The translations under genes and the position numbers were made by a program. Below, piece by piece: positions 1 through 64,000 of a stretch of DNA of 64,000 bases; position 1 is the first letter of the stretch, and every line of letters begins with the position of its first letter. The notes beneath the pieces were generated by a model. That model searched no databases, was not told the origin of the DNA, and worked only from the letters and a program-made list of their open reading frames with translations. This stretch comes from a virus, in IMG/VR virus record IMGVR_UViG_3300043436_001870, positions 32,001-96,000 of that record; one strand, 5' to 3'.

Positions 1-4
1 TCAA

Positions 5-256
5 TTGTTATGGAAACAATTCATGACAGAGATACTTGATCATCTTTTATGGAATAAACCTGATATTGTTTATGTATTCATGGGTAAGAAAGCTGCAGAG
101 TTTGCAGACATGATACCTGATAATCATCTAAAGATACATGTATCTCATCCGGCTAGTGCTGCCTACATGAAATCTTCAAAGTGGGACTGTGGTGACATGT
201 GGAACAAAATAAATAAATATCTAGAAGAGAATGATAAAAGAAAGATACATTGGTAA
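5..256 (+). CDS. ung: Uracil-DNA glycosylase (family 1), C-terminal part; gene probably begins upstream of the window
   Basis: 'VFMGKKAAEF...HVSHPASAAY...W..IN.YL......I.W' matches the UNG C-terminus (LWG..A, HPSP motif, terminal I.W); the frame is open at the window edge. Confidence 0.8.
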   Translation: MLWKQFMTEILDHLLWNKPDIVYVFMGKKAAEFADMIPDNHLKIHVSHPASAAYMKSSKWDCGDMWNKINKYLEENDKRKIHW

Positions 257-521
257 AGTTGTAATTAGTAGTGCTCTTAATGCTAAATCAGGAGAATGCT
301 GGTTTTATATTGGATCTGAAAACTTTACAAGAGTAGTAGAAAATAAGTGTCTTTATGATGCTCTTTCAGACTATGGTATTGGTTATGAGAAGGCTAAAGA
401 AATAGTAAAAGAATGTGCAAAATCTTTTGATTCTAAAAATAGATTTGATCTCTATACTACTGATCTTTACAAGCCTTTAGGGAATAGTACCAAACCTGCA
501 AAAAGAAATAATAATGAATGA
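231..521 (+). CDS. Hypothetical protein (96 aa)
   Basis: ORF overlapping both neighbours within the operon; no recognisable motif. Confidence 0.55.
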   Translation: MIKERYIGKVVISSALNAKSGECWFYIGSENFTRVVENKCLYDALSDYGIGYEKAKEIVKECAKSFDSKNRFDLYTTDLYKPLGNSTKPAKRNNNE

Positions 522-1104
522 TTTTTATGAATATATTGAGAAGTTGGGTATAACACCCAATGCCTTCTTTGTATTATGGTCAATCAAGGTTAGTAGAAGA
601 ACTAATATTCTCAACCCTTGGGGAGAACTAAGACTTCTCAAAATTGCTGAGCTTATTGATGATCAGTATAAGATCAGTACTAAAGGTCAAGATGTGCTTG
701 TAGAGGGTGAACAACTGCTCTGCAATGGGTCTATGCCTAAGAAAAAGCCAGGGCCTGTTATTGCACACCTTGAGGAGAATGCTGTTAAGTATCTTTTGTT
801 GTTTCCTGCTGGTAAGTTACCTAGTGGTAAAGCTGCTAGAGTAAACATAAAGGATATCATAAAAGCATTTGTATGGTTTTTTAATAACTATGACTATAGT
901 TGGGAAACCATTCTTACTGCTACTGCTTACTACATTGATACATATGAGCAGAATAAATTCATGTACATGAAGAACTCTCAGTACTTTATTCGTAAACAGA
1001 TAACAGGTGTCAACTTTGAGTCTGATCTTGCAAGCTATTGTGAGATTATATTAAACGGAGGTTATGATGAATCCGGTAACCAAATAATTGAGAAAGTTGT
1101 ATGA
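514..1104 (+). CDS. Hypothetical replication-associated protein (possible N-terminal winged helix; initiator/loader-like)
   Basis: 196-aa ORF upstream of the helicase, coupled to its neighbours; function inferred from position only. Confidence 0.55.
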   Translation: MNDFYEYIEKLGITPNAFFVLWSIKVSRRTNILNPWGELRLLKIAELIDDQYKISTKGQDVLVEGEQLLCNGSMPKKKPGPVIAHLEENAVKYLLLFPAGKLPSGKAARVNIKDIIKAFVWFFNNYDYSWETILTATAYYIDTYEQNKFMYMKNSQYFIRKQITGVNFESDLASYCEIILNGGYDESGNQIIEKVV

Positions 1105-1295
1105 CAAAACCACGAGTTAGTTATAGTCTAATTGTATTTATGCTTGCCCTAAGTATTTTATTCTCAGTATTTATTTGGGTAATTGCAAACATCTTCTTTG
1201 AGATATCTCTTGTTCAGCTCTTTTTTATTGAATTAATGTTGTTCATCTCAAGGAAATTATATATGTTTATATCCCGTAAAGTCTTATCAGAATAA
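1101..1295 (+). CDS. Small membrane protein with two predicted TM helices
   Basis: Two long hydrophobic stretches (LIVFMLALSILFSVFIWVIANIFF; LVQLFFIELMLFI); ATGA overlap with the previous gene. Confidence 0.65.
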   Translation: MTKPRVSYSLIVFMLALSILFSVFIWVIANIFFEISLVQLFFIELMLFISRKLYMFISRKVLSE

Positions 1296-1327
1296 ACTGT
1301 AATTCTTACGGTTTAATTCCAACTCCT

Positions 1328-2317
1328 ATGTCAATTACTAATAAGCCCTGGAAGGGGCAGAGGGATGGTTTTACTGAAGCTTTGCAATACATGCAAGGAA
1401 GGCAGAAGGGATTGATCAAAAGTATCAAGACACCTTGGCCAAAATTTAATGATGCCGGCACAGATGGAATAGAATGGAACACTCTTACTGTAATAGGTGG
1501 CCGTTCTGGTGCAGGTAAAACTCTTGTTAAAGACAACATCATTAACAAAGCCTTTGACCTAAACAAAGGAGAGAATTTCCGGATACTAGAATTTCAGTTT
1601 GAAATGCTTGCCCGGGTAACTGCAATACGTGAGTTCTCAAGTATTGTAAGAAGGTCTTATAAGGATTTATGTTCAGCTAATGAACCACTAGATTCTGGAA
1701 TATTACAGACCTGTTATGATTATGCTAAAGAGAAGATCAAACATCCAATTGATGTTGTAGAAACACCAATGTCTGTTTCAGAGATTGAGAATACTATTGC
1801 TGAATATATGGAGGATCATATTAACCATGAAGGTTCTTCTCCTATGTATACTAAGACAATAATTACATTGGACCACTCTTACCTGATTAAGGTAACAGGT
1901 TCTCAGAGTAAGCAGGACATGCTATATGATTTTGCTGAAATGCTGACCAAGCTCAAGAGAAGGTATCCAATTGCTTTTATTATTCTGAGTCAATTGAATA
2001 GAAACATTGACAATCCTGAACGTAATGAGGATGGTCGTGCTGGTAACTACATTATGACATCAGATCTAATGGGTGCTGATGCTTTGCTGCAGCATGCTGA
2101 TATTGTAGTTGGTCTGAATAGACCAGGGTACTTCAAGATTAAGTACTATGGTCCTGAAAGATATATGATTCATGATGAGACTGTCATGGTTATGCACTTT
2201 CTAAAGTGTAGAAATGGTGACACCAGAATGAGTTTTTTTAGAGGAGACTTTGGAACAATGACTGTTGAAGAAATACCAACTCCTCCAAAGCAAGAAAAAC
2301 GTTTAACAACCAAGTAA
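1328..2317 (+). CDS. DnaB-like (SF4) replicative helicase, motor domain only
   Basis: Walker A GGRSGAGKT, FQFEM, TLDH, LSQLNR, GADALLQHADIV and KCRNG motifs. Confidence 0.9.
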   Translation: MSITNKPWKGQRDGFTEALQYMQGRQKGLIKSIKTPWPKFNDAGTDGIEWNTLTVIGGRSGAGKTLVKDNIINKAFDLNKGENFRILEFQFEMLARVTAIREFSSIVRRSYKDLCSANEPLDSGILQTCYDYAKEKIKHPIDVVETPMSVSEIENTIAEYMEDHINHEGSSPMYTKTIITLDHSYLIKVTGSQSKQDMLYDFAEMLTKLKRRYPIAFIILSQLNRNIDNPERNEDGRAGNYIMTSDLMGADALLQHADIVVGLNRPGYFKIKYYGPERYMIHDETVMVMHFLKCRNGDTRMSFFRGDFGTMTVEEIPTPPKQEKRLTTK

Positions 2318-2318
2318 T

Positions 2319-2846
2319 ATGTTGAGTACAGTAAAAAAAACAGAAGACAAAAAAAAGATTTATCAAGAACTAAAAGATTATCATCAACCATTATTTACAG
2401 CATTAGGAATTGAGGAGCCTTTTTATGTTACATCTATGGCATATAAGCCAATAGGTAAGACAGAAAAGTACATCAGTCTATTTCCTAGTCAAATGAAAAG
2501 AGGTGTAGATATCTACACTGAGTTTACAAACAAAGAACTAAAGCCAGAAGATCCAGCACGTACTCTTTATAAGTGGAGATTCAATCCACATTGGAATGAG
2601 GAGTATGAGTCAGTTGAGATTGAAGGTAGTACAGATTCACGTTATCTTGTACCAGTTGCAGAACTTATCTCTTTATCATTACCTGATCCTAAAAGTAAGG
2701 GAGTGGTAACATTTGAAAGTTTTGATGATATTATGGATCCTGATCAGGATTGTCCTATGGACCAAATGACAGCTAGAGATCTTGCTGCTATCTTGTTAAA
2801 GAAGCCAGTCAGTAAGAAGAAGTGGTTGAATGATCTTATCAAGTAA
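2319..2846 (+). CDS. Hypothetical protein (175 aa, starts MLST)
   Basis: Operon-coupled ORF between the helicase and the AAA ATPase. Confidence 0.7.
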   Translation: MLSTVKKTEDKKKIYQELKDYHQPLFTALGIEEPFYVTSMAYKPIGKTEKYISLFPSQMKRGVDIYTEFTNKELKPEDPARTLYKWRFNPHWNEEYESVEIEGSTDSRYLVPVAELISLSLPDPKSKGVVTFESFDDIMDPDQDCPMDQMTARDLAAILLKKPVSKKKWLNDLIK

Positions 2847-2865
2847 AATTAATTAGTTATTTATT

Positions 2866-3609
2866 ATGGATATTATACTTCCCAAAAAGAAGGTACCCAT
2901 GGCATCTACAAGCCCTGAGAACCTGATCATTTTTAGTAAGCCTAAAGTAGGTAAGACAAGTCTATTTGCTGCTCTTGATGACTGCCTGATTCTTGACCTG
3001 GAGAAAGGTTCAAGATATGTTGAGGCATTAAAGATTGCTGCATCTAGTGTGGATGAGATTATGGCTATTGGTAAACAAATCAAAGCTGAAGGATTCCCTT
3101 ACAAGTATGTAGCAGTAGATACTGTTACTGCATTAGAAGAGATGTGTATTCCTCTTGCTGAGCAATTGTATTCACAGTCTGCTCAAGGTAAGAACTGGTT
3201 TACAGAAGGTAAGCTAAAGTATGGTAGTATCTTGAATATGCCGCAAGGTGCCGGCTATCCCTGGTTAAGGGAAGCCATGACTAAGGTTACTAACTATATC
3301 AAGCTATGGGCTCCTAGAGTAATCTTCTCTGGTCACGTAAAGGACATCCTTTTAGAGAAGAATGGTACTGAGTTTTCAGCAATGGACCTGGATCTTACAG
3401 GTAAACTTAAGAGGATAATGACCTCACAATCAGATGCTATTGGGTATTTGTACCGTAAAGGAGATACTAACATCCTTAGTTTTAAGACTAAAGATGATGT
3501 ATCTTGTGGTGCAAGGCCAGAGCATTTGCGTAATAAAGAATTTGAAATTTCAAAGATTAACCCAGACGGTCAAATAGTAGTTGACTGGTCACAAATTTTC
3601 ATCGATTAA
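2866..3609 (+). CDS. AAA_24/Sak4-like P-loop ATPase (putative single-strand annealing recombinase)
   Basis: SKPKVGKT Walker A, LDLEKGS, VAVDTVT Walker B, SGH, SDAIGYL; lies upstream of an SSB-like gene. Confidence 0.8.
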   Translation: MDIILPKKKVPMASTSPENLIIFSKPKVGKTSLFAALDDCLILDLEKGSRYVEALKIAASSVDEIMAIGKQIKAEGFPYKYVAVDTVTALEEMCIPLAEQLYSQSAQGKNWFTEGKLKYGSILNMPQGAGYPWLREAMTKVTNYIKLWAPRVIFSGHVKDILLEKNGTEFSAMDLDLTGKLKRIMTSQSDAIGYLYRKGDTNILSFKTKDDVSCGARPEHLRNKEFEISKINPDGQIVVDWSQIFID

Positions 3610-3619
3610 TTTAAAAGTT

Positions 3620-4321
3620 ATGTTAAGTACTAAAAACATCAACACAGGTGGTGGATCTTCTGTCCCCAAAACATTATCTCCAGGAAACACAGAGATTAAA
3701 ATTAACAAAATAAGACTTGAAACAGTGCCTTACAAGGCAGATGGTTATCATCTTATCCTAGAAGCTGAAGGTCCTGATATGGGTCCTGATTATCAAGGCT
3801 TCCTTATCAATAAAGATGATGCAAGCAGTGGATATTACAAAGGTCAGGTAGGCCGTATCCGTATGTCTGAGTATGCATATGCTGATGGTGTCACTAAAAG
3901 AGGTGATATAATCAAACGTGATGAGGAAATTCTTGCAGCAATCAAGAAGCTGTGTGAAAACTTTGGCTGTGTTGAATGGTTTGATAACCAGGATGAGAAG
4001 CATGATACAATTGAATCTTTTGTTTCTCAGTTTGACCAGGACAAACCATTTGCTGGTAAATACTTACGTGTATGCATTGCAGGCCGTGAGTATAAAAATA
4101 GAGCAGGATATACTGCCTATGATCTTTTCCTACCAAAACCTTCTAGAGAGGGTATACAAATGGAAAGTATCAGTGTACCTGCAGACCTGTCACGTGTTGT
4201 ACAGTACAACGAAGGTCTTCACATAAGAAAAGCTAAGACACAAGATGTTACATCTTTTGGTACTGATGCTGGAGCTAGTGTGACTACCACTAATGATGTG
4301 GCAACTAATTTTGAATTATAA
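3620..4321 (+). CDS. Putative single-stranded DNA-binding protein
   Basis: Follows the Sak4-like ATPase; beta-rich body with a flexible tail ending in hydrophobic residues (NFEL); start moved to the ATG at 3620 (MLSTK). Confidence 0.55.
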   Translation: MLSTKNINTGGGSSVPKTLSPGNTEIKINKIRLETVPYKADGYHLILEAEGPDMGPDYQGFLINKDDASSGYYKGQVGRIRMSEYAYADGVTKRGDIIKRDEEILAAIKKLCENFGCVEWFDNQDEKHDTIESFVSQFDQDKPFAGKYLRVCIAGREYKNRAGYTAYDLFLPKPSREGIQMESISVPADLSRVVQYNEGLHIRKAKTQDVTSFGTDAGASVTTTNDVATNFEL

Positions 4322-4323
4322 TT

Positions 4324-4356
4324 AAGGGGGAGAGAAATCTCCCCTTTCTTATTTTT
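4324..4356 (+). terminator. Intrinsic terminator
   Basis: GGGGAGA-GAAA-TCTCCCC stem-loop followed by TTTCTTATTTTT. Confidence 0.8.
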
Positions 4357-4362
4357 ATTACT

Positions 4363-5334
4363 ATGCTAAGTACTAAGGTTGTATGCAATATCAATGAGGT
4401 TCCTGTAACTTGGATATATGAAACGTATTGTAATCTTACTGAGTCATTGACCGGTCAAGATATTATGATGAAATCTATATTCAATCTTAATGATAAGAAC
4501 CCAAGTTTTTCTATCTATTACAAGAATGGAATGTATAAATGGAGAGACTTCTCAATTGGAGATGGCGGAGATCATATCAATCTTGTAAGGGGTCTGTTTG
4601 ATTTGGATCATGTTAGTGCAGTAAGAAAGGTCATGAAAGATTACCAGACCTTTCTAAGGAGTAATAGGGATGGTTATTCTAGTAATATTATAATTCCACA
4701 GGCTAGGTATTCTGTATCTTCTGTAAATGCTAGATCATGGAATAACCTAGATGCTGTATACTGGACTCAATATAATATTGATTCAGATACATTATCTAAA
4801 TTCAATGTCCGTGCTCTTGAAGAATATACTTTCTCTACAGATGATGACAGCCGACCTGCCATTATCAAAGGTGGTAACTTCATCTATGGTTTCTTTAATA
4901 ATGATGGTCAGATCATGAAGATCTATCAGCCAAGAAATCTTGATATGAAGTTCATTAAGATCCGCGATTACATCCAAGGTATAGAACAACTGGAGTATAA
5001 TCAACCTAATCTAATCATCACCAAGTCCCTAAAAGATGTCATGTGCTTATCCAAGTTTGGTTATAATGCTGAGTACATTGCTGTAGAAAGTGAAGGTGTC
5101 ATGCTTAGAAAAGAAATGATTGATATCTTTAAAAAGAGATACAAGTCTGTGTGCACATTGTTTGACAATGATGGGCCAGGTATAAAAGCCAAGCAAGCCT
5201 ATAAGACTAATTTTGATATAGATGGTATTCACTGCACACTTGCAAAAGATCCTTCTGATTCAGTAGAAAAGTTTGGTCTTGATAAAACAAGAGAAAATCT
5301 AACCCCCTTATTAAGAGAGGTATTAAAGAAATGA
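4363..5334 (+). CDS. DnaG-like DNA primase (crAss-type)
   Basis: N-terminal ZBD-like 'DKNPSFSIY...WRDFSIGDGGD'; Toprim 'IITKSLKDVM...LFDNDGPG...KDPSD'. Confidence 0.85.
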   Translation: MLSTKVVCNINEVPVTWIYETYCNLTESLTGQDIMMKSIFNLNDKNPSFSIYYKNGMYKWRDFSIGDGGDHINLVRGLFDLDHVSAVRKVMKDYQTFLRSNRDGYSSNIIIPQARYSVSSVNARSWNNLDAVYWTQYNIDSDTLSKFNVRALEEYTFSTDDDSRPAIIKGGNFIYGFFNNDGQIMKIYQPRNLDMKFIKIRDYIQGIEQLEYNQPNLIITKSLKDVMCLSKFGYNAEYIAVESEGVMLRKEMIDIFKKRYKSVCTLFDNDGPGIKAKQAYKTNFDIDGIHCTLAKDPSDSVEKFGLDKTRENLTPLLREVLKK

Positions 5335-5849
5335 AAACATATATTGGTATTGATATAGGTAAGAAGGGATCCATTGTGGTTCTTTCCCCAGAAGGTATCC
5401 AGACTCATCCTATGCCTATGATTAAAGATGAGCTTGCTTATTCTGATCTATTTGACTTACTTCAGCATATTCAAATGACTGAGGTAGCTAAAACAGGAGG
5501 CAATCCTCATGTAGTATTTGAGAAGCTAGGTGTCATCTTTGGATCTAGTAAAGTAACAGCATTTAGCATGGGTTACCAGTCTGGAGCTATAGAGATGATG
5601 GCTATTGCCTTAGGTATTCCTTACACAAAGGTACCTGCAAAACAATGGCAGAAAGATATGTTCCAGGGTGTTGATGTTATTAAGAAGACTGGTAAGTCAT
5701 CTAATGATACCAAGGCAATGGCACTTATTGCTGCTAAAAGATTATTTCCCAATCAAAAACTGGTATTTGGAGACAGAGCAACTAAACCACATGATGGATT
5801 AGTGGATGCTCTACTAATGGCAGAATATGCAAAAAGAAAAAACCTATGA
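5331..5849 (+). CDS. RuvC-like Holliday junction resolvase
   Basis: YIGIDIG, VVFEK, VPAKQWQK and HDGLVDALLMA motifs (RNase H fold). Confidence 0.85.
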   Translation: MKTYIGIDIGKKGSIVVLSPEGIQTHPMPMIKDELAYSDLFDLLQHIQMTEVAKTGGNPHVVFEKLGVIFGSSKVTAFSMGYQSGAIEMMAIALGIPYTKVPAKQWQKDMFQGVDVIKKTGKSSNDTKAMALIAAKRLFPNQKLVFGDRATKPHDGLVDALLMAEYAKRKNL

Positions 5850-6217
5850 CAAAAGAACTAAATGTAAAAGGAATGTTCATTGCACTTGAACAACTAGGAG
5901 TACATCATATTGATATAGCTTATTCAGGAGGAGGAGATTCAGGAGCAATTGATGAAGTAAGATTTTATGATAAGGACAAAGATGCAATTGAAGTTGATTC
6001 TAACATAGACCAGATTGTAAATGATCTTGGCTATCATATTCTAGACAAACATTATGATGTTGATTGGTATAATAATGAGGGTGGTTTTGGAACTATTGAA
6101 ATAAATATACCAGATCAAAATTGGACTATTGATGGTTATATCAATGTACAAACTAGTGAAGAGGCTTTTGAATCAGGTTCTTTGACTGATGTTATTGAAG
6201 CATATACTAAAGACTAA
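5846..6217 (+). CDS. DUF6878-like acidic protein
   Basis: 'YSGGGDSGAID...DWYNNEGGFG' motif; typically paired with DUF6915-like genes. Confidence 0.65.
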   Translation: MTKELNVKGMFIALEQLGVHHIDIAYSGGGDSGAIDEVRFYDKDKDAIEVDSNIDQIVNDLGYHILDKHYDVDWYNNEGGFGTIEINIPDQNWTIDGYINVQTSEEAFESGSLTDVIEAYTKD

Positions 6218-6558
6218 TGGCACATCCTTATGATCATGCAAGATCCTCTGCTAAGAAATGGGGAGGAGAGCCTGAAGAGTACATGCACATTCACAACTGG
6301 TTTGATGAAACAAAGTCCTGGTATGCTCACAGTACGCACAGATTATTCAGACATCATAGTGAAGGTATATTTGAATGTGAGAGGGTCTTCGGACCCTTTT
6401 TTATTAACTCTGTAGGTAAAAAAGTAATGACCCGGTATGTAGGGGAACAACATGTAAAAGAAGATTGCTATGGTTATATACCAAGTGCAAAAGAGTGGCT
6501 TCTTAATAGAAACAAGCCACCTGAGTGGATGATTAGAACTTTAAAAATAGAAGACTAA
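6217..6558 (+). CDS. DUF6915-like His-rich protein
   Basis: 'MAHPYDHARSSAKKWGG..EEY..IHNWFDETK...HRLFRHHSEGIF...GEQHVKED' pattern. Confidence 0.75.
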   Translation: MAHPYDHARSSAKKWGGEPEEYMHIHNWFDETKSWYAHSTHRLFRHHSEGIFECERVFGPFFINSVGKKVMTRYVGEQHVKEDCYGYIPSAKEWLLNRNKPPEWMIRTLKIED

Positions 6559-6989
6559 TGGAAGAAACATTAAAACTTACACCAGAAACATGTGATAATA
6601 TTTTGAAGATCATGGAAAGCAATGACCAATCTAATTTAGTTATTGCTACTGAGACAATTAGAAATATTAATGTTGTAGAAAATTTACCTTATTTGTTAAT
6701 CATGTACAAACAGTCATCAGTTACAAATCGTCAAACAGTTTTTCTTGATACAATTAAAGACAAGATTCAGAGTACTTGTAAGACAATAACCTTTACAGAC
6801 AAGGTAAAGGATCTTACATATAATAAGTTGTACTATGAATTGAAAGCTCATAAAGAAATTGATCCTGAGGCAATGAATTACTTCCTTGATAAGTTTTCTG
6901 ATAGTTTGTCAGAGGTTATGATTAGCTGGGGGTTCAGTTTTATGGAAGATTTCAAATTGAAACTTATACCAAGAAAGAATGGATTATAA
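6558..6989 (+). CDS. Helical protein sharing a domain with the 340- and 370-aa proteins downstream
   Basis: N-terminal 'LTPETCDNILKIMESNDQSNLVIATETIRN' aligns by eye with the C-terminal segments of 9381-10403 and 10406-11518. Confidence 0.7.
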   Translation: MEETLKLTPETCDNILKIMESNDQSNLVIATETIRNINVVENLPYLLIMYKQSSVTNRQTVFLDTIKDKIQSTCKTITFTDKVKDLTYNKLYYELKAHKEIDPEAMNYFLDKFSDSLSEVMISWGFSFMEDFKLKLIPRKNGL

Positions 6990-8181
6990 TACATTATCCA
7001 AAGCCAGTAAAGAACTAATGTTGATGGAGCCCTTTTATGGGCTCTTTCTTATTAGTCTTAACAAGGAGTTTGATGAGAAGAGAATACCTACAGCAGGTGT
7101 GTCTAGAAATGGAATCAACTATCAATTGTTGATTAATCCTACATTCTGGACTGAACTACCAAATGAGCATAGAATAGGTCTTCTTAAACACGAGCTTCTT
7201 CATATTGCTTTATTTCACCTTGAGTATGATAACAAGGGGAAAGATAAGGAACTTGTAAATATTGCAATGGACCTTGAGATTAATCAGTACATTGAAAAGA
7301 AATATCTTCCTGAAGGAGGATGCACTATTGACAATGAGACATTTGCTCCAATGAATCTGCCTATAAAAGCTGGCTGGCATACCTATTATGATCTTCTCCT
7401 ACAAGAAGCACAGAATCAGGCACAGTCTCCTATGGGTCAGAAGATTCAGCAAATGGTAGATGCTATTGCTAAAGGTCTATCTCAAACAGAAGATGGAACT
7501 CCTGTACCAGATCACAGCACATGGGAAGAGTTTGAAGGACTCAGTGAAGCTGAGAAAAAGCTTATTAAGTCTCAGATTGAACATAACCTACAACAAGTTG
7601 CTGAGCAGATAGAAAAATCTAGAGGTACAATTCCAGGTGAGCTATCTGGTATTATCAAGAAATTAAAAGAGAAAGAACCACCCAAGTTTGATTGGAAAGG
7701 TTATCTGAGAAGATTTGCCGGTGGTTCTCAGATTGTATATACAAAGAAGCTGAGAAGGAAGGATAACAAGAGATTTGAGGATAACCCAGGTCTTAAGATT
7801 AAGCAACGTAGACATGTTCTTGTTGCTATTGATACTTCACAATCAGTAAGTGATAAAGAATTGATAGAGTTCTTTTCAGAGATTGATCATATTAATGCAA
7901 CTGGTAGTGAGATTACAGTTATACAATGTGATGTAGCAATTAAATCTATCAAGGCTTATAGGAAAGGAGATGAGGTTACAGTTCATGGCCGTGGAGGCAC
8001 AAGCTTTGACCCAGTCTTGGAGTATTATAATGAGAACTTAAGAAAATATTCTTGTCTTGTATACCTCACAGATGGTGAGTGTTATACAGATGTCAATGTA
8101 AGAGGTAGAATGCTTTGGGTTATATCAACCCGTGGGCAAATAAACAAATCATTAAAAGGACCACAAATCAAGTTAAATTAA
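6979..8181 (+). CDS. DUF2201-type zincin metallopeptidase fused to a VWA domain
   Basis: HELLH zinc motif, NIAMDLEINQ, MIDAS DTSQS, GRGGTSF, YLTDG. Confidence 0.88.
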   Translation: MDYNTLSKASKELMLMEPFYGLFLISLNKEFDEKRIPTAGVSRNGINYQLLINPTFWTELPNEHRIGLLKHELLHIALFHLEYDNKGKDKELVNIAMDLEINQYIEKKYLPEGGCTIDNETFAPMNLPIKAGWHTYYDLLLQEAQNQAQSPMGQKIQQMVDAIAKGLSQTEDGTPVPDHSTWEEFEGLSEAEKKLIKSQIEHNLQQVAEQIEKSRGTIPGELSGIIKKLKEKEPPKFDWKGYLRRFAGGSQIVYTKKLRRKDNKRFEDNPGLKIKQRRHVLVAIDTSQSVSDKELIEFFSEIDHINATGSEITVIQCDVAIKSIKAYRKGDEVTVHGRGGTSFDPVLEYYNENLRKYSCLVYLTDGECYTDVNVRGRMLWVISTRGQINKSLKGPQIKLN

Positions 8182-8183
8182 TT

Positions 8184-9374
8184 ATGGCACAAGTAAATCT
8201 TAATACTGATGAACTTAAGAAGTTCATGAACCACATTGTAAGTAACAATCAGTATCTTCAAACTAATGGTAAGATTCCAGTAGCTGTTGCTGTTGAGGGT
8301 GAGGCTGGTATTGGTAAAACCAGTACAATTTTGCAGATTGGTAAAGAACTTGGACTTCAAGTAGTAAAGATTAATCTATCTCAGATTGAGGAGATTGGTG
8401 ACCTTACTGGTTTTCCACTTAAGGAATTTGAAGTAAAGAAACAAGGTGAAGACGGCAAGGTAGTTACCAAGTGGGTACCTGAGTCTTTGATGCCTATGTA
8501 TGTACAGAATAAATATATTCCTTCTGGAGAGAAGAGAATGTCTCATGCTGCTCCTGAATGGATTCAAGGTAGAGGAGAAGGTGGTCTTCTAATATTGGAT
8601 GACTATACTCGTGCTGACCAGAGATTCCTACAAGCTTGTATGGAATTGATTGACCGTCAGGAGTACATCTCTTGGAAGCTTCCAAAGAACTGGCACATCA
8701 TCCTTACTACTAATCCAGACAATGGTGATTACAATGTAAACTCTGTTGACATTGCACAGAAGACCAGATTCATTACTGCAAACTTGAAGTTTGATATTAA
8801 TTGCTGGGCCCAGTGGGCAGAGGAAAATGGTATTGACTCACGTTGTATCAACTTCCTATTGATGAATCCAGATGTTGTAAAGAAGGAAACTAATGCTCGT
8901 GCTATTACTACTTTCTTTAATAGTATTTCAAGCATTCCAAACTTTGAAACTACAGAATCCCTTGCTATGATTCAATTCATTGCTGAAGGTTCTGTTGGAC
9001 CAGAGATTGGTACCATGTTTACCTTGTTCATCAATAACAAGTTGGATAAATTGATGAGTCCAGACAAGGTTCTTCTTGGTGAAAAGTGGGAAGATGTTGA
9101 GAAAGAATTGTCAAGTATCATTGGTAGAGATGCTGCATACAGAGCAGACATTGCTAGTGTAATGGCAACACGTATTATCAATTACACAATTAATTATTCA
9201 AATACCCAAGATGTTACCCAGGCTATTACTGATCGTGTAACAAAGCTTGTAACCACTGAGGTATTCTCATTTGATCTTAAGTATCATATGTTAAAGTCTA
9301 TTCTTAATGGTAACAAGACAAAGTTTGCAAAGCTTATGATCAATACTGAGGTAGCAAAAATGGCTGTTAAATAA
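8184..9374 (+). CDS. MoxR-like AAA+ ATPase
   Basis: GEAGIGKT Walker A, LILDD Walker B, TTNP sensor, AQKTRF arginine finger; start moved to the ATG at 8184 (MAQVNL). Confidence 0.88.
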   Translation: MAQVNLNTDELKKFMNHIVSNNQYLQTNGKIPVAVAVEGEAGIGKTSTILQIGKELGLQVVKINLSQIEEIGDLTGFPLKEFEVKKQGEDGKVVTKWVPESLMPMYVQNKYIPSGEKRMSHAAPEWIQGRGEGGLLILDDYTRADQRFLQACMELIDRQEYISWKLPKNWHIILTTNPDNGDYNVNSVDIAQKTRFITANLKFDINCWAQWAEENGIDSRCINFLLMNPDVVKKETNARAITTFFNSISSIPNFETTESLAMIQFIAEGSVGPEIGTMFTLFINNKLDKLMSPDKVLLGEKWEDVEKELSSIIGRDAAYRADIASVMATRIINYTINYSNTQDVTQAITDRVTKLVTTEVFSFDLKYHMLKSILNGNKTKFAKLMINTEVAKMAVK

Positions 9375-9380
9375 TAGCTT

Positions 9381-10403
9381 ATGAAATCAATTCTAAGTGA
9401 TGAGCAGTTATCTAAACTTAAGTTCATCAAAAATCAAGCTTATGTTTGTCCAAAAAGGCTTGCTGTTATTGTTGGGCATGTTGTAAATAAAGATTCATAT
9501 GACCGCATAGTGTCTCTCCTTAAGGGGAGAGATACTATGGATGGTATTATAAAAGGAAAGAAAGCATATGTTCTTCCTGAAGTAACAACCAGTGTAAATG
9601 TTTACAAAAACTTCTTGAGAAAGAATGGATATGGAGTAACAACCAATCCTAAAAATGCAGATTTTATTGTAGGTAGTGGTGAGCTTGCATCAATAGGAGC
9701 TGTTAGAGACTTTTATATTGCTCATTTTTTTGATGGTACTGAAGTTTTAAAGAAATGTAATGACCATCTATTACCTTACTTTATTGATTATACAGGAATA
9801 GTTTCACCTGAAAATTATGAATCTATATTTGATAGACACAATTTATGTCATAAGGCAACAACATTATATAGTGAGTGTGACTCATCTCTTACCTATGTTG
9901 TAAGAGACAACATTATGGAGGTTATATACTGGACCCTTGCAAACAAACTTCCTGTTGTAAATTGTGATACACTTTTTGATTCTTTTGATAAAGTTATAAT
10001 AGATCAAGAGATGTATGAAACACTAAAGCAAATGATTAGAAGTGGTAGAGAAGATTTAGAATTGGCTACAGAAATATTGTCTAATTGCAATTTGAATAAA
10101 TCAGCCTACTATCTTTCAAAACTGACTGGTCACAGGTACTCTTTTTTAGAAAAAACTGGTAAGACTAAGATTGGTATAAGATTGTATGATTATTTAAATG
10201 AATTAAATAACATAAGCAATATCAAGCTTTTGGATCTATTGCATAAAGAGGATGTACTTACAGAGGATATTTTTAATTCTATAATTGAAGATGAGCTGTC
10301 TCAGTATCATTACATAAAAACAGAGAGTGTTTTGCTAACAATAGATCCTAAACCAAAGTACTCTTATCAAGAGTTCATTCTAGAAAAATCAAACATTGAA
10401 TAA
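9381..10403 (+). CDS. Hypothetical protein, BRCT-like domain plus shared helical domain (paralog of the next gene)
   Basis: 'KKAYVLPEV...GYGVTTNPKNADFIV' BRCT-like segment; C-terminal 'IDQEMYETLKQMIRS..EDLELATEILSN'. Confidence 0.65.
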   Translation: MKSILSDEQLSKLKFIKNQAYVCPKRLAVIVGHVVNKDSYDRIVSLLKGRDTMDGIIKGKKAYVLPEVTTSVNVYKNFLRKNGYGVTTNPKNADFIVGSGELASIGAVRDFYIAHFFDGTEVLKKCNDHLLPYFIDYTGIVSPENYESIFDRHNLCHKATTLYSECDSSLTYVVRDNIMEVIYWTLANKLPVVNCDTLFDSFDKVIIDQEMYETLKQMIRSGREDLELATEILSNCNLNKSAYYLSKLTGHRYSFLEKTGKTKIGIRLYDYLNELNNISNIKLLDLLHKEDVLTEDIFNSIIEDELSQYHYIKTESVLLTIDPKPKYSYQEFILEKSNIE

Positions 10404-10405
10404 TA

Positions 10406-11518
10406 ATGAAACACTATTTTATTTATCCTCATACATATGATCTAAAGAGTCCTTTTGAGCATGTGAACAGTTCTAAAATAACTGGTTACAGTCTTGGTAT
10501 GTATCCTGACTTTAATATTGTTGAGTGCAAAGTATTTTCTAATAAGGAATTTTCAGAATTTTCAGAAACTTTCAAGTATAAACCTGAGGTTTCTGATATT
10601 GATTTTTCTGCACATAAGAAATTCTATTTTATGCCTGGTTGTACAATACCTAGATATAAAGTAAATGATTTGCTAGAAAAACATAATGCTGCAAGTATAA
10701 GAGATCCAAAAAAAGCTGATGTTGTTATTACTCACAAGGGAATTATTGATAGACAACTGAAGAAATGTTTCTTATCATATAAAAGTTTTGAGATAGACAA
10801 GAACACGTTAGATATTTATCTTTCACTGTCTAAGGTAAATGATTTTAAATTCTCAGCAGGCAGCTTGTTAGAAGGAATCTTACATGATCCTAATGTAAAA
10901 CTATGGGGACTTCCAAATACTAATCATCATCTAAAACTGTGTGTAACTGGTATTGCAATTCCAACAACATTTTCAAATGATGAGAGATACAATCATGGCT
11001 CTCTTAATCATATATTAAGTTTAGACGTAGATAATGTTCTTGCCAATCTTCACTTTCATAAAGCTGCTGATGAAAAAATATTATCTGGTCTTTTAGGTGA
11101 AACTGAGATTGATGAAGAAATGTGTAAGGGTATTGAAGATCTTTTGAAATCAGATAACCGTTCAGATGTTGCTATGGCTATCAATGTTATGGTCAATTCT
11201 TCTTTTGAAAAGAGTTACTTTAGATTAATGTATCTTGTTCACACATATTACCAAAAGCTTCATACAACAAAAGAAGCTTATTTGGTAGGATTCAAATCTC
11301 TAAAAGAGTACATAGGTTTCTCAAAATCTCATCTAAGTCGTAAGAATGGTATGCATCACATTGATCATGTAATCAAAGCAGCTATTCAAAATGGTATGTA
11401 TGATGACACCTTCATGCAAAAGATCTATGATGTGTATCCTGCTGAGTTTGATTATATTGGAAGTAAGTATGTAAAACCATTAACATTCATGCTTACTGAT
11501 CTTGGTAAAGGGCTTTAA
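10406..11518 (+). CDS. Hypothetical protein, BRCT-like domain plus shared helical domain
   Basis: 'KKFYFMPGCTIPRYKV...IRDPKKADVVI'; 'IDEEMCKGIEDLLKSDNRSDVAMAINVMVN'. Confidence 0.65.
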   Translation: MKHYFIYPHTYDLKSPFEHVNSSKITGYSLGMYPDFNIVECKVFSNKEFSEFSETFKYKPEVSDIDFSAHKKFYFMPGCTIPRYKVNDLLEKHNAASIRDPKKADVVITHKGIIDRQLKKCFLSYKSFEIDKNTLDIYLSLSKVNDFKFSAGSLLEGILHDPNVKLWGLPNTNHHLKLCVTGIAIPTTFSNDERYNHGSLNHILSLDVDNVLANLHFHKAADEKILSGLLGETEIDEEMCKGIEDLLKSDNRSDVAMAINVMVNSSFEKSYFRLMYLVHTYYQKLHTTKEAYLVGFKSLKEYIGFSKSHLSRKNGMHHIDHVIKAAIQNGMYDDTFMQKIYDVYPAEFDYIGSKYVKPLTFMLTDLGKGL

Positions 11519-11535
11519 TTTTGTAAATTTAATCT

Positions 11536-12486
11536 ATGCGTGATATACTATTGGAAGAAGAGTTCTATTCCAAAAAATTCTATTTTAGTTACTCTGGTTT
11601 GAACAAGTTGTTGTTCTCACCAACAGTGTTTTACAGACACTACATTCTAAATCAATGGGAAGATAAGACAGATGCTCACCTGATTGAAGGTAAGCTTTTA
11701 CATTGTCTGCTTCTAGATGAACAAAGCTTTGAAGATCAATTTGTAATAATGCCAGGGATAGTTCCCAGTGGCCCAACAAAAATTGTTCTTGATACTGTTT
11801 ACAGAAAAGCTACAGAACTCAACGTTGATTTAGATTTGTCTAAGTTAAATGATCATGTGCTCCAGGCAATGACTGATGTAAACTTTCATCAAAGATTGAA
11901 GACAGATCAACAAAGACTAGACAAGATTATTACTGATGACAACATTAGTTATTTTCAGTTTTTAAGTGCAAAGAAGAACAGAGACATTATTGATCAGGAA
12001 ATACTCACAAAGGTTAAGGAGTATGTTGAAGTCATCACTTCTAATGTTAATGTTATGAATGTTCTACAAGGTCCTAATACCTACCAAAGTGAAGTAAAGT
12101 TGGCTGTTGATTTGCCAAATTACAAATTTGGTATTAAAGGTATTGTGGATAGAATTGTGGAGCATGATGATTACATACACATAATTGATCTGAAGACTAC
12201 AAACAAGACTCTTGCTGATTTCAAAGAAACTGTTGAGTATTACAATTATTGGTTACAAGCAGCAATCTATAAGAAATTAGTTTCTGTGAATGATGCTAGA
12301 CCAGTAAAATTCTCATTTGTTGTTATTGATAAATACCAGCAAGTATATGAGTTTGAAGTTTCTTATGACACCATGCAGATATGGACTGAAAAGATGAACC
12401 AAATGTTTGGCACTGCACAGTATCATTATGATACTAGACAGTATGATTTACCATATGAATTTGCAACATCTAAAGTAATTCTCTAA
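11536..12486 (+). CDS. PD-(D/E)XK exonuclease (RecB/RecE-ExoVIII-like)
   Basis: FSYSGL, GKLLHCLLL, KGIVDRI, IIDLKTT, YWLQAAIY. Confidence 0.85.
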   Translation: MRDILLEEEFYSKKFYFSYSGLNKLLFSPTVFYRHYILNQWEDKTDAHLIEGKLLHCLLLDEQSFEDQFVIMPGIVPSGPTKIVLDTVYRKATELNVDLDLSKLNDHVLQAMTDVNFHQRLKTDQQRLDKIITDDNISYFQFLSAKKNRDIIDQEILTKVKEYVEVITSNVNVMNVLQGPNTYQSEVKLAVDLPNYKFGIKGIVDRIVEHDDYIHIIDLKTTNKTLADFKETVEYYNYWLQAAIYKKLVSVNDARPVKFSFVVIDKYQQVYEFEVSYDTMQIWTEKMNQMFGTAQYHYDTRQYDLPYEFATSKVIL

Positions 12487-13043
12487 TGATTAAGACACTT
12501 CATTCCGAGTATGTACAGAAATCAAGAATATTTCTTTACCCTCTTCTAAACATACCAAAAGGTTCTGATGCAGTTCCTTTGGAAAGTTATGTATCTTGGT
12601 CTGAAAAGTTTTTACCTAACTCCTACAAGTTTGTATGTACTTATTACCTAAGAGATGATACAAGTTTTATAAAGTTTGAAAAGACAATGCTTACTGGTAA
12701 TAAACTGTTTCATTCTTTCTATGAGACAGATGAATCACATGGTGTGTATGTTTTTGATTTTGAAGAATACTCTAAAGATTGGGACCACTTCCTACAAGGT
12801 AAGTACTCTAAGATGAGTAGTAATTCCAAGAACAACATACTTAAGTTCTTCTTGAAGAATAAAGCAACGTATCATCACATTAATAGCTACCTAAATCCTG
12901 AAATATACTTTGAAGAGTATGCTAAACTACTCAATGTAAATGAAGGGCTTGTAAGGAGTGTGGGTGAGCTGTGTTCTCCTCCAGATATGTCAAGAGAAAC
13001 CTTAGTTGCAAAGGAGAGGAGTATTGACATTTTTAAAATTTAA
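12486..13043 (+). CDS. Hypothetical protein (185 aa)
   Basis: TAATG-coupled ORF; 'F..GKYSK.S' motif; function unknown. Confidence 0.7.
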   Translation: MIKTLHSEYVQKSRIFLYPLLNIPKGSDAVPLESYVSWSEKFLPNSYKFVCTYYLRDDTSFIKFEKTMLTGNKLFHSFYETDESHGVYVFDFEEYSKDWDHFLQGKYSKMSSNSKNNILKFFLKNKATYHHINSYLNPEIYFEEYAKLLNVNEGLVRSVGELCSPPDMSRETLVAKERSIDIFKI

Positions 13044-13053
13044 CCTATCTTTG
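13024..13053 (+). promoter_or_regulatory. Bacteroidota housekeeping-sigma promoter (-33/-7)
   Basis: TTG (13024-26), 19-nt spacer, TATCTTTG (13046-53) = TAnnTTTG consensus, about 20 nt upstream of the ATG at 13073. Confidence 0.75.
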
Positions 13054-13072
13054 TAGGGTAAAACCAACAATT

Positions 13073-13477
13073 ATGAATAACATGATGCTTGTCACGTCTT
13101 CTTGGAAAGACGGAAAGACATTTAAAATGATTCCTACATCAACAGATTGTCCATTTGTTGAATGTATTTTTGATCCTCAGATCAAAGTTCTTGCTGTAAT
13201 CAGCCGTAATAAAAAGGAACAATTCCATATGGTAACAAGACTTGATGCCAATGGTGATCCTGAACAACGTAAAAATCCTGGTAGAAATGGTAATCCATAT
13301 AAGGAAGAAAGACGTGCTCTTGAGACTTATCAGGAATATTACATTGAAGTAAAATCTGAGATTGAGGCTTTTATAAAAGGATTTGGTGCAAACAGCGATG
13401 CTTTTGATTATGACCAATATCTAAACAAAGTTGTAGAAAATAATACTGCAGCTGATGCAGCTGGTATCCCTTCATAA
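13073..13477 (+). CDS. Hypothetical protein (134 aa) in its own promoter-terminator unit
   Basis: ORF flanked by a host-type promoter and a terminator hairpin. Confidence 0.75.
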   Translation: MNNMMLVTSSWKDGKTFKMIPTSTDCPFVECIFDPQIKVLAVISRNKKEQFHMVTRLDANGDPEQRKNPGRNGNPYKEERRALETYQEYYIEVKSEIEAFIKGFGANSDAFDYDQYLNKVVENNTAADAAGIPS

Positions 13478-13490
13478 GGGGTACCATTTT
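13462..13490 (+). terminator. Putative intrinsic terminator overlapping the stop codon
   Basis: TGGTATCCCTT-CAT-AAGGGGTACCA stem followed by TTTT. Confidence 0.6.
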
Positions 13491-13532
13491 GAAAATAAAA
13501 AAATGGGGGAACAGCTTAACTGAACAGAACAT

Positions 13533-15539
13533 ATGCAATCACATTGGATAATGGACTATGAGACACTGATCAACTGTTTTGTTGCAGTGTTTCAGCATTA
13601 TAAAGAGGATGATGACATCCGGGTTTTTGTTATCTCTGATCTAAGAGATGACAGGGAAGCCCTGATAGATTTCCTGCACGAGAATGTTTTAAATACTGAA
13701 TGGCACATAGCATTCAACGGTCTAGATTTTGACTCCCAGCTTACACAATATCTTCTTTTACATTCTACTTCTATACTAAATGATTCACCTGACAAGGTTG
13801 CTCATAATCTGTATATAGAAGCTCAAAGAGTTATTGAACATAAGAATGAGCATAAGTATCCCTCCGTTTCAGAAAAGAATCTTAGTATAAAACAGATTGA
13901 TCTGTTTAAGTTAAATCACTGGGATAATCCAGCAAAGTCTTCTAGCTTAAAGTGGATTCAGTATAGCATGGATTGGTATAACATCCAGGAGATGCCTATA
14001 CATCATAGTACACTGATTGAAACACAGGATCAACTTGATACTGTTATTCAGTACTGTATTAATGACGTGAAGTCTACCTATAACATATTCCTTAAAAGCA
14101 AGGACCAGATTGCATTGAGATTAAATCTTACCAAAGACTATAGTATCTATGGTATTAATTTGACCAGTGCTTCTGAGCCAAGAATATCTAAGGAGTTGTT
14201 CTCATTATTCTTAGCTAAGAAGATTGGTATGACCAGGTATGACCTAAAGCAGTTACGTACTTATAGGGAATTCATAAATGTAGGCAGTATTCTGTTGCCA
14301 TACATAAAGTTTACACTTCCTGAGTTTAAACAAATACATACACAGTTTAAATCTTTGGTTATTAATACCAAGGATACTAAAGGTGGATTCAAGTATTCTG
14401 TTAAACACAAAGGAGTCACAACAGATTTTGGATTAGGTGGTGTGCATGGTGCCACAAAGCCTGGAGTATATGAGTCGGATAATCAGATGATAATCATGAC
14501 TTCAGATGTTACCAGCTTTTATCCTAATCTAGCAATTAAGAATAAGTGGGCACCTGCTCACTTACCAAAGGATGATTTTTCTGACCAGTATGAATGGTTC
14601 TTCCAGGAAAGAAAAAAGATTCCAAAGAAGGATCCAAAGAACTATGTCTACAAGATCATTCTCAATAGTACATACGGTCTAAGCAATGATGAGAATAGCT
14701 TTCTGTATGACCCAGAATTTACAATGAGGATTACAATCAATGGTCAGTTGAGCTTGACTATGTTGTATGAGATGTTGTCTGCAGGCATACCTGAGAGTAT
14801 TCCTTTAATGCAGAATACAGATGGTCTCGAGACAATGATACCTGTTCACATGAAAGATAAATATCTTGAGATATGTGCAGAGTGGGAAAGAATTACGGGA
14901 CTGCAGCTGGAACATGACCAGTACAAGAAACTTGTTATTGCTGATGTAAATAATTACATAGCACTATTCAATGAGAAGGAATGTTCCAAAGATGATTTTG
15001 ATAAGCTGAAGAAAGAAAATCCACATTATGTATTTACTGAAAGAGGTGGTAAGTATTACTACAATGCAAGTAAATGCAAGGGTAGATTTGAATTCTCAGA
15101 CTTAGCACTTCATAAGAATAAAAGCTTTCTAATTATTCCTAAGGGTATATACAATTACTTTATTCATAACATGCTACCTGAAGAAACAGTATCAAAGAGT
15201 AAAAACATCTTTGAATACTGTGGTGGTGTAAAAGCCAAAGGTGACTGGATGTTTAAAGAAGTGTGTTATGTCAAAGGAGTAAGATATGAAAGAGACCTTC
15301 AGAAAATTGTAAGATACTATGTAAGCACAACTGGGTGTAAGATTCACAAGATTAATAAGATCGATGGAAGAGAGATACAAGTTCAGGCAGGTAAGTGGTT
15401 ACTTACTGAGATGAATATGTTTGAGAGAAAGGACTGGTCTAATCGTGATGTAGATACTCAGTATTATGCTGATTCAATGTACAAGGAAATAAATAACATT
15501 ACTGGCTACAAGCCGGTGCAACAATTAAGTTTGTTTTAA
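13533..15539 (+). CDS. polB: Family B DNA polymerase
   Basis: Exo I MDYET, Exo II FNGLDFD, Exo III YCINDV; pol motif A SDVTSFYPN, motif B KIILNSTYG, motif C QNTDG; C-terminal QLSLF. Confidence 0.95.
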   Translation: MQSHWIMDYETLINCFVAVFQHYKEDDDIRVFVISDLRDDREALIDFLHENVLNTEWHIAFNGLDFDSQLTQYLLLHSTSILNDSPDKVAHNLYIEAQRVIEHKNEHKYPSVSEKNLSIKQIDLFKLNHWDNPAKSSSLKWIQYSMDWYNIQEMPIHHSTLIETQDQLDTVIQYCINDVKSTYNIFLKSKDQIALRLNLTKDYSIYGINLTSASEPRISKELFSLFLAKKIGMTRYDLKQLRTYREFINVGSILLPYIKFTLPEFKQIHTQFKSLVINTKDTKGGFKYSVKHKGVTTDFGLGGVHGATKPGVYESDNQMIIMTSDVTSFYPNLAIKNKWAPAHLPKDDFSDQYEWFFQERKKIPKKDPKNYVYKIILNSTYGLSNDENSFLYDPEFTMRITINGQLSLTMLYEMLSAGIPESIPLMQNTDGLETMIPVHMKDKYLEICAEWERITGLQLEHDQYKKLVIADVNNYIALFNEKECSKDDFDKLKKENPHYVFTERGGKYYYNASKCKGRFEFSDLALHKNKSFLIIPKGIYNYFIHNMLPEETVSKSKNIFEYCGGVKAKGDWMFKEVCYVKGVRYERDLQKIVRYYVSTTGCKIHKINKIDGREIQVQAGKWLLTEMNMFERKDWSNRDVDTQYYADSMYKEINNITGYKPVQQLSLF

Positions 15540-15540
15540 A

Positions 15541-16518
15541 ATGAGCAGAAAGCTTCAAGCCAATACAACAAAGGACTTTCTAAAGAATGTTCCTTTACCA
15601 ACACATGGAGGTAGATATACTCCAATCAGTCACACATCTATTATTGATCAATCTTTAAATGAACTTGCTGCCAACAATCTTGAAGTAAAAGCTGAACTGT
15701 ATAGATCAACTCTTACTGGTAATATTGCCAATGGCATTGTTCTGGTTGATCACGGATCAGAGCTGGATATGAAGATGGTTCTTGCCTGGGGTAATTCCTA
15801 TGACAAGTCAACCAAGTTTACATGTGGTATTGGTGCCTATATAATGAGCACCAAGACTTTCATATTTGCTGGAAATCTATCCAACTTTATCAGGAAGCAT
15901 ACAGGTAAGGCAGACCAGGAAGCTATTGAGAAAATCAAAGAACAGATTTCTAATGCAGATCAGTACTATGATATACTTGTAGAGACCAAGAAGAAACTTG
16001 AGGTAATCAATCTTACAGAAAGACAGATTGCTCATGCTATTGGTGTACTTCTAGTTGAGAAGCAGGCTTTAACCAAAGAGCAAGTTGGTGGTATCTTTGA
16101 TATGATCAAGACTAAGCAAGTTCTTTTTGTTGGGCTTAACTATAATAATGCATGGAATGTTTACAACATCTTTGCTAAGTACTTGAGAGAATCACATCCT
16201 AAGGTATGGTTCCAATCTCAGTTTGAGGTGCACAGATACTTCATGCATGAAATAGTAAAACAGGTTGTCCCTGTTGCTGTTAAGGAAGATGTTGATGTTA
16301 TTAGTTCTGATGTTCCTGAGGTTCCTACTAATCAGTTGAATCTGTTTGATGCAATAGCAGAGGCGGAAAAAGAGCAGGAGCCGGAAGAGTGTCCGGAGCC
16401 AGAGGAAGAAACAACAATAAATTCCCTACAAGAAGAGGAAGAAATAGTTGGAGATTCAGATGAATTTGTTACTTTTGATACTGGTTCAGACAGTGGTTTT
16501 GAATTACCTGAACTATAA
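15541..16518 (+). CDS. DUF932/DUF945-like protein with acidic tail
   Basis: 'YTPISH...NSYDKS...GA....F.G....RKHTG...NAWNVYN' pattern; acidic C-terminus containing QLNLF. Confidence 0.7.
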   Translation: MSRKLQANTTKDFLKNVPLPTHGGRYTPISHTSIIDQSLNELAANNLEVKAELYRSTLTGNIANGIVLVDHGSELDMKMVLAWGNSYDKSTKFTCGIGAYIMSTKTFIFAGNLSNFIRKHTGKADQEAIEKIKEQISNADQYYDILVETKKKLEVINLTERQIAHAIGVLLVEKQALTKEQVGGIFDMIKTKQVLFVGLNYNNAWNVYNIFAKYLRESHPKVWFQSQFEVHRYFMHEIVKQVVPVAVKEDVDVISSDVPEVPTNQLNLFDAIAEAEKEQEPEECPEPEEETTINSLQEEEEIVGDSDEFVTFDTGSDSGFELPEL

Positions 16519-16538
16519 ATTTAGTTGTTTGAGGTATG

Positions 16539-16563
16539 AGGGGGAGAAATCCCCCTTTACTTT
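16539..16563 (+). terminator. Intrinsic terminator
   Basis: GGGGGA-GAAA-TCCCCC followed by TTTACTTT; nearly the same design as the hairpin at 4324. Confidence 0.7.
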
Positions 16564-16577
16564 CTAAATCCCTAACT

Positions 16578-16931
16578 ATGGAAAGACATGAATTTGTAAA
16601 GATTGCAGAGGATACCTTATCCCAAATCAATGAGGTCATTGCAAAAAAAGGTAAAGAGTATTCTACTGGTGATGCCTTCTCTAATTTTAAGGATGCTGCA
16701 GGTGGTCTAAGCTTTCATAATAAACCAGAGATGGTTGCTTGGGAGTTTGCTACTAAGCACTTCCAGTCTATTAAAGATATCATCTCAGGAAAAGTCCCTG
16801 CAGATCAAGCTGTGATAGATGAGAAGATTGGAGATGCCATTGTGTATCTTCTACTAATCAAAGGTATGATGTCTGAAAAGATTCATAACATTGAAGAGGT
16901 TCGTATTAGATATGAACTTACACGTGATTAA
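16578..16931 (+). CDS. DUF1599/Nmad1-like all-alpha nucleotide pyrophosphatase-fold protein
   Basis: 'KKGKEYS..DAFSNFK...KH...EKIGDAIVYLLL'; start moved to the ATG at 16578, downstream of the terminator. Confidence 0.6.
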   Translation: MERHEFVKIAEDTLSQINEVIAKKGKEYSTGDAFSNFKDAAGGLSFHNKPEMVAWEFATKHFQSIKDIISGKVPADQAVIDEKIGDAIVYLLLIKGMMSEKIHNIEEVRIRYELTRD

Positions 16932-16946
16932 TTTCTAAACCTGTAT

Positions 16947-17330
16947 ATGAAGCAATATGTAAATATGGTGGGAGAATTCCACCAGGTCTTTGACCAAAAG
17001 GATGCTACTAAACCAACACTGGTACCTAAGAACCTTGGCAAGCTAAGATACTCTCTCCTGTTAGAGGAGAATAAAGAATATCTGGAAGCTGTTGAGAAAG
17101 AGGATCTTGTAGAGATTGCTGATGCCTTAGGTGATCAGCTTTACATTATCTATGGTACTATATTAAAACACGGTCTTCAAGATAAAATTGAGGACGTATT
17201 CAAAGAAATTCATCGGTCCAATATGAGTAAACTGGGTGCAGATGGTAGACCCATCTACAGAGAGGATGGTAAAATACTCAAGGGTCCCGGTTATACAAGA
17301 CCAGACATTGCTTCAATAATCAATAAATAA
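16947..17330 (+). CDS. MazG-like (PRA-PH/DR2231-type) NTP pyrophosphohydrolase, possibly a dUTPase
   Basis: LLEENKEY, EIADALGDQLY, EIHRSNMSK, DGKILKGP.Y. Confidence 0.85.
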   Translation: MKQYVNMVGEFHQVFDQKDATKPTLVPKNLGKLRYSLLLEENKEYLEAVEKEDLVEIADALGDQLYIIYGTILKHGLQDKIEDVFKEIHRSNMSKLGADGRPIYREDGKILKGPGYTRPDIASIINK

Positions 17331-17337
17331 ATAAAAC

Positions 17338-17580
17338 ATGGAAGCTTCAAGACCAATGACATTTGGTGAAATGTTGGTGGGCATTACATTTAACCCATCA
17401 CAGGATGATAAAGTAGCAAAAGCAAAACAGCTCTGTGCTGAATTAGCTGATCTACTTAATGATCATAATGAAAGCAGAGGAGAGAAGTCTCAAGATTCTC
17501 AAAGACTGTTCTCCCATGCAGTAGGAGAAATCCTTAATGCTCAAATGAATGTAGTTAAGGTTCTTACTTACAAGTACTAA
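17338..17580 (+). CDS. Acb2/Tad1-like helical hairpin protein (candidate signalling-nucleotide sponge)
   Basis: 'TFGE..VGITFNPS.DDKV...KQ..A.L.D....RL.S.A..E...AQM..VK..T' two-helix pattern. Confidence 0.55.
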   Translation: MEASRPMTFGEMLVGITFNPSQDDKVAKAKQLCAELADLLNDHNESRGEKSQDSQRLFSHAVGEILNAQMNVVKVLTYKY

Positions 17581-17627
17581 GTAGTCGGTCTCCCACACTC
17601 TGTAAGACTCTTAGATAAATTAAGGGG

Positions 17628-17665
17628 AAAGAGAACCCCGGTGTAATTGCCGGGGTTTTTCTTTT
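17628..17665. terminator. Bidirectional intrinsic terminator between the convergent replication and virion blocks
   Basis: AAAGAGAACCCCGGT-GTAATT-GCCGGGGTTTTTCTTT stem with T-tracts on both strands. Confidence 0.85.
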
Positions 17666-17804
17666 ATCCTTGTCCTCTGTTCAGTTTCTTGTAAAGCTTA
17701 CTAGACTTCAGCTTACTGAACTTGGTTTTTGCCTGCACTCCAGGACGTTTTTTTTTACTTCCTTTTGGTGCATAGTTGTTTTTTGATGTTACTGTCTTTG
17801 CCAT
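17664..17804 (-). CDS. Small basic protein (46 aa) ending RGQG; absent from the ORF track
   Basis: Manual translation MAKTVTSKNNYAPKGSKKKRPGVQAKTKFSKLKSSKLYKKLNRGQG*; starts 4 nt after the 1906-aa gene and ends at the terminator. Confidence 0.8.
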   Translation of the reverse strand: MAKTVTSKNNYAPKGSKKKRPGVQAKTKFSKLKSSKLYKKLNRGQG

Positions 17805-17808
17805 TCTA

Positions 17809-20800
17809 TTATCTCCAATTTTGTGCTTTTACAAAGTTAGTTACTGCCATTGCAGGATCCAAAGATTTACCTGTTGCTCCAAATGATCTAGCTAAATATG
17901 TTAAGGGTTTATACCCTTCAATCGGATTATCAGTGCCTCCTTCCTGCATCCATACATATGGTCCTTCACGTTGATCAAAGTAGGCCTTTGAATCATCAGT
18001 ACCAAAAAGACTATGCATAGCACTTGTAGTTAAGCCTCCTATGATTTTCCCATAGTTGTCAAATGTATTGTGCATTGCAACTGAGTCAAACTTTAACATC
18101 TCTAGATAGTTACCACCAGTTAACCATTGTTGTTGTTCATTTTTTAAACCCATAGCCATCATCAATGCATGGTTAGATAACCAACCCATAAACTTAAAAT
18201 CTGTTTCAGTTTCTGATGTGCCTATGAATGGTAATGGTCCAGACTTCTTACGGAGTTTTTCAAACTTATCTGGATCATCATAATCAAATCCAAATATCAT
18301 TGATATTGATAATACAAGTAATGCTAAGCTTCCTACATCAACTAGTGATTTAATCACAGCAATTTTTTCAGAATCTGTTCTAGATCTATAGTAGTCACTA
18401 CCTTGTCTGATACTTCTTACAAGAAGTCTTAATGACTCAACGTGGTAACCCATTACTGTATCTCCTACTGCTGCATCAAATCTATATTGAGGATCTCTCC
18501 ATGAACCTCTAAACTGGAATCGATTTAAGAACATTCTTACAAACCATCTCTTGAATGCAATGATCCATTTGAATAGTAAGTATCTATCAGCATCAGCATA
18601 GTCAAACTTAGCAAATGAACCGGCCAGGTTATTTGTTACACCCTGTACCTTATTCTTAAATGCTTTGAATTTTTCTCCACCAACTCCCCATTCAGGATCT
18701 ACTCCTTCTTTAATTCTTATCTGACCATCTACAGTTTCCCATGCATCCATGTAGGGAATTCTTTCTGTTCTACCATTTACAGTTCTTTCTACGGTTTGAT
18801 GATACATCATGGCACCAAAGATTGAAACTGTTGAGTTTAATTCTGTCCATTTTCTAAAGCTAGTCATCCAACTCAAACCACCAAGGGCATCCTGTGCAAA
18901 GGATCTTGACATCTGCTCACCAAACTTTTCCTCAAATCTTCCCTGATATGCATCAAAGACCATGATCAATTGTTCATTATGAGTCTTTGGTTTACCTGTA
19001 TATAAGTTCATGCTGAGATCCATTGCTGCATTTGTTGCCCACAATTGACCTTTACCATAGTTAGCAGTATTAAAGTATCTACCTCCTGCTGCTTCAATCA
19101 TAGATTGAATTCTTAATGAGAAGTCATTCTTTAATGCTGATGGAATGTCTAATGCAAAATAACCAAAAGCAGAATACTTCATGATCTGCTGTGCTGTTTT
19201 TGTTACCCATCTTGCATCATTATCATTACCAAGAGCACCCTTTGCCATCACACCTTCAAATTCTCTTTCAATAAAGTTGTCTATAGCTCTTTGTCTTACT
19301 GATTTATCCTTCTGTTCCTGTTGCCAAAGAGCCTTCTGTTTAATATTATTAGCAATGTTTCTTGCTTTTATTTGGCTATTAGATATACCTTTCTGAATGT
19401 TTACATAGTTAGATGGATCATGTAGTACAGACTGTAAAGCTCGGGCCATTGGATTCATCTCAATCAGAGCTCTTTGTTTTTCAGCTGACAACATATATCT
19501 AAGCATACCTCCTACAACATCCAATGATACATCACTTACACCTAAGTCGGACAAACCATGAATAGGAATACCTGCATACTGATCATCATATAAATCTCCA
19601 TCCATAATCATTGATTGCTCTTCATAATTGAAGCCACGATCAAAGTCATCTGATGAACCTTTAAATAAATTTCTGACATTCCTCCACCATCCAGATATAG
19701 GATTTTCTGGTTTCTTATCTGCATTTAGGAAGTTCAGATTTCTTTCATAGTTACTAGTCATGAATCTTGGAATGTCCAAGAATAATTTAGATTGACTAGG
19801 ACTTCCCTCTTGAAATCTTAAATGATATTTAGAGAGAGCAAGAATAGCATCATAAAGAGGCTTATCATTCTTCTTAATATCAAAGAACTGTTGATTGATG
19901 AATCTATTATCAGGAGCATCAAGACGTGGTAAGTGTCTACCATAATTATCTACAGTAGCCAATGTAGGATCACCTTGTTCTAATGCCTCAAGCATTGTTA
20001 CTTCCTTTACAATATACTCATCCTTTACAATACGTTTGGTATACTGCTGTGAAGGAACACCAAGAACTGTTTCAGTTTCACCCTTAGAATTAGTAAATGT
20101 AAATGTCTCATAGTGTTTAGCATTGCTAGGTCTTGTGACATTCCATGCTCTTACTCTTGAGATCTTTGTTGTAGGTGCCCCTGTTTTATCTCGGGTCTGC
20201 TTCATTGTATGGTTTTCATCAAACCATGCCTTTACTTCAGGATATTTTGAGATAACTGTGTTATAGAATGTTGGATCAAGAATTTTATCTGCATTATCTG
20301 GAGTAATATCCTTAGAACCAATTGTATCTATAAGAGTTTTAATAGGAATAAGACTAAATATTGAATTGGCTGTATCAAGATAATAAACTGTAGGAACAGA
20401 CTGTCTCAATTCTGAGAGCTCGTTGTATAGTTCCATGATTCTTTGCTTGTCTGCCTTTGACAAACCATACAAGGATCTCTTATCCATAAGACTACTAAAT
20501 CTTGAAGACTCAAATTGATCTAGTCCTCTTGTAGATTTGATTTCAAATAAATCATTTAATTCCTGCTGCTCTAATTTAGTGAGACCGGTGATACCTATAA
20601 GAGCATCCTTAGCCTTTTCAATCTTCTCCTCAACAGCTTTAATTGCAGCAATGTTGTTTACACTCATTGCTGTACCATCTGGCTGCATATCCTCATCTCT
20701 ATAAGGATTAAGGAGCTGTCTCATTTCTTCATACAACTCATCAATCTTAATAGTAGCAGCAACAGTTGCAGGGAGTTTAGCTTTGATAGCATTGATCTCA

Positions 20801-23529
20801 TCCACTATTCTCTGCTGTTCTTGGTAGTAACTTTCCTTCAGTTGAATTCTTGTATTCTTTGCTATCCACTGAAGTCTGAGTTTATCCTTTACTTGTTGAG
20901 GATAGTTCTTTCTGCTAAGCTCATCCTCATATCTTGTAAGGGCATCTGTAAACAAGGTAGGCATGACCTCTGATGTATAGAAGTCCTTTGAGGCTTCTCT
21001 AAACTCTCTCAGTCTCTGTGCTATTGCAATTTCCTCAGGGCTCTTTAGTTGACCGGCTGCATTAAAATTTGAATGCATTAGTCTATACTCCTTCCATAAT
21101 ACATCAAGACCTTCAGTTACGGCCTTGTTTTCTTCCTCACTGTTTCTATCTACAGTAGTACTAAGGTTTTGAATTCTAGCAAGCAAATCTTTTCTTCTTG
21201 CCTCAGCTATAGGACCAACTGTATCATTATCATCCTTCTTAAATATTTTATATCTTTCATAATACTCTTTTACAAAAGGAGTATGAAAGTATGTTCTCAT
21301 GAAAATATCCTTCTCTAACTTGAGACGGATTGCTTCTGAGTCATCACCTGTTTGCTGAGCTTTTAATACGGCATCTTCAATGTCTTTGTCCATCTTAGCT
21401 GTTGCAGCTCTATAATCCTTGTAAGGATTGATGATGGTTCTCACTTCTTTGTCACTTGTAGTGCCACTTGCATCTCTTGCTGGTCTGCGATCAACAAATG
21501 TAATCTTTGCACCAAATGCTGCTGGATTGCTTTGATTGTATCCTGCTCTATCAAGTATTGGTTTTACATCACTAATAAAAGCATTACCTCTACTCTGTGC
21601 AGTAGTCATGACATCAGTTACTCTGTTCTTTACCCACATTGCAAATCCAAATACAATTGGATCCTGGTTATAAATGTAACCTTCCAAGAATGAATTTAAA
21701 GCACTGGCATCACCAATGTTACCCTGCATCAAATAATCAATTTTCTCTTCAGAGAGATATGCTCCTTTCTTAAAGGAGATTCTCTTAAGCTTCTCATAGT
21801 TCTCAGCAGCTACACCAGTAAGCTTTTCTCCTTTTTCAATTCTTTCTTTAAATGACAAGAATGCTTTTAGCTGATCTGGTTCAAGACCCCAGTAATCTTT
21901 CATACGGAGAAGTCTAGTTTGTTCAGATAAACCAAGTTTGTCTATATCTTGCATCAACTTCTTGTACTTATCATCAATGTACTGCTGCATTGGTTTCAAC
22001 TGAGTTTTAATTAACTCACTTGTACCATTGAAATATACCTTTCTTGTAGAGATCTTAGCTGTATCTATCTGACCCTTGATATTCTCTACCAATTCAAAAA
22101 TAGGATTCTCTGCCTCAATGTATCCATCTTGTTGAGCCTGTGCAAGAGTTTCCTTGAAATTATCAATGAAATTTTCCCATCCATTAAGAACATCATTGAA
22201 GTAGAATACAGTAGCAATATTATCCTTAGAATTTGGATCCTTTACAAGCCCAGTAATAGCACGGTTCATTTTAGTAGCCATACTTAATAGTCTGTCCAAA
22301 CTCTGAACAAATGCTGTAGTGTGACTTTGTGCAGTACGTATCTCCTGCATTATTTTGTCAATCTCCTGGGTTATAAAAGTAGTTGCATCCTGAAATGGTG
22401 TAAGGTTTCTTTTAATTTCCTCAAGGTCATTTCTATTATACTTATCTTTGATAATCTCAGCAGCAGCTGCATAGTCCTTGTTCTTTTGAATAAGACCTAA
22501 GTACTTATTCATTACAACATACATCTCATTAGTAGACTCAATGAGTGCATTCTTTGGTAAGTTATCTAACCCCTGTATTACTTCTTGTAGGTCAGTATAG
22601 TATTTGACTACATCTTCTTCAGACACAGCATCTAGATCAAGAATAAACTTGTCTAGAACAAGCATGTCTGCTAGTTGATCTAATGTGGTGTCTACACTTA
22701 ACTTCTCAATGGTAATCTTTTCCTCCTTGCCAAAAATCTTTCTTAAGATTTGGCGGATTGCATATAGAATATCAGAGATGAACTTATTAAAGGCACTGTC
22801 TTTCTTCTCTACTGCAGCTTCAGTAAGAGCCATTACTAATAGCTCTTCCATAATAACAGGATCGTCCTCTGCTAATTCAGGGTAAGCTTGTTTAGCTGCC
22901 TCAAGAAGTTTTGGACCCATTGATGTCTGAAGTACCTGGCTAACCAGTTTATCAAACAATGGTTTATTAGATAACTGAATTGCTCTAATTACAGGGTGAG
23001 CAAACTCGTGGAATGCAGTCTTCTCTGTAATCAAATTAGGAATTACATATACTCTCCCCTGAAAGAAGAATGCTGGCTGACCTTTCCATGGATTGGCAGA
23101 ACCTGCTGTAATTTCTGCAGCTGTCTCTGCTGTAATAACATCATAAGGAATACTTGTACTCTGACTTAAAGCAAAAAGAAACTGAGTCATTCTTGCTGTT
23201 ACCTTAAGACTACCCTGTGACTTTGCATCAAGAGTAATAGGATTAACAATTGTACTGTATGCTGGATCTGTATTTATTGATGTTTGAAATCCATTATACA
23301 TAGCACCAAGTGGTACATTCTTTAATCCCGGAGCATGAATTGCTAATGTCTCAAGCATGTCATTAAACTGCTCAATTGTAGGAATCTCTATATCCTCACC
23401 AGCTTGTTTGTTCTGGTTAATTGTAAGATATGCACGTTTTACTTCCTGCTCTGCTATTTCAGCAAGACCAATTGATTTAGCATATTCAATAAGGGGATCA
23501 AGCACCCCAGGCATAGGACAAGCTACCAT
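17809..23529 (-). CDS. Giant virion ejection (cargo) protein with N-terminal zincin-like domain
   Basis: 1906 aa; HEFAH...EE motif (~22996-23010); hydrophobic helix near the C-terminus; lies directly downstream of the vRNAP gene. Confidence 0.8.
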   Translation of the reverse strand: MVACPMPGVLDPLIEYAKSIGLAEIAEQEVKRAYLTINQNKQAGEDIEIPTIEQFNDMLETLAIHAPGLKNVPLGAMYNGFQTSINTDPAYSTIVNPITLDAKSQGSLKVTARMTQFLFALSQSTSIPYDVITAETAAEITAGSANPWKGQPAFFFQGRVYVIPNLITEKTAFHEFAHPVIRAIQLSNKPLFDKLVSQVLQTSMGPKLLEAAKQAYPELAEDDPVIMEELLVMALTEAAVEKKDSAFNKFISDILYAIRQILRKIFGKEEKITIEKLSVDTTLDQLADMLVLDKFILDLDAVSEEDVVKYYTDLQEVIQGLDNLPKNALIESTNEMYVVMNKYLGLIQKNKDYAAAAEIIKDKYNRNDLEEIKRNLTPFQDATTFITQEIDKIMQEIRTAQSHTTAFVQSLDRLLSMATKMNRAITGLVKDPNSKDNIATVFYFNDVLNGWENFIDNFKETLAQAQQDGYIEAENPIFELVENIKGQIDTAKISTRKVYFNGTSELIKTQLKPMQQYIDDKYKKLMQDIDKLGLSEQTRLLRMKDYWGLEPDQLKAFLSFKERIEKGEKLTGVAAENYEKLKRISFKKGAYLSEEKIDYLMQGNIGDASALNSFLEGYIYNQDPIVFGFAMWVKNRVTDVMTTAQSRGNAFISDVKPILDRAGYNQSNPAAFGAKITFVDRRPARDASGTTSDKEVRTIINPYKDYRAATAKMDKDIEDAVLKAQQTGDDSEAIRLKLEKDIFMRTYFHTPFVKEYYERYKIFKKDDNDTVGPIAEARRKDLLARIQNLSTTVDRNSEEENKAVTEGLDVLWKEYRLMHSNFNAAGQLKSPEEIAIAQRLREFREASKDFYTSEVMPTLFTDALTRYEDELSRKNYPQQVKDKLRLQWIAKNTRIQLKESYYQEQQRIVDEINAIKAKLPATVAATIKIDELYEEMRQLLNPYRDEDMQPDGTAMSVNNIAAIKAVEEKIEKAKDALIGITGLTKLEQQELNDLFEIKSTRGLDQFESSRFSSLMDKRSLYGLSKADKQRIMELYNELSELRQSVPTVYYLDTANSIFSLIPIKTLIDTIGSKDITPDNADKILDPTFYNTVISKYPEVKAWFDENHTMKQTRDKTGAPTTKISRVRAWNVTRPSNAKHYETFTFTNSKGETETVLGVPSQQYTKRIVKDEYIVKEVTMLEALEQGDPTLATVDNYGRHLPRLDAPDNRFINQQFFDIKKNDKPLYDAILALSKYHLRFQEGSPSQSKLFLDIPRFMTSNYERNLNFLNADKKPENPISGWWRNVRNLFKGSSDDFDRGFNYEEQSMIMDGDLYDDQYAGIPIHGLSDLGVSDVSLDVVGGMLRYMLSAEKQRALIEMNPMARALQSVLHDPSNYVNIQKGISNSQIKARNIANNIKQKALWQQEQKDKSVRQRAIDNFIEREFEGVMAKGALGNDNDARWVTKTAQQIMKYSAFGYFALDIPSALKNDFSLRIQSMIEAAGGRYFNTANYGKGQLWATNAAMDLSMNLYTGKPKTHNEQLIMVFDAYQGRFEEKFGEQMSRSFAQDALGGLSWMTSFRKWTELNSTVSIFGAMMYHQTVERTVNGRTERIPYMDAWETVDGQIRIKEGVDPEWGVGGEKFKAFKNKVQGVTNNLAGSFAKFDYADADRYLLFKWIIAFKRWFVRMFLNRFQFRGSWRDPQYRFDAAVGDTVMGYHVESLRLLVRSIRQGSDYYRSRTDSEKIAVIKSLVDVGSLALLVLSISMIFGFDYDDPDKFEKLRKKSGPLPFIGTSETETDFKFMGWLSNHALMMAMGLKNEQQQWLTGGNYLEMLKFDSVAMHNTFDNYGKIIGGLTTSAMHSLFGTDDSKAYFDQREGPYVWMQEGGTDNPIEGYKPLTYLARSFGATGKSLDPAMAVTNFVKAQNWR

Positions 23530-26500
23530 TTACTTAAAGCATTTATTATTAAACTCAGCAATTTCTTCATCTGTTACAGGAGCACCATATTGTACAACAA
23601 TACGTCCTTCACCAAAAGTCAAGTAGTGAGGATTGATATATCCAAACTTCTCAAATAATTGTTGTGAAAGATACAAAAAGGTTTGGACACCTATGGTTGT
23701 TTTATCAGCATACTGTGCATCAGCAGCTGCCGGGAAGTATTCATTGTAACCAATGAGGTACTGACCATATCCATTAGAATCAAATGCAAGGTTGACACCA
23801 GATTCTTTCTTCTCCATAAGAGCAGCAATGTCTTCATCAATCATTGCTTTGTTCTCTTTAAGAGTAGCATCTGTCCATGCAGCCTTAGCATTGAAGTCCT
23901 TGATCTTACCTTCCTTAGCTTGAGAGACACGTGGTAATGATTTAGTTCTTATACCCAAAGAATTGTCACCCATAGCTCTGTAAACAACATTAGTACCAGC
24001 TGTATCTCTACTTTGTGTTGATGCTTCATTCCTCACAAATATTGTATTAGGATAGTCAACACTTAGCTGTATAGCATTCTGATCTGTTAGTTTATCAAAC
24101 TGATTAACTACCTTTTTGGTTTTTTCATCTGTGCTTGTAAGGAGGTTGAATGTAAGTACACCTGTAGATGTATCCTGCAGCAATTCAAACAAAGTTAAAG
24201 TCTGAATATCACCAACTCTTTTCTTATTTGTAGACTTACTGATTTTACCAGCAACTACTTTTTTAGAACCAAAGTCACCGTTCCATTCAATGTTTTGACC
24301 CCCCGATTGACCATTTCTATTTAGAGCATAAGCAATGTTTGTCGCTCTAGATAAAGCTACATACTTTAATTGGTTTTTTTCTTCTAGGGAAACAGGTGCC
24401 TCAATAATTGACTCTGTATCTACAAACACATTTGTATATGTTGATCCTTGTGACTTATGAATAGTATGAGCATAGCCATAGTCTATTGACTTTTTAAGAA
24501 CTACTCTACCTTTTTTATCCGTAACGTCAAATGGAGTCATTATAGAATCTTTCAATCCACTGTATATTGCAAATGCTTGATTTGCTCTTAGCTCTCCTGA
24601 TTCAACCTGAGCATCTAAAGATTTTTGATATTCAACCAGTTTCTGAGCAAGAAGATTAATAATTTCTTGAGAGGTGCTTCTACTTAATACAAACTTCTCA
24701 TATATATCACCATCACCATCTATTTCTTGTAGTTGTATTGTATATCCAGTTAGTTCAAGACCTCCTAGACCATTAAATGTCATTTTATTTTCTGCTTGAA
24801 CGGATAGTACTTCATAATCAACAGAGTTATTTATTTGAAATGTTCCACCTTTTTTATAGCCTACATTTTCATATGCCATAATAATGTCACCTATAACATA
24901 TTCTAGAATCTTAGACGTATCTACTTCTTTATCAAACCAGATTTTGTTTCTTACAACCTGGTTAAAATCCTCTACCCTTTCATTAGAATGTGACAATATT
25001 CTTACAAAGTTTCTATTGTTCTTAAAGTTTTCAGACTTAAAAGCAGCAATAGCTTGTCTTGTGAAATCAACTCCAGTCTTTGTTGTAACAATGCCTTGAT
25101 TACCAGAAAGTTCTGTTTTAGCATCTATAGCTGATGTATCCTTTTTCTGATTATTACGAATGTCTTCAAGTATAGGACCTAATGGATTTGATCCAGCTTG
25201 TCTTTCTACTTTAGTCAGTTCATACTTATAGGGATGATCAAATGCTTTAGATCTCTTAGAGGTAGTCTTATCTTCCTCTACAGGATTAAGCTGTGCAGGA
25301 TCTCCAATGAATAAGATCTTTGTTTTACCTTCTCCAGCATAATCAGACAGAGCATCAAATAACTCATCACCTACAAGTGAAGCCTCATCTACAATTACTA
25401 CATCAGGTTTATAAAGAGATTCTTTTTGTACAGTTAACTTAATTTTACGAAGGTCTGTCTTAGTAAGCTTAGATGAGCTACCAAGACCTAGAAGCTTCTG
25501 TAATGTCACAGCTCCTGTCTTTGCTAGTTTGGCAATTACCTTCTTAGCTTTATGAGTAGGTGCTGTTACATTAATAGAGAGACCTCTTTGTCTCATGTAC
25601 TCAAGGGCAATCTTTGTGATACTTGATTTACCTGTACCAGCATAACCCATCAGAGTAAATACATCCTGGTTAGGATTATCAATGAAGTCAGCAATCTGCT
25701 GCAATGCTTCAAGCTGTTGATCATTAGGTGTAAATGGTATATCAAGCTTATCAAGATTTAGATTAATACCATTTATTGTAACAATACGACCAGGAGTCTC
25801 TTCCTCTGTTTCAAGTGGTGTTTCTAATTCAGATACAGTGTCATCTGTAATTCTAACAATATCTGAAGGTATTCCCTCAGGATTAAATGCGTAGTTCTTA
25901 AGCTTGTTACTTACATTCTTATTGTCAATTCTATACTGATTATTAAACAATGATGTATACTCATCAAGAACAGTATTAGGTCTAGCCTTTAGATCAGTAA
26001 GAAACTTATCATAGGATGACTTAAGAAGACCATAGAACATATCATTAGGAACAGCTCTGATTAAGCTGAACGCAGATGTAGTATCAATACCTGTCTGAAG
26101 TAATGCATATAAACCAAATCTTGCAAATACCTTTGAGATTCTTTCATTCTCAATTGGATCTTCTACCTTAATTACATTAGGGTCAGCTAGTTCTTCAATC
26201 TGCTGAGTATATAGATCAAGTTCTTCAGGTGTAGGTCTGTCACCAGTAAACTTAAGGTTGTTAATAGTAACCTCTTGTTTCTTACCATCATTGGTTACAA
26301 ATGATGATCCTCCTGTACTAATCTCAAGTCTATCAAGAACCTCATACTTGTCTAAAAGTGATGGGTTCTCCTTACCAATTTCAAGTACTTGCTTAGCATA
26401 AGATCTACCACCAAAGAACATGTGTCCATGGTAGTTGAGATTATCCAAAGCCATATCTCTTAGAGTAGCCTCATAAGCTTTAAATGCTGGCTTTGAATCA

Positions 26501-29500
26501 TTCTTGAATGTATTTAGATGCGTCTTATAGATAGATGAGTTCTTTAAGTTTTCTGGACTATTCTTCTCAAAAGATCTTAGGACTTCTCTTTCATATACAA
26601 ACTTAGTATAGAGAGCCTCAGCTGTCTTAGCATCATACAATGCAAATACAGATGACTCCACAGGTGCTACCTCGTTCTCCCACATAGAATCTTTAGAATA
26701 CAATTCCTGTTGGAAAGTTGTAAGGATATCAGACTTACTTGCATACAAGATACCATTTTTTACTCTTGCTCCGGCACGAAGATATGTGACACCTTCAATA
26801 GGAACTTGTACTTCAAATCCTCTGTATACACCTTGTGTCTGATTGAATCTATAGTAATTAGATTGGAATACATAGTTAATCAAATCACTTCTGAATCTTT
26901 CAATGTACTCATCAGCATCAAGACCAGTCATCTTCTTATATGCAGATATAGGAGGCATACCCGAGATATCCTTATCAGTAAGGGATGCTATTTTTCTATT
27001 TACCTCCTTGCTATCTCTTAATGGGAATAGGTCACTGAATAAATCAAGGATGAAGTCTTGAATCTTGTAGGCAGACACCGGTGAATTTTCAATGATGTTC
27101 TGAATAGACTCGGGCTCAATACCATTAGCAAGGTCATCAATCTTAGCTAGTCTTAATCTAGCATCAAGAAGTGTCTCTGTCTTAGTACGGTCAAAGTTCA
27201 AGTTCTGAGTAAGCTGAGTAATCTGTGAAGACATCTCACTTATTTCAAGGAAGTGAAGGAATACAGAACGGTCATAATTATCAAAATCATTTGACTTATT
27301 AAGACGGCCTGCTAGGTCTGCTTTCTTAAACTCACCTATACCTTCTACAAGTCTATCAATTTCTTCAAAAACAAGTCTCTTACTAGGCTTCTTGTTCTTA
27401 TACTTGGAGGTAGAATCCTTATCAGACTTCTCTTGGAAATCTGCTACAAGCCAGTTAAAGCCATACTTATTATCACCCTTATCAGCAAATAGTATACGGT
27501 CTCTTGCCTCATTTCTAAAGAAGTTACCTACATCACCATAGCCAATAGCTCTAGAGTACTGACTCTTAAACTTACGTTGCTCCTTAACAAAGTCACGTAT
27601 GATTGGTTGAGACAAGAAGTATACGGCATCCTCAACAGGTACACCTGCCATGGTCATAAAGAGAAGACTGTTAATCAGCTCCTTGTTACCCTGAACATCA
27701 AAGATCCATGCTTTCTTAGCCACGTCAACAGAACCGTTGATCAATTGGCTGATAATGTCTGAGATCTTGTTTAACTGTTCGGCATCATAATTTGCTGATA
27801 ATGTTATACTATCACCTATCTTGTTGTGTGCAAACTTCAGTCTTTGTGGGTGCTCTACCGAACCTCTTTGAGTCTGAGTAATAATACGATTCTTTGTAAG
27901 AACCAAACCTGATCTACCAAAGATTGATTGAAATGTATTTACAACTGCAATGATACCTAGTACATCCTTCCCTACGTTGTTTGACTGATGCTTATATAGG
28001 TTTCTTCCTACCTCAAATATTTCAGAAAGTCCTTTAGCCTTCTGTGTGCCTGCTCCTTTAGTTTCTTTAGCAATAGTCTCACCCAACGGTTCCATAGTGT
28101 CCGTTGTATTAGGTGTAATAAGACTGCTGAAGTTAAATGGATCAAGAAGAATATCCTTGATTACACCTAGAAGTTGGTTTTCAAGACCGGCCTTATCATC
28201 ACCAAAGTTCATTACTGCAGAGGTCTTGTCTTCATAGTAAGTATCAATAGCTCTAAGTATATCTTTCTCCTCTTCTGTAAGAGTAGAGATGTCTAGATCT
28301 TCACCTAGTTGAACTAATTCTTTTATTTCATTGACTATAGCAGCATCAATTCCAAAACCAAGAATATCAGATATTAAAGCATAGTCTTCCTCATTAACCT
28401 CTCTCTTTGTTTTGATGGTTGGGAAGAAGGTAAACATCTTATCAATGTCAAAGTCACCACCAGACTTAGCAACAATCTCTGCAGGAAGAATAACAATGTT
28501 ACCTGACTCCTCTGGAAGGAATTCAAACACCTCCATGACCTCCATAGAGTTTAGACCTTGAACTGGGATACGTACAGCAGCAGTTGTTACCATTGCTCTG
28601 TTGTCCCCTTGGTTCAACCACCACTCCTGCTTTATAAGATGATTTAATGCATCCAGTCTAGTTACTCCATTCTCATTAGAGTATTTTACTACATCAGCAT
28701 GATTTAGTAAGTTCTTAAATGGACCTTGTAAGGATATCTTGATCTTCATTGCTGATACAGATATCACATTACCTTTCTTATCTAATTTAGGATTATAGAA
28801 TGGTAGACCATTTGTACCACCATATCTTCCTATTTCTTCTTCTGTAGCTGTTCTTAATCTACCTTGTTCAAATCCTACTCCAGATACTTGTACTAATGAT
28901 TCACCAGTTAATTTCTGATTAAGTATTCTCTTCTGAGCAATGTTTACAAGAGCTCTTTCAATTACATCTGCTGATGGAGATAAGTCTAGATCTCTTAACA
29001 GAGTATCTGTAGCTTCATCTACACCTAAGAAGTCTACCTCATGCTCAGACAGTTTCTTACCTGGGCCAGACAATTCACTCTTAATGAATTCAATCAGACT
29101 TTTCTTAGTAGAACCTACCTGATCTCTGATTTTCTGTTTCTCAATCTCTACAAGACTGTCTAGAATCTTTTCAAATCTAGATGCATATCTAGCAAACTTT
29201 GTAGAAAGCTTATCATTCTCAGCATTCCAGAGTCTGTATCTTTCATTCTTGTCTGCTATATTTGGTTTGTAATCTACAGGAACCTTATTTTCAAATAGAC
29301 CCTGCTCAATTAATTTACGTAGCTGAGAAGAGAATGTAACTTTCTTTTTGTAATACTCAGCTACTTCTAACTGATCCTTGAAGTAATCAAGGAAAACAGT
29401 ATTCTTTGTAAACTGATAAGTTGGTGCATCAAATGCATAACCCTCAGTTGTTCTTTGATTATCATTGTAGAACTTATCTGCCTTACCATCTTTAGTAATA

Positions 29501-32500
29501 GTGCTAACCTTAGACCCTGACTGCATCAATGCATAGTCAATATCCTGGTCAACCATTTTGTTATGAAGGTTTTCTAATGGAGTATTCTTGATAACACTTG
29601 GAATCAACGGCATCAATGAGTATTTGTGGAATGCTGTTGCAGGTAATCCTGTACCCATAAGTGGGCCCCAATACTGCATCTTTTTAACTGGGAAGAAGTT
29701 TAGCACATCATCCATGGCTACTTCTTCACCCTTCACAATCTTGTTATATAGAAACTCCTGATTAGGTGTCCATTTATTCAATGACATCAATAATGCTCTA
29801 TAAGCATCAAAGCTGATCCAACCCTGACCATCTGCTTCAGTCATCTCAGTATACTTAGAGAATACTTTTTTAATAGATGCCTCGGCTTTAGCAACAGTTT
29901 CTGGACTTGCATTTACTTTCTTTAGACGGTCCTTCTCAATCTTGAGAGCTGCTTCTAAATACGTATCATAGTAAATTGATTTACTTACAACATCCTGCAT
30001 TACTGCAGAGTTCATAGTATTACCAAATGATGCTCTTGTCTTACCTCTTGTAGCAGCATAACTGACCTGAGCAAACTTGCTGTCAATATATGCCGTCATT
30101 GCTGGACCTGTTCTAGCAAAGTCACCGGTTGCTGCAATACCAGCATTACGTTTAAAGAAGTCATCTACATTCTTGTAGAGAGCTGGGTCACCATAGAACA
30201 TTACACTAAACTCATACTTATGGATCCAGTCATTAGCTGTATATCCATCAATAAGAGCCGTAATCATTTTTTCTCTTCGTTCAGCAGTAAGTCCGTTGAT
30301 AACATCCTTAGGTGATCTTTCTGAATCACCTGTCTCAAGCTTTTCCAAAAGACTGTTTATCACACCAGTATTACTCAGGATGCCACTTTCCTGAAGCATT
30401 TTAGCATTCTTCTGTCTTTGCTCAGTAAGATAATCTGTAATGTCTGTTTGTAATAAATTCTTGAGATCAAGATTACCATCAACAAACTTTAGAAACTGTT
30501 CTGATGTTTGCACCTCAGGACTTGTAGCTAACTGTTCCTTAAGGTTAGTAATTGTCTCGGGCTTAAGTATACCATTAAATATTACAAAGTCTTGAGCAAC
30601 TTCACCATAGGTTTTATCACCAACAGTTACTGTTGCCGATGGATCTCCATTCTTAAGTTTTTGTATACGTTCAAACTCTGAAGACAGGTACCCAATTAGT
30701 GTATCTGCAAATTCAGTTTTACCACCAGCAGTCTTAAAGTTTTTTAGATCAATGTAATGTAACTTACCATTAAGTAACTTGTACAATAATGTAGTAGCCT
30801 TGTCTGCATGTCGGGTTGCCTCAGTAGCACCGTACAGAGTAAGCATCAAGAAATCTCCTACAAGCTTTGTTGTTTCATCAGCAGAGGATGCATCAATACC
30901 ACTACGTTCCATTATGTTACGTGTGTTGGTATATTGATTCATGAACCCAGCCATGTTATTAAGCTGAATAGAAACAGGAACTTGCTGACCACTACTAGAA
31001 TCTTTATAAGTTCTTCTTACACCATTTTCATCAAAGGTTGATTTATATATGATGGTTGATTTTACAAATGGATTTCTAGAAGGACTAAGATGACTCATGC
31101 TTAAATCATTGGCATTAGGCACACCTTCCTGAGTAAGCTCTGTAATAGATTTAGCTCTATTCCATTTACCAATCTGATTAGATATAGTACTTCTTAATGA
31201 TCTTTCTTGCTGGCTTTGATTGTTTGCATTGTTTACTGTAGTATCTGCAAAATCATCAGACCATTTTAATTGGAACTTCTGTAATCCGTTGTATATACCA
31301 GAACCACCACCAAGAACTTGTCTTACAGAAACTTGTTCAATCTTTTTAGGAAGCTTATATGCTGAATCTGATTTATAGTTCTTATATATATCTGATGGTG
31401 CCTGAATTTTTATAGGATTTAATAGACCATCCTTTGATTTGTTATAGGCATAAATTGCCTGTAGGTAGTCCATGGTACGTTTACCATAGTTAGCAAGGCC
31501 TGACTTATAAGCATCAGCCTTAGCTGATTTACCATCTTCTAATACAATACCTATGCTATCAAAAAACTTATAGATATCATCTATATTGTCTTTTGTAAAT
31601 TTAGTATTTCGGAATTGTCTATAAACAGCATTAACATTTAGAATATTATTACCATAGATGTCTTTAGTAATATATTCTCCTTCATCTGCAATAGCAAAGT
31701 TATCATTCCATCTTCTTCCTACTTTTCTGAACTCACCAGTTGCCTCAACAGGACTTACAATATAGGATGTTTCTTTACGTCCAAATCCTCCTTGAACATC
31801 CTGAATAAATCTATCAGTCTGCTTAAGTTCAAGCATTCTCAGATTAATTCTAGGCATTGTCAGAATCTTTGTAAAGTCAGTCCAAAGATTCACTGATGCT
31901 TCATCTAAGTTCTGTGGAGAACCTATCTTGCTCATTAATTCCTTAATAATAGGATAGTCTTCAGCAGCAAGCTTTAACTTCTCATAAACTTCATTATCTG
32001 TATTAGCTCCTTCTGTAATATTCAGAATACGATTCCAGCTTTTCTTAAAATCATTTAAGTCCGGAAGACCTAGTATGTTCAGTTTAACTGAGCCATCTTT
32101 CTCATAGGCTTTTAGGGATCTGATTGTGAATAGTACATCTGGTTTAGCCAGGTTAGCTAATGGAACTTCATTACCAGCTCTTTTTTCAAATACATTTCTA
32201 TCCGTGATAGATGCCTCCTCCTCAATAGCCTGTATAGTACTCTTCATAAGAGTACTATTTTCCATATGGAATTTTACAAGACCTACGGGATTATCTAAGT
32301 TATATGGATCACCAAAGTTTGCAAGTCCTGCAGCAATGGTATCAATGGCAAAATCAGTATCAGATGTATCTTCAATATTAGAATCCATCTTGGATCTCTC
32401 TTCTAAAAGATACTCAAGCTGAGCTGTCATCTGTTCTCTTACATAATCATAACCAACAGAAAGTGACTGCTTATCTTTAATAAGAGTGGTTGTTGCTGCT

Positions 32501-35172
32501 GCTGTGTTGTATGCTTCATTTACCTTGTCAACATACTCAGAGAAAAGAGCATCGGTGCTATCTCCTAAAAGCTTGCTGATCATACTATTCATTACATAAG
32601 GAGAATCAGCAGCAGTTGACTCAATTGTCTTAGTCTTATTTAGTACATCAAAGTTAGCATTGGCTTGATCAAAAGTATAACCAGTTAGATTACCTACACG
32701 TAGTTTTTCATACAGCTCTCCAATGACTTTGTTGTCCCTAGGTGAAAGCTGTACTTCATCAACAGTTGTTCCTCCAAACAAGTTCTTAAGTAAATCAAGT
32801 AACCATTGGAAGAACTTATTACGTACAGGCTTGCCTTCTACAGGCTTACCTTTACCCAACATAAATTCACGGAAATCCTCTGCAAGATACTCCTCTAGCT
32901 CTAGTAGAGTAGCATCAGCAAATGATACTGTTCTACCCATATATGACATGAATGTGCCGGTGCTCTTACGTGCCTCAGCATACATCTCATTTCTTTGGGC
33001 CTCAGTCATGAATGTCTGAGTAAACCCATGCCATGCTTCATGGTATAAATCAGTAAAGTCAGAACCTTGGAAGAGAGTAATACCAGATAATGTCCAAGTT
33101 GCAACAGAACCTCTTGTATTAGAGTTTACTGCATTGAACATTACTTCATAAGGAATAACCTTAGCTAAAGGACTTCTCTCATACCATGCTTTAGCAGCAT
33201 AGATCTGAGCAACAGTTGCTTTAACTGATTGTTGCTTATCAAGTTTGTTGAGACCTTTGGCCTTACGGATAGTCTCTTCAAGCTTACCATTCTTTATGGC
33301 ATTACCAATTACATTAGAATCAGCAGAACTTCTACCTCTTGGTTGTCTAGCCTTTGCCTTTGTAACTGCTTCTTGTGCTGCAGCTTCATTGACTGGATTA
33401 GAAACAACTGGTGCAGTGCTTACAGGAGCTTGTGGTTGTTGTACTGTTACTGGATTCTTTAATACTGTTTTACCAACCTCAGCTTTTACTGGACTGATTG
33501 TAAAGTATCCATTGTACTCACGTAGTTTACCATTAGAGTCAAAGAATCCTCTGATCTCTTTTGAAACTCTATCTAAATATTCTATTTGGTTCTCAGTAAA
33601 GTAATCTAAAACAATGGTACCATCCTGCTCAGACAAATTGAAGTTTGTGAAACTATTTTCATTAAAGTTCTTAGTAAGTATACTGTATTCTCTTGGAAAT
33701 TTTTTTTTATCTGAAGAAATAGCATTTCTTAATTCTTGAAAAGAAAGAGCATCTGTTAATTTTTGAACAGCAGAGGAATCATTTAAGTCTATGTCTTTTC
33801 CATTATGAGTAATGTATAACTCAGACAACTTATAGTCAAAGTCTATCTTAAGACCTTTTCTTTCTTGTCCACCAAAGAATGAATTAATTAACTCATACTT
33901 TTCTTTTAGGGAAACTTTTACTCTTTTACCTTCAACATTTTTATATACGTCAGTGGTAAGAAGTTTAACAAGTTTATCTATATCAGTTTTGTCAGCAGGT
34001 TTTGTAAACACTTGTACTGACATATTACTTGCTCCAACCTTAAGTTGAATTGATTGTTTCTTATCTTTTGTAACAAAATCTAATTTTAAAGGAACATTAC
34101 CAAAATTGGCCTGTGAAACTTTGATACTAACTCCTTTTGCATCAGTATAAATACCAAGACGTGCATCTGTAATAGAATAAACAATTGTATTACCTGGATT
34201 CTGATTCAAATATGCATAGCTTTTACTCAATGCATCAAATTGTGCAGTAAGTAATGCTTCAGCCTGCTCAATAGATATCTCACCTTCAGAATTATCTGAT
34301 ATTTCTTTTGGTGACTGTGTATACTCATTCTTTTGCCAGTTGTACTTACCATTGTCAAGTTTTCCTGGAATAGGTCTTGAACCATAATAAATTATACGTC
34401 CTTTATCTGATACATTAAACTGTTCATTAAAGTATAAAGGTGTACCATTGACATCTGTAATTACAAATGCATACGGATTTTTATTTGCAGGCTGAGGGTA
34501 TATCTGACCTTCAGGGATTCTCTTAATAGGTACAAGACTAATATGAATACCGCCAGTTACTCCAGGATACTCTATACCAGTTTCTCCTGGTTTAGGAGTA
34601 AGACCTTTTGCAGCCAAGAACTTAATAAAGTCTGTGTAATAAGCTAATGCTGCATCCTCTCCTAGACTGGCATTGCCTGGATCAGACAATGTATTAATTG
34701 TTGTAGCAAACGGATTAATAGGTCTAGGTCTTGTAAAGGGTACTCCTGCCTTGCTAATCTGAGCACTTACTAAAGTTCTTTGTTCCTCAAAATTGATTTC
34801 AGAAATGATTTCTCCAAGATCTTTAGGAGGCTCATTGAGTCCTAGATAAGCTACTGTATTGTCAAGTCCTTTTTCTGGATTTGATAATTCATCTCTCAAG
34901 TCAAAAACCTCATCAAGACTTAATCCTTTTTTACGAATTTCCTTGCTTTTTGGTTGAGCAATCATCTCTGGAAGAACAGCAGCTGTTAACATAGCATACT
35001 CAACAGCCAAGTTTTTATTTCCTGATTTAGCTAACACTCTGTCATAAATACTTTTTAGGTAGTTATTCAGATTAAAAGTTTTTGCAGGATCATTAATAAT
35101 CACTAATAAATCCTTTGCAATTTTTTTACGAAGGACCTGTATCTGCTCTGGGGTTCTTGTACAATTGATCAT
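23530..35172 (-). CDS. Virion-packaged single-chain double-psi beta-barrel RNA polymerase fused to a zincin domain and a Dda/RecD-like SF1B helicase
   Basis: RIP.QG and GGDFDIDK catalytic motif (DFDID at 28441-28455, as in phi14:2 gp66); HEAWH (33028-33042); helicase motifs GYAGTGKS, DEAS, GDPAQL, HKSQGSTY, YVALSRA. Confidence 0.92.
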   Translation of the reverse strand: MINCTRTPEQIQVLRKKIAKDLLVIINDPAKTFNLNNYLKSIYDRVLAKSGNKNLAVEYAMLTAAVLPEMIAQPKSKEIRKKGLSLDEVFDLRDELSNPEKGLDNTVAYLGLNEPPKDLGEIISEINFEEQRTLVSAQISKAGVPFTRPRPINPFATTINTLSDPGNASLGEDAALAYYTDFIKFLAAKGLTPKPGETGIEYPGVTGGIHISLVPIKRIPEGQIYPQPANKNPYAFVITDVNGTPLYFNEQFNVSDKGRIIYYGSRPIPGKLDNGKYNWQKNEYTQSPKEISDNSEGEISIEQAEALLTAQFDALSKSYAYLNQNPGNTIVYSITDARLGIYTDAKGVSIKVSQANFGNVPLKLDFVTKDKKQSIQLKVGASNMSVQVFTKPADKTDIDKLVKLLTTDVYKNVEGKRVKVSLKEKYELINSFFGGQERKGLKIDFDYKLSELYITHNGKDIDLNDSSAVQKLTDALSFQELRNAISSDKKKFPREYSILTKNFNENSFTNFNLSEQDGTIVLDYFTENQIEYLDRVSKEIRGFFDSNGKLREYNGYFTISPVKAEVGKTVLKNPVTVQQPQAPVSTAPVVSNPVNEAAAQEAVTKAKARQPRGRSSADSNVIGNAIKNGKLEETIRKAKGLNKLDKQQSVKATVAQIYAAKAWYERSPLAKVIPYEVMFNAVNSNTRGSVATWTLSGITLFQGSDFTDLYHEAWHGFTQTFMTEAQRNEMYAEARKSTGTFMSYMGRTVSFADATLLELEEYLAEDFREFMLGKGKPVEGKPVRNKFFQWLLDLLKNLFGGTTVDEVQLSPRDNKVIGELYEKLRVGNLTGYTFDQANANFDVLNKTKTIESTAADSPYVMNSMISKLLGDSTDALFSEYVDKVNEAYNTAAATTTLIKDKQSLSVGYDYVREQMTAQLEYLLEERSKMDSNIEDTSDTDFAIDTIAAGLANFGDPYNLDNPVGLVKFHMENSTLMKSTIQAIEEEASITDRNVFEKRAGNEVPLANLAKPDVLFTIRSLKAYEKDGSVKLNILGLPDLNDFKKSWNRILNITEGANTDNEVYEKLKLAAEDYPIIKELMSKIGSPQNLDEASVNLWTDFTKILTMPRINLRMLELKQTDRFIQDVQGGFGRKETSYIVSPVEATGEFRKVGRRWNDNFAIADEGEYITKDIYGNNILNVNAVYRQFRNTKFTKDNIDDIYKFFDSIGIVLEDGKSAKADAYKSGLANYGKRTMDYLQAIYAYNKSKDGLLNPIKIQAPSDIYKNYKSDSAYKLPKKIEQVSVRQVLGGGSGIYNGLQKFQLKWSDDFADTTVNNANNQSQQERSLRSTISNQIGKWNRAKSITELTQEGVPNANDLSMSHLSPSRNPFVKSTIIYKSTFDENGVRRTYKDSSSGQQVPVSIQLNNMAGFMNQYTNTRNIMERSGIDASSADETTKLVGDFLMLTLYGATEATRHADKATTLLYKLLNGKLHYIDLKNFKTAGGKTEFADTLIGYLSSEFERIQKLKNGDPSATVTVGDKTYGEVAQDFVIFNGILKPETITNLKEQLATSPEVQTSEQFLKFVDGNLDLKNLLQTDITDYLTEQRQKNAKMLQESGILSNTGVINSLLEKLETGDSERSPKDVINGLTAERREKMITALIDGYTANDWIHKYEFSVMFYGDPALYKNVDDFFKRNAGIAATGDFARTGPAMTAYIDSKFAQVSYAATRGKTRASFGNTMNSAVMQDVVSKSIYYDTYLEAALKIEKDRLKKVNASPETVAKAEASIKKVFSKYTEMTEADGQGWISFDAYRALLMSLNKWTPNQEFLYNKIVKGEEVAMDDVLNFFPVKKMQYWGPLMGTGLPATAFHKYSLMPLIPSVIKNTPLENLHNKMVDQDIDYALMQSGSKVSTITKDGKADKFYNDNQRTTEGYAFDAPTYQFTKNTVFLDYFKDQLEVAEYYKKKVTFSSQLRKLIEQGLFENKVPVDYKPNIADKNERYRLWNAENDKLSTKFARYASRFEKILDSLVEIEKQKIRDQVGSTKKSLIEFIKSELSGPGKKLSEHEVDFLGVDEATDTLLRDLDLSPSADVIERALVNIAQKRILNQKLTGESLVQVSGVGFEQGRLRTATEEEIGRYGGTNGLPFYNPKLDKKGNVISVSAMKIKISLQGPFKNLLNHADVVKYSNENGVTRLDALNHLIKQEWWLNQGDNRAMVTTAAVRIPVQGLNSMEVMEVFEFLPEESGNIVILPAEIVAKSGGDFDIDKMFTFFPTIKTKREVNEEDYALISDILGFGIDAAIVNEIKELVQLGEDLDISTLTEEEKDILRAIDTYYEDKTSAVMNFGDDKAGLENQLLGVIKDILLDPFNFSSLITPNTTDTMEPLGETIAKETKGAGTQKAKGLSEIFEVGRNLYKHQSNNVGKDVLGIIAVVNTFQSIFGRSGLVLTKNRIITQTQRGSVEHPQRLKFAHNKIGDSITLSANYDAEQLNKISDIISQLINGSVDVAKKAWIFDVQGNKELINSLLFMTMAGVPVEDAVYFLSQPIIRDFVKEQRKFKSQYSRAIGYGDVGNFFRNEARDRILFADKGDNKYGFNWLVADFQEKSDKDSTSKYKNKKPSKRLVFEEIDRLVEGIGEFKKADLAGRLNKSNDFDNYDRSVFLHFLEISEMSSQITQLTQNLNFDRTKTETLLDARLRLAKIDDLANGIEPESIQNIIENSPVSAYKIQDFILDLFSDLFPLRDSKEVNRKIASLTDKDISGMPPISAYKKMTGLDADEYIERFRSDLINYVFQSNYYRFNQTQGVYRGFEVQVPIEGVTYLRAGARVKNGILYASKSDILTTFQQELYSKDSMWENEVAPVESSVFALYDAKTAEALYTKFVYEREVLRSFEKNSPENLKNSSIYKTHLNTFKNDSKPAFKAYEATLRDMALDNLNYHGHMFFGGRSYAKQVLEIGKENPSLLDKYEVLDRLEISTGGSSFVTNDGKKQEVTINNLKFTGDRPTPEELDLYTQQIEELADPNVIKVEDPIENERISKVFARFGLYALLQTGIDTTSAFSLIRAVPNDMFYGLLKSSYDKFLTDLKARPNTVLDEYTSLFNNQYRIDNKNVSNKLKNYAFNPEGIPSDIVRITDDTVSELETPLETEEETPGRIVTINGINLNLDKLDIPFTPNDQQLEALQQIADFIDNPNQDVFTLMGYAGTGKSSITKIALEYMRQRGLSINVTAPTHKAKKVIAKLAKTGAVTLQKLLGLGSSSKLTKTDLRKIKLTVQKESLYKPDVVIVDEASLVGDELFDALSDYAGEGKTKILFIGDPAQLNPVEEDKTTSKRSKAFDHPYKYELTKVERQAGSNPLGPILEDIRNNQKKDTSAIDAKTELSGNQGIVTTKTGVDFTRQAIAAFKSENFKNNRNFVRILSHSNERVEDFNQVVRNKIWFDKEVDTSKILEYVIGDIIMAYENVGYKKGGTFQINNSVDYEVLSVQAENKMTFNGLGGLELTGYTIQLQEIDGDGDIYEKFVLSRSTSQEIINLLAQKLVEYQKSLDAQVESGELRANQAFAIYSGLKDSIMTPFDVTDKKGRVVLKKSIDYGYAHTIHKSQGSTYTNVFVDTESIIEAPVSLEEKNQLKYVALSRATNIAYALNRNGQSGGQNIEWNGDFGSKKVVAGKISKSTNKKRVGDIQTLTLFELLQDTSTGVLTFNLLTSTDEKTKKVVNQFDKLTDQNAIQLSVDYPNTIFVRNEASTQSRDTAGTNVVYRAMGDNSLGIRTKSLPRVSQAKEGKIKDFNAKAAWTDATLKENKAMIDEDIAALMEKKESGVNLAFDSNGYGQYLIGYNEYFPAAADAQYADKTTIGVQTFLYLSQQLFEKFGYINPHYLTFGEGRIVVQYGAPVTDEEIAEFNNKCFK

Positions 35173-38100
35173 TACTTACAATCTAATGAGTTATCAAATT
35201 CATCATTTACTTCGTCTTCTGAGATGTTTTCTACATCATCAAAAGCCTGACTACTTAGTTTACTTGCCTCTTCTGAATCAGTTGCTGTTTCAGCAGACTG
35301 ATTTGCAAGATCTTTTTCTTCTGTAGTAAACTCAACAGGACTCTCAACTTTATCAATCTCACCAGTTTTTACATCTTTAATCTTAATGTACTCAACTTGT
35401 TCCCTTAGTTGTTGTTCTGTTAATATGACATCCTCTCCAGCAAGATTAAGATTTCTTACAACTACTGTTTTATTATTGTCATTCTTAGCTACAATAATGG
35501 CATTACCATCAGCACTATATATTGATTTGTCTTTCATAACAAGTATTGTCATAACATTAACTGAGTCAAAGGTAATACCTGATGGCTCCAATTGATTACG
35601 TCTATTTGCAAGAAGTTTCTCATAAGTTTCATAATCCAAGTTCTCAGCTTGCAGAACTTGATTATTTACTTTTGCCACAATATCATCTAGCTGTTCTTGA
35701 GTAGCTTCTGCAATTTGTTCTCTGATAGTTTTTATATCAGTTGGAGTTGCTTCCTCCTCTGCTGCAAGTTCTTCAGCAGTTGGTATGCTGATTGGACCTG
35801 GTGTTGGTTGACCTGCTGGTACTGGAGCTGGTGCTGCAGGACCTGGTTCTGTAAAGTTATTGCTAGTATTATACTCATCAACAATGTTATCAATTATAGG
35901 ATCTGTTGAAGTAGCAAACCATGTAGCAAATTCTTTATTAGCAACACCTGGTTTATTAGTTGCAATAGAATACTGACCAAGCAATGTAGCCATTAAATCT
36001 GGATAGTCCTTCTTAAGAGAATCAAGACTTGTACCTCTTGTTACAGCTGGTTTAGACACAATACCTATTCCACTAGCTGGTGCTGTTCCTGCTGCAGTTG
36101 TGGTTCCTGCCGGAGCAGTTACACCCTTTCCTGCAAGTTTGTTAGATACAATACCTAGTACCTCAGTAAGAGCTGTCTCATCTATTGATATAGCCTGACC
36201 AAATTGTTTTTTAAAGAAACTAACCAATGCCTTTACAAACTCCTGCCATAGATTACGGTTAGTATTCTTGTAGGGAATTATTGCAAGGACTTCTTGGCCG
36301 GCCTGACTAGCAAAGGCTTCAGCAACAAATGCTTCTTGACTAGTAAGCATGCGAGTAACATAGTTACCATACTTCTGTCTCATATCAGGATTATCTTCAT
36401 AGTACTTCTTAAATGCATCCATGACATTCTGAATAGCAGCCTTAAACCCTGGATCAGATTGATTATCAGAAACAATCATCTGGGTTAATGGATGTATCAT
36501 TAGATATGTCAAAGTAGATGTATAGAACTTACCATCAACTTGGGCTGAATAATCCTTAGTAGCAAATCTAGGATCAATAGTAATACCTGTTTCTTTAGTG
36601 TAACTAAATCCAGAAGGACTTGTCAATGATATTACCATTTTCTTCTCAGGATCAACTGCCGTCATAAGATTTTGAATCATCTTTCTAGACGGAACAGATC
36701 CTATTCTTTTCTTGAGAATATATTTAAGAACATCAACAATAGAAATAGTATATGTATCTTGACCAGGTTGTAAACCTAATCCAGTCAATATATCATTTAA
36801 TGAAGGAGCCTTATCAGCTTCAATCATATCATCAATTAAATATCCTCCCTTAGCCATAGCTTCAGCAATAACTTTACCCTTTAGAGTAAAGCCTTGTTCT
36901 GATTCAAACTCAGACAAGAAATTTAGAATTTCTTTGTAAAGATTACTTGTAGGTTCTACTTCTTCAAACTCATTAGTCTTTGGGTTTTGTTTGTAGAATG
37001 CTGAAGGAACTCTATCTCCTTTCATCAATGCTTCAATCTCATCCGGAGAAAAGAATACATTGAACTTTAAAAACAGTTTTTGAATAAGTTCATTTACTCC
37101 TATACGAGTCTTGAACTCATCCAATGACTTCTGCATCTTGGTTTTAGCAATTTCTCTAGCATCCTTTGCAGCTTGTGTAAACTGCTTAGCTGCCATTGAA
37201 TAATTGTATGGATCATTCAAGAATGTCACAGCATTCATTGCATCACTCAAATTCTCTGAAAGCTCAGCATAGTCAATAACTTGTAATACCAGTTTATCTA
37301 GTTCTGGACTCTTGGCATCAATACCAGAAATAGCAGAAAGGTAGTCTCTTACTCTAGTTTCAAGCTCTTGTCTTCTTTGTTCTAAACCGGCCTCAATTTC
37401 ATTACCCTCAAAGTCTAATGGTAATTGACCCTGAGGACCACCAGTAACCTTTAGTTTTTTAGCTTTGATGCTGACTGATTTAGAAACTTTCTTACCAGAT
37501 GCATCTGTGTATTCTATGGTAACTTTATTGGATGTCTTCTTTGTTACAGTACCTGTAACCTTAGCACCGTTCTTAAAAGTATACTCCACAGTGCTGCCCT
37601 GCTGTACAGTAAATTGTGTCTTGGTATCTTCCTTTACTTCATCTCTTAGTGCAGCATTTGCTACAGATTTCTTGGCTTGACTATATTCTTTTCTGTAATT
37701 AGCAAAGTCTTCCTTAAAGTTTCTAAGAAGAGCTGCTTGTTTCTTTCTTTCCTCACCTAGTTTCTTCTGTGCTTCATCACCCTGTAAATATCCAGTAGCC
37801 TCCCTTTCTAGAAGATTAATCTGAGTATCAATCATATCCTCACCAAATGCACTTTTGCTGTCACTTAGAAATAAAGATGTAAGTTGCATAGACTGAGCTG
37901 CTCCTAACTTTGTTCCAGCTGCATCATTAAATATGCTACTTAATCTTTTAGCTGCTTGCTGATATGTATAGTCATTATAAATTGCTAGGGTACGAGCTTC
38001 TTCAAATCCATACCAGTCTTCATATTCATCTGGGTTACCTGACTTAGGATTAAATGGATTTCTAATAGTACTATACTTCTCATGATTAGCCTTGATCTGA

Positions 38101-40280
38101 TTTACTTTATTCAAAACAGAATCAAGTCTACCTCTCATATCATTATTAAACTCATCAGCTTTACCAGAATTTTGGTCATAACCAAAAGCCTGAAGTAACT
38201 CATCATCACTCATTTGTTGGAATGATTCAATCTGATCAGTAAACATGTCAATGTAACCCTGATTCAGAAGAGTCTTAACATGTTTGAATATTGCATCATT
38301 TACTAAATCTTTTTCTTCTCTAACATCTCCAGCAGCTTCTGCTAAACTCATAAGATTAGCAAAGTCCTTTTGGTTTTGAGTATTTTCATAGATAGCATTA
38401 AAAAACTTTTTAGGATCAGCTTGGATTTCATTAGCTGTTTTTATTACTCTATCCTGAGTAGCTTTTCTTTGTGCAATCTTATCATCATAGGCTTTTTTGT
38501 CTTTGACTTTTTCATATACATCTTTACCAGCCTGTACTCCATATTGAAAAACTAGACTCTGAGGTACTTGAACCATACCTCCCATCAAGAAACCAGATAA
38601 GAATGTTTCAGCACCTTGAGCAGTAAATTGATCACCAATACCGGCTCCAAGCTTATCTAAGAATAATGCTGTACCTGCTCTTTCAGGAGATGCAAATGTC
38701 TCAAGATAATAGTCAGTCATTGTCTTTGCAATAGACTCTTGATATGATTCTTGTAAACCTTCAGCAAGGTTAGCAGACATATATCTTATACCATTCTTAG
38801 CAAAATTCTGTGGTCTAAACTGGTTTATAATTCTTTTACCATTTTTCTTTGTAAACCAGTCTCTAGGATTTGCAGGATCAACAAACCCCTCATATTTTTT
38901 CTTGGTTTTCTTGCCGTAGTTTATAACAAGCTTACCTAATGAGGAATCACCATTTTCTCTAAAAGCCCTGAAACCTTTTAATGCCTTATCAAATACTAGC
39001 TTATTAGATACAAGGATCATTGGAAAGTTAGCCTGAGTAGTTGATACCCCAGCAAGTTTAGCTTGCTGCATAATCTTGTTAGCATCCTCACCTTCAGGTG
39101 CTCTACCATTTTCCTCTAGGTATTTATCATAGAGTTCCATAAAGACATCATTCTGAACCATACCACCTTCAAGCCTTGATTCAGCAAGAGAAGTATTCAT
39201 CATCTGAAGATCTCTAAAAAAAGAACCAAATGTCTTAGAGTGTCTTGCCCAGTCACTCATTGCATCAAAGCCATTAGCTCCTGTTCTGATATTCTTAACT
39301 GTTTCTGCTGTTTGAGTAAATGGATTAACAAAATCTCCAAGACCTTTCCAAAATTTTCTAGCATTATTTACATCTGACAAGCTGTTGGCTGCAGTTGCTG
39401 TAGAAGCAAGATCAGGTGCCTGTTGAGCAACTGTCTTACCTGCCTGAATCACATCCTCTACATTTTCAAGTGTCTTACCAGCTTTCATGAATTTTGCAAG
39501 ATTAGAACCTGTTTTTGCAGCAGCAAGTCCACCTAATGCACCACCTGTTAAAGCCGTAGCTCCCCATAGAGCTACTTCTTCAAGAATTATATTACTCATT
39601 ACACCAAAGGTGTAAGCAGAGTTTCCATATAGATTTACAGCAAATCCACCTACACCACCTCTAGAAGAGTTAGCAATGGACATCATTCTATTCATATCTC
39701 TTGCATACTTTGTGTCACCACTTGCATTGAAAGAGAATAGATCATCCCAGTTATTAAATGTCTGAGATAAACCAAGACCTGCTAATGACATCCATTGTGT
39801 ACTTGCTCTAGACCAATCATCTGTCCAAGTACTATTAGCATTGTAGATAGCTTCATTATCTACATAAGGGTTCCATCCTAGTTTTTTATACTGAGGATGG
39901 TTATAATATCTATCAAAGTTATTTTTATTAGGACCAGCACCAAAACCAATCTGTCTTACTCTATCTGCTGCAGTACCGCTTGTAGGGATCCCACCAGGGC
40001 TCATAACAGTAGAGAGCATGTCTTTTACATAACTCTGGGTACCGTCAATCTGAGGATTAGTTTTCTCTGGAGTAAATGTAGCAAGACCTTTATTATTACC
40101 GGCTGCTATCTCAGCATTTTGTCTTAATGGAGTTGCACGGTTCATGAACACATTAGATGGACCAGTACCAAGTATCTTATTTACACTTTGCTCCATACCA
40201 GGAAGTATCTGATCAAACTGTTTCTTAGTTTGATCAAGTAAAGCCAAGTATTGATCAACAGGATTTATTGCTTCTGCCAT
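35172..40280 (-). CDS. Giant virion ejection protein with hydrophobic Gly/Ala segments and a degenerate zincin-like domain
   Basis: 1702 aa, TAATG-coupled to the vRNAP gene; 'VALWGATALTGGALGGLAAA'; 'EGLQESYQ'; 'YLMIH...AFVAEAF'. Confidence 0.8.
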   Translation of the reverse strand: MAEAINPVDQYLALLDQTKKQFDQILPGMEQSVNKILGTGPSNVFMNRATPLRQNAEIAAGNNKGLATFTPEKTNPQIDGTQSYVKDMLSTVMSPGGIPTSGTAADRVRQIGFGAGPNKNNFDRYYNHPQYKKLGWNPYVDNEAIYNANSTWTDDWSRASTQWMSLAGLGLSQTFNNWDDLFSFNASGDTKYARDMNRMMSIANSSRGGVGGFAVNLYGNSAYTFGVMSNIILEEVALWGATALTGGALGGLAAAKTGSNLAKFMKAGKTLENVEDVIQAGKTVAQQAPDLASTATAANSLSDVNNARKFWKGLGDFVNPFTQTAETVKNIRTGANGFDAMSDWARHSKTFGSFFRDLQMMNTSLAESRLEGGMVQNDVFMELYDKYLEENGRAPEGEDANKIMQQAKLAGVSTTQANFPMILVSNKLVFDKALKGFRAFRENGDSSLGKLVINYGKKTKKKYEGFVDPANPRDWFTKKNGKRIINQFRPQNFAKNGIRYMSANLAEGLQESYQESIAKTMTDYYLETFASPERAGTALFLDKLGAGIGDQFTAQGAETFLSGFLMGGMVQVPQSLVFQYGVQAGKDVYEKVKDKKAYDDKIAQRKATQDRVIKTANEIQADPKKFFNAIYENTQNQKDFANLMSLAEAAGDVREEKDLVNDAIFKHVKTLLNQGYIDMFTDQIESFQQMSDDELLQAFGYDQNSGKADEFNNDMRGRLDSVLNKVNQIKANHEKYSTIRNPFNPKSGNPDEYEDWYGFEEARTLAIYNDYTYQQAAKRLSSIFNDAAGTKLGAAQSMQLTSLFLSDSKSAFGEDMIDTQINLLEREATGYLQGDEAQKKLGEERKKQAALLRNFKEDFANYRKEYSQAKKSVANAALRDEVKEDTKTQFTVQQGSTVEYTFKNGAKVTGTVTKKTSNKVTIEYTDASGKKVSKSVSIKAKKLKVTGGPQGQLPLDFEGNEIEAGLEQRRQELETRVRDYLSAISGIDAKSPELDKLVLQVIDYAELSENLSDAMNAVTFLNDPYNYSMAAKQFTQAAKDAREIAKTKMQKSLDEFKTRIGVNELIQKLFLKFNVFFSPDEIEALMKGDRVPSAFYKQNPKTNEFEEVEPTSNLYKEILNFLSEFESEQGFTLKGKVIAEAMAKGGYLIDDMIEADKAPSLNDILTGLGLQPGQDTYTISIVDVLKYILKKRIGSVPSRKMIQNLMTAVDPEKKMVISLTSPSGFSYTKETGITIDPRFATKDYSAQVDGKFYTSTLTYLMIHPLTQMIVSDNQSDPGFKAAIQNVMDAFKKYYEDNPDMRQKYGNYVTRMLTSQEAFVAEAFASQAGQEVLAIIPYKNTNRNLWQEFVKALVSFFKKQFGQAISIDETALTEVLGIVSNKLAGKGVTAPAGTTTAAGTAPASGIGIVSKPAVTRGTSLDSLKKDYPDLMATLLGQYSIATNKPGVANKEFATWFATSTDPIIDNIVDEYNTSNNFTEPGPAAPAPVPAGQPTPGPISIPTAEELAAEEEATPTDIKTIREQIAEATQEQLDDIVAKVNNQVLQAENLDYETYEKLLANRRNQLEPSGITFDSVNVMTILVMKDKSIYSADGNAIIVAKNDNNKTVVVRNLNLAGEDVILTEQQLREQVEYIKIKDVKTGEIDKVESPVEFTTEEKDLANQSAETATDSEEASKLSSQAFDDVENISEDEVNDEFDNSLDCK

Positions 40281-40284
40281 ACTA

Positions 40285-43200
40285 TTACTGAGTTAACTGA
40301 GCTGGATCGTATATCTTGTTTTGACTAGATTCTTTTAGAGAAGCCATGTATTCCATATTACCTCTATTAAAATCTGCAAACATGTTATTAAAGAAATTTA
40401 CTGAAGAGTTAAGATCTGTTGTTGTTGTTCCATATATAGGATTATTAAGAACTTTACCTGCAGCATCTACTGATCTAGCTTGACCAGTATAAGTGTATCC
40501 CCCAAGAGCATTAGGAACAAGTTCTACATGACCTCCAAGATCACTAAATGAGTCAAGAACAATCTTACCCTTCATATTCATAGTCCATTCATTCTTAGTC
40601 ATTTGCATTCCTAAAAATGGAGACGATGATGCTTTATCAGCATCCATCATAAATGTAATTGTAGGACGTTGTCCTTCATTCATCTTCTGTTGAAGATCCC
40701 AAGCAATACCTTTTTCCTTTTCATTACCTGCATGTTTATTTACCCATCCTGGATCAAGTTCCCAAGTCATTGCCACCTTAGTTGCATCATTTCCAGCAAC
40801 AGCATGAAGAAAGTAATTACCAGTGGGTCTCATTTGATTCTCACCAGTTTTACCTCCTGTATTCATCATTGCTGAACCTAAGAATGCTTTTAGGGTATTC
40901 AAAGCTGAAGTTTGTGAAGCATCATTTACTATGTCTTCATTTTCCAAATCATCTGCTGTAAGGTCAAACCCTGATATTCCAGATACTACCTTAATACCAT
41001 AGTCATCCATAAAACTTTGAGAAGCTGTCTTAGGTATAAGATCTTTTACATAAAAGTCTTTGGCCATGTCAAATGACAAACTATTAAATACAGCAGAGTC
41101 AAATGTATATCCAGCAGCAGTACCATAATATCTATTTATACCACCATCACCTGGTAGTTTGGAATCAATTGTTTCAAGTCCTAATTCAGAATTAGGATCT
41201 TTCTTAAGAGTTTCATACGCATCTACAAGTTCCTCATAAGCATCTTGAGCATATTCAATAAGTAAATCTTGTGTAGCATCAACCATTACCATACCAGAAG
41301 GATCTAGTGTTTGTTTACCTTTATTGGCTGCTAGATATGCTTGAATATATTCATTCTCAGATCTTATACCTGATTTGTTTTGTTTAAAAAATATAGAAGC
41401 ATCTAGACTATTAACACCAGCCTCTAATGCTAATTTTGAAGCAACCTTAGTATTATTTCTAATCATGATATCATTGATACCAGCCTTTAGATCTTCATTC
41501 TCTTGAACAATTGCATTAGCCTTTAAAACTTTTTGTTGAACAGCTATTGCAGCAGGATCTTTAGTTATTTTAACTTGCTCATTCATATAGTTAGTTATCT
41601 TCTTCTGAACAGTAGCATAATAAGAACCAGTTCCTTCAATAGTAAATTCTGGTGTTTGTTTATCTACATTAACTAAAGAGTAAGTGCCATTTGAATTTCT
41701 CACAGCAAGACCTGATGTTTTCTTAATTTGTTCAGGAATCTTTTCTGTAGTTGTACCTGCAAAACCAGAGCTAATATCTTTAGAGCCTTGGTAAATTCCT
41801 GTAAGTCCTGCAGAAATACCTGCAGCAGCAAAAGGTGTTGCTGTACCTAATGAAAAAACTTCACCAATACCAGAAATAGCAGTTAATACACCACCACCAA
41901 CAAGTTCTGCTACACCAATTAATCCTGTTGTCCAATCTGTTGGGGTATCTACTTCTTTAACCATTTCAGGAGTTTTTTCCTGAACTTGATATTCACCAAG
42001 TACATCTTTTACAGCTTTGGTAGCAAGAGCTTTCTGTTCTGGTGTACCATTAGTAATATAATAATTCTGCATGGAAAGAAACTCATTTATGCTTTGTTTA
42101 GTAGCAACTTCTGATTCTTTACCTAAGCTTTGACTTACATTTCTATTTCTTTCAAAAGTATCTATGTCTTCATTTGTTATATTTCCTGGACCAGGAACAG
42201 TAACTTCATAACCACTATTAAAGCCTTCACCAAAAGATGTACCTGCTGCAGCAGAACCATTTTCTTCTATCATTTTACCTACAACATCCATTATTTTCAG
42301 TGCCTTATCTTTCTGAAATTTTGCTTCAAGTTCAGCCATAGCATATGCATGCTTTACTTTAAGAACTGTATATGGATCTTCCTTAATGTCAATATCAGCA
42401 TGTGACATTGCATAATTAGTAGCAGTACTGTTTGCAAGATCATCAAGTAAGAAATAAGACATGGCACCATCTACTCTCTGTCTCATACCTTCAAGATCAG
42501 CTGGATCATAACTCATAAAATCAGTCTGAGTTAGTGCTTCCTTGTTCTTTTCTAGAACAGTTGATTGAACTGATTCATCTTGTAGGGTGTTCTGATAGAT
42601 TGCAATCAGATCCTGATCTAAGTCTGGATCAACACCTTTTTCTCTGATGGTTGCTTCAATTACTTTCTTCTTAGACTTAGCATATTCCATTCTCTCAGTA
42701 TCATCCATGTTAGCTACACGGTAATACTCATTAATCTCTTTTACTTTAGACTGTAGGTATTCTGTCTCAGCTCCTACAGCATCACCATTAAATTTCTCAA
42801 GGTTACCTTGAATATAGTTCTTACGGTCAAGATATGCCTGAGTTCTAAACATGTCCTTAATTCTCGGATCTCCTGCAAGAAGAGAACTGAACACATTCTT
42901 AATAGTAGGAATAGCAGGCTGACCATTAGTGTATTTAAAAATAAATCCACCTCTAATATCAGGAGTTACAATGTTGATATCATTATCCTTTGCAAACTTG
43001 AATAGATTCTCAGCGGCATTAATAAATGGAACGTATCTTGGATTCTGAAATCTAAGTGAGTCATCATCAGAACTATTAGCAAAATCTTCTGCCTGATAGT
43101 TTAATGCAGACATTCCCTCTTCCCAGTATTTCTCATCACTCTTGGGATTTGGGTTATTACGAAGATTCATTGCCTTTGCTTGCTGTCCTTCAAACTGTTT

Positions 43201-43536
43201 AGTAAAGACAAGGTCTTTTCTAAAATACTGATTATCAATCAGTGGCTGAAATAACTTACCAGCTTGTTCTACATTCTCAGCAAGAGAAAGATCAACACCA
43301 GATAACCGGTCTATCTCTGAATCAACCTGAGTAAAGAATGCATCTCTGCGTTCTTTGTTACTCTCTCTCAGTAAGTTAGAGTTTAAGAGTTGACCATAAA
43401 CTGAATTGATTTTGTTATATCCTGCATCATATTGAGCCTGCTTAGCAGTTAAAGCAGACTGAAAGAAATTAAAGTCCGGCTTGAAAGGCTGGATCTGTGG
43501 GATATAATCTTGTATGCCGTTGATGTAAATTGCCAT
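40285..43536 (-). CDS. Virion cargo/ejection protein with a hydrophobic hairpin
   Basis: 1083 aa; N-terminal 'YIPQIQPFKPDFNF...KQAQYD'; Gly-rich TM-like hairpin at ~41790-41930. Confidence 0.75.
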   Translation of the reverse strand: MAIYINGIQDYIPQIQPFKPDFNFFQSALTAKQAQYDAGYNKINSVYGQLLNSNLLRESNKERRDAFFTQVDSEIDRLSGVDLSLAENVEQAGKLFQPLIDNQYFRKDLVFTKQFEGQQAKAMNLRNNPNPKSDEKYWEEGMSALNYQAEDFANSSDDDSLRFQNPRYVPFINAAENLFKFAKDNDINIVTPDIRGGFIFKYTNGQPAIPTIKNVFSSLLAGDPRIKDMFRTQAYLDRKNYIQGNLEKFNGDAVGAETEYLQSKVKEINEYYRVANMDDTERMEYAKSKKKVIEATIREKGVDPDLDQDLIAIYQNTLQDESVQSTVLEKNKEALTQTDFMSYDPADLEGMRQRVDGAMSYFLLDDLANSTATNYAMSHADIDIKEDPYTVLKVKHAYAMAELEAKFQKDKALKIMDVVGKMIEENGSAAAGTSFGEGFNSGYEVTVPGPGNITNEDIDTFERNRNVSQSLGKESEVATKQSINEFLSMQNYYITNGTPEQKALATKAVKDVLGEYQVQEKTPEMVKEVDTPTDWTTGLIGVAELVGGGVLTAISGIGEVFSLGTATPFAAAGISAGLTGIYQGSKDISSGFAGTTTEKIPEQIKKTSGLAVRNSNGTYSLVNVDKQTPEFTIEGTGSYYATVQKKITNYMNEQVKITKDPAAIAVQQKVLKANAIVQENEDLKAGINDIMIRNNTKVASKLALEAGVNSLDASIFFKQNKSGIRSENEYIQAYLAANKGKQTLDPSGMVMVDATQDLLIEYAQDAYEELVDAYETLKKDPNSELGLETIDSKLPGDGGINRYYGTAAGYTFDSAVFNSLSFDMAKDFYVKDLIPKTASQSFMDDYGIKVVSGISGFDLTADDLENEDIVNDASQTSALNTLKAFLGSAMMNTGGKTGENQMRPTGNYFLHAVAGNDATKVAMTWELDPGWVNKHAGNEKEKGIAWDLQQKMNEGQRPTITFMMDADKASSSPFLGMQMTKNEWTMNMKGKIVLDSFSDLGGHVELVPNALGGYTYTGQARSVDAAGKVLNNPIYGTTTTDLNSSVNFFNNMFADFNRGNMEYMASLKESSQNKIYDPAQLTQ

Positions 43537-43566
43537 GTGTTATAGTAAAAATACAAAAAAAATCTG

Positions 43567-43594
43567 TAAAGTTTAATAAACTTTTAAAGTTTAC
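43567..43594. promoter_or_regulatory. Triple alternating inverted repeat (AAAGTTTA/TAAACTTT), operator-like
   Basis: TAAAGTTTA-A-TAAACTTT-T-AAAGTTTA in the only sizeable intergenic gap among the cargo genes. Confidence 0.55.
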
Positions 43595-46374
43595 ATATAG
43601 CCTACCTTGTAAACATAAGGTACAACTGGTCCACCTTTTCTTGATTGTGGTTGACCCATTGCATAGTTTCCATAAGGCATTGATGCTGGAGCAATTGAAC
43701 TATATGCTTGGAAGTATGCATCTTGCTCACTAGGAGCTCTAGTAGCCCCAGCACTTGCAGGTTTACCATAGAAAATATCCGTAGCTTGTTCATGTGTAAG
43801 CTCTGGATGTTTGTCCTTCCAAGACATGTACTGATCAGCAACTGATGATGGAGCTGACTCCCGACCTGTAAATTTCCGACCCTTATTAAAGTACATCATA
43901 CCTCCAGTGGCAGGATCAATTTGATAATTAGGATACAACTGATTCAACACCTGAGCTTGTGCTCTATTAGTAACAGCATCAATATAAGATTGTCTTAAGT
44001 TACCTTTAGCAGCTCTACGAGCATTATCATAGTTCTGGTTAGTAAGATTAACCTGATCCACATATGTCTGAGCAGCCTGTAAGTTCTGAAGCTGAGCTTG
44101 GTTCATGATATCTGCTTTCTTGTAAGCAAACTCATTAGCTACCCCTACGTTCTGAGTATTATATCTACCCATAACATTTGCAATCTGTTCTGCAGCCGTT
44201 CCCTGTATCCCTGCAAGACGTGCACTGGTCATAGAAGTAGATGCTCCAGATCCTCTCATAACATCACCGGCAATACCAGCAGTTTCTTGGATAGCAGCAA
44301 TCTCTCTAGAAGGATCATAGTAAGTCGGCTCAGGTACATAAGGATTGTACTGATACTTAGCTGGCATGTATTTTCTAATACTAGCTAGGTCAGAAACAGC
44401 ACCCATAGTTCTTACCACATCCTGAAGCCACCATGGAGTATAAGTATCACCTGATATGTAATTAGGATCTTCCTGATCTAATATCTCGGTTTCTTCAACT
44501 TCCTCTTTAATTTCCTCAGTAGGTCTTTCATATGTAAATGCATCAGCATGCTCAAGACCTAATTTTGCATCATCACCTTGTCCTGGTCTGTACTCGTCAG
44601 GAAGAAAGTAATGTTCTATAGCACTTGTCAATCCAGCCTCTGTTGCAATTACTTCACCAGTCTCTTTATCCTTAAAAACTCTGTTAGGATTAAGCTTAGC
44701 TTTTTTCTTACCACCAATAAATTCTGGTGTATATAATTTCTCAGGCTTATCAATGTTGCTTTTAATGTACTGATCTTCTAGGTCATAACCTAATGCGGTA
44801 AACATTGTCTTCCTGTTAGCTAACTTTTCATTAGCAGGAAGTTTATCCCAATCTGCAGCAGTACCTTCCATGTTATTAGCTTTCCAGAAACGGTACTCAT
44901 AGAAGTCCGGATCTGTATAGCCATAGAAACCTGTGCCTCCAGATTCTTGTAGGGATACGTTGAATTCTGGTGTGCCAGCTCCAATCTGATTAGAGTCCTT
45001 ACCATATGAGAAGAAGTCAGTTAAGAATTCTTTCTCATCTATGTTCATAGCCTTCTTAGCTGATGATTTAATTTCCCAGCCTGGATTTCTCTGAACATTA
45101 CCTACCATGTAGGGATCAGTGTGGTATATAGCATGACCGTCCTTGGCCAATCTGTTAAGAATCTCAGCAGCCTTTTGTTTGTCTGTATCAAAGTTACCAG
45201 TATAATACTGAGAACCTGACTTAGTCATGTTTACAGGTTTAGTAGGATCATAAGGTAATACCTTATAGTATTTACCACCTTCCTCATATATATCACCGGC
45301 TTTAGTAGCCTTTGCTTTATCTTTAATTTTAGATCGATCTACTGAAGTTACAGTTTTAGTCTTTACTCTGTATCTTTTACCATTTCTTTCAATGATTCTC
45401 TCACCATCTGATTTAGTTGGAGTATTATTCTTACCATAGTACGCATCATCAAACTGAGTAATTCTTACACCATAACCGTCTACATAGTACGGATTGCCTT
45501 TTTCATCTGTTTTATAAAACACACCAGAAGAATAATCAGGCTTAACTTCAGGTTCCTTCTCAGTTTGAACAAGACCAGTAAGAACTTGAGCATAGAAGTT
45601 ATTCATATACTCTCTTCTCATTTCTCTCTGAGTTCTACGTGTCTCACGTTTTCTCTGTCTCTCAGTTGGTAAGAATGATAACTGTCTTTGTTGTTCTTCA
45701 GTCATCTGACCACCAGGCTGGAAAGATCTTAGTGGCATACCACCATATCTTGCCATAGGCATCTCCTGCATTTCCATACCTTGACCAGGTTGACCTGGTT
45801 CAGTAGGTAGCAACATATTAGGATCAATGTTGTACTTTGCAAGGAAAGGCATTGCTACTAATGGAATACCTCCAGGAAATCCTTTCATGGACTCCTGAAT
45901 CAAAGCAAGCTTACCAAGTTTTACCTGATAGTTTGCAATAACAGCCTCTGCAGTTTGAACCTGCAGTTTATCAGAATCAGGATCCTGAAGAATCTTACGG
46001 TACTTATTAATATCATACCTCTTAGATATTTCTGCAGGAGTATATCCTCTCTTTGACTTAGGCATACCAAACTCAGCAATAAGATCAGCATCCTTAATTC
46101 TCATTGATGCTGTATCACTGAATACAAATGAATCAGGAGGAATAACCATTGGTACTCCACCCTGATGGTGTCTTGGGCCATGAATCTTATAGTGAGCTGG
46201 TAAACCTTCCTTGTCTGGAAGAAACACAGTTTCACCTCCTTCTGTTTCTACATTGGCCAGATCTCTGTCAACTGGACCCAAAGATGTTCTAACCTCCATC
46301 GGCTTTTGTGCCAATGAGTTTGGAATATAACTGGGGGCCATCTGATATGCCCTTACAAGTTTGTTATTATACAT
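43591..46374 (-). CDS. crAss-like virion cargo protein
   Basis: 927 aa; N-terminal 'NVETEGGETV...GPRHHQGGVP...FVFSD' motif typical of crAss-like cargo proteins; Gln/Asn-rich coiled C-terminus. Confidence 0.75.
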   Translation of the reverse strand: MYNNKLVRAYQMAPSYIPNSLAQKPMEVRTSLGPVDRDLANVETEGGETVFLPDKEGLPAHYKIHGPRHHQGGVPMVIPPDSFVFSDTASMRIKDADLIAEFGMPKSKRGYTPAEISKRYDINKYRKILQDPDSDKLQVQTAEAVIANYQVKLGKLALIQESMKGFPGGIPLVAMPFLAKYNIDPNMLLPTEPGQPGQGMEMQEMPMARYGGMPLRSFQPGGQMTEEQQRQLSFLPTERQRKRETRRTQREMRREYMNNFYAQVLTGLVQTEKEPEVKPDYSSGVFYKTDEKGNPYYVDGYGVRITQFDDAYYGKNNTPTKSDGERIIERNGKRYRVKTKTVTSVDRSKIKDKAKATKAGDIYEEGGKYYKVLPYDPTKPVNMTKSGSQYYTGNFDTDKQKAAEILNRLAKDGHAIYHTDPYMVGNVQRNPGWEIKSSAKKAMNIDEKEFLTDFFSYGKDSNQIGAGTPEFNVSLQESGGTGFYGYTDPDFYEYRFWKANNMEGTAADWDKLPANEKLANRKTMFTALGYDLEDQYIKSNIDKPEKLYTPEFIGGKKKAKLNPNRVFKDKETGEVIATEAGLTSAIEHYFLPDEYRPGQGDDAKLGLEHADAFTYERPTEEIKEEVEETEILDQEDPNYISGDTYTPWWLQDVVRTMGAVSDLASIRKYMPAKYQYNPYVPEPTYYDPSREIAAIQETAGIAGDVMRGSGASTSMTSARLAGIQGTAAEQIANVMGRYNTQNVGVANEFAYKKADIMNQAQLQNLQAAQTYVDQVNLTNQNYDNARRAAKGNLRQSYIDAVTNRAQAQVLNQLYPNYQIDPATGGMMYFNKGRKFTGRESAPSSVADQYMSWKDKHPELTHEQATDIFYGKPASAGATRAPSEQDAYFQAYSSIAPASMPYGNYAMGQPQSRKGGPVVPYVYKVGYM

Positions 46375-46386
46375 AGTGTAAAGGTA

Positions 46387-48921
46387 TTATTTACCGAACT
46401 TATATGCTCCGGCTTTCTTAACATTTTTAATTGTAGGCATAGTCATGTAGTATGTATCAGCATAATAAAAAGGTTGTCCACCGTACTGTGCATACATACC
46501 TCTAACATTTGCAGTTGCTTGACGAGGTCTAAAACCAAGACCAATACCTGGTTGATTCATAAAGTAAGATCCTTCACTATTACGAGCATTAGATTTACCA
46601 TGAACCTGAAGAGCTGAATTAAAATCTGCATCTTCCTGATTCCAGCTACCGTACTTATTAAAGAAACCGGCAAGAGTATCCATACCAGCAATCATTTGAT
46701 CAGCACTTAAATCAGCAAAAAGACCTTTTCTCTTTATCTTGTTATCTTTAATAATCTGGTCCTCTGCTCTAAAAGGATCAGCTTCTTTCTCAATCTCTCT
46801 AGCTTGTTGATCCATAAAGTCATTTACACCGGTATCCCAATACATATTTTGTGTATTGTTAGCCTCAGCATTTACAGCTACAGCTCCATCAAATGGAGGC
46901 ATCTCAGCAGAAAAAATATTGCTCTTCTCACCAGAAAAATCAGTGCTCTGAAACATTGGTAATGCATATGGACCACCATGTCTCATACCTTCCATAATAC
47001 CTTTTAACATAGCCTCTCTATGTTGAGGATTATTTTTATCAAAAGTTGTGGATCCTCCAGTGTTTACTTCTGTGCCTACGTAAGGACTTGGTCCAAGAAC
47101 TGGTCCTTTTACATTTGATCCAATAGGATTAATTGTTACCATAGGTTCAGTTTGATTAAATGAAGAATAATCAAAATCTGTATTACCAGCAGACATCATT
47201 GATGGTTGCTTAACAGGACCCTCTGGACCAATTACAGGACCGGCTGGTGCATATGATGGTTGATTAGGTCTATAGTTCCAATTATATGCCATTTGAACCT
47301 TTTGATCAGTAGTCATTGCAGGCATAGCACTTTGGAATGTATTAGGATCTTGAATAGCAGGAACCTGAGTTGTTTTTGCAGACTCAGTTGGCATTGTTGT
47401 CCTATAAGGACCCTGACCAACACCTTGCTTTACAAGATCAAAACTCTTGATTCTATTACCAGGTAAAAGAGCTGCTCGTGTTTTTATATTAGTGGGTACG
47501 TAACCTCTAAGGTCAACACCTGATAAAGCATAACCAAGAAGTGCATTAGCACTCTTTCTTCTAAGTCCTCCTCCAGGTATGTAATCTAAGAAATTACCAT
47601 AGTTGGCTTGTTGCTGTGGTTGTCTATAACCTTGTGGGTACTGATAATACTGTGGTCCAGATTGATATGGTGTATCAAAGTACATACGACCAGAACTATC
47701 TACAGGTACACGTCTACCACTACCATCATTTAATTCTACCATTCGCCATCCTTCCCAACCTGTTGGTGTAGTACCAGTAGTACTAGTGGTTGTTGTAGCA
47801 GAATTAGTAGGACCAGTTGCTGCAGGTGCACTTGATGAACCACTTGTTCCTGTTGTACCAGCAGCTGTAGTACCAGATTCTTGTTTCTTCTTCTCAGCAT
47901 CAACCTCAGCTTTTAATTCTTCTGCAGTTCTTGCTTTAGTAGCAGTTGCTGTAGAAACACCACCTGATGTAGTACTGTTTGACTTAGGTTGAGCAGCCGG
48001 AGCCGATGCAGCTGGTTTACTGCCAGATCCTGCTGCAGGAGCAGAAGATCCAGAAGATGGTGTACCAAGTAGTCCTAATGCATCAACGTTGTAATCAACA
48101 ACATTAGTATTGTAGTTAGGATTATTAGGATCTAACATCATAGACCCTGGTGCTAGACCTGTAACATCATACTGTCCAGATGTATCTTTAGATTGATACT
48201 TAGGTATACCACCATATCTCATTCCAGACATTGGAGGAGCCTCATCTACAAGCTCAATAGACTTCATTAGTGCCTTCTGTCCATTGTTCTGGATCTTACC
48301 AATAAAGTTCTGCATCTTATCTGTATAGAAACTGTCTTTACCAGTTCCTGTTGGCTGGCCTCCAGCTTGTAAAGAAGGTTGGCCACCGGCCATCATTGGA
48401 TATGGTGTACCATAGTAATGGTTCATATCCTCCTGAGTTCTTGAATCAATACCAGCTAATTCAGATCCTGATTGCATTACAGGAAGCATGCCTGTAAACT
48501 GAGGCATACCAGGAGGAAAGTTACCACCAGACTGAAGCATAAAGTAATTAGTCTTACCCCATCCTTTGTTTGGAAAACTTACTGCCTGAGGAAATGCCTC
48601 TTGATATGATCCACCAACCTCATATGCATTATTACTATTAGTATAAACAGGAGCAAAGAACTGTTGCTCTGATTGAATCTGAGGATAGATATTAGGTAGA
48701 CCAGTAGCACCACCATCTCTATGATAAGTAGGAGGCACGGGTACACCATAACTAAAGAACTGATCAGCAGTTGCTATCTGAGGAAAGGCCTCAGGAGTTC
48801 CACCCATTGCTAATTTCTTGGCCTCTGGAAAGTCTCTGAAGAAGTTTTCCTCACCATATGCTTCTAATTCCTGAGGAGATTTAAAACCTCCCATCTTCAT
48901 GAACTGCTTTATAAGATTCAT
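46387..48921 (-). CDS. Low-complexity virion cargo protein with repeated xxxGG and (EA/IY)FPQ motifs
   Basis: 844 aa; rich in Pro, Gly, Thr and Gln; no cysteine seen. Confidence 0.75.
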   Translation of the reverse strand: MNLIKQFMKMGGFKSPQELEAYGEENFFRDFPEAKKLAMGGTPEAFPQIATADQFFSYGVPVPPTYHRDGGATGLPNIYPQIQSEQQFFAPVYTNSNNAYEVGGSYQEAFPQAVSFPNKGWGKTNYFMLQSGGNFPPGMPQFTGMLPVMQSGSELAGIDSRTQEDMNHYYGTPYPMMAGGQPSLQAGGQPTGTGKDSFYTDKMQNFIGKIQNNGQKALMKSIELVDEAPPMSGMRYGGIPKYQSKDTSGQYDVTGLAPGSMMLDPNNPNYNTNVVDYNVDALGLLGTPSSGSSAPAAGSGSKPAASAPAAQPKSNSTTSGGVSTATATKARTAEELKAEVDAEKKKQESGTTAAGTTGTSGSSSAPAATGPTNSATTTTSTTGTTPTGWEGWRMVELNDGSGRRVPVDSSGRMYFDTPYQSGPQYYQYPQGYRQPQQQANYGNFLDYIPGGGLRRKSANALLGYALSGVDLRGYVPTNIKTRAALLPGNRIKSFDLVKQGVGQGPYRTTMPTESAKTTQVPAIQDPNTFQSAMPAMTTDQKVQMAYNWNYRPNQPSYAPAGPVIGPEGPVKQPSMMSAGNTDFDYSSFNQTEPMVTINPIGSNVKGPVLGPSPYVGTEVNTGGSTTFDKNNPQHREAMLKGIMEGMRHGGPYALPMFQSTDFSGEKSNIFSAEMPPFDGAVAVNAEANNTQNMYWDTGVNDFMDQQAREIEKEADPFRAEDQIIKDNKIKRKGLFADLSADQMIAGMDTLAGFFNKYGSWNQEDADFNSALQVHGKSNARNSEGSYFMNQPGIGLGFRPRQATANVRGMYAQYGGQPFYYADTYYMTMPTIKNVKKAGAYKFGK

Positions 48922-48922
48922 A

Positions 48923-51900
48923 TCACTTGTATTTATTAAGCCACGAGCTTGTATTAGACAAAGTTACACTATTAATATACTTATTTTTACTGAGAGATCC
49001 ACCTTTTTCAAATTCCTGTTTTTGATTATTTTGTAAAACAGGTTGAGGAACCTGCAATGGTTGTGGTGCTCTTGGTTGTATATATGGAAAAGGTAATGCC
49101 TTTAGTTGATTATGATAATCTGCATATTGTGATTCCAATTCTGGTAATTTTCCTTGATAACTATAATAATTCATTGTTTTTGGATTCATCCAATTTGCTA
49201 GTTCCTCTTCATCTTTAGGTATTTCAAAAGTCCAATCCTTTCCGGAACCGGAATCATAAAAAAAACCTTTTTGTGTATCTGTAGCATTTCTTCTTATTCT
49301 AGAATCAACATTAGAAACATTGCCTGATGATACCATTGTATGCCAATACCCTGGTCTTTCAATCATTGCTACATCACCAGCTTCTAAATTTTCATACTTT
49401 GTAGGATACCAACCTTTATCAGGAGTAAGTTCATCTTTTAGTTTTCTACCTGATGAAATTTGTTTTACAGGATATCCTGATTTTCTTAATGCTTCTGTAG
49501 CTCTTGTTGCACAATATTGTTGACCATTTGGTAAAACAGTACAAAAAGGAACATTATCCATAAAATGAGATTCTCCACTATCTAATAGATTTTGTTTAAA
49601 TCTTTGTATATCCGCATACTCAGTTTCATAATTTTTTCTTATGTTATTCATTTCACTTTGAATATCATAATATTCTGGGTTACTTCCTCCCTTTTGATAC
49701 TTGTTTATCCATCCACCATCTTTTTGTTGTGGAGTATCTTGTCCTGCTATAACAGCTGCAGCTCCTGTACCTATTGCTGCTGGTACTAATGCTTTATAGA
49801 TATTAGGATTAGTCATATCAAACATTCCATTGTTGCCTATTGCTGATTTAATATTTTTTGGGTCAAAAACTATAGTTTGTCTATGGTATGGAAAAATGTT
49901 TTTATCAAGAATACCATCATAGTTATTTTTTAATAACTCATTAAGTTGTTCATTTGTTATTTGGTCGTTTCCATAAGTACCTTTTACTCTACCTGAATAT
50001 GGTTTTTCCATATTAATGTATGTTTGGTATATTTCTCTTTCATTTTTAGGTGTATTTCTTGAATAACTTTCAGCCCTTGACTTACTGGGCGTAAAATAAA
50101 TACCTTGGTCTCCAGTATATGTATCTCTTTTAATATACCCTTTATCTTGGGGTGTTAAAAATTGTTCATACCCTACTTTACCTCCATGATATTGAAAAGC
50201 AAAACTACCATCTGAATTTACTAATTTAGAATTACCAAATGCCTTTTTAAAGTTTTCACTATTCTGTTGCACAAATTGTTCAGGCGTTCCTTTAAAAGGA
50301 GAACCATCAGGATTTTTCATCCAACTACCATCAGCTTTAGTTGTTTGTTCTATAGCATGATACTCATCCATTAAAGCTTTATTAGATGGTATTTCAGAAT
50401 TCCATTTGCCCCAATCTATTTCTGATTTAAATTTATTAGCAGAACCTGGTAGTTGAGTAGGTGTAAAAAGTTTTTGTTGGTCTAAAGGAATTACAAACTC
50501 TCTATCAGCAGCTCTACTTAAAGATTTATCATAATTTTGAAACTCTGCTAACCTACTCTTAGGTACTTGTAGTTGTATAATCTCTGGGTCAACAAATTCT
50601 CTATCAGCTTTGTAAAAATCAAAATCTGCTTTATCTTTTGTAAACCATTGTCCAAAATATTTTTCTCTATCTTTAAAATGTTGTATAGCTTTTTCATTTT
50701 GAAACATTGGTCCTAATTTACCTTCAGCAGCTAATTCAGACATGGGTCTAGCTCCTCTTTCTTGTATTCTCCATAAATCAACTAAATCATCAACATTACC
50801 AGAATCTGGTAATTGTTTGGTCTTGCTCCCTTTAGACCCTTTTAAAAATGGAATAGGTAATGATCCAGCTAACTCTAAAGCTCCTTCTGCAAGATTTCCA
50901 GAAGCAATATTAGAAAGTCCATAGAATGCTCCAGCTCCTGTAGGAAAGATAATGTTATTGAATGTTTTATTAGCATCTTCTCTTCTATCCATAATTGCTT
51001 GCTGAACCTCTGCTTCACCACCTGGTAATATTCTTTCTCCAGTTTGAGGATTTTCATAAACGGTCTGCATAGAACCTAAAGCTCCGGGAACTTGTCTTGC
51101 AACAAAACCCTTAGGAGTTTTTTTGGTATATGCAGTCATTATCCTATGATTTAGAGCTGCATCTTCCTCTACAGGATTACCTTTTGGTTTAGGTGTGGCT
51201 ACAGAAGTTTTATCTGCAACAGCTTGTTGATTGCCTACATATCTAATATCACTAGTATCAACAGGCTGCTTCATAAACTTGGCAAGCTCTGGATTAACTT
51301 GATTACCGTCTTGATACTTCTGTAACCAACCACCATACTTATACCCTGCTTTAATAAGATGTTTTTGCACATCTCCTTTTGTTAAGTCACTAACAAAACT
51401 AATAGTCTCCATAAGATTCTTTGCAGTATCAAAATTCATATTTTGACTAAGCATACTAAGTGTATTATACTCAGCATTTTTATCTATCTGTCCTAGTATT
51501 CCATCTCTAATAAGTTTTTTTAATGTTTCTTCTTGCACGGTAGGATTTATATTTCCAATATTTTTAACCCAATGATTACTCATTTTAGGGGTTACTGCTG
51601 GTGATAGATCAATAAACTTAAAAGAATTAGAAGCATCATCATAAAAAACATTACTGCCAGCATTATCAATTGCTGATCTATTTTGTGCTAACTCAAAATA
51701 GTCTTTTGCATATTGAGTCCAGGCATCTGTTGGAATATTAATTATCTTATCTGTTGGTAAAGAATATAAAGGTTTACCCTCCATTCTACGCATTATATAT
51801 GCATTTAATATGTCAGGTTTTGTTATAATCTCAGCACTTTTTGGAGAACCTGGTATGCCATTATCCTTTACTGTATCAGCCAAAGCAGAGATATTCTCGT

Positions 51901-54900
51901 TCGGCACTTCTGGAATATATTTTTGATTATTAGATAAAATTCTTTGTTGGTTAACTACTTTACCAACATTAGGACTCTTAATATTTTTTTGCATTTGACT
52001 TAGGTCAATGTCCATAAACTCAGGAATATATTGAGAAACTTGCTCAGGACTTTCATATTTAAGCAAGTAACCTGGATAATCAGGTAATTCATATACTCCT
52101 TTGTTAAAAGCACCGTCAGTAGCAATGTTTGGACCTGTCCGAACAGCAGTTACATCAATGTTTTTTGGAGACTGGTAAACTCTTTTGTATCCAGTTAGCC
52201 AGTTTGGTTTAGCTTCATAAATTGCATTAATATCTTCAAGATCTAGCTGCTGTAAAACTTCTCCTGTTTCAGGATCAATAGGTCTAGCTGCTGCATGACG
52301 CCCTACAATTTTTTGACCTGTTACAGGATTTATTTCTCCTCGGGAATACATAGGTACATCAGACTGCATTAAATAATGAGGTGTTGAATCAGTGCTTTTA
52401 AAAACCTCTGCTGGTTTTCCTTTTGAAAAAGATGGAAACTCTGTAGGTCTACGAAATACCGAATTATCTCCAATAGGATTAGCCCTTACTAAAAATGTTT
52501 TGAGTGCATCATCATATCCAGCTTGATTCACATATCTATAATTCATGTTTCCTTCTAATGGTGTAAAGACACTTCCTTTAGCAGTAGGATTTATTTTATA
52601 TGTATATTGTAAAGGTGTCTGAGTAGTAAGATATTTACCTGCTCTTGCTGCATTCTCAGCTATATTAGTTCCTTCTAATAATCCTATACCAACAGCATTG
52701 AGTGGATCATACCCTGCTTCATAAAGATTACTCATTGCAGCTGCATATTCTGGTTGTCTATAATCTGTAAACAATGGCTTAGATCTCTGACCTTGTAGGG
52801 CAGAACCAAAATCTCCAGTAATAGCACCTGTCACAAGATTAGTAGGATAAGATAACGGTGCCAACATTCCCATAGCAGATGCATTGGCGGCTTCCTCTTG
52901 AGTATAATCTGAATTAGTCCATAATGGTTGATTAATAAGATTGTTACCTTGATACCAATCAATAGGTCCAACGGCAGCTATGTTTGCAGCATTTCTTAAA
53001 TTCTTCTCAAGACCTTGGCTAAACTGACTAGTAAAATCTGGATCTAGTTTACCAGCATATTGTGATCTTTCAATAGTAGATCTTTCTTCCGGGGTGAGAG
53101 AGTTTAACCACTCTACTCTAGTTCTGTCTCCCTGAGGTTTATTACCTAAAATCTCTAGAGCTACTTGATCATTGGCATTCTGTGATGCTCTTTTTTGAAC
53201 ACGGGGATCTAATGGATTCATACCTAATGACTTAGCAAAAGGTGTCATCTCACCCTCTCTTGTCTTAGCCGCTATCTTCTGCTTCTTTTTATCTAAGTCA
53301 GTAAGATTATACTGATACTCAACAGGCTTAGTCATAACAGTCATAGGTCCAAATTCTGGATCATATGTCTGATATGAATCTTTAAATAAGAAGTTCCATT
53401 TGGGATCATTAGGATCTACCTCAGTTTTTCTACCATCAGCTTTTCTTACAGCTTTTTGAAGCCATCTTTGCTTTTCTTCAGTAGTAAGAGATCTTCCTTT
53501 TTTACGTTCTTTCTCTGCAAGTAAGTCTGTCCACTGCTCTACACCTTTATTGTATTCATCCCAACCTTTAGCATAATCAGCAGACTGTTGTGCCTGTGGA
53601 TCTAGAGATGGAAGAGTAAAATTACTTGTTGGTTTAACTTGACTAGAACCTTCATTACCTTGATATTTATTTAACCAGCCACCATACTGCATGGTCTGTT
53701 TATCATATAGATCTACAGCCTCATGATACTGGAACTTACCATCACCCTTAGAAGCATTAGCTCGTCTGTAATTGATATAGTTATCATACCCACCTTGTTC
53801 AATTAATTGAGCAGCTACTTTACCAATAGATTGATTGTATGATATTCCTGCTAATTTAGCAAGCTGGTCTGATGTCATATCTAGACCATACTCATTGGCT
53901 ACTTCTTTTAGGTAAAGGTAGTTTTTACTAAGTACATAGAATGTTGGTAAGCCTGCCTTTACAGGATCCGTAAGTTCATAATCAGACTCATATAACTTAC
54001 TTCTTAATTGAGGATTGATGTTAGTCTCATCTTTTAGGGATGTGATGCCCATTGATTTTTCTCTCTCAGGCATAAGGGCATCCTGTAATCCTTTTGCTAC
54101 AGCACCTGCTACTATACCTGATGGTCCTGGTAGTACATTTGATATAATAGATTTTTCATAATTCTTTCCTGCATATGTTTCTCTAGTAGGAATAATCCGA
54201 GCAACTCTCATAAGTTTTCCAAACTCATTTTCTGTAATAGGAATATCCTTAAGAATTGAATCTTTATTCTTCTCAATTACTGAAAGAAACTTATGAGTAT
54301 TTTCTCCTGAAATTGATTGACCAGCCCAATCTGCTTGATTTGCTAAAGCACCTTCAGGTTTAAATTGGCCATATTCTGTTTGGTAATAGGATATACCTCC
54401 TGCTGGTATCCTTCCATCATTGTCTACACCATCAAAATAGTTAGGTCTTGTGATACCTGCAATTAATGATACCTGACTCTTACTATTACCTGGTACCTTA
54501 CCTTCAATAAAATCTTCAACTGGTTGTTTTTGAAGATCTCCATGGACATTATGCTCAACATATAATTTACCATCCTTGTCAGCTTTTACAATACCAACGT
54601 GTGTAGTAAAGAATCTATTATTTAAAGGCTGAGTTTGATTCCATGCTTTCTTTGTAGAAGGAGAACCTTCATAAAATATATTAACAACATCACCAGGTTT
54701 AATGTTACCTGTATTCAACATTTCTCTTAGCTGTCCTTTTACAGCATCATTATTCAATGTTGATTTAAGATAGTTTTTTATTTCATTCTCACCAGCCTTA
54801 GGTGACAATGGAATCTGTGATCTTTCAGGTAAACCTGTAAATAAAAGTTTACCTCCTTTATTTTGCAAGTTTTCAGAAAGAGTCCATGCATCACCTTTAA

Positions 54901-56344
54901 AACCAAGTTCTTCTCTAGCCTCTTCTCCTACAACATCCTCACTACATACAGTTCCATTAATATATTGAGCACATCCTCTTACAACTTGTCCTTTTACTTT
55001 AGCATCTTCAGTTTTATCATAGTCCTGATTAGGATCTATACTAAAGTTGTAACCTATCTTAATATCAGATGGTTTTAAGTTAAAATCATACTTTACATTA
55101 CCTGTAAAAAAACCTCTTTTCATAAGATCTTTTTCAAAGTCTTGCATTGACTGATTAGTTAAACCAACATCTGGTTCACCAGTTTGTGGATCATATAACT
55201 CAAATGGACTTCTTACAGAAATACCTAAAGTACTCTTTGCATCAATTTTATTCTTGTATGCACGTATAGCATCTTTAGTATTATTATCAAGTTGTCCAGA
55301 GTTGTACTTCTGGTTATACATGTTATACTGACGTATAGCATTAAGAGTCTGTTTATCAATTTTACCTGATAAATTACCATCTATGTTTTCACCAGTAACA
55401 CCAAGAACTTCAAGTAATCCTTCATTAGCCAAATATTTCTGAAGCTCAATTACTTGTTCAGGAGTTTGATAGTCTTCAACTTTAATTATTTTCTTTGTTT
55501 CTGGATAATAACCTTTTCCATCTAAATAAGACTGAACCTTTATGATATCATCTGGTGTATAGTCAGAGGCATTCTTATGTCTTAGATTAAAATCTGCTGT
55601 TTGCTTATATGCATTTACAGCTTCATCTTCATCCTTGTAGGGTGCAACAAAAAACTCAGGTGATGCAGCATACTTGTTAACCTCTCTTCTCTTTTCAATC
55701 TCCTTAGTTTTAGGTATATCAACACCTGACACAAGTGAGTATAACTCTGGAGCAATCTCAGCCATTGCAGGATTCTCTACAAGATTAGTAGGTTCTTCAG
55801 CAGGATTCTTAGCAACAGGTTTTGAAGCAGCTGGTTTAGGAGCAGCCGGCTTTTTAGTTTCGGATACACCTAATGATGACAACCATTTGTCAACATAATC
55901 TTGTGGCTCATTTGCCTTAGGAGCAAACTTTGCCATAAGGTTCTTAAGTACTTGTGACTTGTTTGAATCAAGCTCTTTCCATTCTTCAGTACCCTTCTCA
56001 CGGATTCTCATTCCATCAGGTTCATCAATATACTCAAGTCGGCTACCAAAAGTTTTGACACCACCCTCTTGATATTTACTCAACCATCCTTTATCAGAGA
56101 GATCTGGTATTGATATGTCACCTCCTGATTGAGCCATAGGTATCTCATACACCATTTTACCAGGAAATTGATACTTGCCTCCAGGCTGCATCATAATAGG
56201 TGGTTGGCCAGGTACAAATCCCATTACAGGGTATGGTACACCCTCCATGGTTATTCTACCATCTTTAGTTGGTACTGCTGTAAGTTTTCCTGGATGAGCC
56301 CATTGACCATTCTTATCTACAATAAACTTATTAAGCTTACTCAT
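48923..56344 (-). CDS. Large polyvalent virion protein (PG-binding-like, two CHAP/NlpC-like amidases, lysozyme-like, kinase-like and ART-like domains)
   Basis: 2473 aa; GCAQY...THVGIV; YCATRA...WHTMV; GAFNKGVY...K...DNAGSN...IDL; YHG...GIYFT...YDGI...IKSAIGNNGMFD. Confidence 0.8.
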   Translation of the reverse strand: MSKLNKFIVDKNGQWAHPGKLTAVPTKDGRITMEGVPYPVMGFVPGQPPIMMQPGGKYQFPGKMVYEIPMAQSGGDISIPDLSDKGWLSKYQEGGVKTFGSRLEYIDEPDGMRIREKGTEEWKELDSNKSQVLKNLMAKFAPKANEPQDYVDKWLSSLGVSETKKPAAPKPAASKPVAKNPAEEPTNLVENPAMAEIAPELYSLVSGVDIPKTKEIEKRREVNKYAASPEFFVAPYKDEDEAVNAYKQTADFNLRHKNASDYTPDDIIKVQSYLDGKGYYPETKKIIKVEDYQTPEQVIELQKYLANEGLLEVLGVTGENIDGNLSGKIDKQTLNAIRQYNMYNQKYNSGQLDNNTKDAIRAYKNKIDAKSTLGISVRSPFELYDPQTGEPDVGLTNQSMQDFEKDLMKRGFFTGNVKYDFNLKPSDIKIGYNFSIDPNQDYDKTEDAKVKGQVVRGCAQYINGTVCSEDVVGEEAREELGFKGDAWTLSENLQNKGGKLLFTGLPERSQIPLSPKAGENEIKNYLKSTLNNDAVKGQLREMLNTGNIKPGDVVNIFYEGSPSTKKAWNQTQPLNNRFFTTHVGIVKADKDGKLYVEHNVHGDLQKQPVEDFIEGKVPGNSKSQVSLIAGITRPNYFDGVDNDGRIPAGGISYYQTEYGQFKPEGALANQADWAGQSISGENTHKFLSVIEKNKDSILKDIPITENEFGKLMRVARIIPTRETYAGKNYEKSIISNVLPGPSGIVAGAVAKGLQDALMPEREKSMGITSLKDETNINPQLRSKLYESDYELTDPVKAGLPTFYVLSKNYLYLKEVANEYGLDMTSDQLAKLAGISYNQSIGKVAAQLIEQGGYDNYINYRRANASKGDGKFQYHEAVDLYDKQTMQYGGWLNKYQGNEGSSQVKPTSNFTLPSLDPQAQQSADYAKGWDEYNKGVEQWTDLLAEKERKKGRSLTTEEKQRWLQKAVRKADGRKTEVDPNDPKWNFLFKDSYQTYDPEFGPMTVMTKPVEYQYNLTDLDKKKQKIAAKTREGEMTPFAKSLGMNPLDPRVQKRASQNANDQVALEILGNKPQGDRTRVEWLNSLTPEERSTIERSQYAGKLDPDFTSQFSQGLEKNLRNAANIAAVGPIDWYQGNNLINQPLWTNSDYTQEEAANASAMGMLAPLSYPTNLVTGAITGDFGSALQGQRSKPLFTDYRQPEYAAAMSNLYEAGYDPLNAVGIGLLEGTNIAENAARAGKYLTTQTPLQYTYKINPTAKGSVFTPLEGNMNYRYVNQAGYDDALKTFLVRANPIGDNSVFRRPTEFPSFSKGKPAEVFKSTDSTPHYLMQSDVPMYSRGEINPVTGQKIVGRHAAARPIDPETGEVLQQLDLEDINAIYEAKPNWLTGYKRVYQSPKNIDVTAVRTGPNIATDGAFNKGVYELPDYPGYLLKYESPEQVSQYIPEFMDIDLSQMQKNIKSPNVGKVVNQQRILSNNQKYIPEVPNENISALADTVKDNGIPGSPKSAEIITKPDILNAYIMRRMEGKPLYSLPTDKIINIPTDAWTQYAKDYFELAQNRSAIDNAGSNVFYDDASNSFKFIDLSPAVTPKMSNHWVKNIGNINPTVQEETLKKLIRDGILGQIDKNAEYNTLSMLSQNMNFDTAKNLMETISFVSDLTKGDVQKHLIKAGYKYGGWLQKYQDGNQVNPELAKFMKQPVDTSDIRYVGNQQAVADKTSVATPKPKGNPVEEDAALNHRIMTAYTKKTPKGFVARQVPGALGSMQTVYENPQTGERILPGGEAEVQQAIMDRREDANKTFNNIIFPTGAGAFYGLSNIASGNLAEGALELAGSLPIPFLKGSKGSKTKQLPDSGNVDDLVDLWRIQERGARPMSELAAEGKLGPMFQNEKAIQHFKDREKYFGQWFTKDKADFDFYKADREFVDPEIIQLQVPKSRLAEFQNYDKSLSRAADREFVIPLDQQKLFTPTQLPGSANKFKSEIDWGKWNSEIPSNKALMDEYHAIEQTTKADGSWMKNPDGSPFKGTPEQFVQQNSENFKKAFGNSKLVNSDGSFAFQYHGGKVGYEQFLTPQDKGYIKRDTYTGDQGIYFTPSKSRAESYSRNTPKNEREIYQTYINMEKPYSGRVKGTYGNDQITNEQLNELLKNNYDGILDKNIFPYHRQTIVFDPKNIKSAIGNNGMFDMTNPNIYKALVPAAIGTGAAAVIAGQDTPQQKDGGWINKYQKGGSNPEYYDIQSEMNNIRKNYETEYADIQRFKQNLLDSGESHFMDNVPFCTVLPNGQQYCATRATEALRKSGYPVKQISSGRKLKDELTPDKGWYPTKYENLEAGDVAMIERPGYWHTMVSSGNVSNVDSRIRRNATDTQKGFFYDSGSGKDWTFEIPKDEEELANWMNPKTMNYYSYQGKLPELESQYADYHNQLKALPFPYIQPRAPQPLQVPQPVLQNNQKQEFEKGGSLSKNKYINSVTLSNTSSWLNKYK
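48926..56095 (-). repeat. Five dispersed GGW[LI]xKYQ peptide repeats within the 2473-aa gene
   Basis: KGWLSKYQEGG (~56060-56092), YGGWLNKYQG (~53657-53686), YGGWLQKYQDG (~51305-51337), DGGWINKYQKGG (~49685-49720), SWLNKYK* (~48923-48946). Confidence 0.85.
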
Positions 56345-59300
56345 TATCTTGGAGAATTGAGGAGTTTAGTATTTGTTACTTTCAACAACATTTTTACATT
56401 GTCTGATATTGTTCTTGTAAGGACAATGTGATTCAGGTAATGTCTGAACTTCTTACGTTCAAATGGTGACTTATTATAGTTAAGGTTATTTACATTCAAC
56501 ACTCTAATGTAACCATTAATTTCTGTATTCCAAATAGGTTGCTGAGCCTGTACACCGCCCACAATGAATTCACCACGGTTATTGGTTATGTCCCAGAACT
56601 GATTGAATCTGTATTTCTGTTCCTCCTTAGAGTATAGAATACTAATACTGTTTGGGTTTACCTGAGGATAGTTTACAATTACTGGAGCATTGTTCTTAGG
56701 ACTAGTAATCAAATTAAGTGTACCAGAAACTTGTTCAGTATTATAAACTATAGCCTTATCAAAATTAAAATCAAGAACATGGAATCTATCAATACCATTA
56801 GGATTGTAAACATATGCCTCCATAATGTATTCAACATTTCTGGTAGTATTAACAGCTTGTCCTGTAACAGATGCATAGTCAATCTCAAATGGATAGTCTA
56901 CACCATAGAAGTTACAAAACTTACTAGTAAAGTTACCATGTCTCCAAATGCTTGAAGATCCGTTCTGAGTGTTTGTTGTAAGGAAACCTCTAATACTTGA
57001 CATAGCATATTCTGGATGCCAGTCATGGAATGACAACCATATTCTTAACTTAGAGTCAAAACTTACTGTCCATGATGCATCTTCAAAGTACAAAGGATCT
57101 CCAAGTACAAATGGAATCTTAGCACCACCTGGTGCTTTATAAGTAAAATCAAGTCCACCTAAATATGTAACATTGTCAATGTACTCATCCTTGACTCTGT
57201 AGTCTTTCTTGCAGAAATAAATAATACCATTGTCATTATCATAAAGTGACTGGCAACCAATTCCTACAACAGGATTATCTGCTACTTCAAAATTAGGAAA
57301 CTGATCAAGTAGGAACATCTTTAAATATTTAGAGAACCACCACTTCATACCCATATCAGATATGGCAGCCATTCCCTCAGCTACTGTAAAGATCTTACCT
57401 TGTGATGCACTCATCCAAAATATACCAGCAGGAGTATTTATAATACTCAATCTATGCTGTGATGAACCATGTTGAAACTCTTGATCAGCATTGCTTAATG
57501 TCTGAAGTGGTTGACTAAATAAGCCACCATCTCCAATTGTAATTTTAGTGCCAGCTGTTGTTTGAAGTTGATCAACAGCATTAAACATCAATGGTGTTGA
57601 ATGCTCAAACAAAATAATAGCACCATTCTTATTTATGGATTTGAATGCTACAACTCTGTCATCAAAGTCATTGTAGTTGTTTACAAGATAAATATGCCAG
57701 TAGTCTTTTTTATCCTCTTGATTCTGTGGAAGAGAGTATATTACTCTATTAGGAAAATATGTGTAACATTTTTCTGCTGTGGTAGGACTGTAAGATCTAT
57801 CCTGCATAGCTCCCCATGATAAGAAACTATTTAGAACTTTTGTTACACCAAGAGAAATGTCATACTTGTAGAAGTTACCGACTCTTATGATATCTGTGCT
57901 AAACAGATTATTAAGATTAGCATACCCATATGGATCATAGAATCTTTCAGCAGGAGTATCATTGTAATCTCTGTGATCTACGTTGTATTCAGTTTCAACA
58001 TAAAAATCTAAGACTCCTGATTGAAACAAATACATGTAAGCATTCTTTACTCCAATTCTAAAACTAGAAAAAAGATTTGCAAAAAATCCATCAATACCTG
58101 TATTGTCAACTCTGTCTAAGTTATATCTACCAGAAGGCAGTGGATTGGTTATAGCATCAACACCTCCTTCAAGAAGATTCTGAACGGCACCTGTTAAACC
58201 TTGAATAAAATCAGCTGTATCATATTTGCTAAAGTCTGCAAAAAATCTTGCATAGTTTACCATATACCTTGTGGTATAATCAATCTCTGTTCCTATAGGT
58301 ACATTGTATAACCAATCATAAAAATAGAAGAAGGTATTCTTCTCAGTGTATCTTCCTATGTAAACATCTCCACCAAGTATTAATGGTGTTTTGTCTACTA
58401 CAACTCTTGATCTTGGTCTTGTAGGGAATGTATAGTCTATTGCTTCTGGGCCCAGGGGCTGATCAAAAGAAAATACACAGCCTGTTGTAATCTGGCTAGG
58501 TGATTCTATCTGACCATATTGGTTTCTAAATCTTACCTTTAGTCCCGCATAAAAAGCTGAGCCTGTTGCATTAAAAGAACCTCCAGGACTATTGAACTTG
58601 ATACCCTTATTAAATACATTAGGATTATTCTGAACACTACCTATAGTCTGTACAGAGTTGTCAGCTAATGATGGATCACCAATTGGATTATTAAGTTCTA
58701 TTGCAACTGTCTTAGATCTAAATAAGTTATTTACTGTTTTATCAGAAAACGTAGTAATCTGATTGTCAATGTATACTGAGTTTATAATAGATCTTCTGGT
58801 ATTAGCAACACCATTCAGATTCAGCTTAGCATTACCCTGAGCATACTTATTAAGATTTACATGGCTTAAGCTCCGGTAAACATAATCCCTATAAGGAGTG
58901 ATAGATCTTAATAGTTCAAGCATTGCATCGGTACCCTGCATCCAGTATGATGCAAATGTTACAATACCACCTGCTGTTCTAAATATAACAGGAGCATAAC
59001 TAAAATCAGACCTTTCTACCTCATACTCCATTGATGGTCCAATACCTGCAGCACCTAATGCAGCACCTCCAGTTACAGCTCCTATTTGTCCAAATATTAT
59101 TCCTTGAATAGTGGCTAATGATGCATCAACTCCACCACCAGCCATAGTACCAATGTTAAGAGCACTACCGGCACCAGTTGGACCATAATTATAGTTATCA
59201 TTACCACCTAATGGAGTTAGTAATCCGACATTGATTGGTGTGGCTGGTACTGGAGCAGTTCCACTAAATCCTGGTGTAAAAGTTTTACCTGTCTGATATT

Positions 59301-61527
59301 TACTAATATCTCTACCACGAATAGATTTCATGGCAGTACCAATACCTACAATTGCTGATATTATAAAAGCTAAGTTAGTTATTAACTTCTCTTTAGGATG
59401 CCCAGGAACAGGTTCAAAACGACCCAGCATATTAAACCTAGATCCCACCTCTCCATAAAGTTTTAATTCAGTTGCAGATAAGAAAGGATCATTAAAAGTT
59501 GTGTCAGGAGAATGAAAAGTAAATAAACGTCTACTAACATTATCATTCCAGGTATTAGAGTTATTAAGCTGTGCACTATAACCACCCTGACTATTAAAAT
59601 TAGAAAGAGTATGATCCTTTCCTAAGTAATTGCAAACATAGTTTTGGTAATAGATCAATTCATCTTGACTACCATTATCTTCAACATAATAACGCATGTT
59701 GCGGATTATACCTTTAGCAACAATAGTTCTATTACCTTGTCTGTTTGATCTTAGAATTTCATAACCAATTACACCAGGAATAATGTTACCATCATTGTCA
59801 ACAGGAGCCTTAATGTTTTCAAACTCAACACCCAGAATTCTAATAGCTCTAGCTTGAGTAGCTGTAAAAGTAGTACCAGAAAATGATCCTGCCGATGTAC
59901 GTACATGACCATAGTTTTGACCTGTAGCAACATCACCGTAAGTTGTATCTGTTGCATATATAGCATCAGCTGGCATCTTATGGTGTCTTATAGGAAGTCC
60001 ACATAAGTCATATGCCGGATCAGATGTTCCAGCCCATGTATGCTGAGTTGCATTCCATATCTCTGGTTTGTTTGCTGGATATTTTTCAGTAGATTCCCAG
60101 TAACCCATTTTACCACGGGCTATAACCTGACCAGCTACTACAGAAGCAGTATCAGTAGGTAAGTTGTTTTCAATTACATAAGCTGTATTAACAACTTCCC
60201 AGAGTTCAGGAATATAATTAGGATCCTGAGCATATTCAATATTATCAAGATTGGCAGAACTAAATGAAGCTTTTTCCCATGATTGAGCAGGTCTACCAGG
60301 TATATGATATGAACTAGATCTTTCACCAGTATTATAAACCCAGCGAATATAGAAGGCATACTGCTCATCTCTCATGTAACCATTTTCATTACCACCATTC
60401 TCATAGTAGTTTGGTGGTTGCTCAATCATTACCCAGTTTGTTCTGATCTGATTGGCCAATGGCTGATAATTAAAATCAAACTTTGCAGTAGGAGCTGCTC
60501 TGATCAAGTAATTATTTACAGCATACATACCTTCAGACTTCTCATATGCTGGAGATCTAAGTGGTATATATGATAAAGGAATTGATTCTAATTCTGGATT
60601 AATGTAATCAATAGTTACAGAATTAGTCTCAGTAACATAATTACCAATCTTTCTAGCAACTGTCTGTTGATTTACTGTACCAACAATAACAAGTTCAAAC
60701 TCTTGAAATCTATCAGTATCCATATTTGAAAAACTGATATCAAGTGAACCTGTGGCATTGTTATGACTAAACAGAGGTTGAATCTGAGAAGGATTAAAAT
60801 AGTCAGTGACACGTTGCTGATTAATTGTATAAGCAACAACGGCATAGTAACTACCATTTAATAACTGCCCACCAGTAAGTCCTGTGCTAATTTTAACACA
60901 GGGTATCTTCATTAACCGAGCAATCCTTGTTTTCTCTACATCCAGAGTCAAAGGAATGTTTGGTTGACAGTCAATACAAGGACCAGGTAAAACATCTGTG
61001 CACTCATAGGGCACACCTGGCCATGGCTCATTCTGAGTAATATCAGGATAGTCTCTGAGTCTTACATCACCAATATTTAAGGTCCTGTCTGGATTCAAAG
61101 CATCACACCAGTAGAGCTGATAAGAGCAGTCAAAATTCTGCTTAGAAGCTCCTATAATTATGTTAGTTCTTTTGAATCCCCATTGAGTATCATTACTAAT
61201 TGGCTTATACTCACATAACTCATCATTGAATAATCCAATTTCAGAATTGATATCATCTGTTGTATAAACAGCCCAGTAGTGTTCTACAATAGGAATAGCA
61301 CCTATAAAGGTGTATGGTAATGTAACACACTTTAAGTTTGCAGGCTCATTTCCAATAATACCCAGGTCACCAGAGTCTGAGTTATTTACCACATTTCTAG
61401 CATCATACCATGAACCCTCAGGAGCAAACGTGGGGTCATAGTCTTTAACCATACCTTTGTTAAAGGTATTTGTCTCAGCACTGCTAGTATTCTGTGATGG
61501 AGTATTTTCTGATGATTTCTTAGCCAT
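56344..61527 (-). CDS. Tail stabilization/muzzle protein (P22 gp10-like, crAss-type)
   Basis: 1727 aa; N-terminal 'NTFNKGMVKD.D...PEGSWYDARN', 'YMRDEQYAFYIRW', 'GGDVYIGRY', 'WLSFHDWHP'; beta-rich; follows the tube/ring genes. Confidence 0.8.
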   Translation of the reverse strand: MAKKSSENTPSQNTSSAETNTFNKGMVKDYDPTFAPEGSWYDARNVVNNSDSGDLGIIGNEPANLKCVTLPYTFIGAIPIVEHYWAVYTTDDINSEIGLFNDELCEYKPISNDTQWGFKRTNIIIGASKQNFDCSYQLYWCDALNPDRTLNIGDVRLRDYPDITQNEPWPGVPYECTDVLPGPCIDCQPNIPLTLDVEKTRIARLMKIPCVKISTGLTGGQLLNGSYYAVVAYTINQQRVTDYFNPSQIQPLFSHNNATGSLDISFSNMDTDRFQEFELVIVGTVNQQTVARKIGNYVTETNSVTIDYINPELESIPLSYIPLRSPAYEKSEGMYAVNNYLIRAAPTAKFDFNYQPLANQIRTNWVMIEQPPNYYENGGNENGYMRDEQYAFYIRWVYNTGERSSSYHIPGRPAQSWEKASFSSANLDNIEYAQDPNYIPELWEVVNTAYVIENNLPTDTASVVAGQVIARGKMGYWESTEKYPANKPEIWNATQHTWAGTSDPAYDLCGLPIRHHKMPADAIYATDTTYGDVATGQNYGHVRTSAGSFSGTTFTATQARAIRILGVEFENIKAPVDNDGNIIPGVIGYEILRSNRQGNRTIVAKGIIRNMRYYVEDNGSQDELIYYQNYVCNYLGKDHTLSNFNSQGGYSAQLNNSNTWNDNVSRRLFTFHSPDTTFNDPFLSATELKLYGEVGSRFNMLGRFEPVPGHPKEKLITNLAFIISAIVGIGTAMKSIRGRDISKYQTGKTFTPGFSGTAPVPATPINVGLLTPLGGNDNYNYGPTGAGSALNIGTMAGGGVDASLATIQGIIFGQIGAVTGGAALGAAGIGPSMEYEVERSDFSYAPVIFRTAGGIVTFASYWMQGTDAMLELLRSITPYRDYVYRSLSHVNLNKYAQGNAKLNLNGVANTRRSIINSVYIDNQITTFSDKTVNNLFRSKTVAIELNNPIGDPSLADNSVQTIGSVQNNPNVFNKGIKFNSPGGSFNATGSAFYAGLKVRFRNQYGQIESPSQITTGCVFSFDQPLGPEAIDYTFPTRPRSRVVVDKTPLILGGDVYIGRYTEKNTFFYFYDWLYNVPIGTEIDYTTRYMVNYARFFADFSKYDTADFIQGLTGAVQNLLEGGVDAITNPLPSGRYNLDRVDNTGIDGFFANLFSSFRIGVKNAYMYLFQSGVLDFYVETEYNVDHRDYNDTPAERFYDPYGYANLNNLFSTDIIRVGNFYKYDISLGVTKVLNSFLSWGAMQDRSYSPTTAEKCYTYFPNRVIYSLPQNQEDKKDYWHIYLVNNYNDFDDRVVAFKSINKNGAIILFEHSTPLMFNAVDQLQTTAGTKITIGDGGLFSQPLQTLSNADQEFQHGSSQHRLSIINTPAGIFWMSASQGKIFTVAEGMAAISDMGMKWWFSKYLKMFLLDQFPNFEVADNPVVGIGCQSLYDNDNGIIYFCKKDYRVKDEYIDNVTYLGGLDFTYKAPGGAKIPFVLGDPLYFEDASWTVSFDSKLRIWLSFHDWHPEYAMSSIRGFLTTNTQNGSSSIWRHGNFTSKFCNFYGVDYPFEIDYASVTGQAVNTTRNVEYIMEAYVYNPNGIDRFHVLDFNFDKAIVYNTEQVSGTLNLITSPKNNAPVIVNYPQVNPNSISILYSKEEQKYRFNQFWDITNNRGEFIVGGVQAQQPIWNTEINGYIRVLNVNNLNYNKSPFERKKFRHYLNHIVLTRTISDNVKMLLKVTNTKLLNSPR

Positions 61528-61529
61528 AA

Positions 61530-62435
61530 TTATACAACATTGTTTACACGAAGATTAGCCATTGGATAAGGATATGATTTAAACATATCATAGTACTTAC
61601 CATACATTGCTTTTCTATTCATTGCCCACACTTTCTCCATCTCAGAGAAGTTAGGTGTATTTACAATTGACAAGGCATAGTTTCTTGCTGCTCTATATTC
61701 CTGTAGGACAAGTTGTAGCTGTGCTGCCACATTATTGCCATCCATAATAAGATTCTCAAGAATACGTTTCTTCATAGCATATTCATAGTACTCATTGATC
61801 ATAGGATGATCTGGCACCATAAGGTTACCATCAGTATCCTCAAGAGTACCTTGATAGTTAATATACAGATTCCCTTCTTTTAAGGATGTATAAATCCAGC
61901 CGTCTTTAATGTATGCCTCATCCTTTGCCATGTGATGTAGGTTAGGACAGTCACAATCTACAAACTGAGAGTTTCTAAAACGGATTGGAGCAAAGTGGTC
62001 ATAGGTTCTTGTCTCTGTATTTACAACCTGAATCAGCTGATAAGAATCTCCACACTTGGTCATACAAACTGGCTGCTGAGGTAGTGATACATCAGAGCAG
62101 TAGTTTTGTTCTACCCATGGTCTCCATTCTGGAGTTACGTCTTGAACATTGGTACCTTGTGGTACAGCAAAAGAATACTTAGCTTGACCACAGATTAAAG
62201 CAAAATTCATTACATAAAAATCATCAGGAAGTCTAACCTTACCATCACATACCTCAAGAACTCTCTCTTTGGTCATGTATATTCTAAGACCTAGATCATA
62301 GTTTACTCTAATAGCTACCTTGTACAACTGTGATGGATCAATAGTAGTATCCGTGGCAATAGCCTTCAGGTCAATTTTAACATCTTCTAGAAGACTGTCA
62401 AACGTCCTGTATTTTAAGGTGTAGTTATAGTTCAT
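61530..62435 (-). CDS. Tail tubular/ring protein
   Basis: 301 aa; 'VRLPDDF...Y.KDGWIYTSLKEG.LYINY.G...DG.LMVPD'; lies before the muzzle gene. Confidence 0.7.
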   Translation of the reverse strand: MNYNYTLKYRTFDSLLEDVKIDLKAIATDTTIDPSQLYKVAIRVNYDLGLRIYMTKERVLEVCDGKVRLPDDFYVMNFALICGQAKYSFAVPQGTNVQDVTPEWRPWVEQNYCSDVSLPQQPVCMTKCGDSYQLIQVVNTETRTYDHFAPIRFRNSQFVDCDCPNLHHMAKDEAYIKDGWIYTSLKEGNLYINYQGTLEDTDGNLMVPDHPMINEYYEYAMKKRILENLIMDGNNVAAQLQLVLQEYRAARNYALSIVNTPNFSEMEKVWAMNRKAMYGKYYDMFKSYPYPMANLRVNNVV

Positions 62436-63097
62436 CGTGTTGCACTTTGTTTATCAGAAAGGAATTGATCTTGTGGTATCTGTATGCTAATCATAAAGTC
62501 CTGAAGAACTTGTTTTTCAATCTCAGCAAAGAACTCAGGTGGTATACCAAGAGCTTGCTCTTGTACAGATTTGCATGGATCATCACAACTAAAACCTGCA
62601 ACACTTGAATCAAAGATTGCCTCAATTGAGATAGCATCCCATTCAGTATCAGGTAAATACAAGTAACTATCCATAAACCAGTAGTACTTATTATTATTAT
62701 ACTTAAATGCAGATGTCTTTGTCATGCTGGTATATAAAGCCGGAGTTGTCTTATACACCTCAGTGTATGTATCAATTGACATTACTGATCTTATAAGGGG
62801 TCCCTGAGGTCCTTCAAATATACCAGGTAGTTTGTCTTTGGTCCTTTTGATTACACACCCAGACTTTGGTTGACAGCATGCCTCAACTCTATCAACCTCT
62901 ACAAGATCAACACAGGCTAATCTTTTATACAGAGATCCAAACTTAGCACGGCCAGCAATAGGATTCTGTCTTTTCATATACATCCGGGCATACTTAGTTA
63001 TCAGGCTATAGATCATACGATCTGTTACAAATGAATCCACATTTGCAGCCTTGATAACATTTCTCACCCTTGATATTGCATCACCAATTGTATCCAT
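62432..63097 (-). CDS. Tail ring/adaptor protein
   Basis: 221 aa; 'C..L.EVD..E.C...GC.IKRTK.KLP...YYWF.D.YLY.P'; crAss-like synteny between the IHF-like and tube genes. Confidence 0.65.
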   Translation of the reverse strand: MDTIGDAISRVRNVIKAANVDSFVTDRMIYSLITKYARMYMKRQNPIAGRAKFGSLYKRLACVDLVEVDRVEACCQPKSGCVIKRTKDKLPGIFEGPQGPLIRSVMSIDTYTEVYKTTPALYTSMTKTSAFKYNNNKYYWFMDSYLYLPDTEWDAISIEAIFDSSVAGFSCDDPCKSVQEQALGIPPEFFAEIEKQVLQDFMISIQIPQDQFLSDKQSATR

Positions 63098-63099
63098 GT

Positions 63100-63684
63100 T
63101 TAATCTATTTCAAAGTCATTATATTTTGCTTTGTCTATGGTATTTCTAATCTTAAAGTAATCCCTAGACTTATTCTTCTTATACATCTTAACAACATCTG
63201 TAGTATTCTCTACAACAATGTATTTCTTAAAATCCTCTTTGTACCTATCTTTTACAGTTCTCTTGAACTCTCTTGATGCTGTAAAGGCCCAAATAGATCT
63301 TTCTCTTAATTTGTACTTTGCATAGTACGCACTAAAAAATATCTTACCAACATATCCATCCGTATCCCAGTTCTTATGTTTTACAACAACTCCATACTTA
63401 ATGGACTTGCCGTAGTCAATATTATCACTGGTCACATTCCCACAAGACCCTATAAAAACAAATCCAAGACCCTGTGGTAGCTCTATACCATCTCTATGCT
63501 CAATTACTTTATCCCATAGCAGTCCATTGAATTTATGGACTATCTTCTTAAGCTCTCTCTTTCCATAGTGGCTATACTCTGGAAACTTTAATCTAAACTG
63601 CTCTAAATAGTCCTCATCAATTATATTGGTTTTCTTGACTCTGTATCTTGGAGCATTAAGATCTGGCTTTCTGAATTGCTGCAT
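63100..63684 (-). CDS. HU/IHF-like basic DNA-binding protein
   Basis: Basic 194-aa protein with 'IELPQGLGFVFIG' and 'FTASREFKR'; crAss-like synteny ahead of the tail genes. Confidence 0.6.
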   Translation of the reverse strand: MQQFRKPDLNAPRYRVKKTNIIDEDYLEQFRLKFPEYSHYGKRELKKIVHKFNGLLWDKVIEHRDGIELPQGLGFVFIGSCGNVTSDNIDYGKSIKYGVVVKHKNWDTDGYVGKIFFSAYYAKYKLRERSIWAFTASREFKRTVKDRYKEDFKKYIVVENTTDVVKMYKKNKSRDYFKIRNTIDKAKYNDFEID

Positions 63685-63743
63685 AGGTCTTATTATAATT
63701 TACAAAAAAATATTGGAACTTCATTATAGATTTCAAATATAGT

Positions 63744-63773
63744 AAAATACCCCCAGGTCTTCACCTGAGGGTA
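63744..63773 (-). terminator. Intrinsic terminator (minus strand)
   Basis: TACCCTCAGGT-GAAG-ACCTGGGGGTA followed by TTTT on the minus strand. Confidence 0.8.
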
Positions 63774-63814
63774 CCTTGTTTAGTCGTGTAAAACCAACAA
63801 ACAACGACTTAATA

Positions 63815-64000
63815 TTATGAACAGTTACCTAGATTAGTAACGGTTACAATGTAATCCTTGACAAGATGAAGTGATCCAGGAACCATACAAACAGTTAAAG
63901 TAGCTAAAGGTAATATTGTAGCAGATTGTCTAACATTATTACAGTCAATGTAATCTATAGGAAGAGATCTTTCTTTTTCACCATTAGCTATGGTATAATT
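63815..64000 (-). CDS. 3' end of a gene entering from beyond the window (small Cys-containing C-terminal domain)
   Basis: Open frame ...NYTIANGEKERSLPIDYIDCNNVRQSATILPLATLTVCMVPGSLHLVKDYIVTVTNLGNCS*, followed by a hairpin and a terminator. Confidence 0.7.
   Translation of the reverse strand, partial: NYTIANGEKERSLPIDYIDCNNVRQSATILPLATLTVCMVPGSLHLVKDYIVTVTNLGNCS

Follow-up and report, generated by a model that had tools for sequence, protein, structure and literature searches.

Paired terminal cysteines and matched tail-head connectors suggest that giant cargo proteins of crAss-like phages are joined head to tail

The best explanation for our results is that three consecutive giant proteins of a crAss-like phage, here called A, B, and C, are probably joined by docked tail-head connectors, most likely through disulfides, into a covalently linked A-B-C chain with a mass of about 841 kDa. 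Few viruses of the human gut are more abundant than phages of this type, and the question we address is how they pack several proteins of 150 to 450 kDa and deliver them via a short tail. According to the model, each internal junction would be a two-part connector, in which the upstream protein contributes a helical tail at its C terminus and the downstream protein a helical head at its N terminus, the tail sitting on the head. Docking would bring together a cysteine 0 to 8 residues from the C terminus and another 2 to 5 residues after the initiator Met, and an interchain disulfide would most likely result. The chain would thereby behave like the single fused polyprotein encoded by some relatives, and all other cysteines would have been purged so that no further cross-link can form. 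If true, a conserved covalent link from head to tail would account for equal stoichiometry and for delivery in order, and also for why the cargo block may be one polyprotein or two to four genes.

We analyzed a stretch of 64,000 nucleotides from a virus (positions 32,001 to 96,000 of IMG/VR record IMGVR_UViG_3300043436_001870), referred to below as the window. The genes and features on which the argument rests are the following:

40285-48921, minus strand: three ORFs upstream of A, all without Cys (1083, 927, and 844 aa), presumed to be cargo outside the Cys-linked chain
35172-40280, minus strand: protein A, 1702 aa, first link; sole Cys at residue 1701 (codon 35178-35180), ending in LDCK and stop; none N-terminal
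23530-35172, minus strand: protein B, 3880 aa, middle link; Cys4 (35161-35163) and Cys3878 (23539-23541) only, beginning with MINC and ending in NKCFK and stop
28441-28455, minus strand: RNAP catalytic motif DFDID, B residues 2240-2244, inside GGDFDIDK
24328-25725, minus strand: Dda/RecD-like SF1 helicase domain, B residues 3150-3615
23533-23550, minus strand: C-terminal end of B, FNNKCFK, with Cys3878
17809-23529, minus strand: protein C, 1906 aa, last link; sole Cys at residue 4 (23518-23520), beginning with MVAC; none C-terminal

Together, A, B, and C contain four cysteines (A1701, B4, B3878, and C4) in 7,488 residues. These cysteines, confined to the facing termini, and the ORFs that carry them are exactly as claimed in the original prediction, and no cysteine was found in the translations of the three upstream ORFs, likewise as claimed; the chain mass, put there at ~830 kDa, is 841 kDa when computed. 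Further upstream, an ORF of 2473 aa (48923-56344) has four cysteines, at residues 458, 467, 2268, and 2278. The A and B genes overlap by 1 nt (TAATG), and at the B/C junction TAA is followed by ATG with no gap.

B matches PDB 6vr4 (phi14:2 gp66) with an E value of 5e-22 and has BLASTP matches to both gp66 and crAss001 gp50; the pattern [GS]DFD[IV]DK is kept across its family. Its helicase domain is matched by Pfam AAA_30 (E value, 1.5e-25), phrog_325 (E value, 6e-79), and PDB Dda 3upu. By sequence comparison, B thus combines a virion RNA polymerase (vRNAP) and a Dda-like SF1 helicase in one protein. C has a zincin-type HEFAH at residue 174 and weak homology to crAss001 gp49 and phi14:2 gp65 (BLASTP E values of 1e-5 and 2.5e-5, respectively). 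A is like phi14:2 gp67 and crAss001 gp47 in position, size, and Cys pattern; it has no BLASTP match to either at an E value of 1e-3, and the equivalence is therefore positional only. Searches of A and C against PHROGs and Pfam gave no match, and near-identical DNA was absent from the phage collection. The block is sited after the structural genes, and its gene order and Cys pattern are the same as those of gp67-gp66-gp65 in phi14:2 and gp47-gp50-gp49 in crAss001, with B homologous to gp66/gp50 and C to gp65/gp49. B is much larger than its counterparts in cultured crassviruses, with the SF1 helicase added. We read A, B, and C as the block of RNA-polymerase cargo in a crAss-like phage; that they are carried in the virion is inferred from homology and from the position of the block.

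The Cys pattern is neither due to chance nor an artifact of the gene junctions. In the plus-strand replication ORFs of the same window, cysteine accounts for 1.01% of residues (56 in 5,547); at this background, the binomial probability of four or fewer cysteines in 7,488 residues is 1.5e-27, and the probability that four cysteines would land one in each 5-residue stretch at a facing terminus is 4.8e-12. Both junctions in the window do read AAG TAA (A)TG with TGT 2 to 3 codons downstream, as might be expected if nucleotide signals at coupled stops and starts had produced the cysteines incidentally. Yet the Cys pair survives in crAss001, where genes lie on opposite strands, and across intergenic gaps of 354 to 1314 nt, and the Cys positions and their flanking codons differ among relatives. 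Together with the placement and depletion probabilities, this leaves chance or nucleotide signals exceedingly improbable as explanations.

For relatives, the original prediction had proposed that cysteines in Crassvirales would occur only at facing termini, disappearing where genes are fused and appearing where they are split. This is what we found. In 72 unique related IMG/VR loci, a Cys pair occupies the facing termini in 124 of 124 junctions, while the chains of those loci hold only 30 internal cysteines in 492,643 residues. In the A family, a Cys lies within the last 1 to 6 residues in 100 of 102 members, and none has an N-terminal Cys. The C family is the mirror image, with a Cys at residue 3 to 5 in all 55 members and a C-terminal Cys in none. 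B-family members mostly have both: Cys is present within the last 1 to 9 residues in 59 of 61 and at the N terminus in 43 of 61, and those lacking the N-terminal Cys that were checked are A-B fusions or start inside B. Conservation in the three families reaches down to ~24% identity, and the pattern as a whole is kept throughout the order. The columns of A C1701 and of B C4 and C3878 are invariant in their family alignments, and the Cys is the sole invariant column in the A-tail alignment, as is Cys4 in the B-head alignment.

The terminal cysteines lie 2 to 5 residues from the N terminus (129 cases) and 0 to 8 residues from the C terminus (124 cases). Chains of two, three, and four proteins have 2, 4, and 6 terminal cysteines, respectively; the outer termini of a chain are never Cys, and the equivalents of the upstream presumed-cargo ORFs have no terminal Cys in the 72 loci. 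A single four-Cys metal cluster common to all termini is ruled out because relatives carry 2, 4, or 6 terminal cysteines. Split inteins or trans-splicing are ruled out as well, given that the cysteines are at these short distances from the termini and not at intein-sized domain boundaries. As there is no signal peptide ahead of the N-terminal Cys, a cysteine of the lipoprotein type is rejected, too. For annotating the genomes of uncultured phages, proteins free of Cys except at facing termini would be a practical guide to which proteins form the ejected chain and in what order.

Fusions and splits of the genes follow the same rule. An N-terminal Cys is missing from all 11 fusions examined (L053, L074, L078, L079, P0208, P0210, P0211, and P0215-P0218), and 8 of the 11 wholly lack internal Cys. 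P0208 (5609 aa) combines A residues 115-852 and the B helicase in one protein with a single, C-terminal Cys. In cr50_1 and cr118_1, a protein of A-B length has a terminal Cys at its C terminus only, and the next gene encodes a C protein with Cys3. The C gene is split in L026 (583 plus 1852 aa, corresponding to the 2352-aa C of L034) and in L049 (396 plus 2232 aa, corresponding to the 2444-aa C of L043). The fused C proteins of L034 and L043 have no Cys at the equivalent site, whereas the split forms carry one on both new termini. In divergent A-B fusions, where we searched for the junction by BLASTP and with HMMs built from B heads and from A tails, rough positions only were obtained; the junction of L053, at about residue 800, falls in a Cys-free linker rich in E, K, Q, and P. 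In the B-C fusion gp44 of p-crAssphage, offsets taken from phi14:2 put the junction at about residue 2221, where there is one Cys (2220, ..FNCPSY..), possibly a relic of a C head.

Since the predicted Cys pattern holds at facing termini, in fusions, and in splits, there is good support for a link between neighbors, head to tail and in the order of the genes; the predicted docking and the cyanophage analogue described below support it further. Alternatively, the terminal cysteines could be free thiols with separate jobs after ejection, such as redox sensing, acylation, or attachment to host or portal. The lone C-terminal Cys of p-crAssphage gp47 and the lone Cys2 of T7 gp14 would fit this reading, for which there is nothing specific; it is made very improbable by outer termini that are never Cys, by the loss of both cysteines in fusions and the presence of both in splits, and by the matching of all 124 junctions.

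The cultured crassviruses phi14:2, crAss001, and p-crAssphage also obey the Cys rule. In phi14:2, the sole Cys of gp67 (ending in NTIC) is its last residue, Cys3 and Cys2179 are the only ones in gp66 (beginning with MAC and ending in QECK), and Cys3 is the only one in gp65 (beginning with MSC). In crAss001, Cys occurs at residue 2339 of 2341 in gp47, at residues 5, 1334, and 2404 in gp50, and at residue 5 in gp49, the gp47 gene being on the strand opposite to gp50 and gp49. The partner of p-crAssphage gp47 is not obvious. Virions of phi14:2 and crAss001 are known to contain their cargo-block proteins, and gp66 is known to enter the host by translocation. In published gels and mass spectrometry of virions, the cargo proteins were reported as separate. 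In the literature searched, we found no non-reducing analysis of crassvirus virions and no description of the terminal cysteines of Crassvirales cargo proteins. The crAss cargo proteins reportedly could not be resolved in the virion atlas.

We then modeled the two sides of the A/B junction, which comprise the following features:

35175-35324, minus strand: A C-terminal tail, with three helices (residues 1653-1698) that follow a flexible linker, then LDCK with Cys1701 (AF2 model)
34843-35163, minus strand: B head, with Cys4 in a short stub, then a helical domain (residues 8-110; AF2 pLDDT of ~90 over 11-110)

In the AF2 models, Cys1701 is right behind the three terminal helices, and Cys4 is right ahead of helix 8-27. 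A complex model of B 1-300 with A 1553-1702, built without alignments and with pLDDT of 47 to 52, scored 0.79, compared with 0.00 for the best of three controls; because natural A-B fusions exist, this score may reflect memory of a split gene and not independent evidence. The input to complex prediction was the window's own proteins only, and among reference cases, 51 of 78 solved complexes but 2 of 108 mismatched pairs attained the mark set for the score. Prediction runs agreed on at least 33% of contacts, with partner pLDDT of at least 47, and the confident predicted interface joins B 1-20 and 45-104 to A 1649-1702, both cysteines included. The C-terminal helices of A are thus predicted to dock on the N-terminal helical domain of B.

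In related loci, tails and heads are matched. Over 26 residues, the tail of the middle protein in L026 shares 77% identity with the B tail of L076, and the same C head follows both. In L054, a 304-aa middle protein consists of an L030-type head and an L036-type tail, and it is flanked by proteins with the corresponding tail and head (alignment scores of 103, 160, 96, and 68; cross-controls, 28). According to these alignments, the connectors are matched tail-head pairs that move between proteins together. The four small middle proteins have no Pfam match.

A precedent for such a connector is found in cyanophage A4 (Anabaena phage A-4L, a cyanopodophage). In A4, as revealed by cryo-EM, gp27 inserts its C-terminal helix into gp26, where a disulfide between Cys1715 and Cys5 fixes it (PMC12002296); this disulfide is part of a pre-ejectosome ring, ordered and pentameric, that sits on the portal (PMC12002296; PNAS 2025; PDB 9k3a). 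We checked the sequences of gp27 (1717 aa) and gp26 (1114 aa), and these two cysteines are the only ones. As in our phage, the genes for large internal or ejection proteins follow one another, and the signature is the same: in A4, the sole Cys of the upstream protein is three residues from its C terminus, and that of the downstream protein is at residue 5. The helix-into-partner geometry seen by cryo-EM in A4 is predicted here from the complex and AF2 models. There are also differences. A4 has one link between two proteins, whereas there are two links here (one to three in relatives) and the vRNAP is included. The A4 paper contains no rule across phages, fusion/fission tracking, or matched connectors. 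BLASTP comparison of A4 gp26-gp29 with the crAss A, B, and C proteins gave nothing significant (E values above 0.1 for gp26 and gp27), profiles of the B and C heads did not find 9k3a (A4 gp26) among PDB sequences, and A4 gp26 was not listed in fold searches of the B head with Foldseek and VIA-align. The best VIA-align row for the B head was YopN/TyeA, with a Z score of 5.4, below the noise level for helical domains. In the absence of detectable similarity in sequence or fold, the A4 precedent is therefore an analogy and not homology.

By this analogy, the interchain link is most likely a disulfide. What speaks against a disulfide is that virions are assembled in a cytoplasm that is reducing and that anaerobes of the gut are frequent as hosts. 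A reversible clasp, with a metal (Zn, Fe, or Cu) bound jointly by the facing cysteines where tail and head meet, could form in such a cytoplasm, and the comparative data demand a pairwise interaction but no particular chemistry. However, Cys is the sole invariant terminal residue, with no conserved His, Asp, Glu, or second Cys near it; chains with 2, 4, and 6 cysteines exclude a single four-Cys cluster; and the one solved analogue, A4, is a disulfide (PMC12002296). We consider a metal clasp improbable. Disulfides are present in the tail of crAss001 virions (PMC10172136). As for redox enzymes, no thioredoxin (PF00085) was found in the 113-kb phage genome, and a search of the genome for Erv1 oxidase (PF04777) gave no match, a result that is uninformative because the controls gave no match either.

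A disulfide-linked chain may serve to package the proteins together at 1:1:1 and to eject them unfolded, hand over hand, through the tail; the overhangs past each Cys are very short, as would suit passage through a narrow channel. We tentatively extend this to a train of proteins, possible though doubtful as a whole, in which matched connectors, each locked by one disulfide, would stand in for peptide bonds and order two to four giant proteins, one continuous strand would pass through the tail, cargo modules, small adapters included (e.g., the 304-aa adapter of L054), would be inserted, split, or swapped in evolution, and cytoplasmic reduction would free or activate the RNA polymerase. The original prediction had also included threading as a single strand, linkage in the periplasm, and reductive release in the cytoplasm; all of these, and the disulfide itself in this phage, would be extensions of the supported pairwise link. 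Alternatively, a real disulfide might merely staple a static cargo or pre-ejectosome in the capsid, the proteins leaving separately or the link playing no role in the order of ejection. The gp27-gp26 disulfide of A4 does belong to an ordered pentameric portal ring, and our computed results say nothing about ejection. Yet a static staple needs no cysteines so close to the termini (2 to 5 and 0 to 8 residues), as narrow-channel passage would, and relatives swap the chain for a single fused polypeptide; we regard this alternative as rather unlikely.

Giant, virion-borne proteins nearly without Cys are common to A-B-C and to the ejection proteins of N4, DEV, and T7, all from short-tail phages. The near absence of Cys from the giant ejected proteins of Schitoviridae (N4 gp50 and DEV gp71-gp73) has been explained as avoidance of periplasmic disulfides (PMC11445570). 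In T7, gp15 and gp16 have no Cys, and gp14 has the single Cys2 mentioned above. The ejection proteins of Schitoviridae and T7 have no conserved terminal Cys and are unchained, and the N4-type vRNAP is a single polypeptide. In contrast to the N4 gp50 type, A-B-C keeps four conserved terminal cysteines, whereas internal cysteines are absent in both.

Proteins A, B, and C, three consecutive giant proteins of which B carries the virion RNA polymerase and a helicase, are encoded by abutting ORFs on the minus strand of the window. The two junctions read TAATG and TAA directly abutting ATG.

35172-40280, minus strand: protein A, 1702 aa; Cys at residue 1701, C-terminal end ...LDCK
23530-35172, minus strand: protein B, 3880 aa; N-terminal Cys at residue 4, start MINC; C-terminal Cys at residue 3878, C-terminal end ...NKCFK
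17809-23529, minus strand: protein C, 1906 aa; Cys at residue 4, start MVAC

These four cysteines are the only ones in 7,488 residues. At the rate found in the plus-strand replication genes of the same window (1.01%), the probability of four or fewer is 1.5e-27, and that of their placement is 4.8e-12. The three ORFs upstream of A (1083, 927, and 844 aa) contain no cysteine. The original prediction proposed that cysteines at facing termini chain A to B to C; when we recomputed the ORFs and cysteines, its coordinates proved exact, but its chain mass of ~830 kDa becomes 841 kDa when the three proteins are summed.

Homologs of A, B, and C were drawn from a set of 5.8 billion proteins.

Cysteines in the A, B, and C families
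Family; N-terminal Cys; C-terminal Cys; internal Cys
A; 0; 100/102 (last 1-6 residues); 2 in 184,298 residues
B; 43/61; 59/61; 34 in 252,000 residues
C; 55/55 (residue 3-5); 0; 14 in 115,554 residues

The cysteine is an invariant column in all alignments made, and the sole one in those of the heads and tails, the N- and C-terminal parts that carry it. Scanning IMG/VR with the B alignment yielded 74 loci (72 unique), whose ORFs were called from the first ATG. In the unique loci, both facing termini carry a cysteine at 124 of 124 junctions and the outer chain ends never do, as had been predicted for Crassvirales; internal cysteines number 30 per 492,643 residues. Few features of these proteins are conserved as strictly as the terminal cysteine pattern.

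Cysteines were also expected to be lost at gene fusions and gained at splits, and the loci bear this out. None of the 11 fusion proteins examined has an N-terminal cysteine, and 8 lack internal cysteines altogether; P0208, a 5609-aa B-family homolog joining A residues 115-852 to the B helicase, has a single cysteine, close to its C terminus. C is split into 583 and 1852 aa in locus L026, compared with a single 2352-aa C in L034, and into 396 and 2232 aa in L049, compared with a single 2444-aa protein in L043. The termini created by these splits carry pairs (...NSCKL facing MSKC... and ...VDCG facing MAC..., respectively), whereas the equivalent site of the unsplit proteins has no cysteine. Thus, chains of two, three, and four proteins have two, four, and six terminal cysteines, which excludes one shared four-cysteine cluster.

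Among named crassviruses, phi14:2 has the sole cysteine of gp67 (1797 aa) as its final residue, only Cys3 and Cys2179 in gp66 (2180 aa), and only Cys3 in gp65 (1421 aa). In crAss001, gp47 (2341 aa) has only Cys2339, gp50 (2412 aa) has Cys5, Cys1334, and Cys2404, and gp49 has only Cys5. Gene 47 of this phage lies on the strand opposite to genes 50 and 49, and several IMG/VR junctions retain the pair with 354-1314 nt between the genes; therefore, the feature acts at the protein level, and a by-product of coupled stop-start signals is ruled out. In p-crAssphage (BK010471), gp45 ends in ...FSCM, and gp44, a B-C fusion, starts with MSC and lacks a C-terminal cysteine. The Suoliviridae cr50_1 and cr118_1 encode proteins of A-B length (4774 and 4946 aa) with a C-terminal and no N-terminal cysteine, followed by a C with Cys3.

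The purge of internal cysteines is looser in human-gut crassviruses than in the IMG/VR loci (~0.006% of chain residues): p-crAssphage gp44 and gp45 have seven and two, and the A-B proteins of cr50_1 and cr118_1 two and four. Terminal cysteines are kept despite this. The difference may stem from anoxic habitats, or from hosts that have no periplasmic oxidases. The 857-aa p-crAssphage gp47 (28140-30713 of its own locus, minus strand) has a lone cysteine at its penultimate residue (...KQSCR) and no evident N-terminal-cysteine partner, because gp46 and gp45 begin without one.

Tails and heads also correspond in sequence. The middle-protein tail of L026 is 77% identical to the B tail of L076 over the last 26 residues, and the same C head, MSKCRLDIQ..., follows both. 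In L054, a 304-aa middle protein (8594-9508, plus strand) combines an L030 C-like head with an L036 B-like tail; its upstream neighbor has an L030-type B tail and its downstream neighbor an L036-type C head (local alignment scores of 160, 96, 103, and 68, against 28 for two cross-controls). It comprises little beyond this head and tail, has a cysteine at either end, and resembles an adapter between B and C proteins of different connector (tail-head pair) types. These matches indicate, therefore, that tails and heads move as cognate pairs. Specific docking would keep B, which has both, from self-polymerizing.

According to AF2, run on alignments derived from the loci, the B head begins with a stub bearing Cys4, after which comes a helical domain predicted with confidence (residues 8-110), and the end of A runs from a folded domain through a flexible linker to three helices (1653-1698) and LDCK. 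We predicted the complex of B 1-300 with A 1553-1702 from the window's own sequences without alignments. It scored 0.79, compared with 0.00 for the best of three controls. Of 78 solved complexes, 51 attained the same mark, as did 2 of 108 mismatched pairs. The confident predicted interface sets B 1-20 and 45-104 against A 1649-1702, with antiparallel helices (B10 with A1698, B20 with A1688) that would place Cys4 and Cys1701 at one end of the bundle. The model supports binding of these segments, yet A-B fusions occur in nature, so resemblance to one continuous chain may underlie the result, and pLDDT was low (partner at least 47, with the runs sharing at least 33% of contacts).

A head-to-tail tether at docked connectors best explains these observations, and by analogy with cyanophage A4 it is most likely a disulfide. 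There, cryo-EM shows the C-terminal helix of gp27 entering a cleft of gp26 (PDB 9k3a), held by a Cys1715-Cys5 disulfide (PMC12002296); as encoded in the A-4L genome, neither gp27 (1717 aa) nor gp26 (1114 aa) has another cysteine. Sequence, profile, and fold searches found no relationship to the crAss proteins, and A4 is taken as an experimental analogue rather than a homolog. A4 has a single known bond of this kind; the crAss chain would have several links and include the polymerase. The facing cysteines could instead form a metal clasp, but this is improbable, as additional conserved ligands are absent: no conserved residue other than cysteine was found near either terminal cysteine. Such a tether would make A, B, and C, though separate, the counterpart of the polyprotein into which relatives fuse them. 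The short overhangs (2-5 residues before the N-terminal cysteine, 0-8 after the C-terminal one) fit a link passing a narrow channel, and the chain might be threaded out, persist in the periplasm, and be released by reduction.

N4 and T7 are known to have cysteine-free ejection proteins, and cysteine suppression in N4 gp50 and DEV gp71-73 has been explained as avoidance of periplasmic disulfide formation (PMC11445570). T7 gp15 and gp16 have no cysteine; gp14 has a lone one at residue 2 (MC...), and since no C-terminal cysteine faces it, T7 has no chain. In the crAss001 atlas, gp47, gp49, and gp50 are assigned to the capsid cargo and disulfides are reported for the tail, with no discussion of cargo cysteines (PMC10172136). 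The phi14:2 polymerase preprint notes that the three proteins are fused in some phages and does not mention cysteine. Our full-text searches did not find the terminal-cysteine chain idea for Crassvirales, and the literature searched does not describe a polymerase-containing multi-link chain, the fusion/fission rule, or matched connectors.

The source genome is a 113-kb IMG/VR record, ~95% complete, whose nearest named relatives are Crassvirales; virion structural genes lie upstream of the A/B/C block and a replication module on the plus strand. For B, the match is to phi14:2 gp66, a virion RNA polymerase with a crystal structure (6vr4, E 5e-22); GGDFDIDK lies at residue 2240 of B. In the same reading frame B contains a complete Dda/RecD-like SF1 helicase (residues 3150-3615, window 24328-25725, minus strand; Pfam AAA_30, E 1.5e-25; phrog_325, E 6e-79). 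This helicase is common to many B homologs, and the entire giant protein is annotated as "DNA helicase" in cr50_1 and cr118_1. C shows weak homology to crAss001 gp49 and phi14:2 gp65, and family searches with A gave no match. Zincin-type HExxH motifs occur in both B (HEAWH, residue 711) and C (HEFAH, residue 174), and YHE[AS][WF]H[GA]F of B is among the two most conserved stretches of its family.

Immediately upstream of the cysteine-free, presumed cargo ORFs, a 2473-aa ORF (48923-56344, minus strand) without a match in PHROG has exactly four cysteines, arranged as two closely spaced pairs (458/467 and 2268/2278). Four nucleotides past the C stop codon starts a strongly basic, cysteine-free 46-aa ORF (17664-17804, minus strand; MAKTVTSKNNYAPKGSKKKRPG...).

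Follow-up and report, generated by a model that had tools for sequence, protein, structure and literature searches.

Phage-type polyvalent proteins combine many unrelated effector domains within one polypeptide encoded among the virion genes (Iyer 2017, PMC5512222). These chains contain ART-PolyVal and peptidoglycan-cleaving domains, a zincin MPTase is frequent in them but not obligatory, and their delivery together with the DNA, possibly with processing, has been proposed (PMC5512222). With crAss001, the product of the gene that follows the muzzle gene is the cargo protein C1 (gp45), whose presence in virions was established by MS and cryo-EM; the tail barrel, the muzzle and the portal each have short segments of C1 bound to them, and its ejection is predicted to proceed N-terminus first (PMC10172136). 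Both polyvalent proteins and crAss cargo proteins are already known; the gap concerns how such chains are loaded, ordered, possibly cut and re-assorted with such freedom. With the T4 internal proteins (capsid-targeting sequence), DarA and DdrB of P1, and the inner-body proteins of phiKZ, virion loading is governed by a short peptide or by processing. Such signals are situated at the N-terminus and cleaved off by a head protease, whereas the peptide described below is found internally and at both termini, and we know of no head protease in the phage that encodes it.

The window analysed here, a stretch of 64,000 nucleotides to which all coordinates refer, comes from the 113-kb virus record of an uncultured, low-GC crAss-like phage. 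A single open frame on the minus strand (48923..56344) encodes P0001, a polyvalent cargo-slot protein of 2473 aa, and all of the features given below lie on this same strand. Its upstream neighbour (56344..61527), the gene of the tail tip, encodes a muzzle protein of 1727 aa, which matches Pfam PF25731 crAss_MUZ at E 1.4e-28 and has virion structural as its PHROG class; the start of P0001 overlaps the muzzle stop (TAATG), and its own stop is situated 1 nt before the next ATG. The muzzle gene defines the slot of P0001, which is the position of the crAss001 cargo protein gp45. Both genes lie immediately downstream of a muzzle gene, but gp45 is a protein of 90.8 kDa for which enzymatic domains were not reported, whereas P0001 has three times its length, several enzymes and a tag. 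No sequence likeness to gp45 was seen in P0001, with Pfam and PHROG giving no family outside ART-PolyVal and PG_binding_1. A PHROGs search of P0001 returned no match, nor did PDB sequence searches with its blocks A, B and C+D, while in 50,697 phage records tblastn of P0001 and of its leader domain retrieved nothing beyond ART matches, or no match at all.

The leader of P0001 is a small beta domain (aa ~8-75; 56120..56323) modelled by AF2 with pLDDT >90 over aa 11-70. It matched neither Pfam nor PDB, Foldseek of the model returned no match below E 0.19, and crAss001 entries were absent among the matches listed. This conserved domain of ~70 aa marks the family: the post-muzzle proteins of 36 related phages are hypervariable and have this one piece in common, in keeping with the conservation that the earlier note had predicted for it, although in relatives it occurs at any position and not always at the N-terminus. 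Homology of the leader extends to the N-terminal part of gp041 from Cellulophaga phage phi17:2 (hhalign 96.8%, E 2e-10), and the ortholog of gp041 in phi4:1, gp040, is structural according to MS/MS (GenBank note). These two proteins and one from Leptolyngbya phage Lbo-JY46 share the leader with P0001 and are likewise encoded downstream of a muzzle-like gene, but they are without the WLxKY tag and have few or no extra enzymes; the post-muzzle protein of Lbo-JY46 has a lysozyme-like C-terminal part. From the position of the gene and the leader-domain homolog in phi4:1, we infer that P0001 would be packaged into the virion and ejected from it.

Five copies of the motif W[LI]xKY[QK] had been noticed earlier in this protein, and all five are present: WLSKYQ at aa 87-92 (56069..56086), in a low-pLDDT stretch of the AF2 model; WLNKYQ at aa 890-895 (53660..53677); WLQKYQ at aa 1673-1678 (51311..51328), which begins 7 aa past the last helix of the modelled kinase; WINKYQ at aa 2212-2217 (49694..49711); and WLNKYK* from aa 2468 (48926-48943). 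The last of these does form the C-terminus, where it ends a tail conserved in relatives (aa 2446-2473; 48926..49009). These 6-aa tags are the only repeats in P0001, and between them lie the payload blocks A to D of 803, 783, 539 and 256 aa. Only 0.0024 copies are expected by chance from the composition of P0001, and shuffling it 20000 times produced one copy in 54 instances and two in none. The other ORFs of the 113-kb genome are without the motif, the sole loose form being WIHKYE in an ORF of 3880 aa. A role as a general packaging signal, shared by every cargo protein, was rejected, because in this genome the tag is confined to P0001 and absent from the six other giant ORFs that make up the block.

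Payloads that may serve to breach the envelope are located in blocks A and D. Putative peptidoglycan-binding-like repeats occupy aa ~262-362 (55259..55561), where PG_binding_1 scored 21.2 bits at aa 296-360, under the Pfam cut-off of 23; in the relative P0012 it reached 23.9 bits over the whole protein, with no single stretch within the E-value limit alone. Two candidate Cys-His papain-like (NlpC/CHAP-like) domains, at aa ~450-640 (54425..54997) and aa ~2255-2400 (49145..49582), hold all four of the cysteines in P0001, and neither has a Pfam match or a PDB sequence match. C458/C467 and the motif THVGIV of the former are conserved in its homologs (alignment A2), while the latter has C2268/C2278, Atlas scores of 0.85-0.87 to CHAP/NlpC_P60/Amidase_5 clusters, and a counterpart of 47% identity in L033/L037. 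Sequence motifs also suggest an SLT/lytic-transglycosylase-like module at aa ~700-880 (53705..54247), where alignment A2 shows E-x-S-x-G, N-Q and a Glu without variation, namely the E in TRET. When PDB sequences were searched with a profile built from the CHAP/SLT region, there was no return; homolog searches gave six unannotated matches with aa 440-895 and no match with block D, and four giant relatives yielded hardly any Pfam matches. The peptidoglycan-binding, CHAP/NlpC-like and lysozyme-like domains that the earlier note had assigned to block A, and its second Cys-His amidase in block D, are thus retained as leads, none of them passing a Pfam cut-off in P0001.

Payloads that would act to modify the host, a minimal protein kinase and an ART-PolyVal domain, are found in blocks B and C. 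Module B1 (aa 896-1240; 52625..53659), which is 68-84% identical in several relatives, is followed by B2 (aa ~1256-1400; 52145..52579), a widespread beta-rich module on which most of the 275 matches of the block B homolog search fall, and for which the AF2 pLDDT is mostly >90 with a dip to ~70 at aa ~1285-1304. B2 was considered as the ADP-ribosyltransferase claimed for block B, and searches at sequence and profile level did not support this; it has no Pfam match, ten stand-alone homologs of it belong to no Pfam family, and hhalign against the ART-PolyVal profile gave a probability of 0.2%. The kinase-like domain claimed for the same block (aa ~1401-1666; 51347..52144), in contrast, was confirmed by modelling as a bilobal protein-kinase fold predicted over aa ~1394-1672 (AF2 mean pLDDT 87.7). 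Foldseek of this model returned at least 500 matches at E<=0.001, nearly all protein kinases among the matches listed, and the best 50 with VIA were all protein kinases or kinase-fold phosphotransferases with Z of 8.3-10.7 (PknS 10.7, OspG 9.2, NleH1 8.8), OspG being also the lead from Atlas. A putative D-x4-N catalytic loop (DNAGSN) and a downstream candidate metal-binding Asp (FIDL) are readable in the translation. The domain matches OspG and NleH in fold and in its minimal size (155 and 154 residues aligned, 16-20% identity), but those are effectors of type III systems whereas the P0001 kinase would be delivered by phage. Within block C, a 120-aa cassette (aa 1843-1968; 50441..50818) bounded by QLP[DG]S[GA]N is conserved with 94% identity in P0013 and 89% in P0016, though its flanks differ. 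It is followed by the ART-PolyVal module (aa ~1970-2200; 49745..50437; homologs L001-L018), where PF18760 matches at aa 2045-2175 with 42.9 bits against a cut-off of 31.2 (E 1.1e-10); two ART-like domains had been envisaged in this block, and the Pfam scan of P0001 gave this one ART match. The module ends in the hydrophobic stretch IYKALVPAAIGTGAAAVIA (hydropathy), ahead of the fourth tag copy.

With at least two unrelated effector domains, the hallmark ART-PolyVal, and a gene situated among late and virion genes, P0001 is a polyvalent protein, and its description in the earlier note as a modular multi-enzyme chain in the virion and cargo gene block of a crAss-like phage is supported. The kinase and the ADP-ribosyltransferase would probably be injected together with the wall-degrading enzymes. 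Whereas a delimiter or terminal peptide was not described for polyvalent proteins (PMC5512222), the P0001 family has one at its joints and at both termini; PF18818, the MPTase, was without match in this genome at E<=0.01. The earlier idea of a phage analogue of polymorphic toxins has already been published as polyvalent proteins (PMC5512222). MARTX and the polymorphic toxins likewise string an array of exchangeable effectors along a single polypeptide, its ends conserved and its payloads variable, yet P0001 is without the glycine-rich repeats of MARTX, the Pfam scan did not reveal a cysteine protease domain of the inositol-phosphate-activated type, and the vehicle of delivery would be a virion rather than secretion. 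The likeness is one of working only.

The family-wide placement of the peptide is what is new, with more than a hundred related phage proteins being capped by the tag. Homologs were fetched by likeness to block B only, regardless of the motif, and the tag is present in 70 of these 156 proteins; in 45 it forms the very C-terminus, in ~20 the very N-terminus, and in the rest it lies at Gly-flanked joints. The N-terminal form, M-x(0-3)-WLDKY, begins ~20 proteins and is without the leading GG, while the C-terminal form, WLxKY[KN]*, ends at least 45 and is without the trailing GG. In an IMG/VR pattern search, 57 of 80 matches were true ends of ORFs ranging from 100 to 2043 aa, about 55 of these ORFs ending in GGWL[ND]KYK*. 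At joints, the consensus is K-x-G-G-W(100%)-L(95%)-x-K(88%)-Y(85%)-[QDE]-x-G-G, and the residue after Y is Q/D/E in internal copies compared to K/N in terminal ones. Minimal members of 133-194 aa consist of an N-terminal tag, the leader and a C-terminal tag with no enzyme, and the tag is retained at termini whatever module comes last. All degenerate codon positions of the tag vary, and selection therefore acts on the peptide; exact in-register nucleotide runs between copies have a median of 7 nt and reach at least 12 nt in 17% of copy pairs, TGGTTA[AG]A[TC]AAATAT being common through codon bias. The phages that bear the tag are divergent, their muzzle proteins being only 27-61% identical, and its distribution among related phages is patchy, some carrying VKIxxLPKAQxG or other conserved tails instead. 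A search of 185,579 prokaryote genomes yielded 8 pattern matches, and a role as a host (Bacteroidota) sorting signal was rejected because no family member was among them. A literature search for the motif in variant spellings found no papers.

Comparison of relatives revealed that entire blocks distinguish them from one another, the junctions of which coincide with the motif. The leader and tag are joined straight to block B in P0014 and P0017, and the SLT module is joined to the C-terminal tail in P0002. The second tag copy is a junction in P0014, P0016, P0017, P0019, P0074, P0002, and P0004, and the fourth in L033/L037, P0012, and P0019, while the P0001-type tail follows different modules in P0002, P0012, P0020, P0021, and P0074. 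Of the ends of BLAST alignments, 14.6% are no more than 5 aa away from a tag, compared to 2.3% at random. Payload swapping at the repeats, as predicted earlier, is thus observed, but several exchange points are off the tag (aa ~1210-1256, 1843, and 1968). The related proposal that the repeats are recombination points agrees with the clustering of breakpoints there; as conserved DNA sites, however, they were rejected, the copies in the P0001 gene sharing only 3-11 nt in register, and any recombination there would consequently be at the level of microhomology.

The explanation preferred here, to which we assign about an even chance, is that P0001 is a phage-type polyvalent protein in the cargo slot, and that WLxKY is a position-independent recognition tag that docks the chain on a common partner. 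Modules are joined by the Gly-flanked W-L-x-K-Y-(Q/K); WLxKY would be the core of the tag and the GG pairs spacers towards the neighbouring module, and the tag would most likely dock or order the chain at virion loading or ejection. We infer both this docking function and the partner. The terminal copies favour a recognition tag of this kind over a pure cleavage site. Internal copies resemble in-register joins of a C-terminal with an N-terminal tag, and the tag therefore also marks seams of module gain and loss. As it both strings enzymes together and caps the ends of related proteins, the peptide resembles a seam or address tag, undescribed so far, of proteins that would be injected along with the phage DNA. 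A complex prediction with three copies of leader and tag (alignment A1) gave a score of 0.00, which weighs neither way. Set against docking are the restriction of the tag to one protein of the genome, its patchiness in relatives, the exchange points off the tag, and the fact that the nearest experimental data on virions come from distant relatives lacking the tag. Alternatively, the terminal copies could have no function and be remnants of the way the cassettes evolved.

A rather unlikely alternative is that the tags are proteolytic processing sites, with a protease of the phage or of the host cleaving the polyprotein within GG-WLxKYQ-xGG or beside it, either ahead of packaging or once the chain has been ejected, to free the periplasm- and cytoplasm-acting enzymes. 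This would suit the presence of a single motif in Gly-rich linkers at every major block boundary and the allocation of enzymes of different compartments to different blocks, and a cut after KYQ would give every fragment an end like the natural C-terminus. Candidate proteases are suggested by HExxH motifs in the neighbouring 3880-aa and 1906-aa proteins of the cargo block, by relatives such as L036 with HExxH beside the leader, and by the two papain-fold-like Cys-His domains of P0001 itself, and MPTase processing of polyvalent proteins has been proposed (Iyer 2017, PMC5512222). However, cleavage at the terminal tags (~20 N-terminal, at least 45 C-terminal) would free nothing useful, one side of the scissile bond being missing; the genome gave no match to the MPTase, the residue following Y differs between internal and terminal copies, and the minimal tagged proteins are without a protease domain. 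Given that these minimal members have no enzyme, no protease acting in cis is general.

Only a slim chance is given to the motif being a mere evolutionary seam, a linker spread with cassettes and kept by recurrent microhomology recombination, with no role in binding or processing. The clustering of homology breakpoints on the motif, the longer runs shared by some copy pairs through codon bias, and the resemblance of internal copies to chimeras of C- and N-terminal tags are all consistent with such a seam, but it accounts poorly for an invariant W and for L, K and Y kept at 85-95% despite free synonymous change in phages this divergent. Nor would it explain retention at termini irrespective of the last module, or why the corresponding positions in other lineages, the C-terminus among them, are occupied by another peptide that is just as well conserved. 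Similarly improbable is an action of the tag in the host, as an interfacial aromatic/lysine anchor that would keep each module at the membrane, peptidoglycan or DNA once ejected, or as a binder of a conserved host factor. Trp, Tyr and Lys are typical of interfacial anchors and make up much of the tag, a hydrophobic stretch precedes the fourth copy, and the patchy distribution among phages would be easily explained if the partner were a host component; against this, six residues are very short for an autonomous anchor, the tag flanks periplasm-type and cytoplasm-type modules alike, and the data give no pointer to a host partner.

The recognition-tag reading may tentatively be extended to a possible address code of crAss-like cargo, comprising WLxKY and its sister LPKAQxG, in which termini and joints would dock on repeated tail or portal sites and so set the order of ejection, and enzymes between two tags would be pluggable by in-register joining. 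If true, nature would here have a plug-and-play system by which virions deliver effectors, and a loading tag could serve, in laboratory strains, to place foreign proteins in the virions of an abundant phage group. To equate the tag with the unassigned 14-residue helix found at the muzzle of crAss001 would be purely speculative. A six-residue peptide with an invariant core, at the ends and joints of >100 proteins from divergent phages, offers a concrete experimental handle. A metagenome scan for P0013, the closest relative of P0001, recovered no more than a relative of 81% identity.

The window spans bases 32001-96000 of an IMG/VR virus record (113 kb, with an estimated completeness of 95%) and carries at 48923-56344 on the minus strand one uninterrupted frame for a protein of 2473 aa, P0001. 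Its upstream neighbor is the crAss muzzle gene (56344-61527; PF25731, E 1.4e-28), the stop codon of which overlaps the P0001 start (TAATG), and six further large ORFs, encoding 844 to 3880 aa, lie 3' of it on the same strand. In crAss001, the post-muzzle gene encodes cargo protein C1 (gp45), which was detected in virions by MS and of which segments were traced at the portal, the tail barrel and, probably, the muzzle (PMC10172136); the P0001 gene likewise directly follows the muzzle gene. Given this upstream muzzle gene and the gp45-like position, the source is a divergent member of the crAss-like phages with a low GC content (about 36%); judged by the muzzle protein, its nearest cultured relatives infect Leptolyngbya, Cellulophaga, and Flavobacterium (24-30% identity). 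P0001 itself belongs to the polyvalent proteins as described by Iyer et al., 2017 (PMC5512222).

The peptide W[LI]xKY[QK] was found at aa 87, 890, 1673, 2212, and 2468 of P0001, the last copy forming the C-terminus. The five copies claimed by the earlier note were thus confirmed, far above the 0.0024 expected from composition; in 20000 shuffles of P0001, a single copy arose in 54 and two copies in 0. No copy was found in the other ORFs of the 113-kb genome. Viral contigs contained 88 stretches matching W-[LF]-[DN]-K-Y-K-stop, 80 of which were retrieved; 57 of the 80 proved to be true ends of ORFs (100-2043 aa), and about 55 of these finish in GGWL[ND]KYK*. Many proteins with this ending also have internal copies of the tag or start MA[NK]WLDKYEQGG, and a muzzle homolog (27-55% identical) lies just upstream at about 29 of the loci. 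A motif-blind set of homologs, collected with phmmer using aa 1040-1672 against 1.84 billion representatives, contained the tag in 70 of 156 members, within 9 residues of the C-terminus in 45 and within 8 residues of the N-terminus in about 20. The pattern gave eight hits in 185,579 prokaryote genomes, none of them to a family member. The consensus was K-x-G-G-W-L-[DNS]-K-Y-[QDE]-x-G-G at joints, G-G-W-L-N-K-Y-[KN]-stop at C-termini and M-x(0-3)-W-L-D-K-Y-x-x-G-G at N-termini. The internal form agrees with the C-terminal one on its left flank and with the N-terminal one on its right, so that a joint resembles two end tags fused in register. One 118-kb contig (IMGVR_UViG_3300037488_000489) holds two diverged ends of a tag-bearing gene (L102 and L118), either paralogs or a two-strain assembly, and a stretch of ~57 aa just before the terminal GGWLNKYK is replaced by three residues in L102.

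Variant or different peptides are used by other phages. L032 and L034, the relatives closest to the source phage, have the variants WLDNY and WLDKAQ, both internally and at the end, and the post-muzzle proteins of two sister phages with muzzle proteins 55-56% identical (L033:15259-22128, 2290 aa; L036:15316-24105, 2930 aa) bear VKIxxLPKAQxG at their joints and again at the very C-terminus. The L034 form NWLDKAQKG is intermediate between the WLxKY and LPKAQxG types, and the three sequences suggest one motif family, L-x-K-[YA]-Q-x-G. Further post-muzzle lineages (L023-L030 and L056; L038-L054) have their own conserved tails on otherwise variable proteins, …ACRPSKRV…SKTSSQRIxYNHKRNK* or …GGEYYADEDEIKRILAMGGEIEYLD*. 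At many loci (e.g., L025, L030, L042, L050, and L053), the post-muzzle proteins were seen to have a set of small cassettes in common, with x-x-G-G between one and the next; among them are a 'QHGGLDRWFAEKWVDVKTGK' unit, a 'YTVTRSNDRKGKTHKVTGPDGTVKYFGD' unit and a zinc ribbon of the CxxC…CxxC type (SCGWSWK…CHKCGG).

The codons of the tag vary at every degenerate position. Compared in register, the five copies within the P0001 gene have no more than 3-11 nt in common, and the median shared run across the family is 7 nt, with 12 nt or more in 17% of copy pairs. Selection thus acts on the tag peptide, and recombination at the tag can be at the level of microhomology only. The proposal that the repeats serve as points of payload exchange was borne out in part. 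In homologs P0014 and P0017, the leader with its tag runs straight into block B (from aa 890 on; 76-83% identity), block A, exactly the stretch between copies 1 and 2, being absent; P0012, P0020, and P0021 have extra sequence ahead of the point aligning to copy 1, which in P0012 is itself a copy of the tag. In P0002, the lytic-transglycosylase-like (SLT) module is followed, after GG, by the 28-aa C-terminal tail with which P0001 ends, and P0004 continues differently from that junction. Among 49 tag-bearing proteins, 14.6% of BLAST alignment ends fell within 5 aa of an internal tag, vs. 2.3% at random, the pairs being non-independent. However, some seams lie off the tag. A hot boundary at aa ~1210-1256 lacks it, and a 120-aa cassette (50441-50818, minus strand; aa 1843-1968) bounded by QLPDSGN and QLPGSAN is retained in P0013, the closest relative, and in P0016 (94% and 89% identity, respectively) with both flanks replaced; it is a second kind of seam within the gene.

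The leader had been predicted to be conserved ahead of variable payloads. Among 36 related phages collected via the muzzle protein, the post-muzzle proteins (550 to 2930 aa) are nearly wholly unlike one another except for a ~70-aa domain corresponding to aa 8-75 of P0001, although this domain is N-terminal in only some relatives and internal or C-terminal in others. In the AF2 model it is a small beta domain of high confidence (pLDDT >90), after which comes a disordered stretch with copy 1; a fold search of the PDB gave no match. The domain likewise stands at the start of the Leptolyngbya phage Lbo-JY46 post-muzzle protein and of gp041 of Cellulophaga phage phi17:2 (hhalign 96.8%, E 2e-10), the phi4:1 ortholog of which carries a structural-protein annotation 'based on experimental MS/MS proteomics'. 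This homology is the best available, albeit indirect, support for association of P0001 with the virion.

With respect to the payloads, the kinase-like domain postulated in block B was substantiated: in a confident AF2 model of aa 1215-1672 (43-row alignment, pLDDT 87.7), the C-terminal ~270 residues adopt a protein-kinase fold, with at least 500 Foldseek matches at E ≤ 0.001, nearly all protein kinases among those listed, and VIA Z scores of 10.7 to PknS, 9.2 to OspG, and 8.8 to NleH1; the protein-atlas lead, OspG, agrees. An ART-like domain in block C likewise holds, ART-PolyVal matching aa 2045-2175 over the Pfam threshold. The one assigned to block B (module B2; 52145-52579, minus strand, aa ~1256-1400) is unsupported, as B2 matches no Pfam family and does not resemble the profile of ART-PolyVal. 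B2 is nonetheless the most widespread piece of P0001, matched by most of the 275 hits to aa 1040-1672 and very common in phage proteins from metagenomes, some of them stand-alone (170-280 aa); the invariant R, D, T, and H residues in its consensus (YRxV…RPTxFPSFxKG…RGDxNPVTGxxIxGRHxAxRPID) suggest an enzyme. PG_binding_1 scored under the Pfam threshold. The papain-like and SLT-like domains are leads, based on conserved motifs in a small alignment and, for the former, one atlas match to CHAP/NlpC_P60; the only four cysteines of P0001 (aa 458, 467, 2268, and 2278) all lie within the two putative Cys-His hydrolase domains.

Terminal copies of the tag lack the Gly spacer on their free side, and minimal family proteins consist only of N-tag, leader, and C-tag; hence WLxKY itself would be the recognized element, independent of position. 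We favor, at about an even chance, a tag that serves for recognition or as an address and marks the seams as well. That the tags are purely cleavage sites is rather unlikely, despite the placement of enzymes of different compartments in different blocks, the protease processing proposed for polyvalent proteins (Iyer et al.; PMC5512222), and the HExxH motifs of neighboring giant ORFs, namely HEAWH at aa 710 of a 3880-aa ORF (23530-35172, minus strand) and FHEFAHP at aa 173 of a 1906-aa ORF (17809-23529, minus strand). The latter and a 400-aa ORF (6979-8181, plus strand; KHELLHIALFH at aa 70) are candidate zincin proteases; the Pfam family MPTase-PolyVal was undetected in the genome. Position-independent recognition, as at the termini and in the minimal proteins, would be more in keeping with a short linear docking motif than with a scissile site. 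A general packaging signal was ruled out, since within the cargo block the tag is confined to P0001.

The polyvalent class and the crAss cargo slot are already known; no description of the tag motif, of its occurrence at both termini and joints, or of the leader domain was found in the literature searched. The neighboring 1702-aa and 1906-aa ORFs had no match to PHROG or Pfam. The 3880-aa ORF, with a Dda-like helicase/exonuclease V-type domain at aa 3145-3615 (PHROG 325, E 6e-79), is another giant multi-domain protein within the cargo block.
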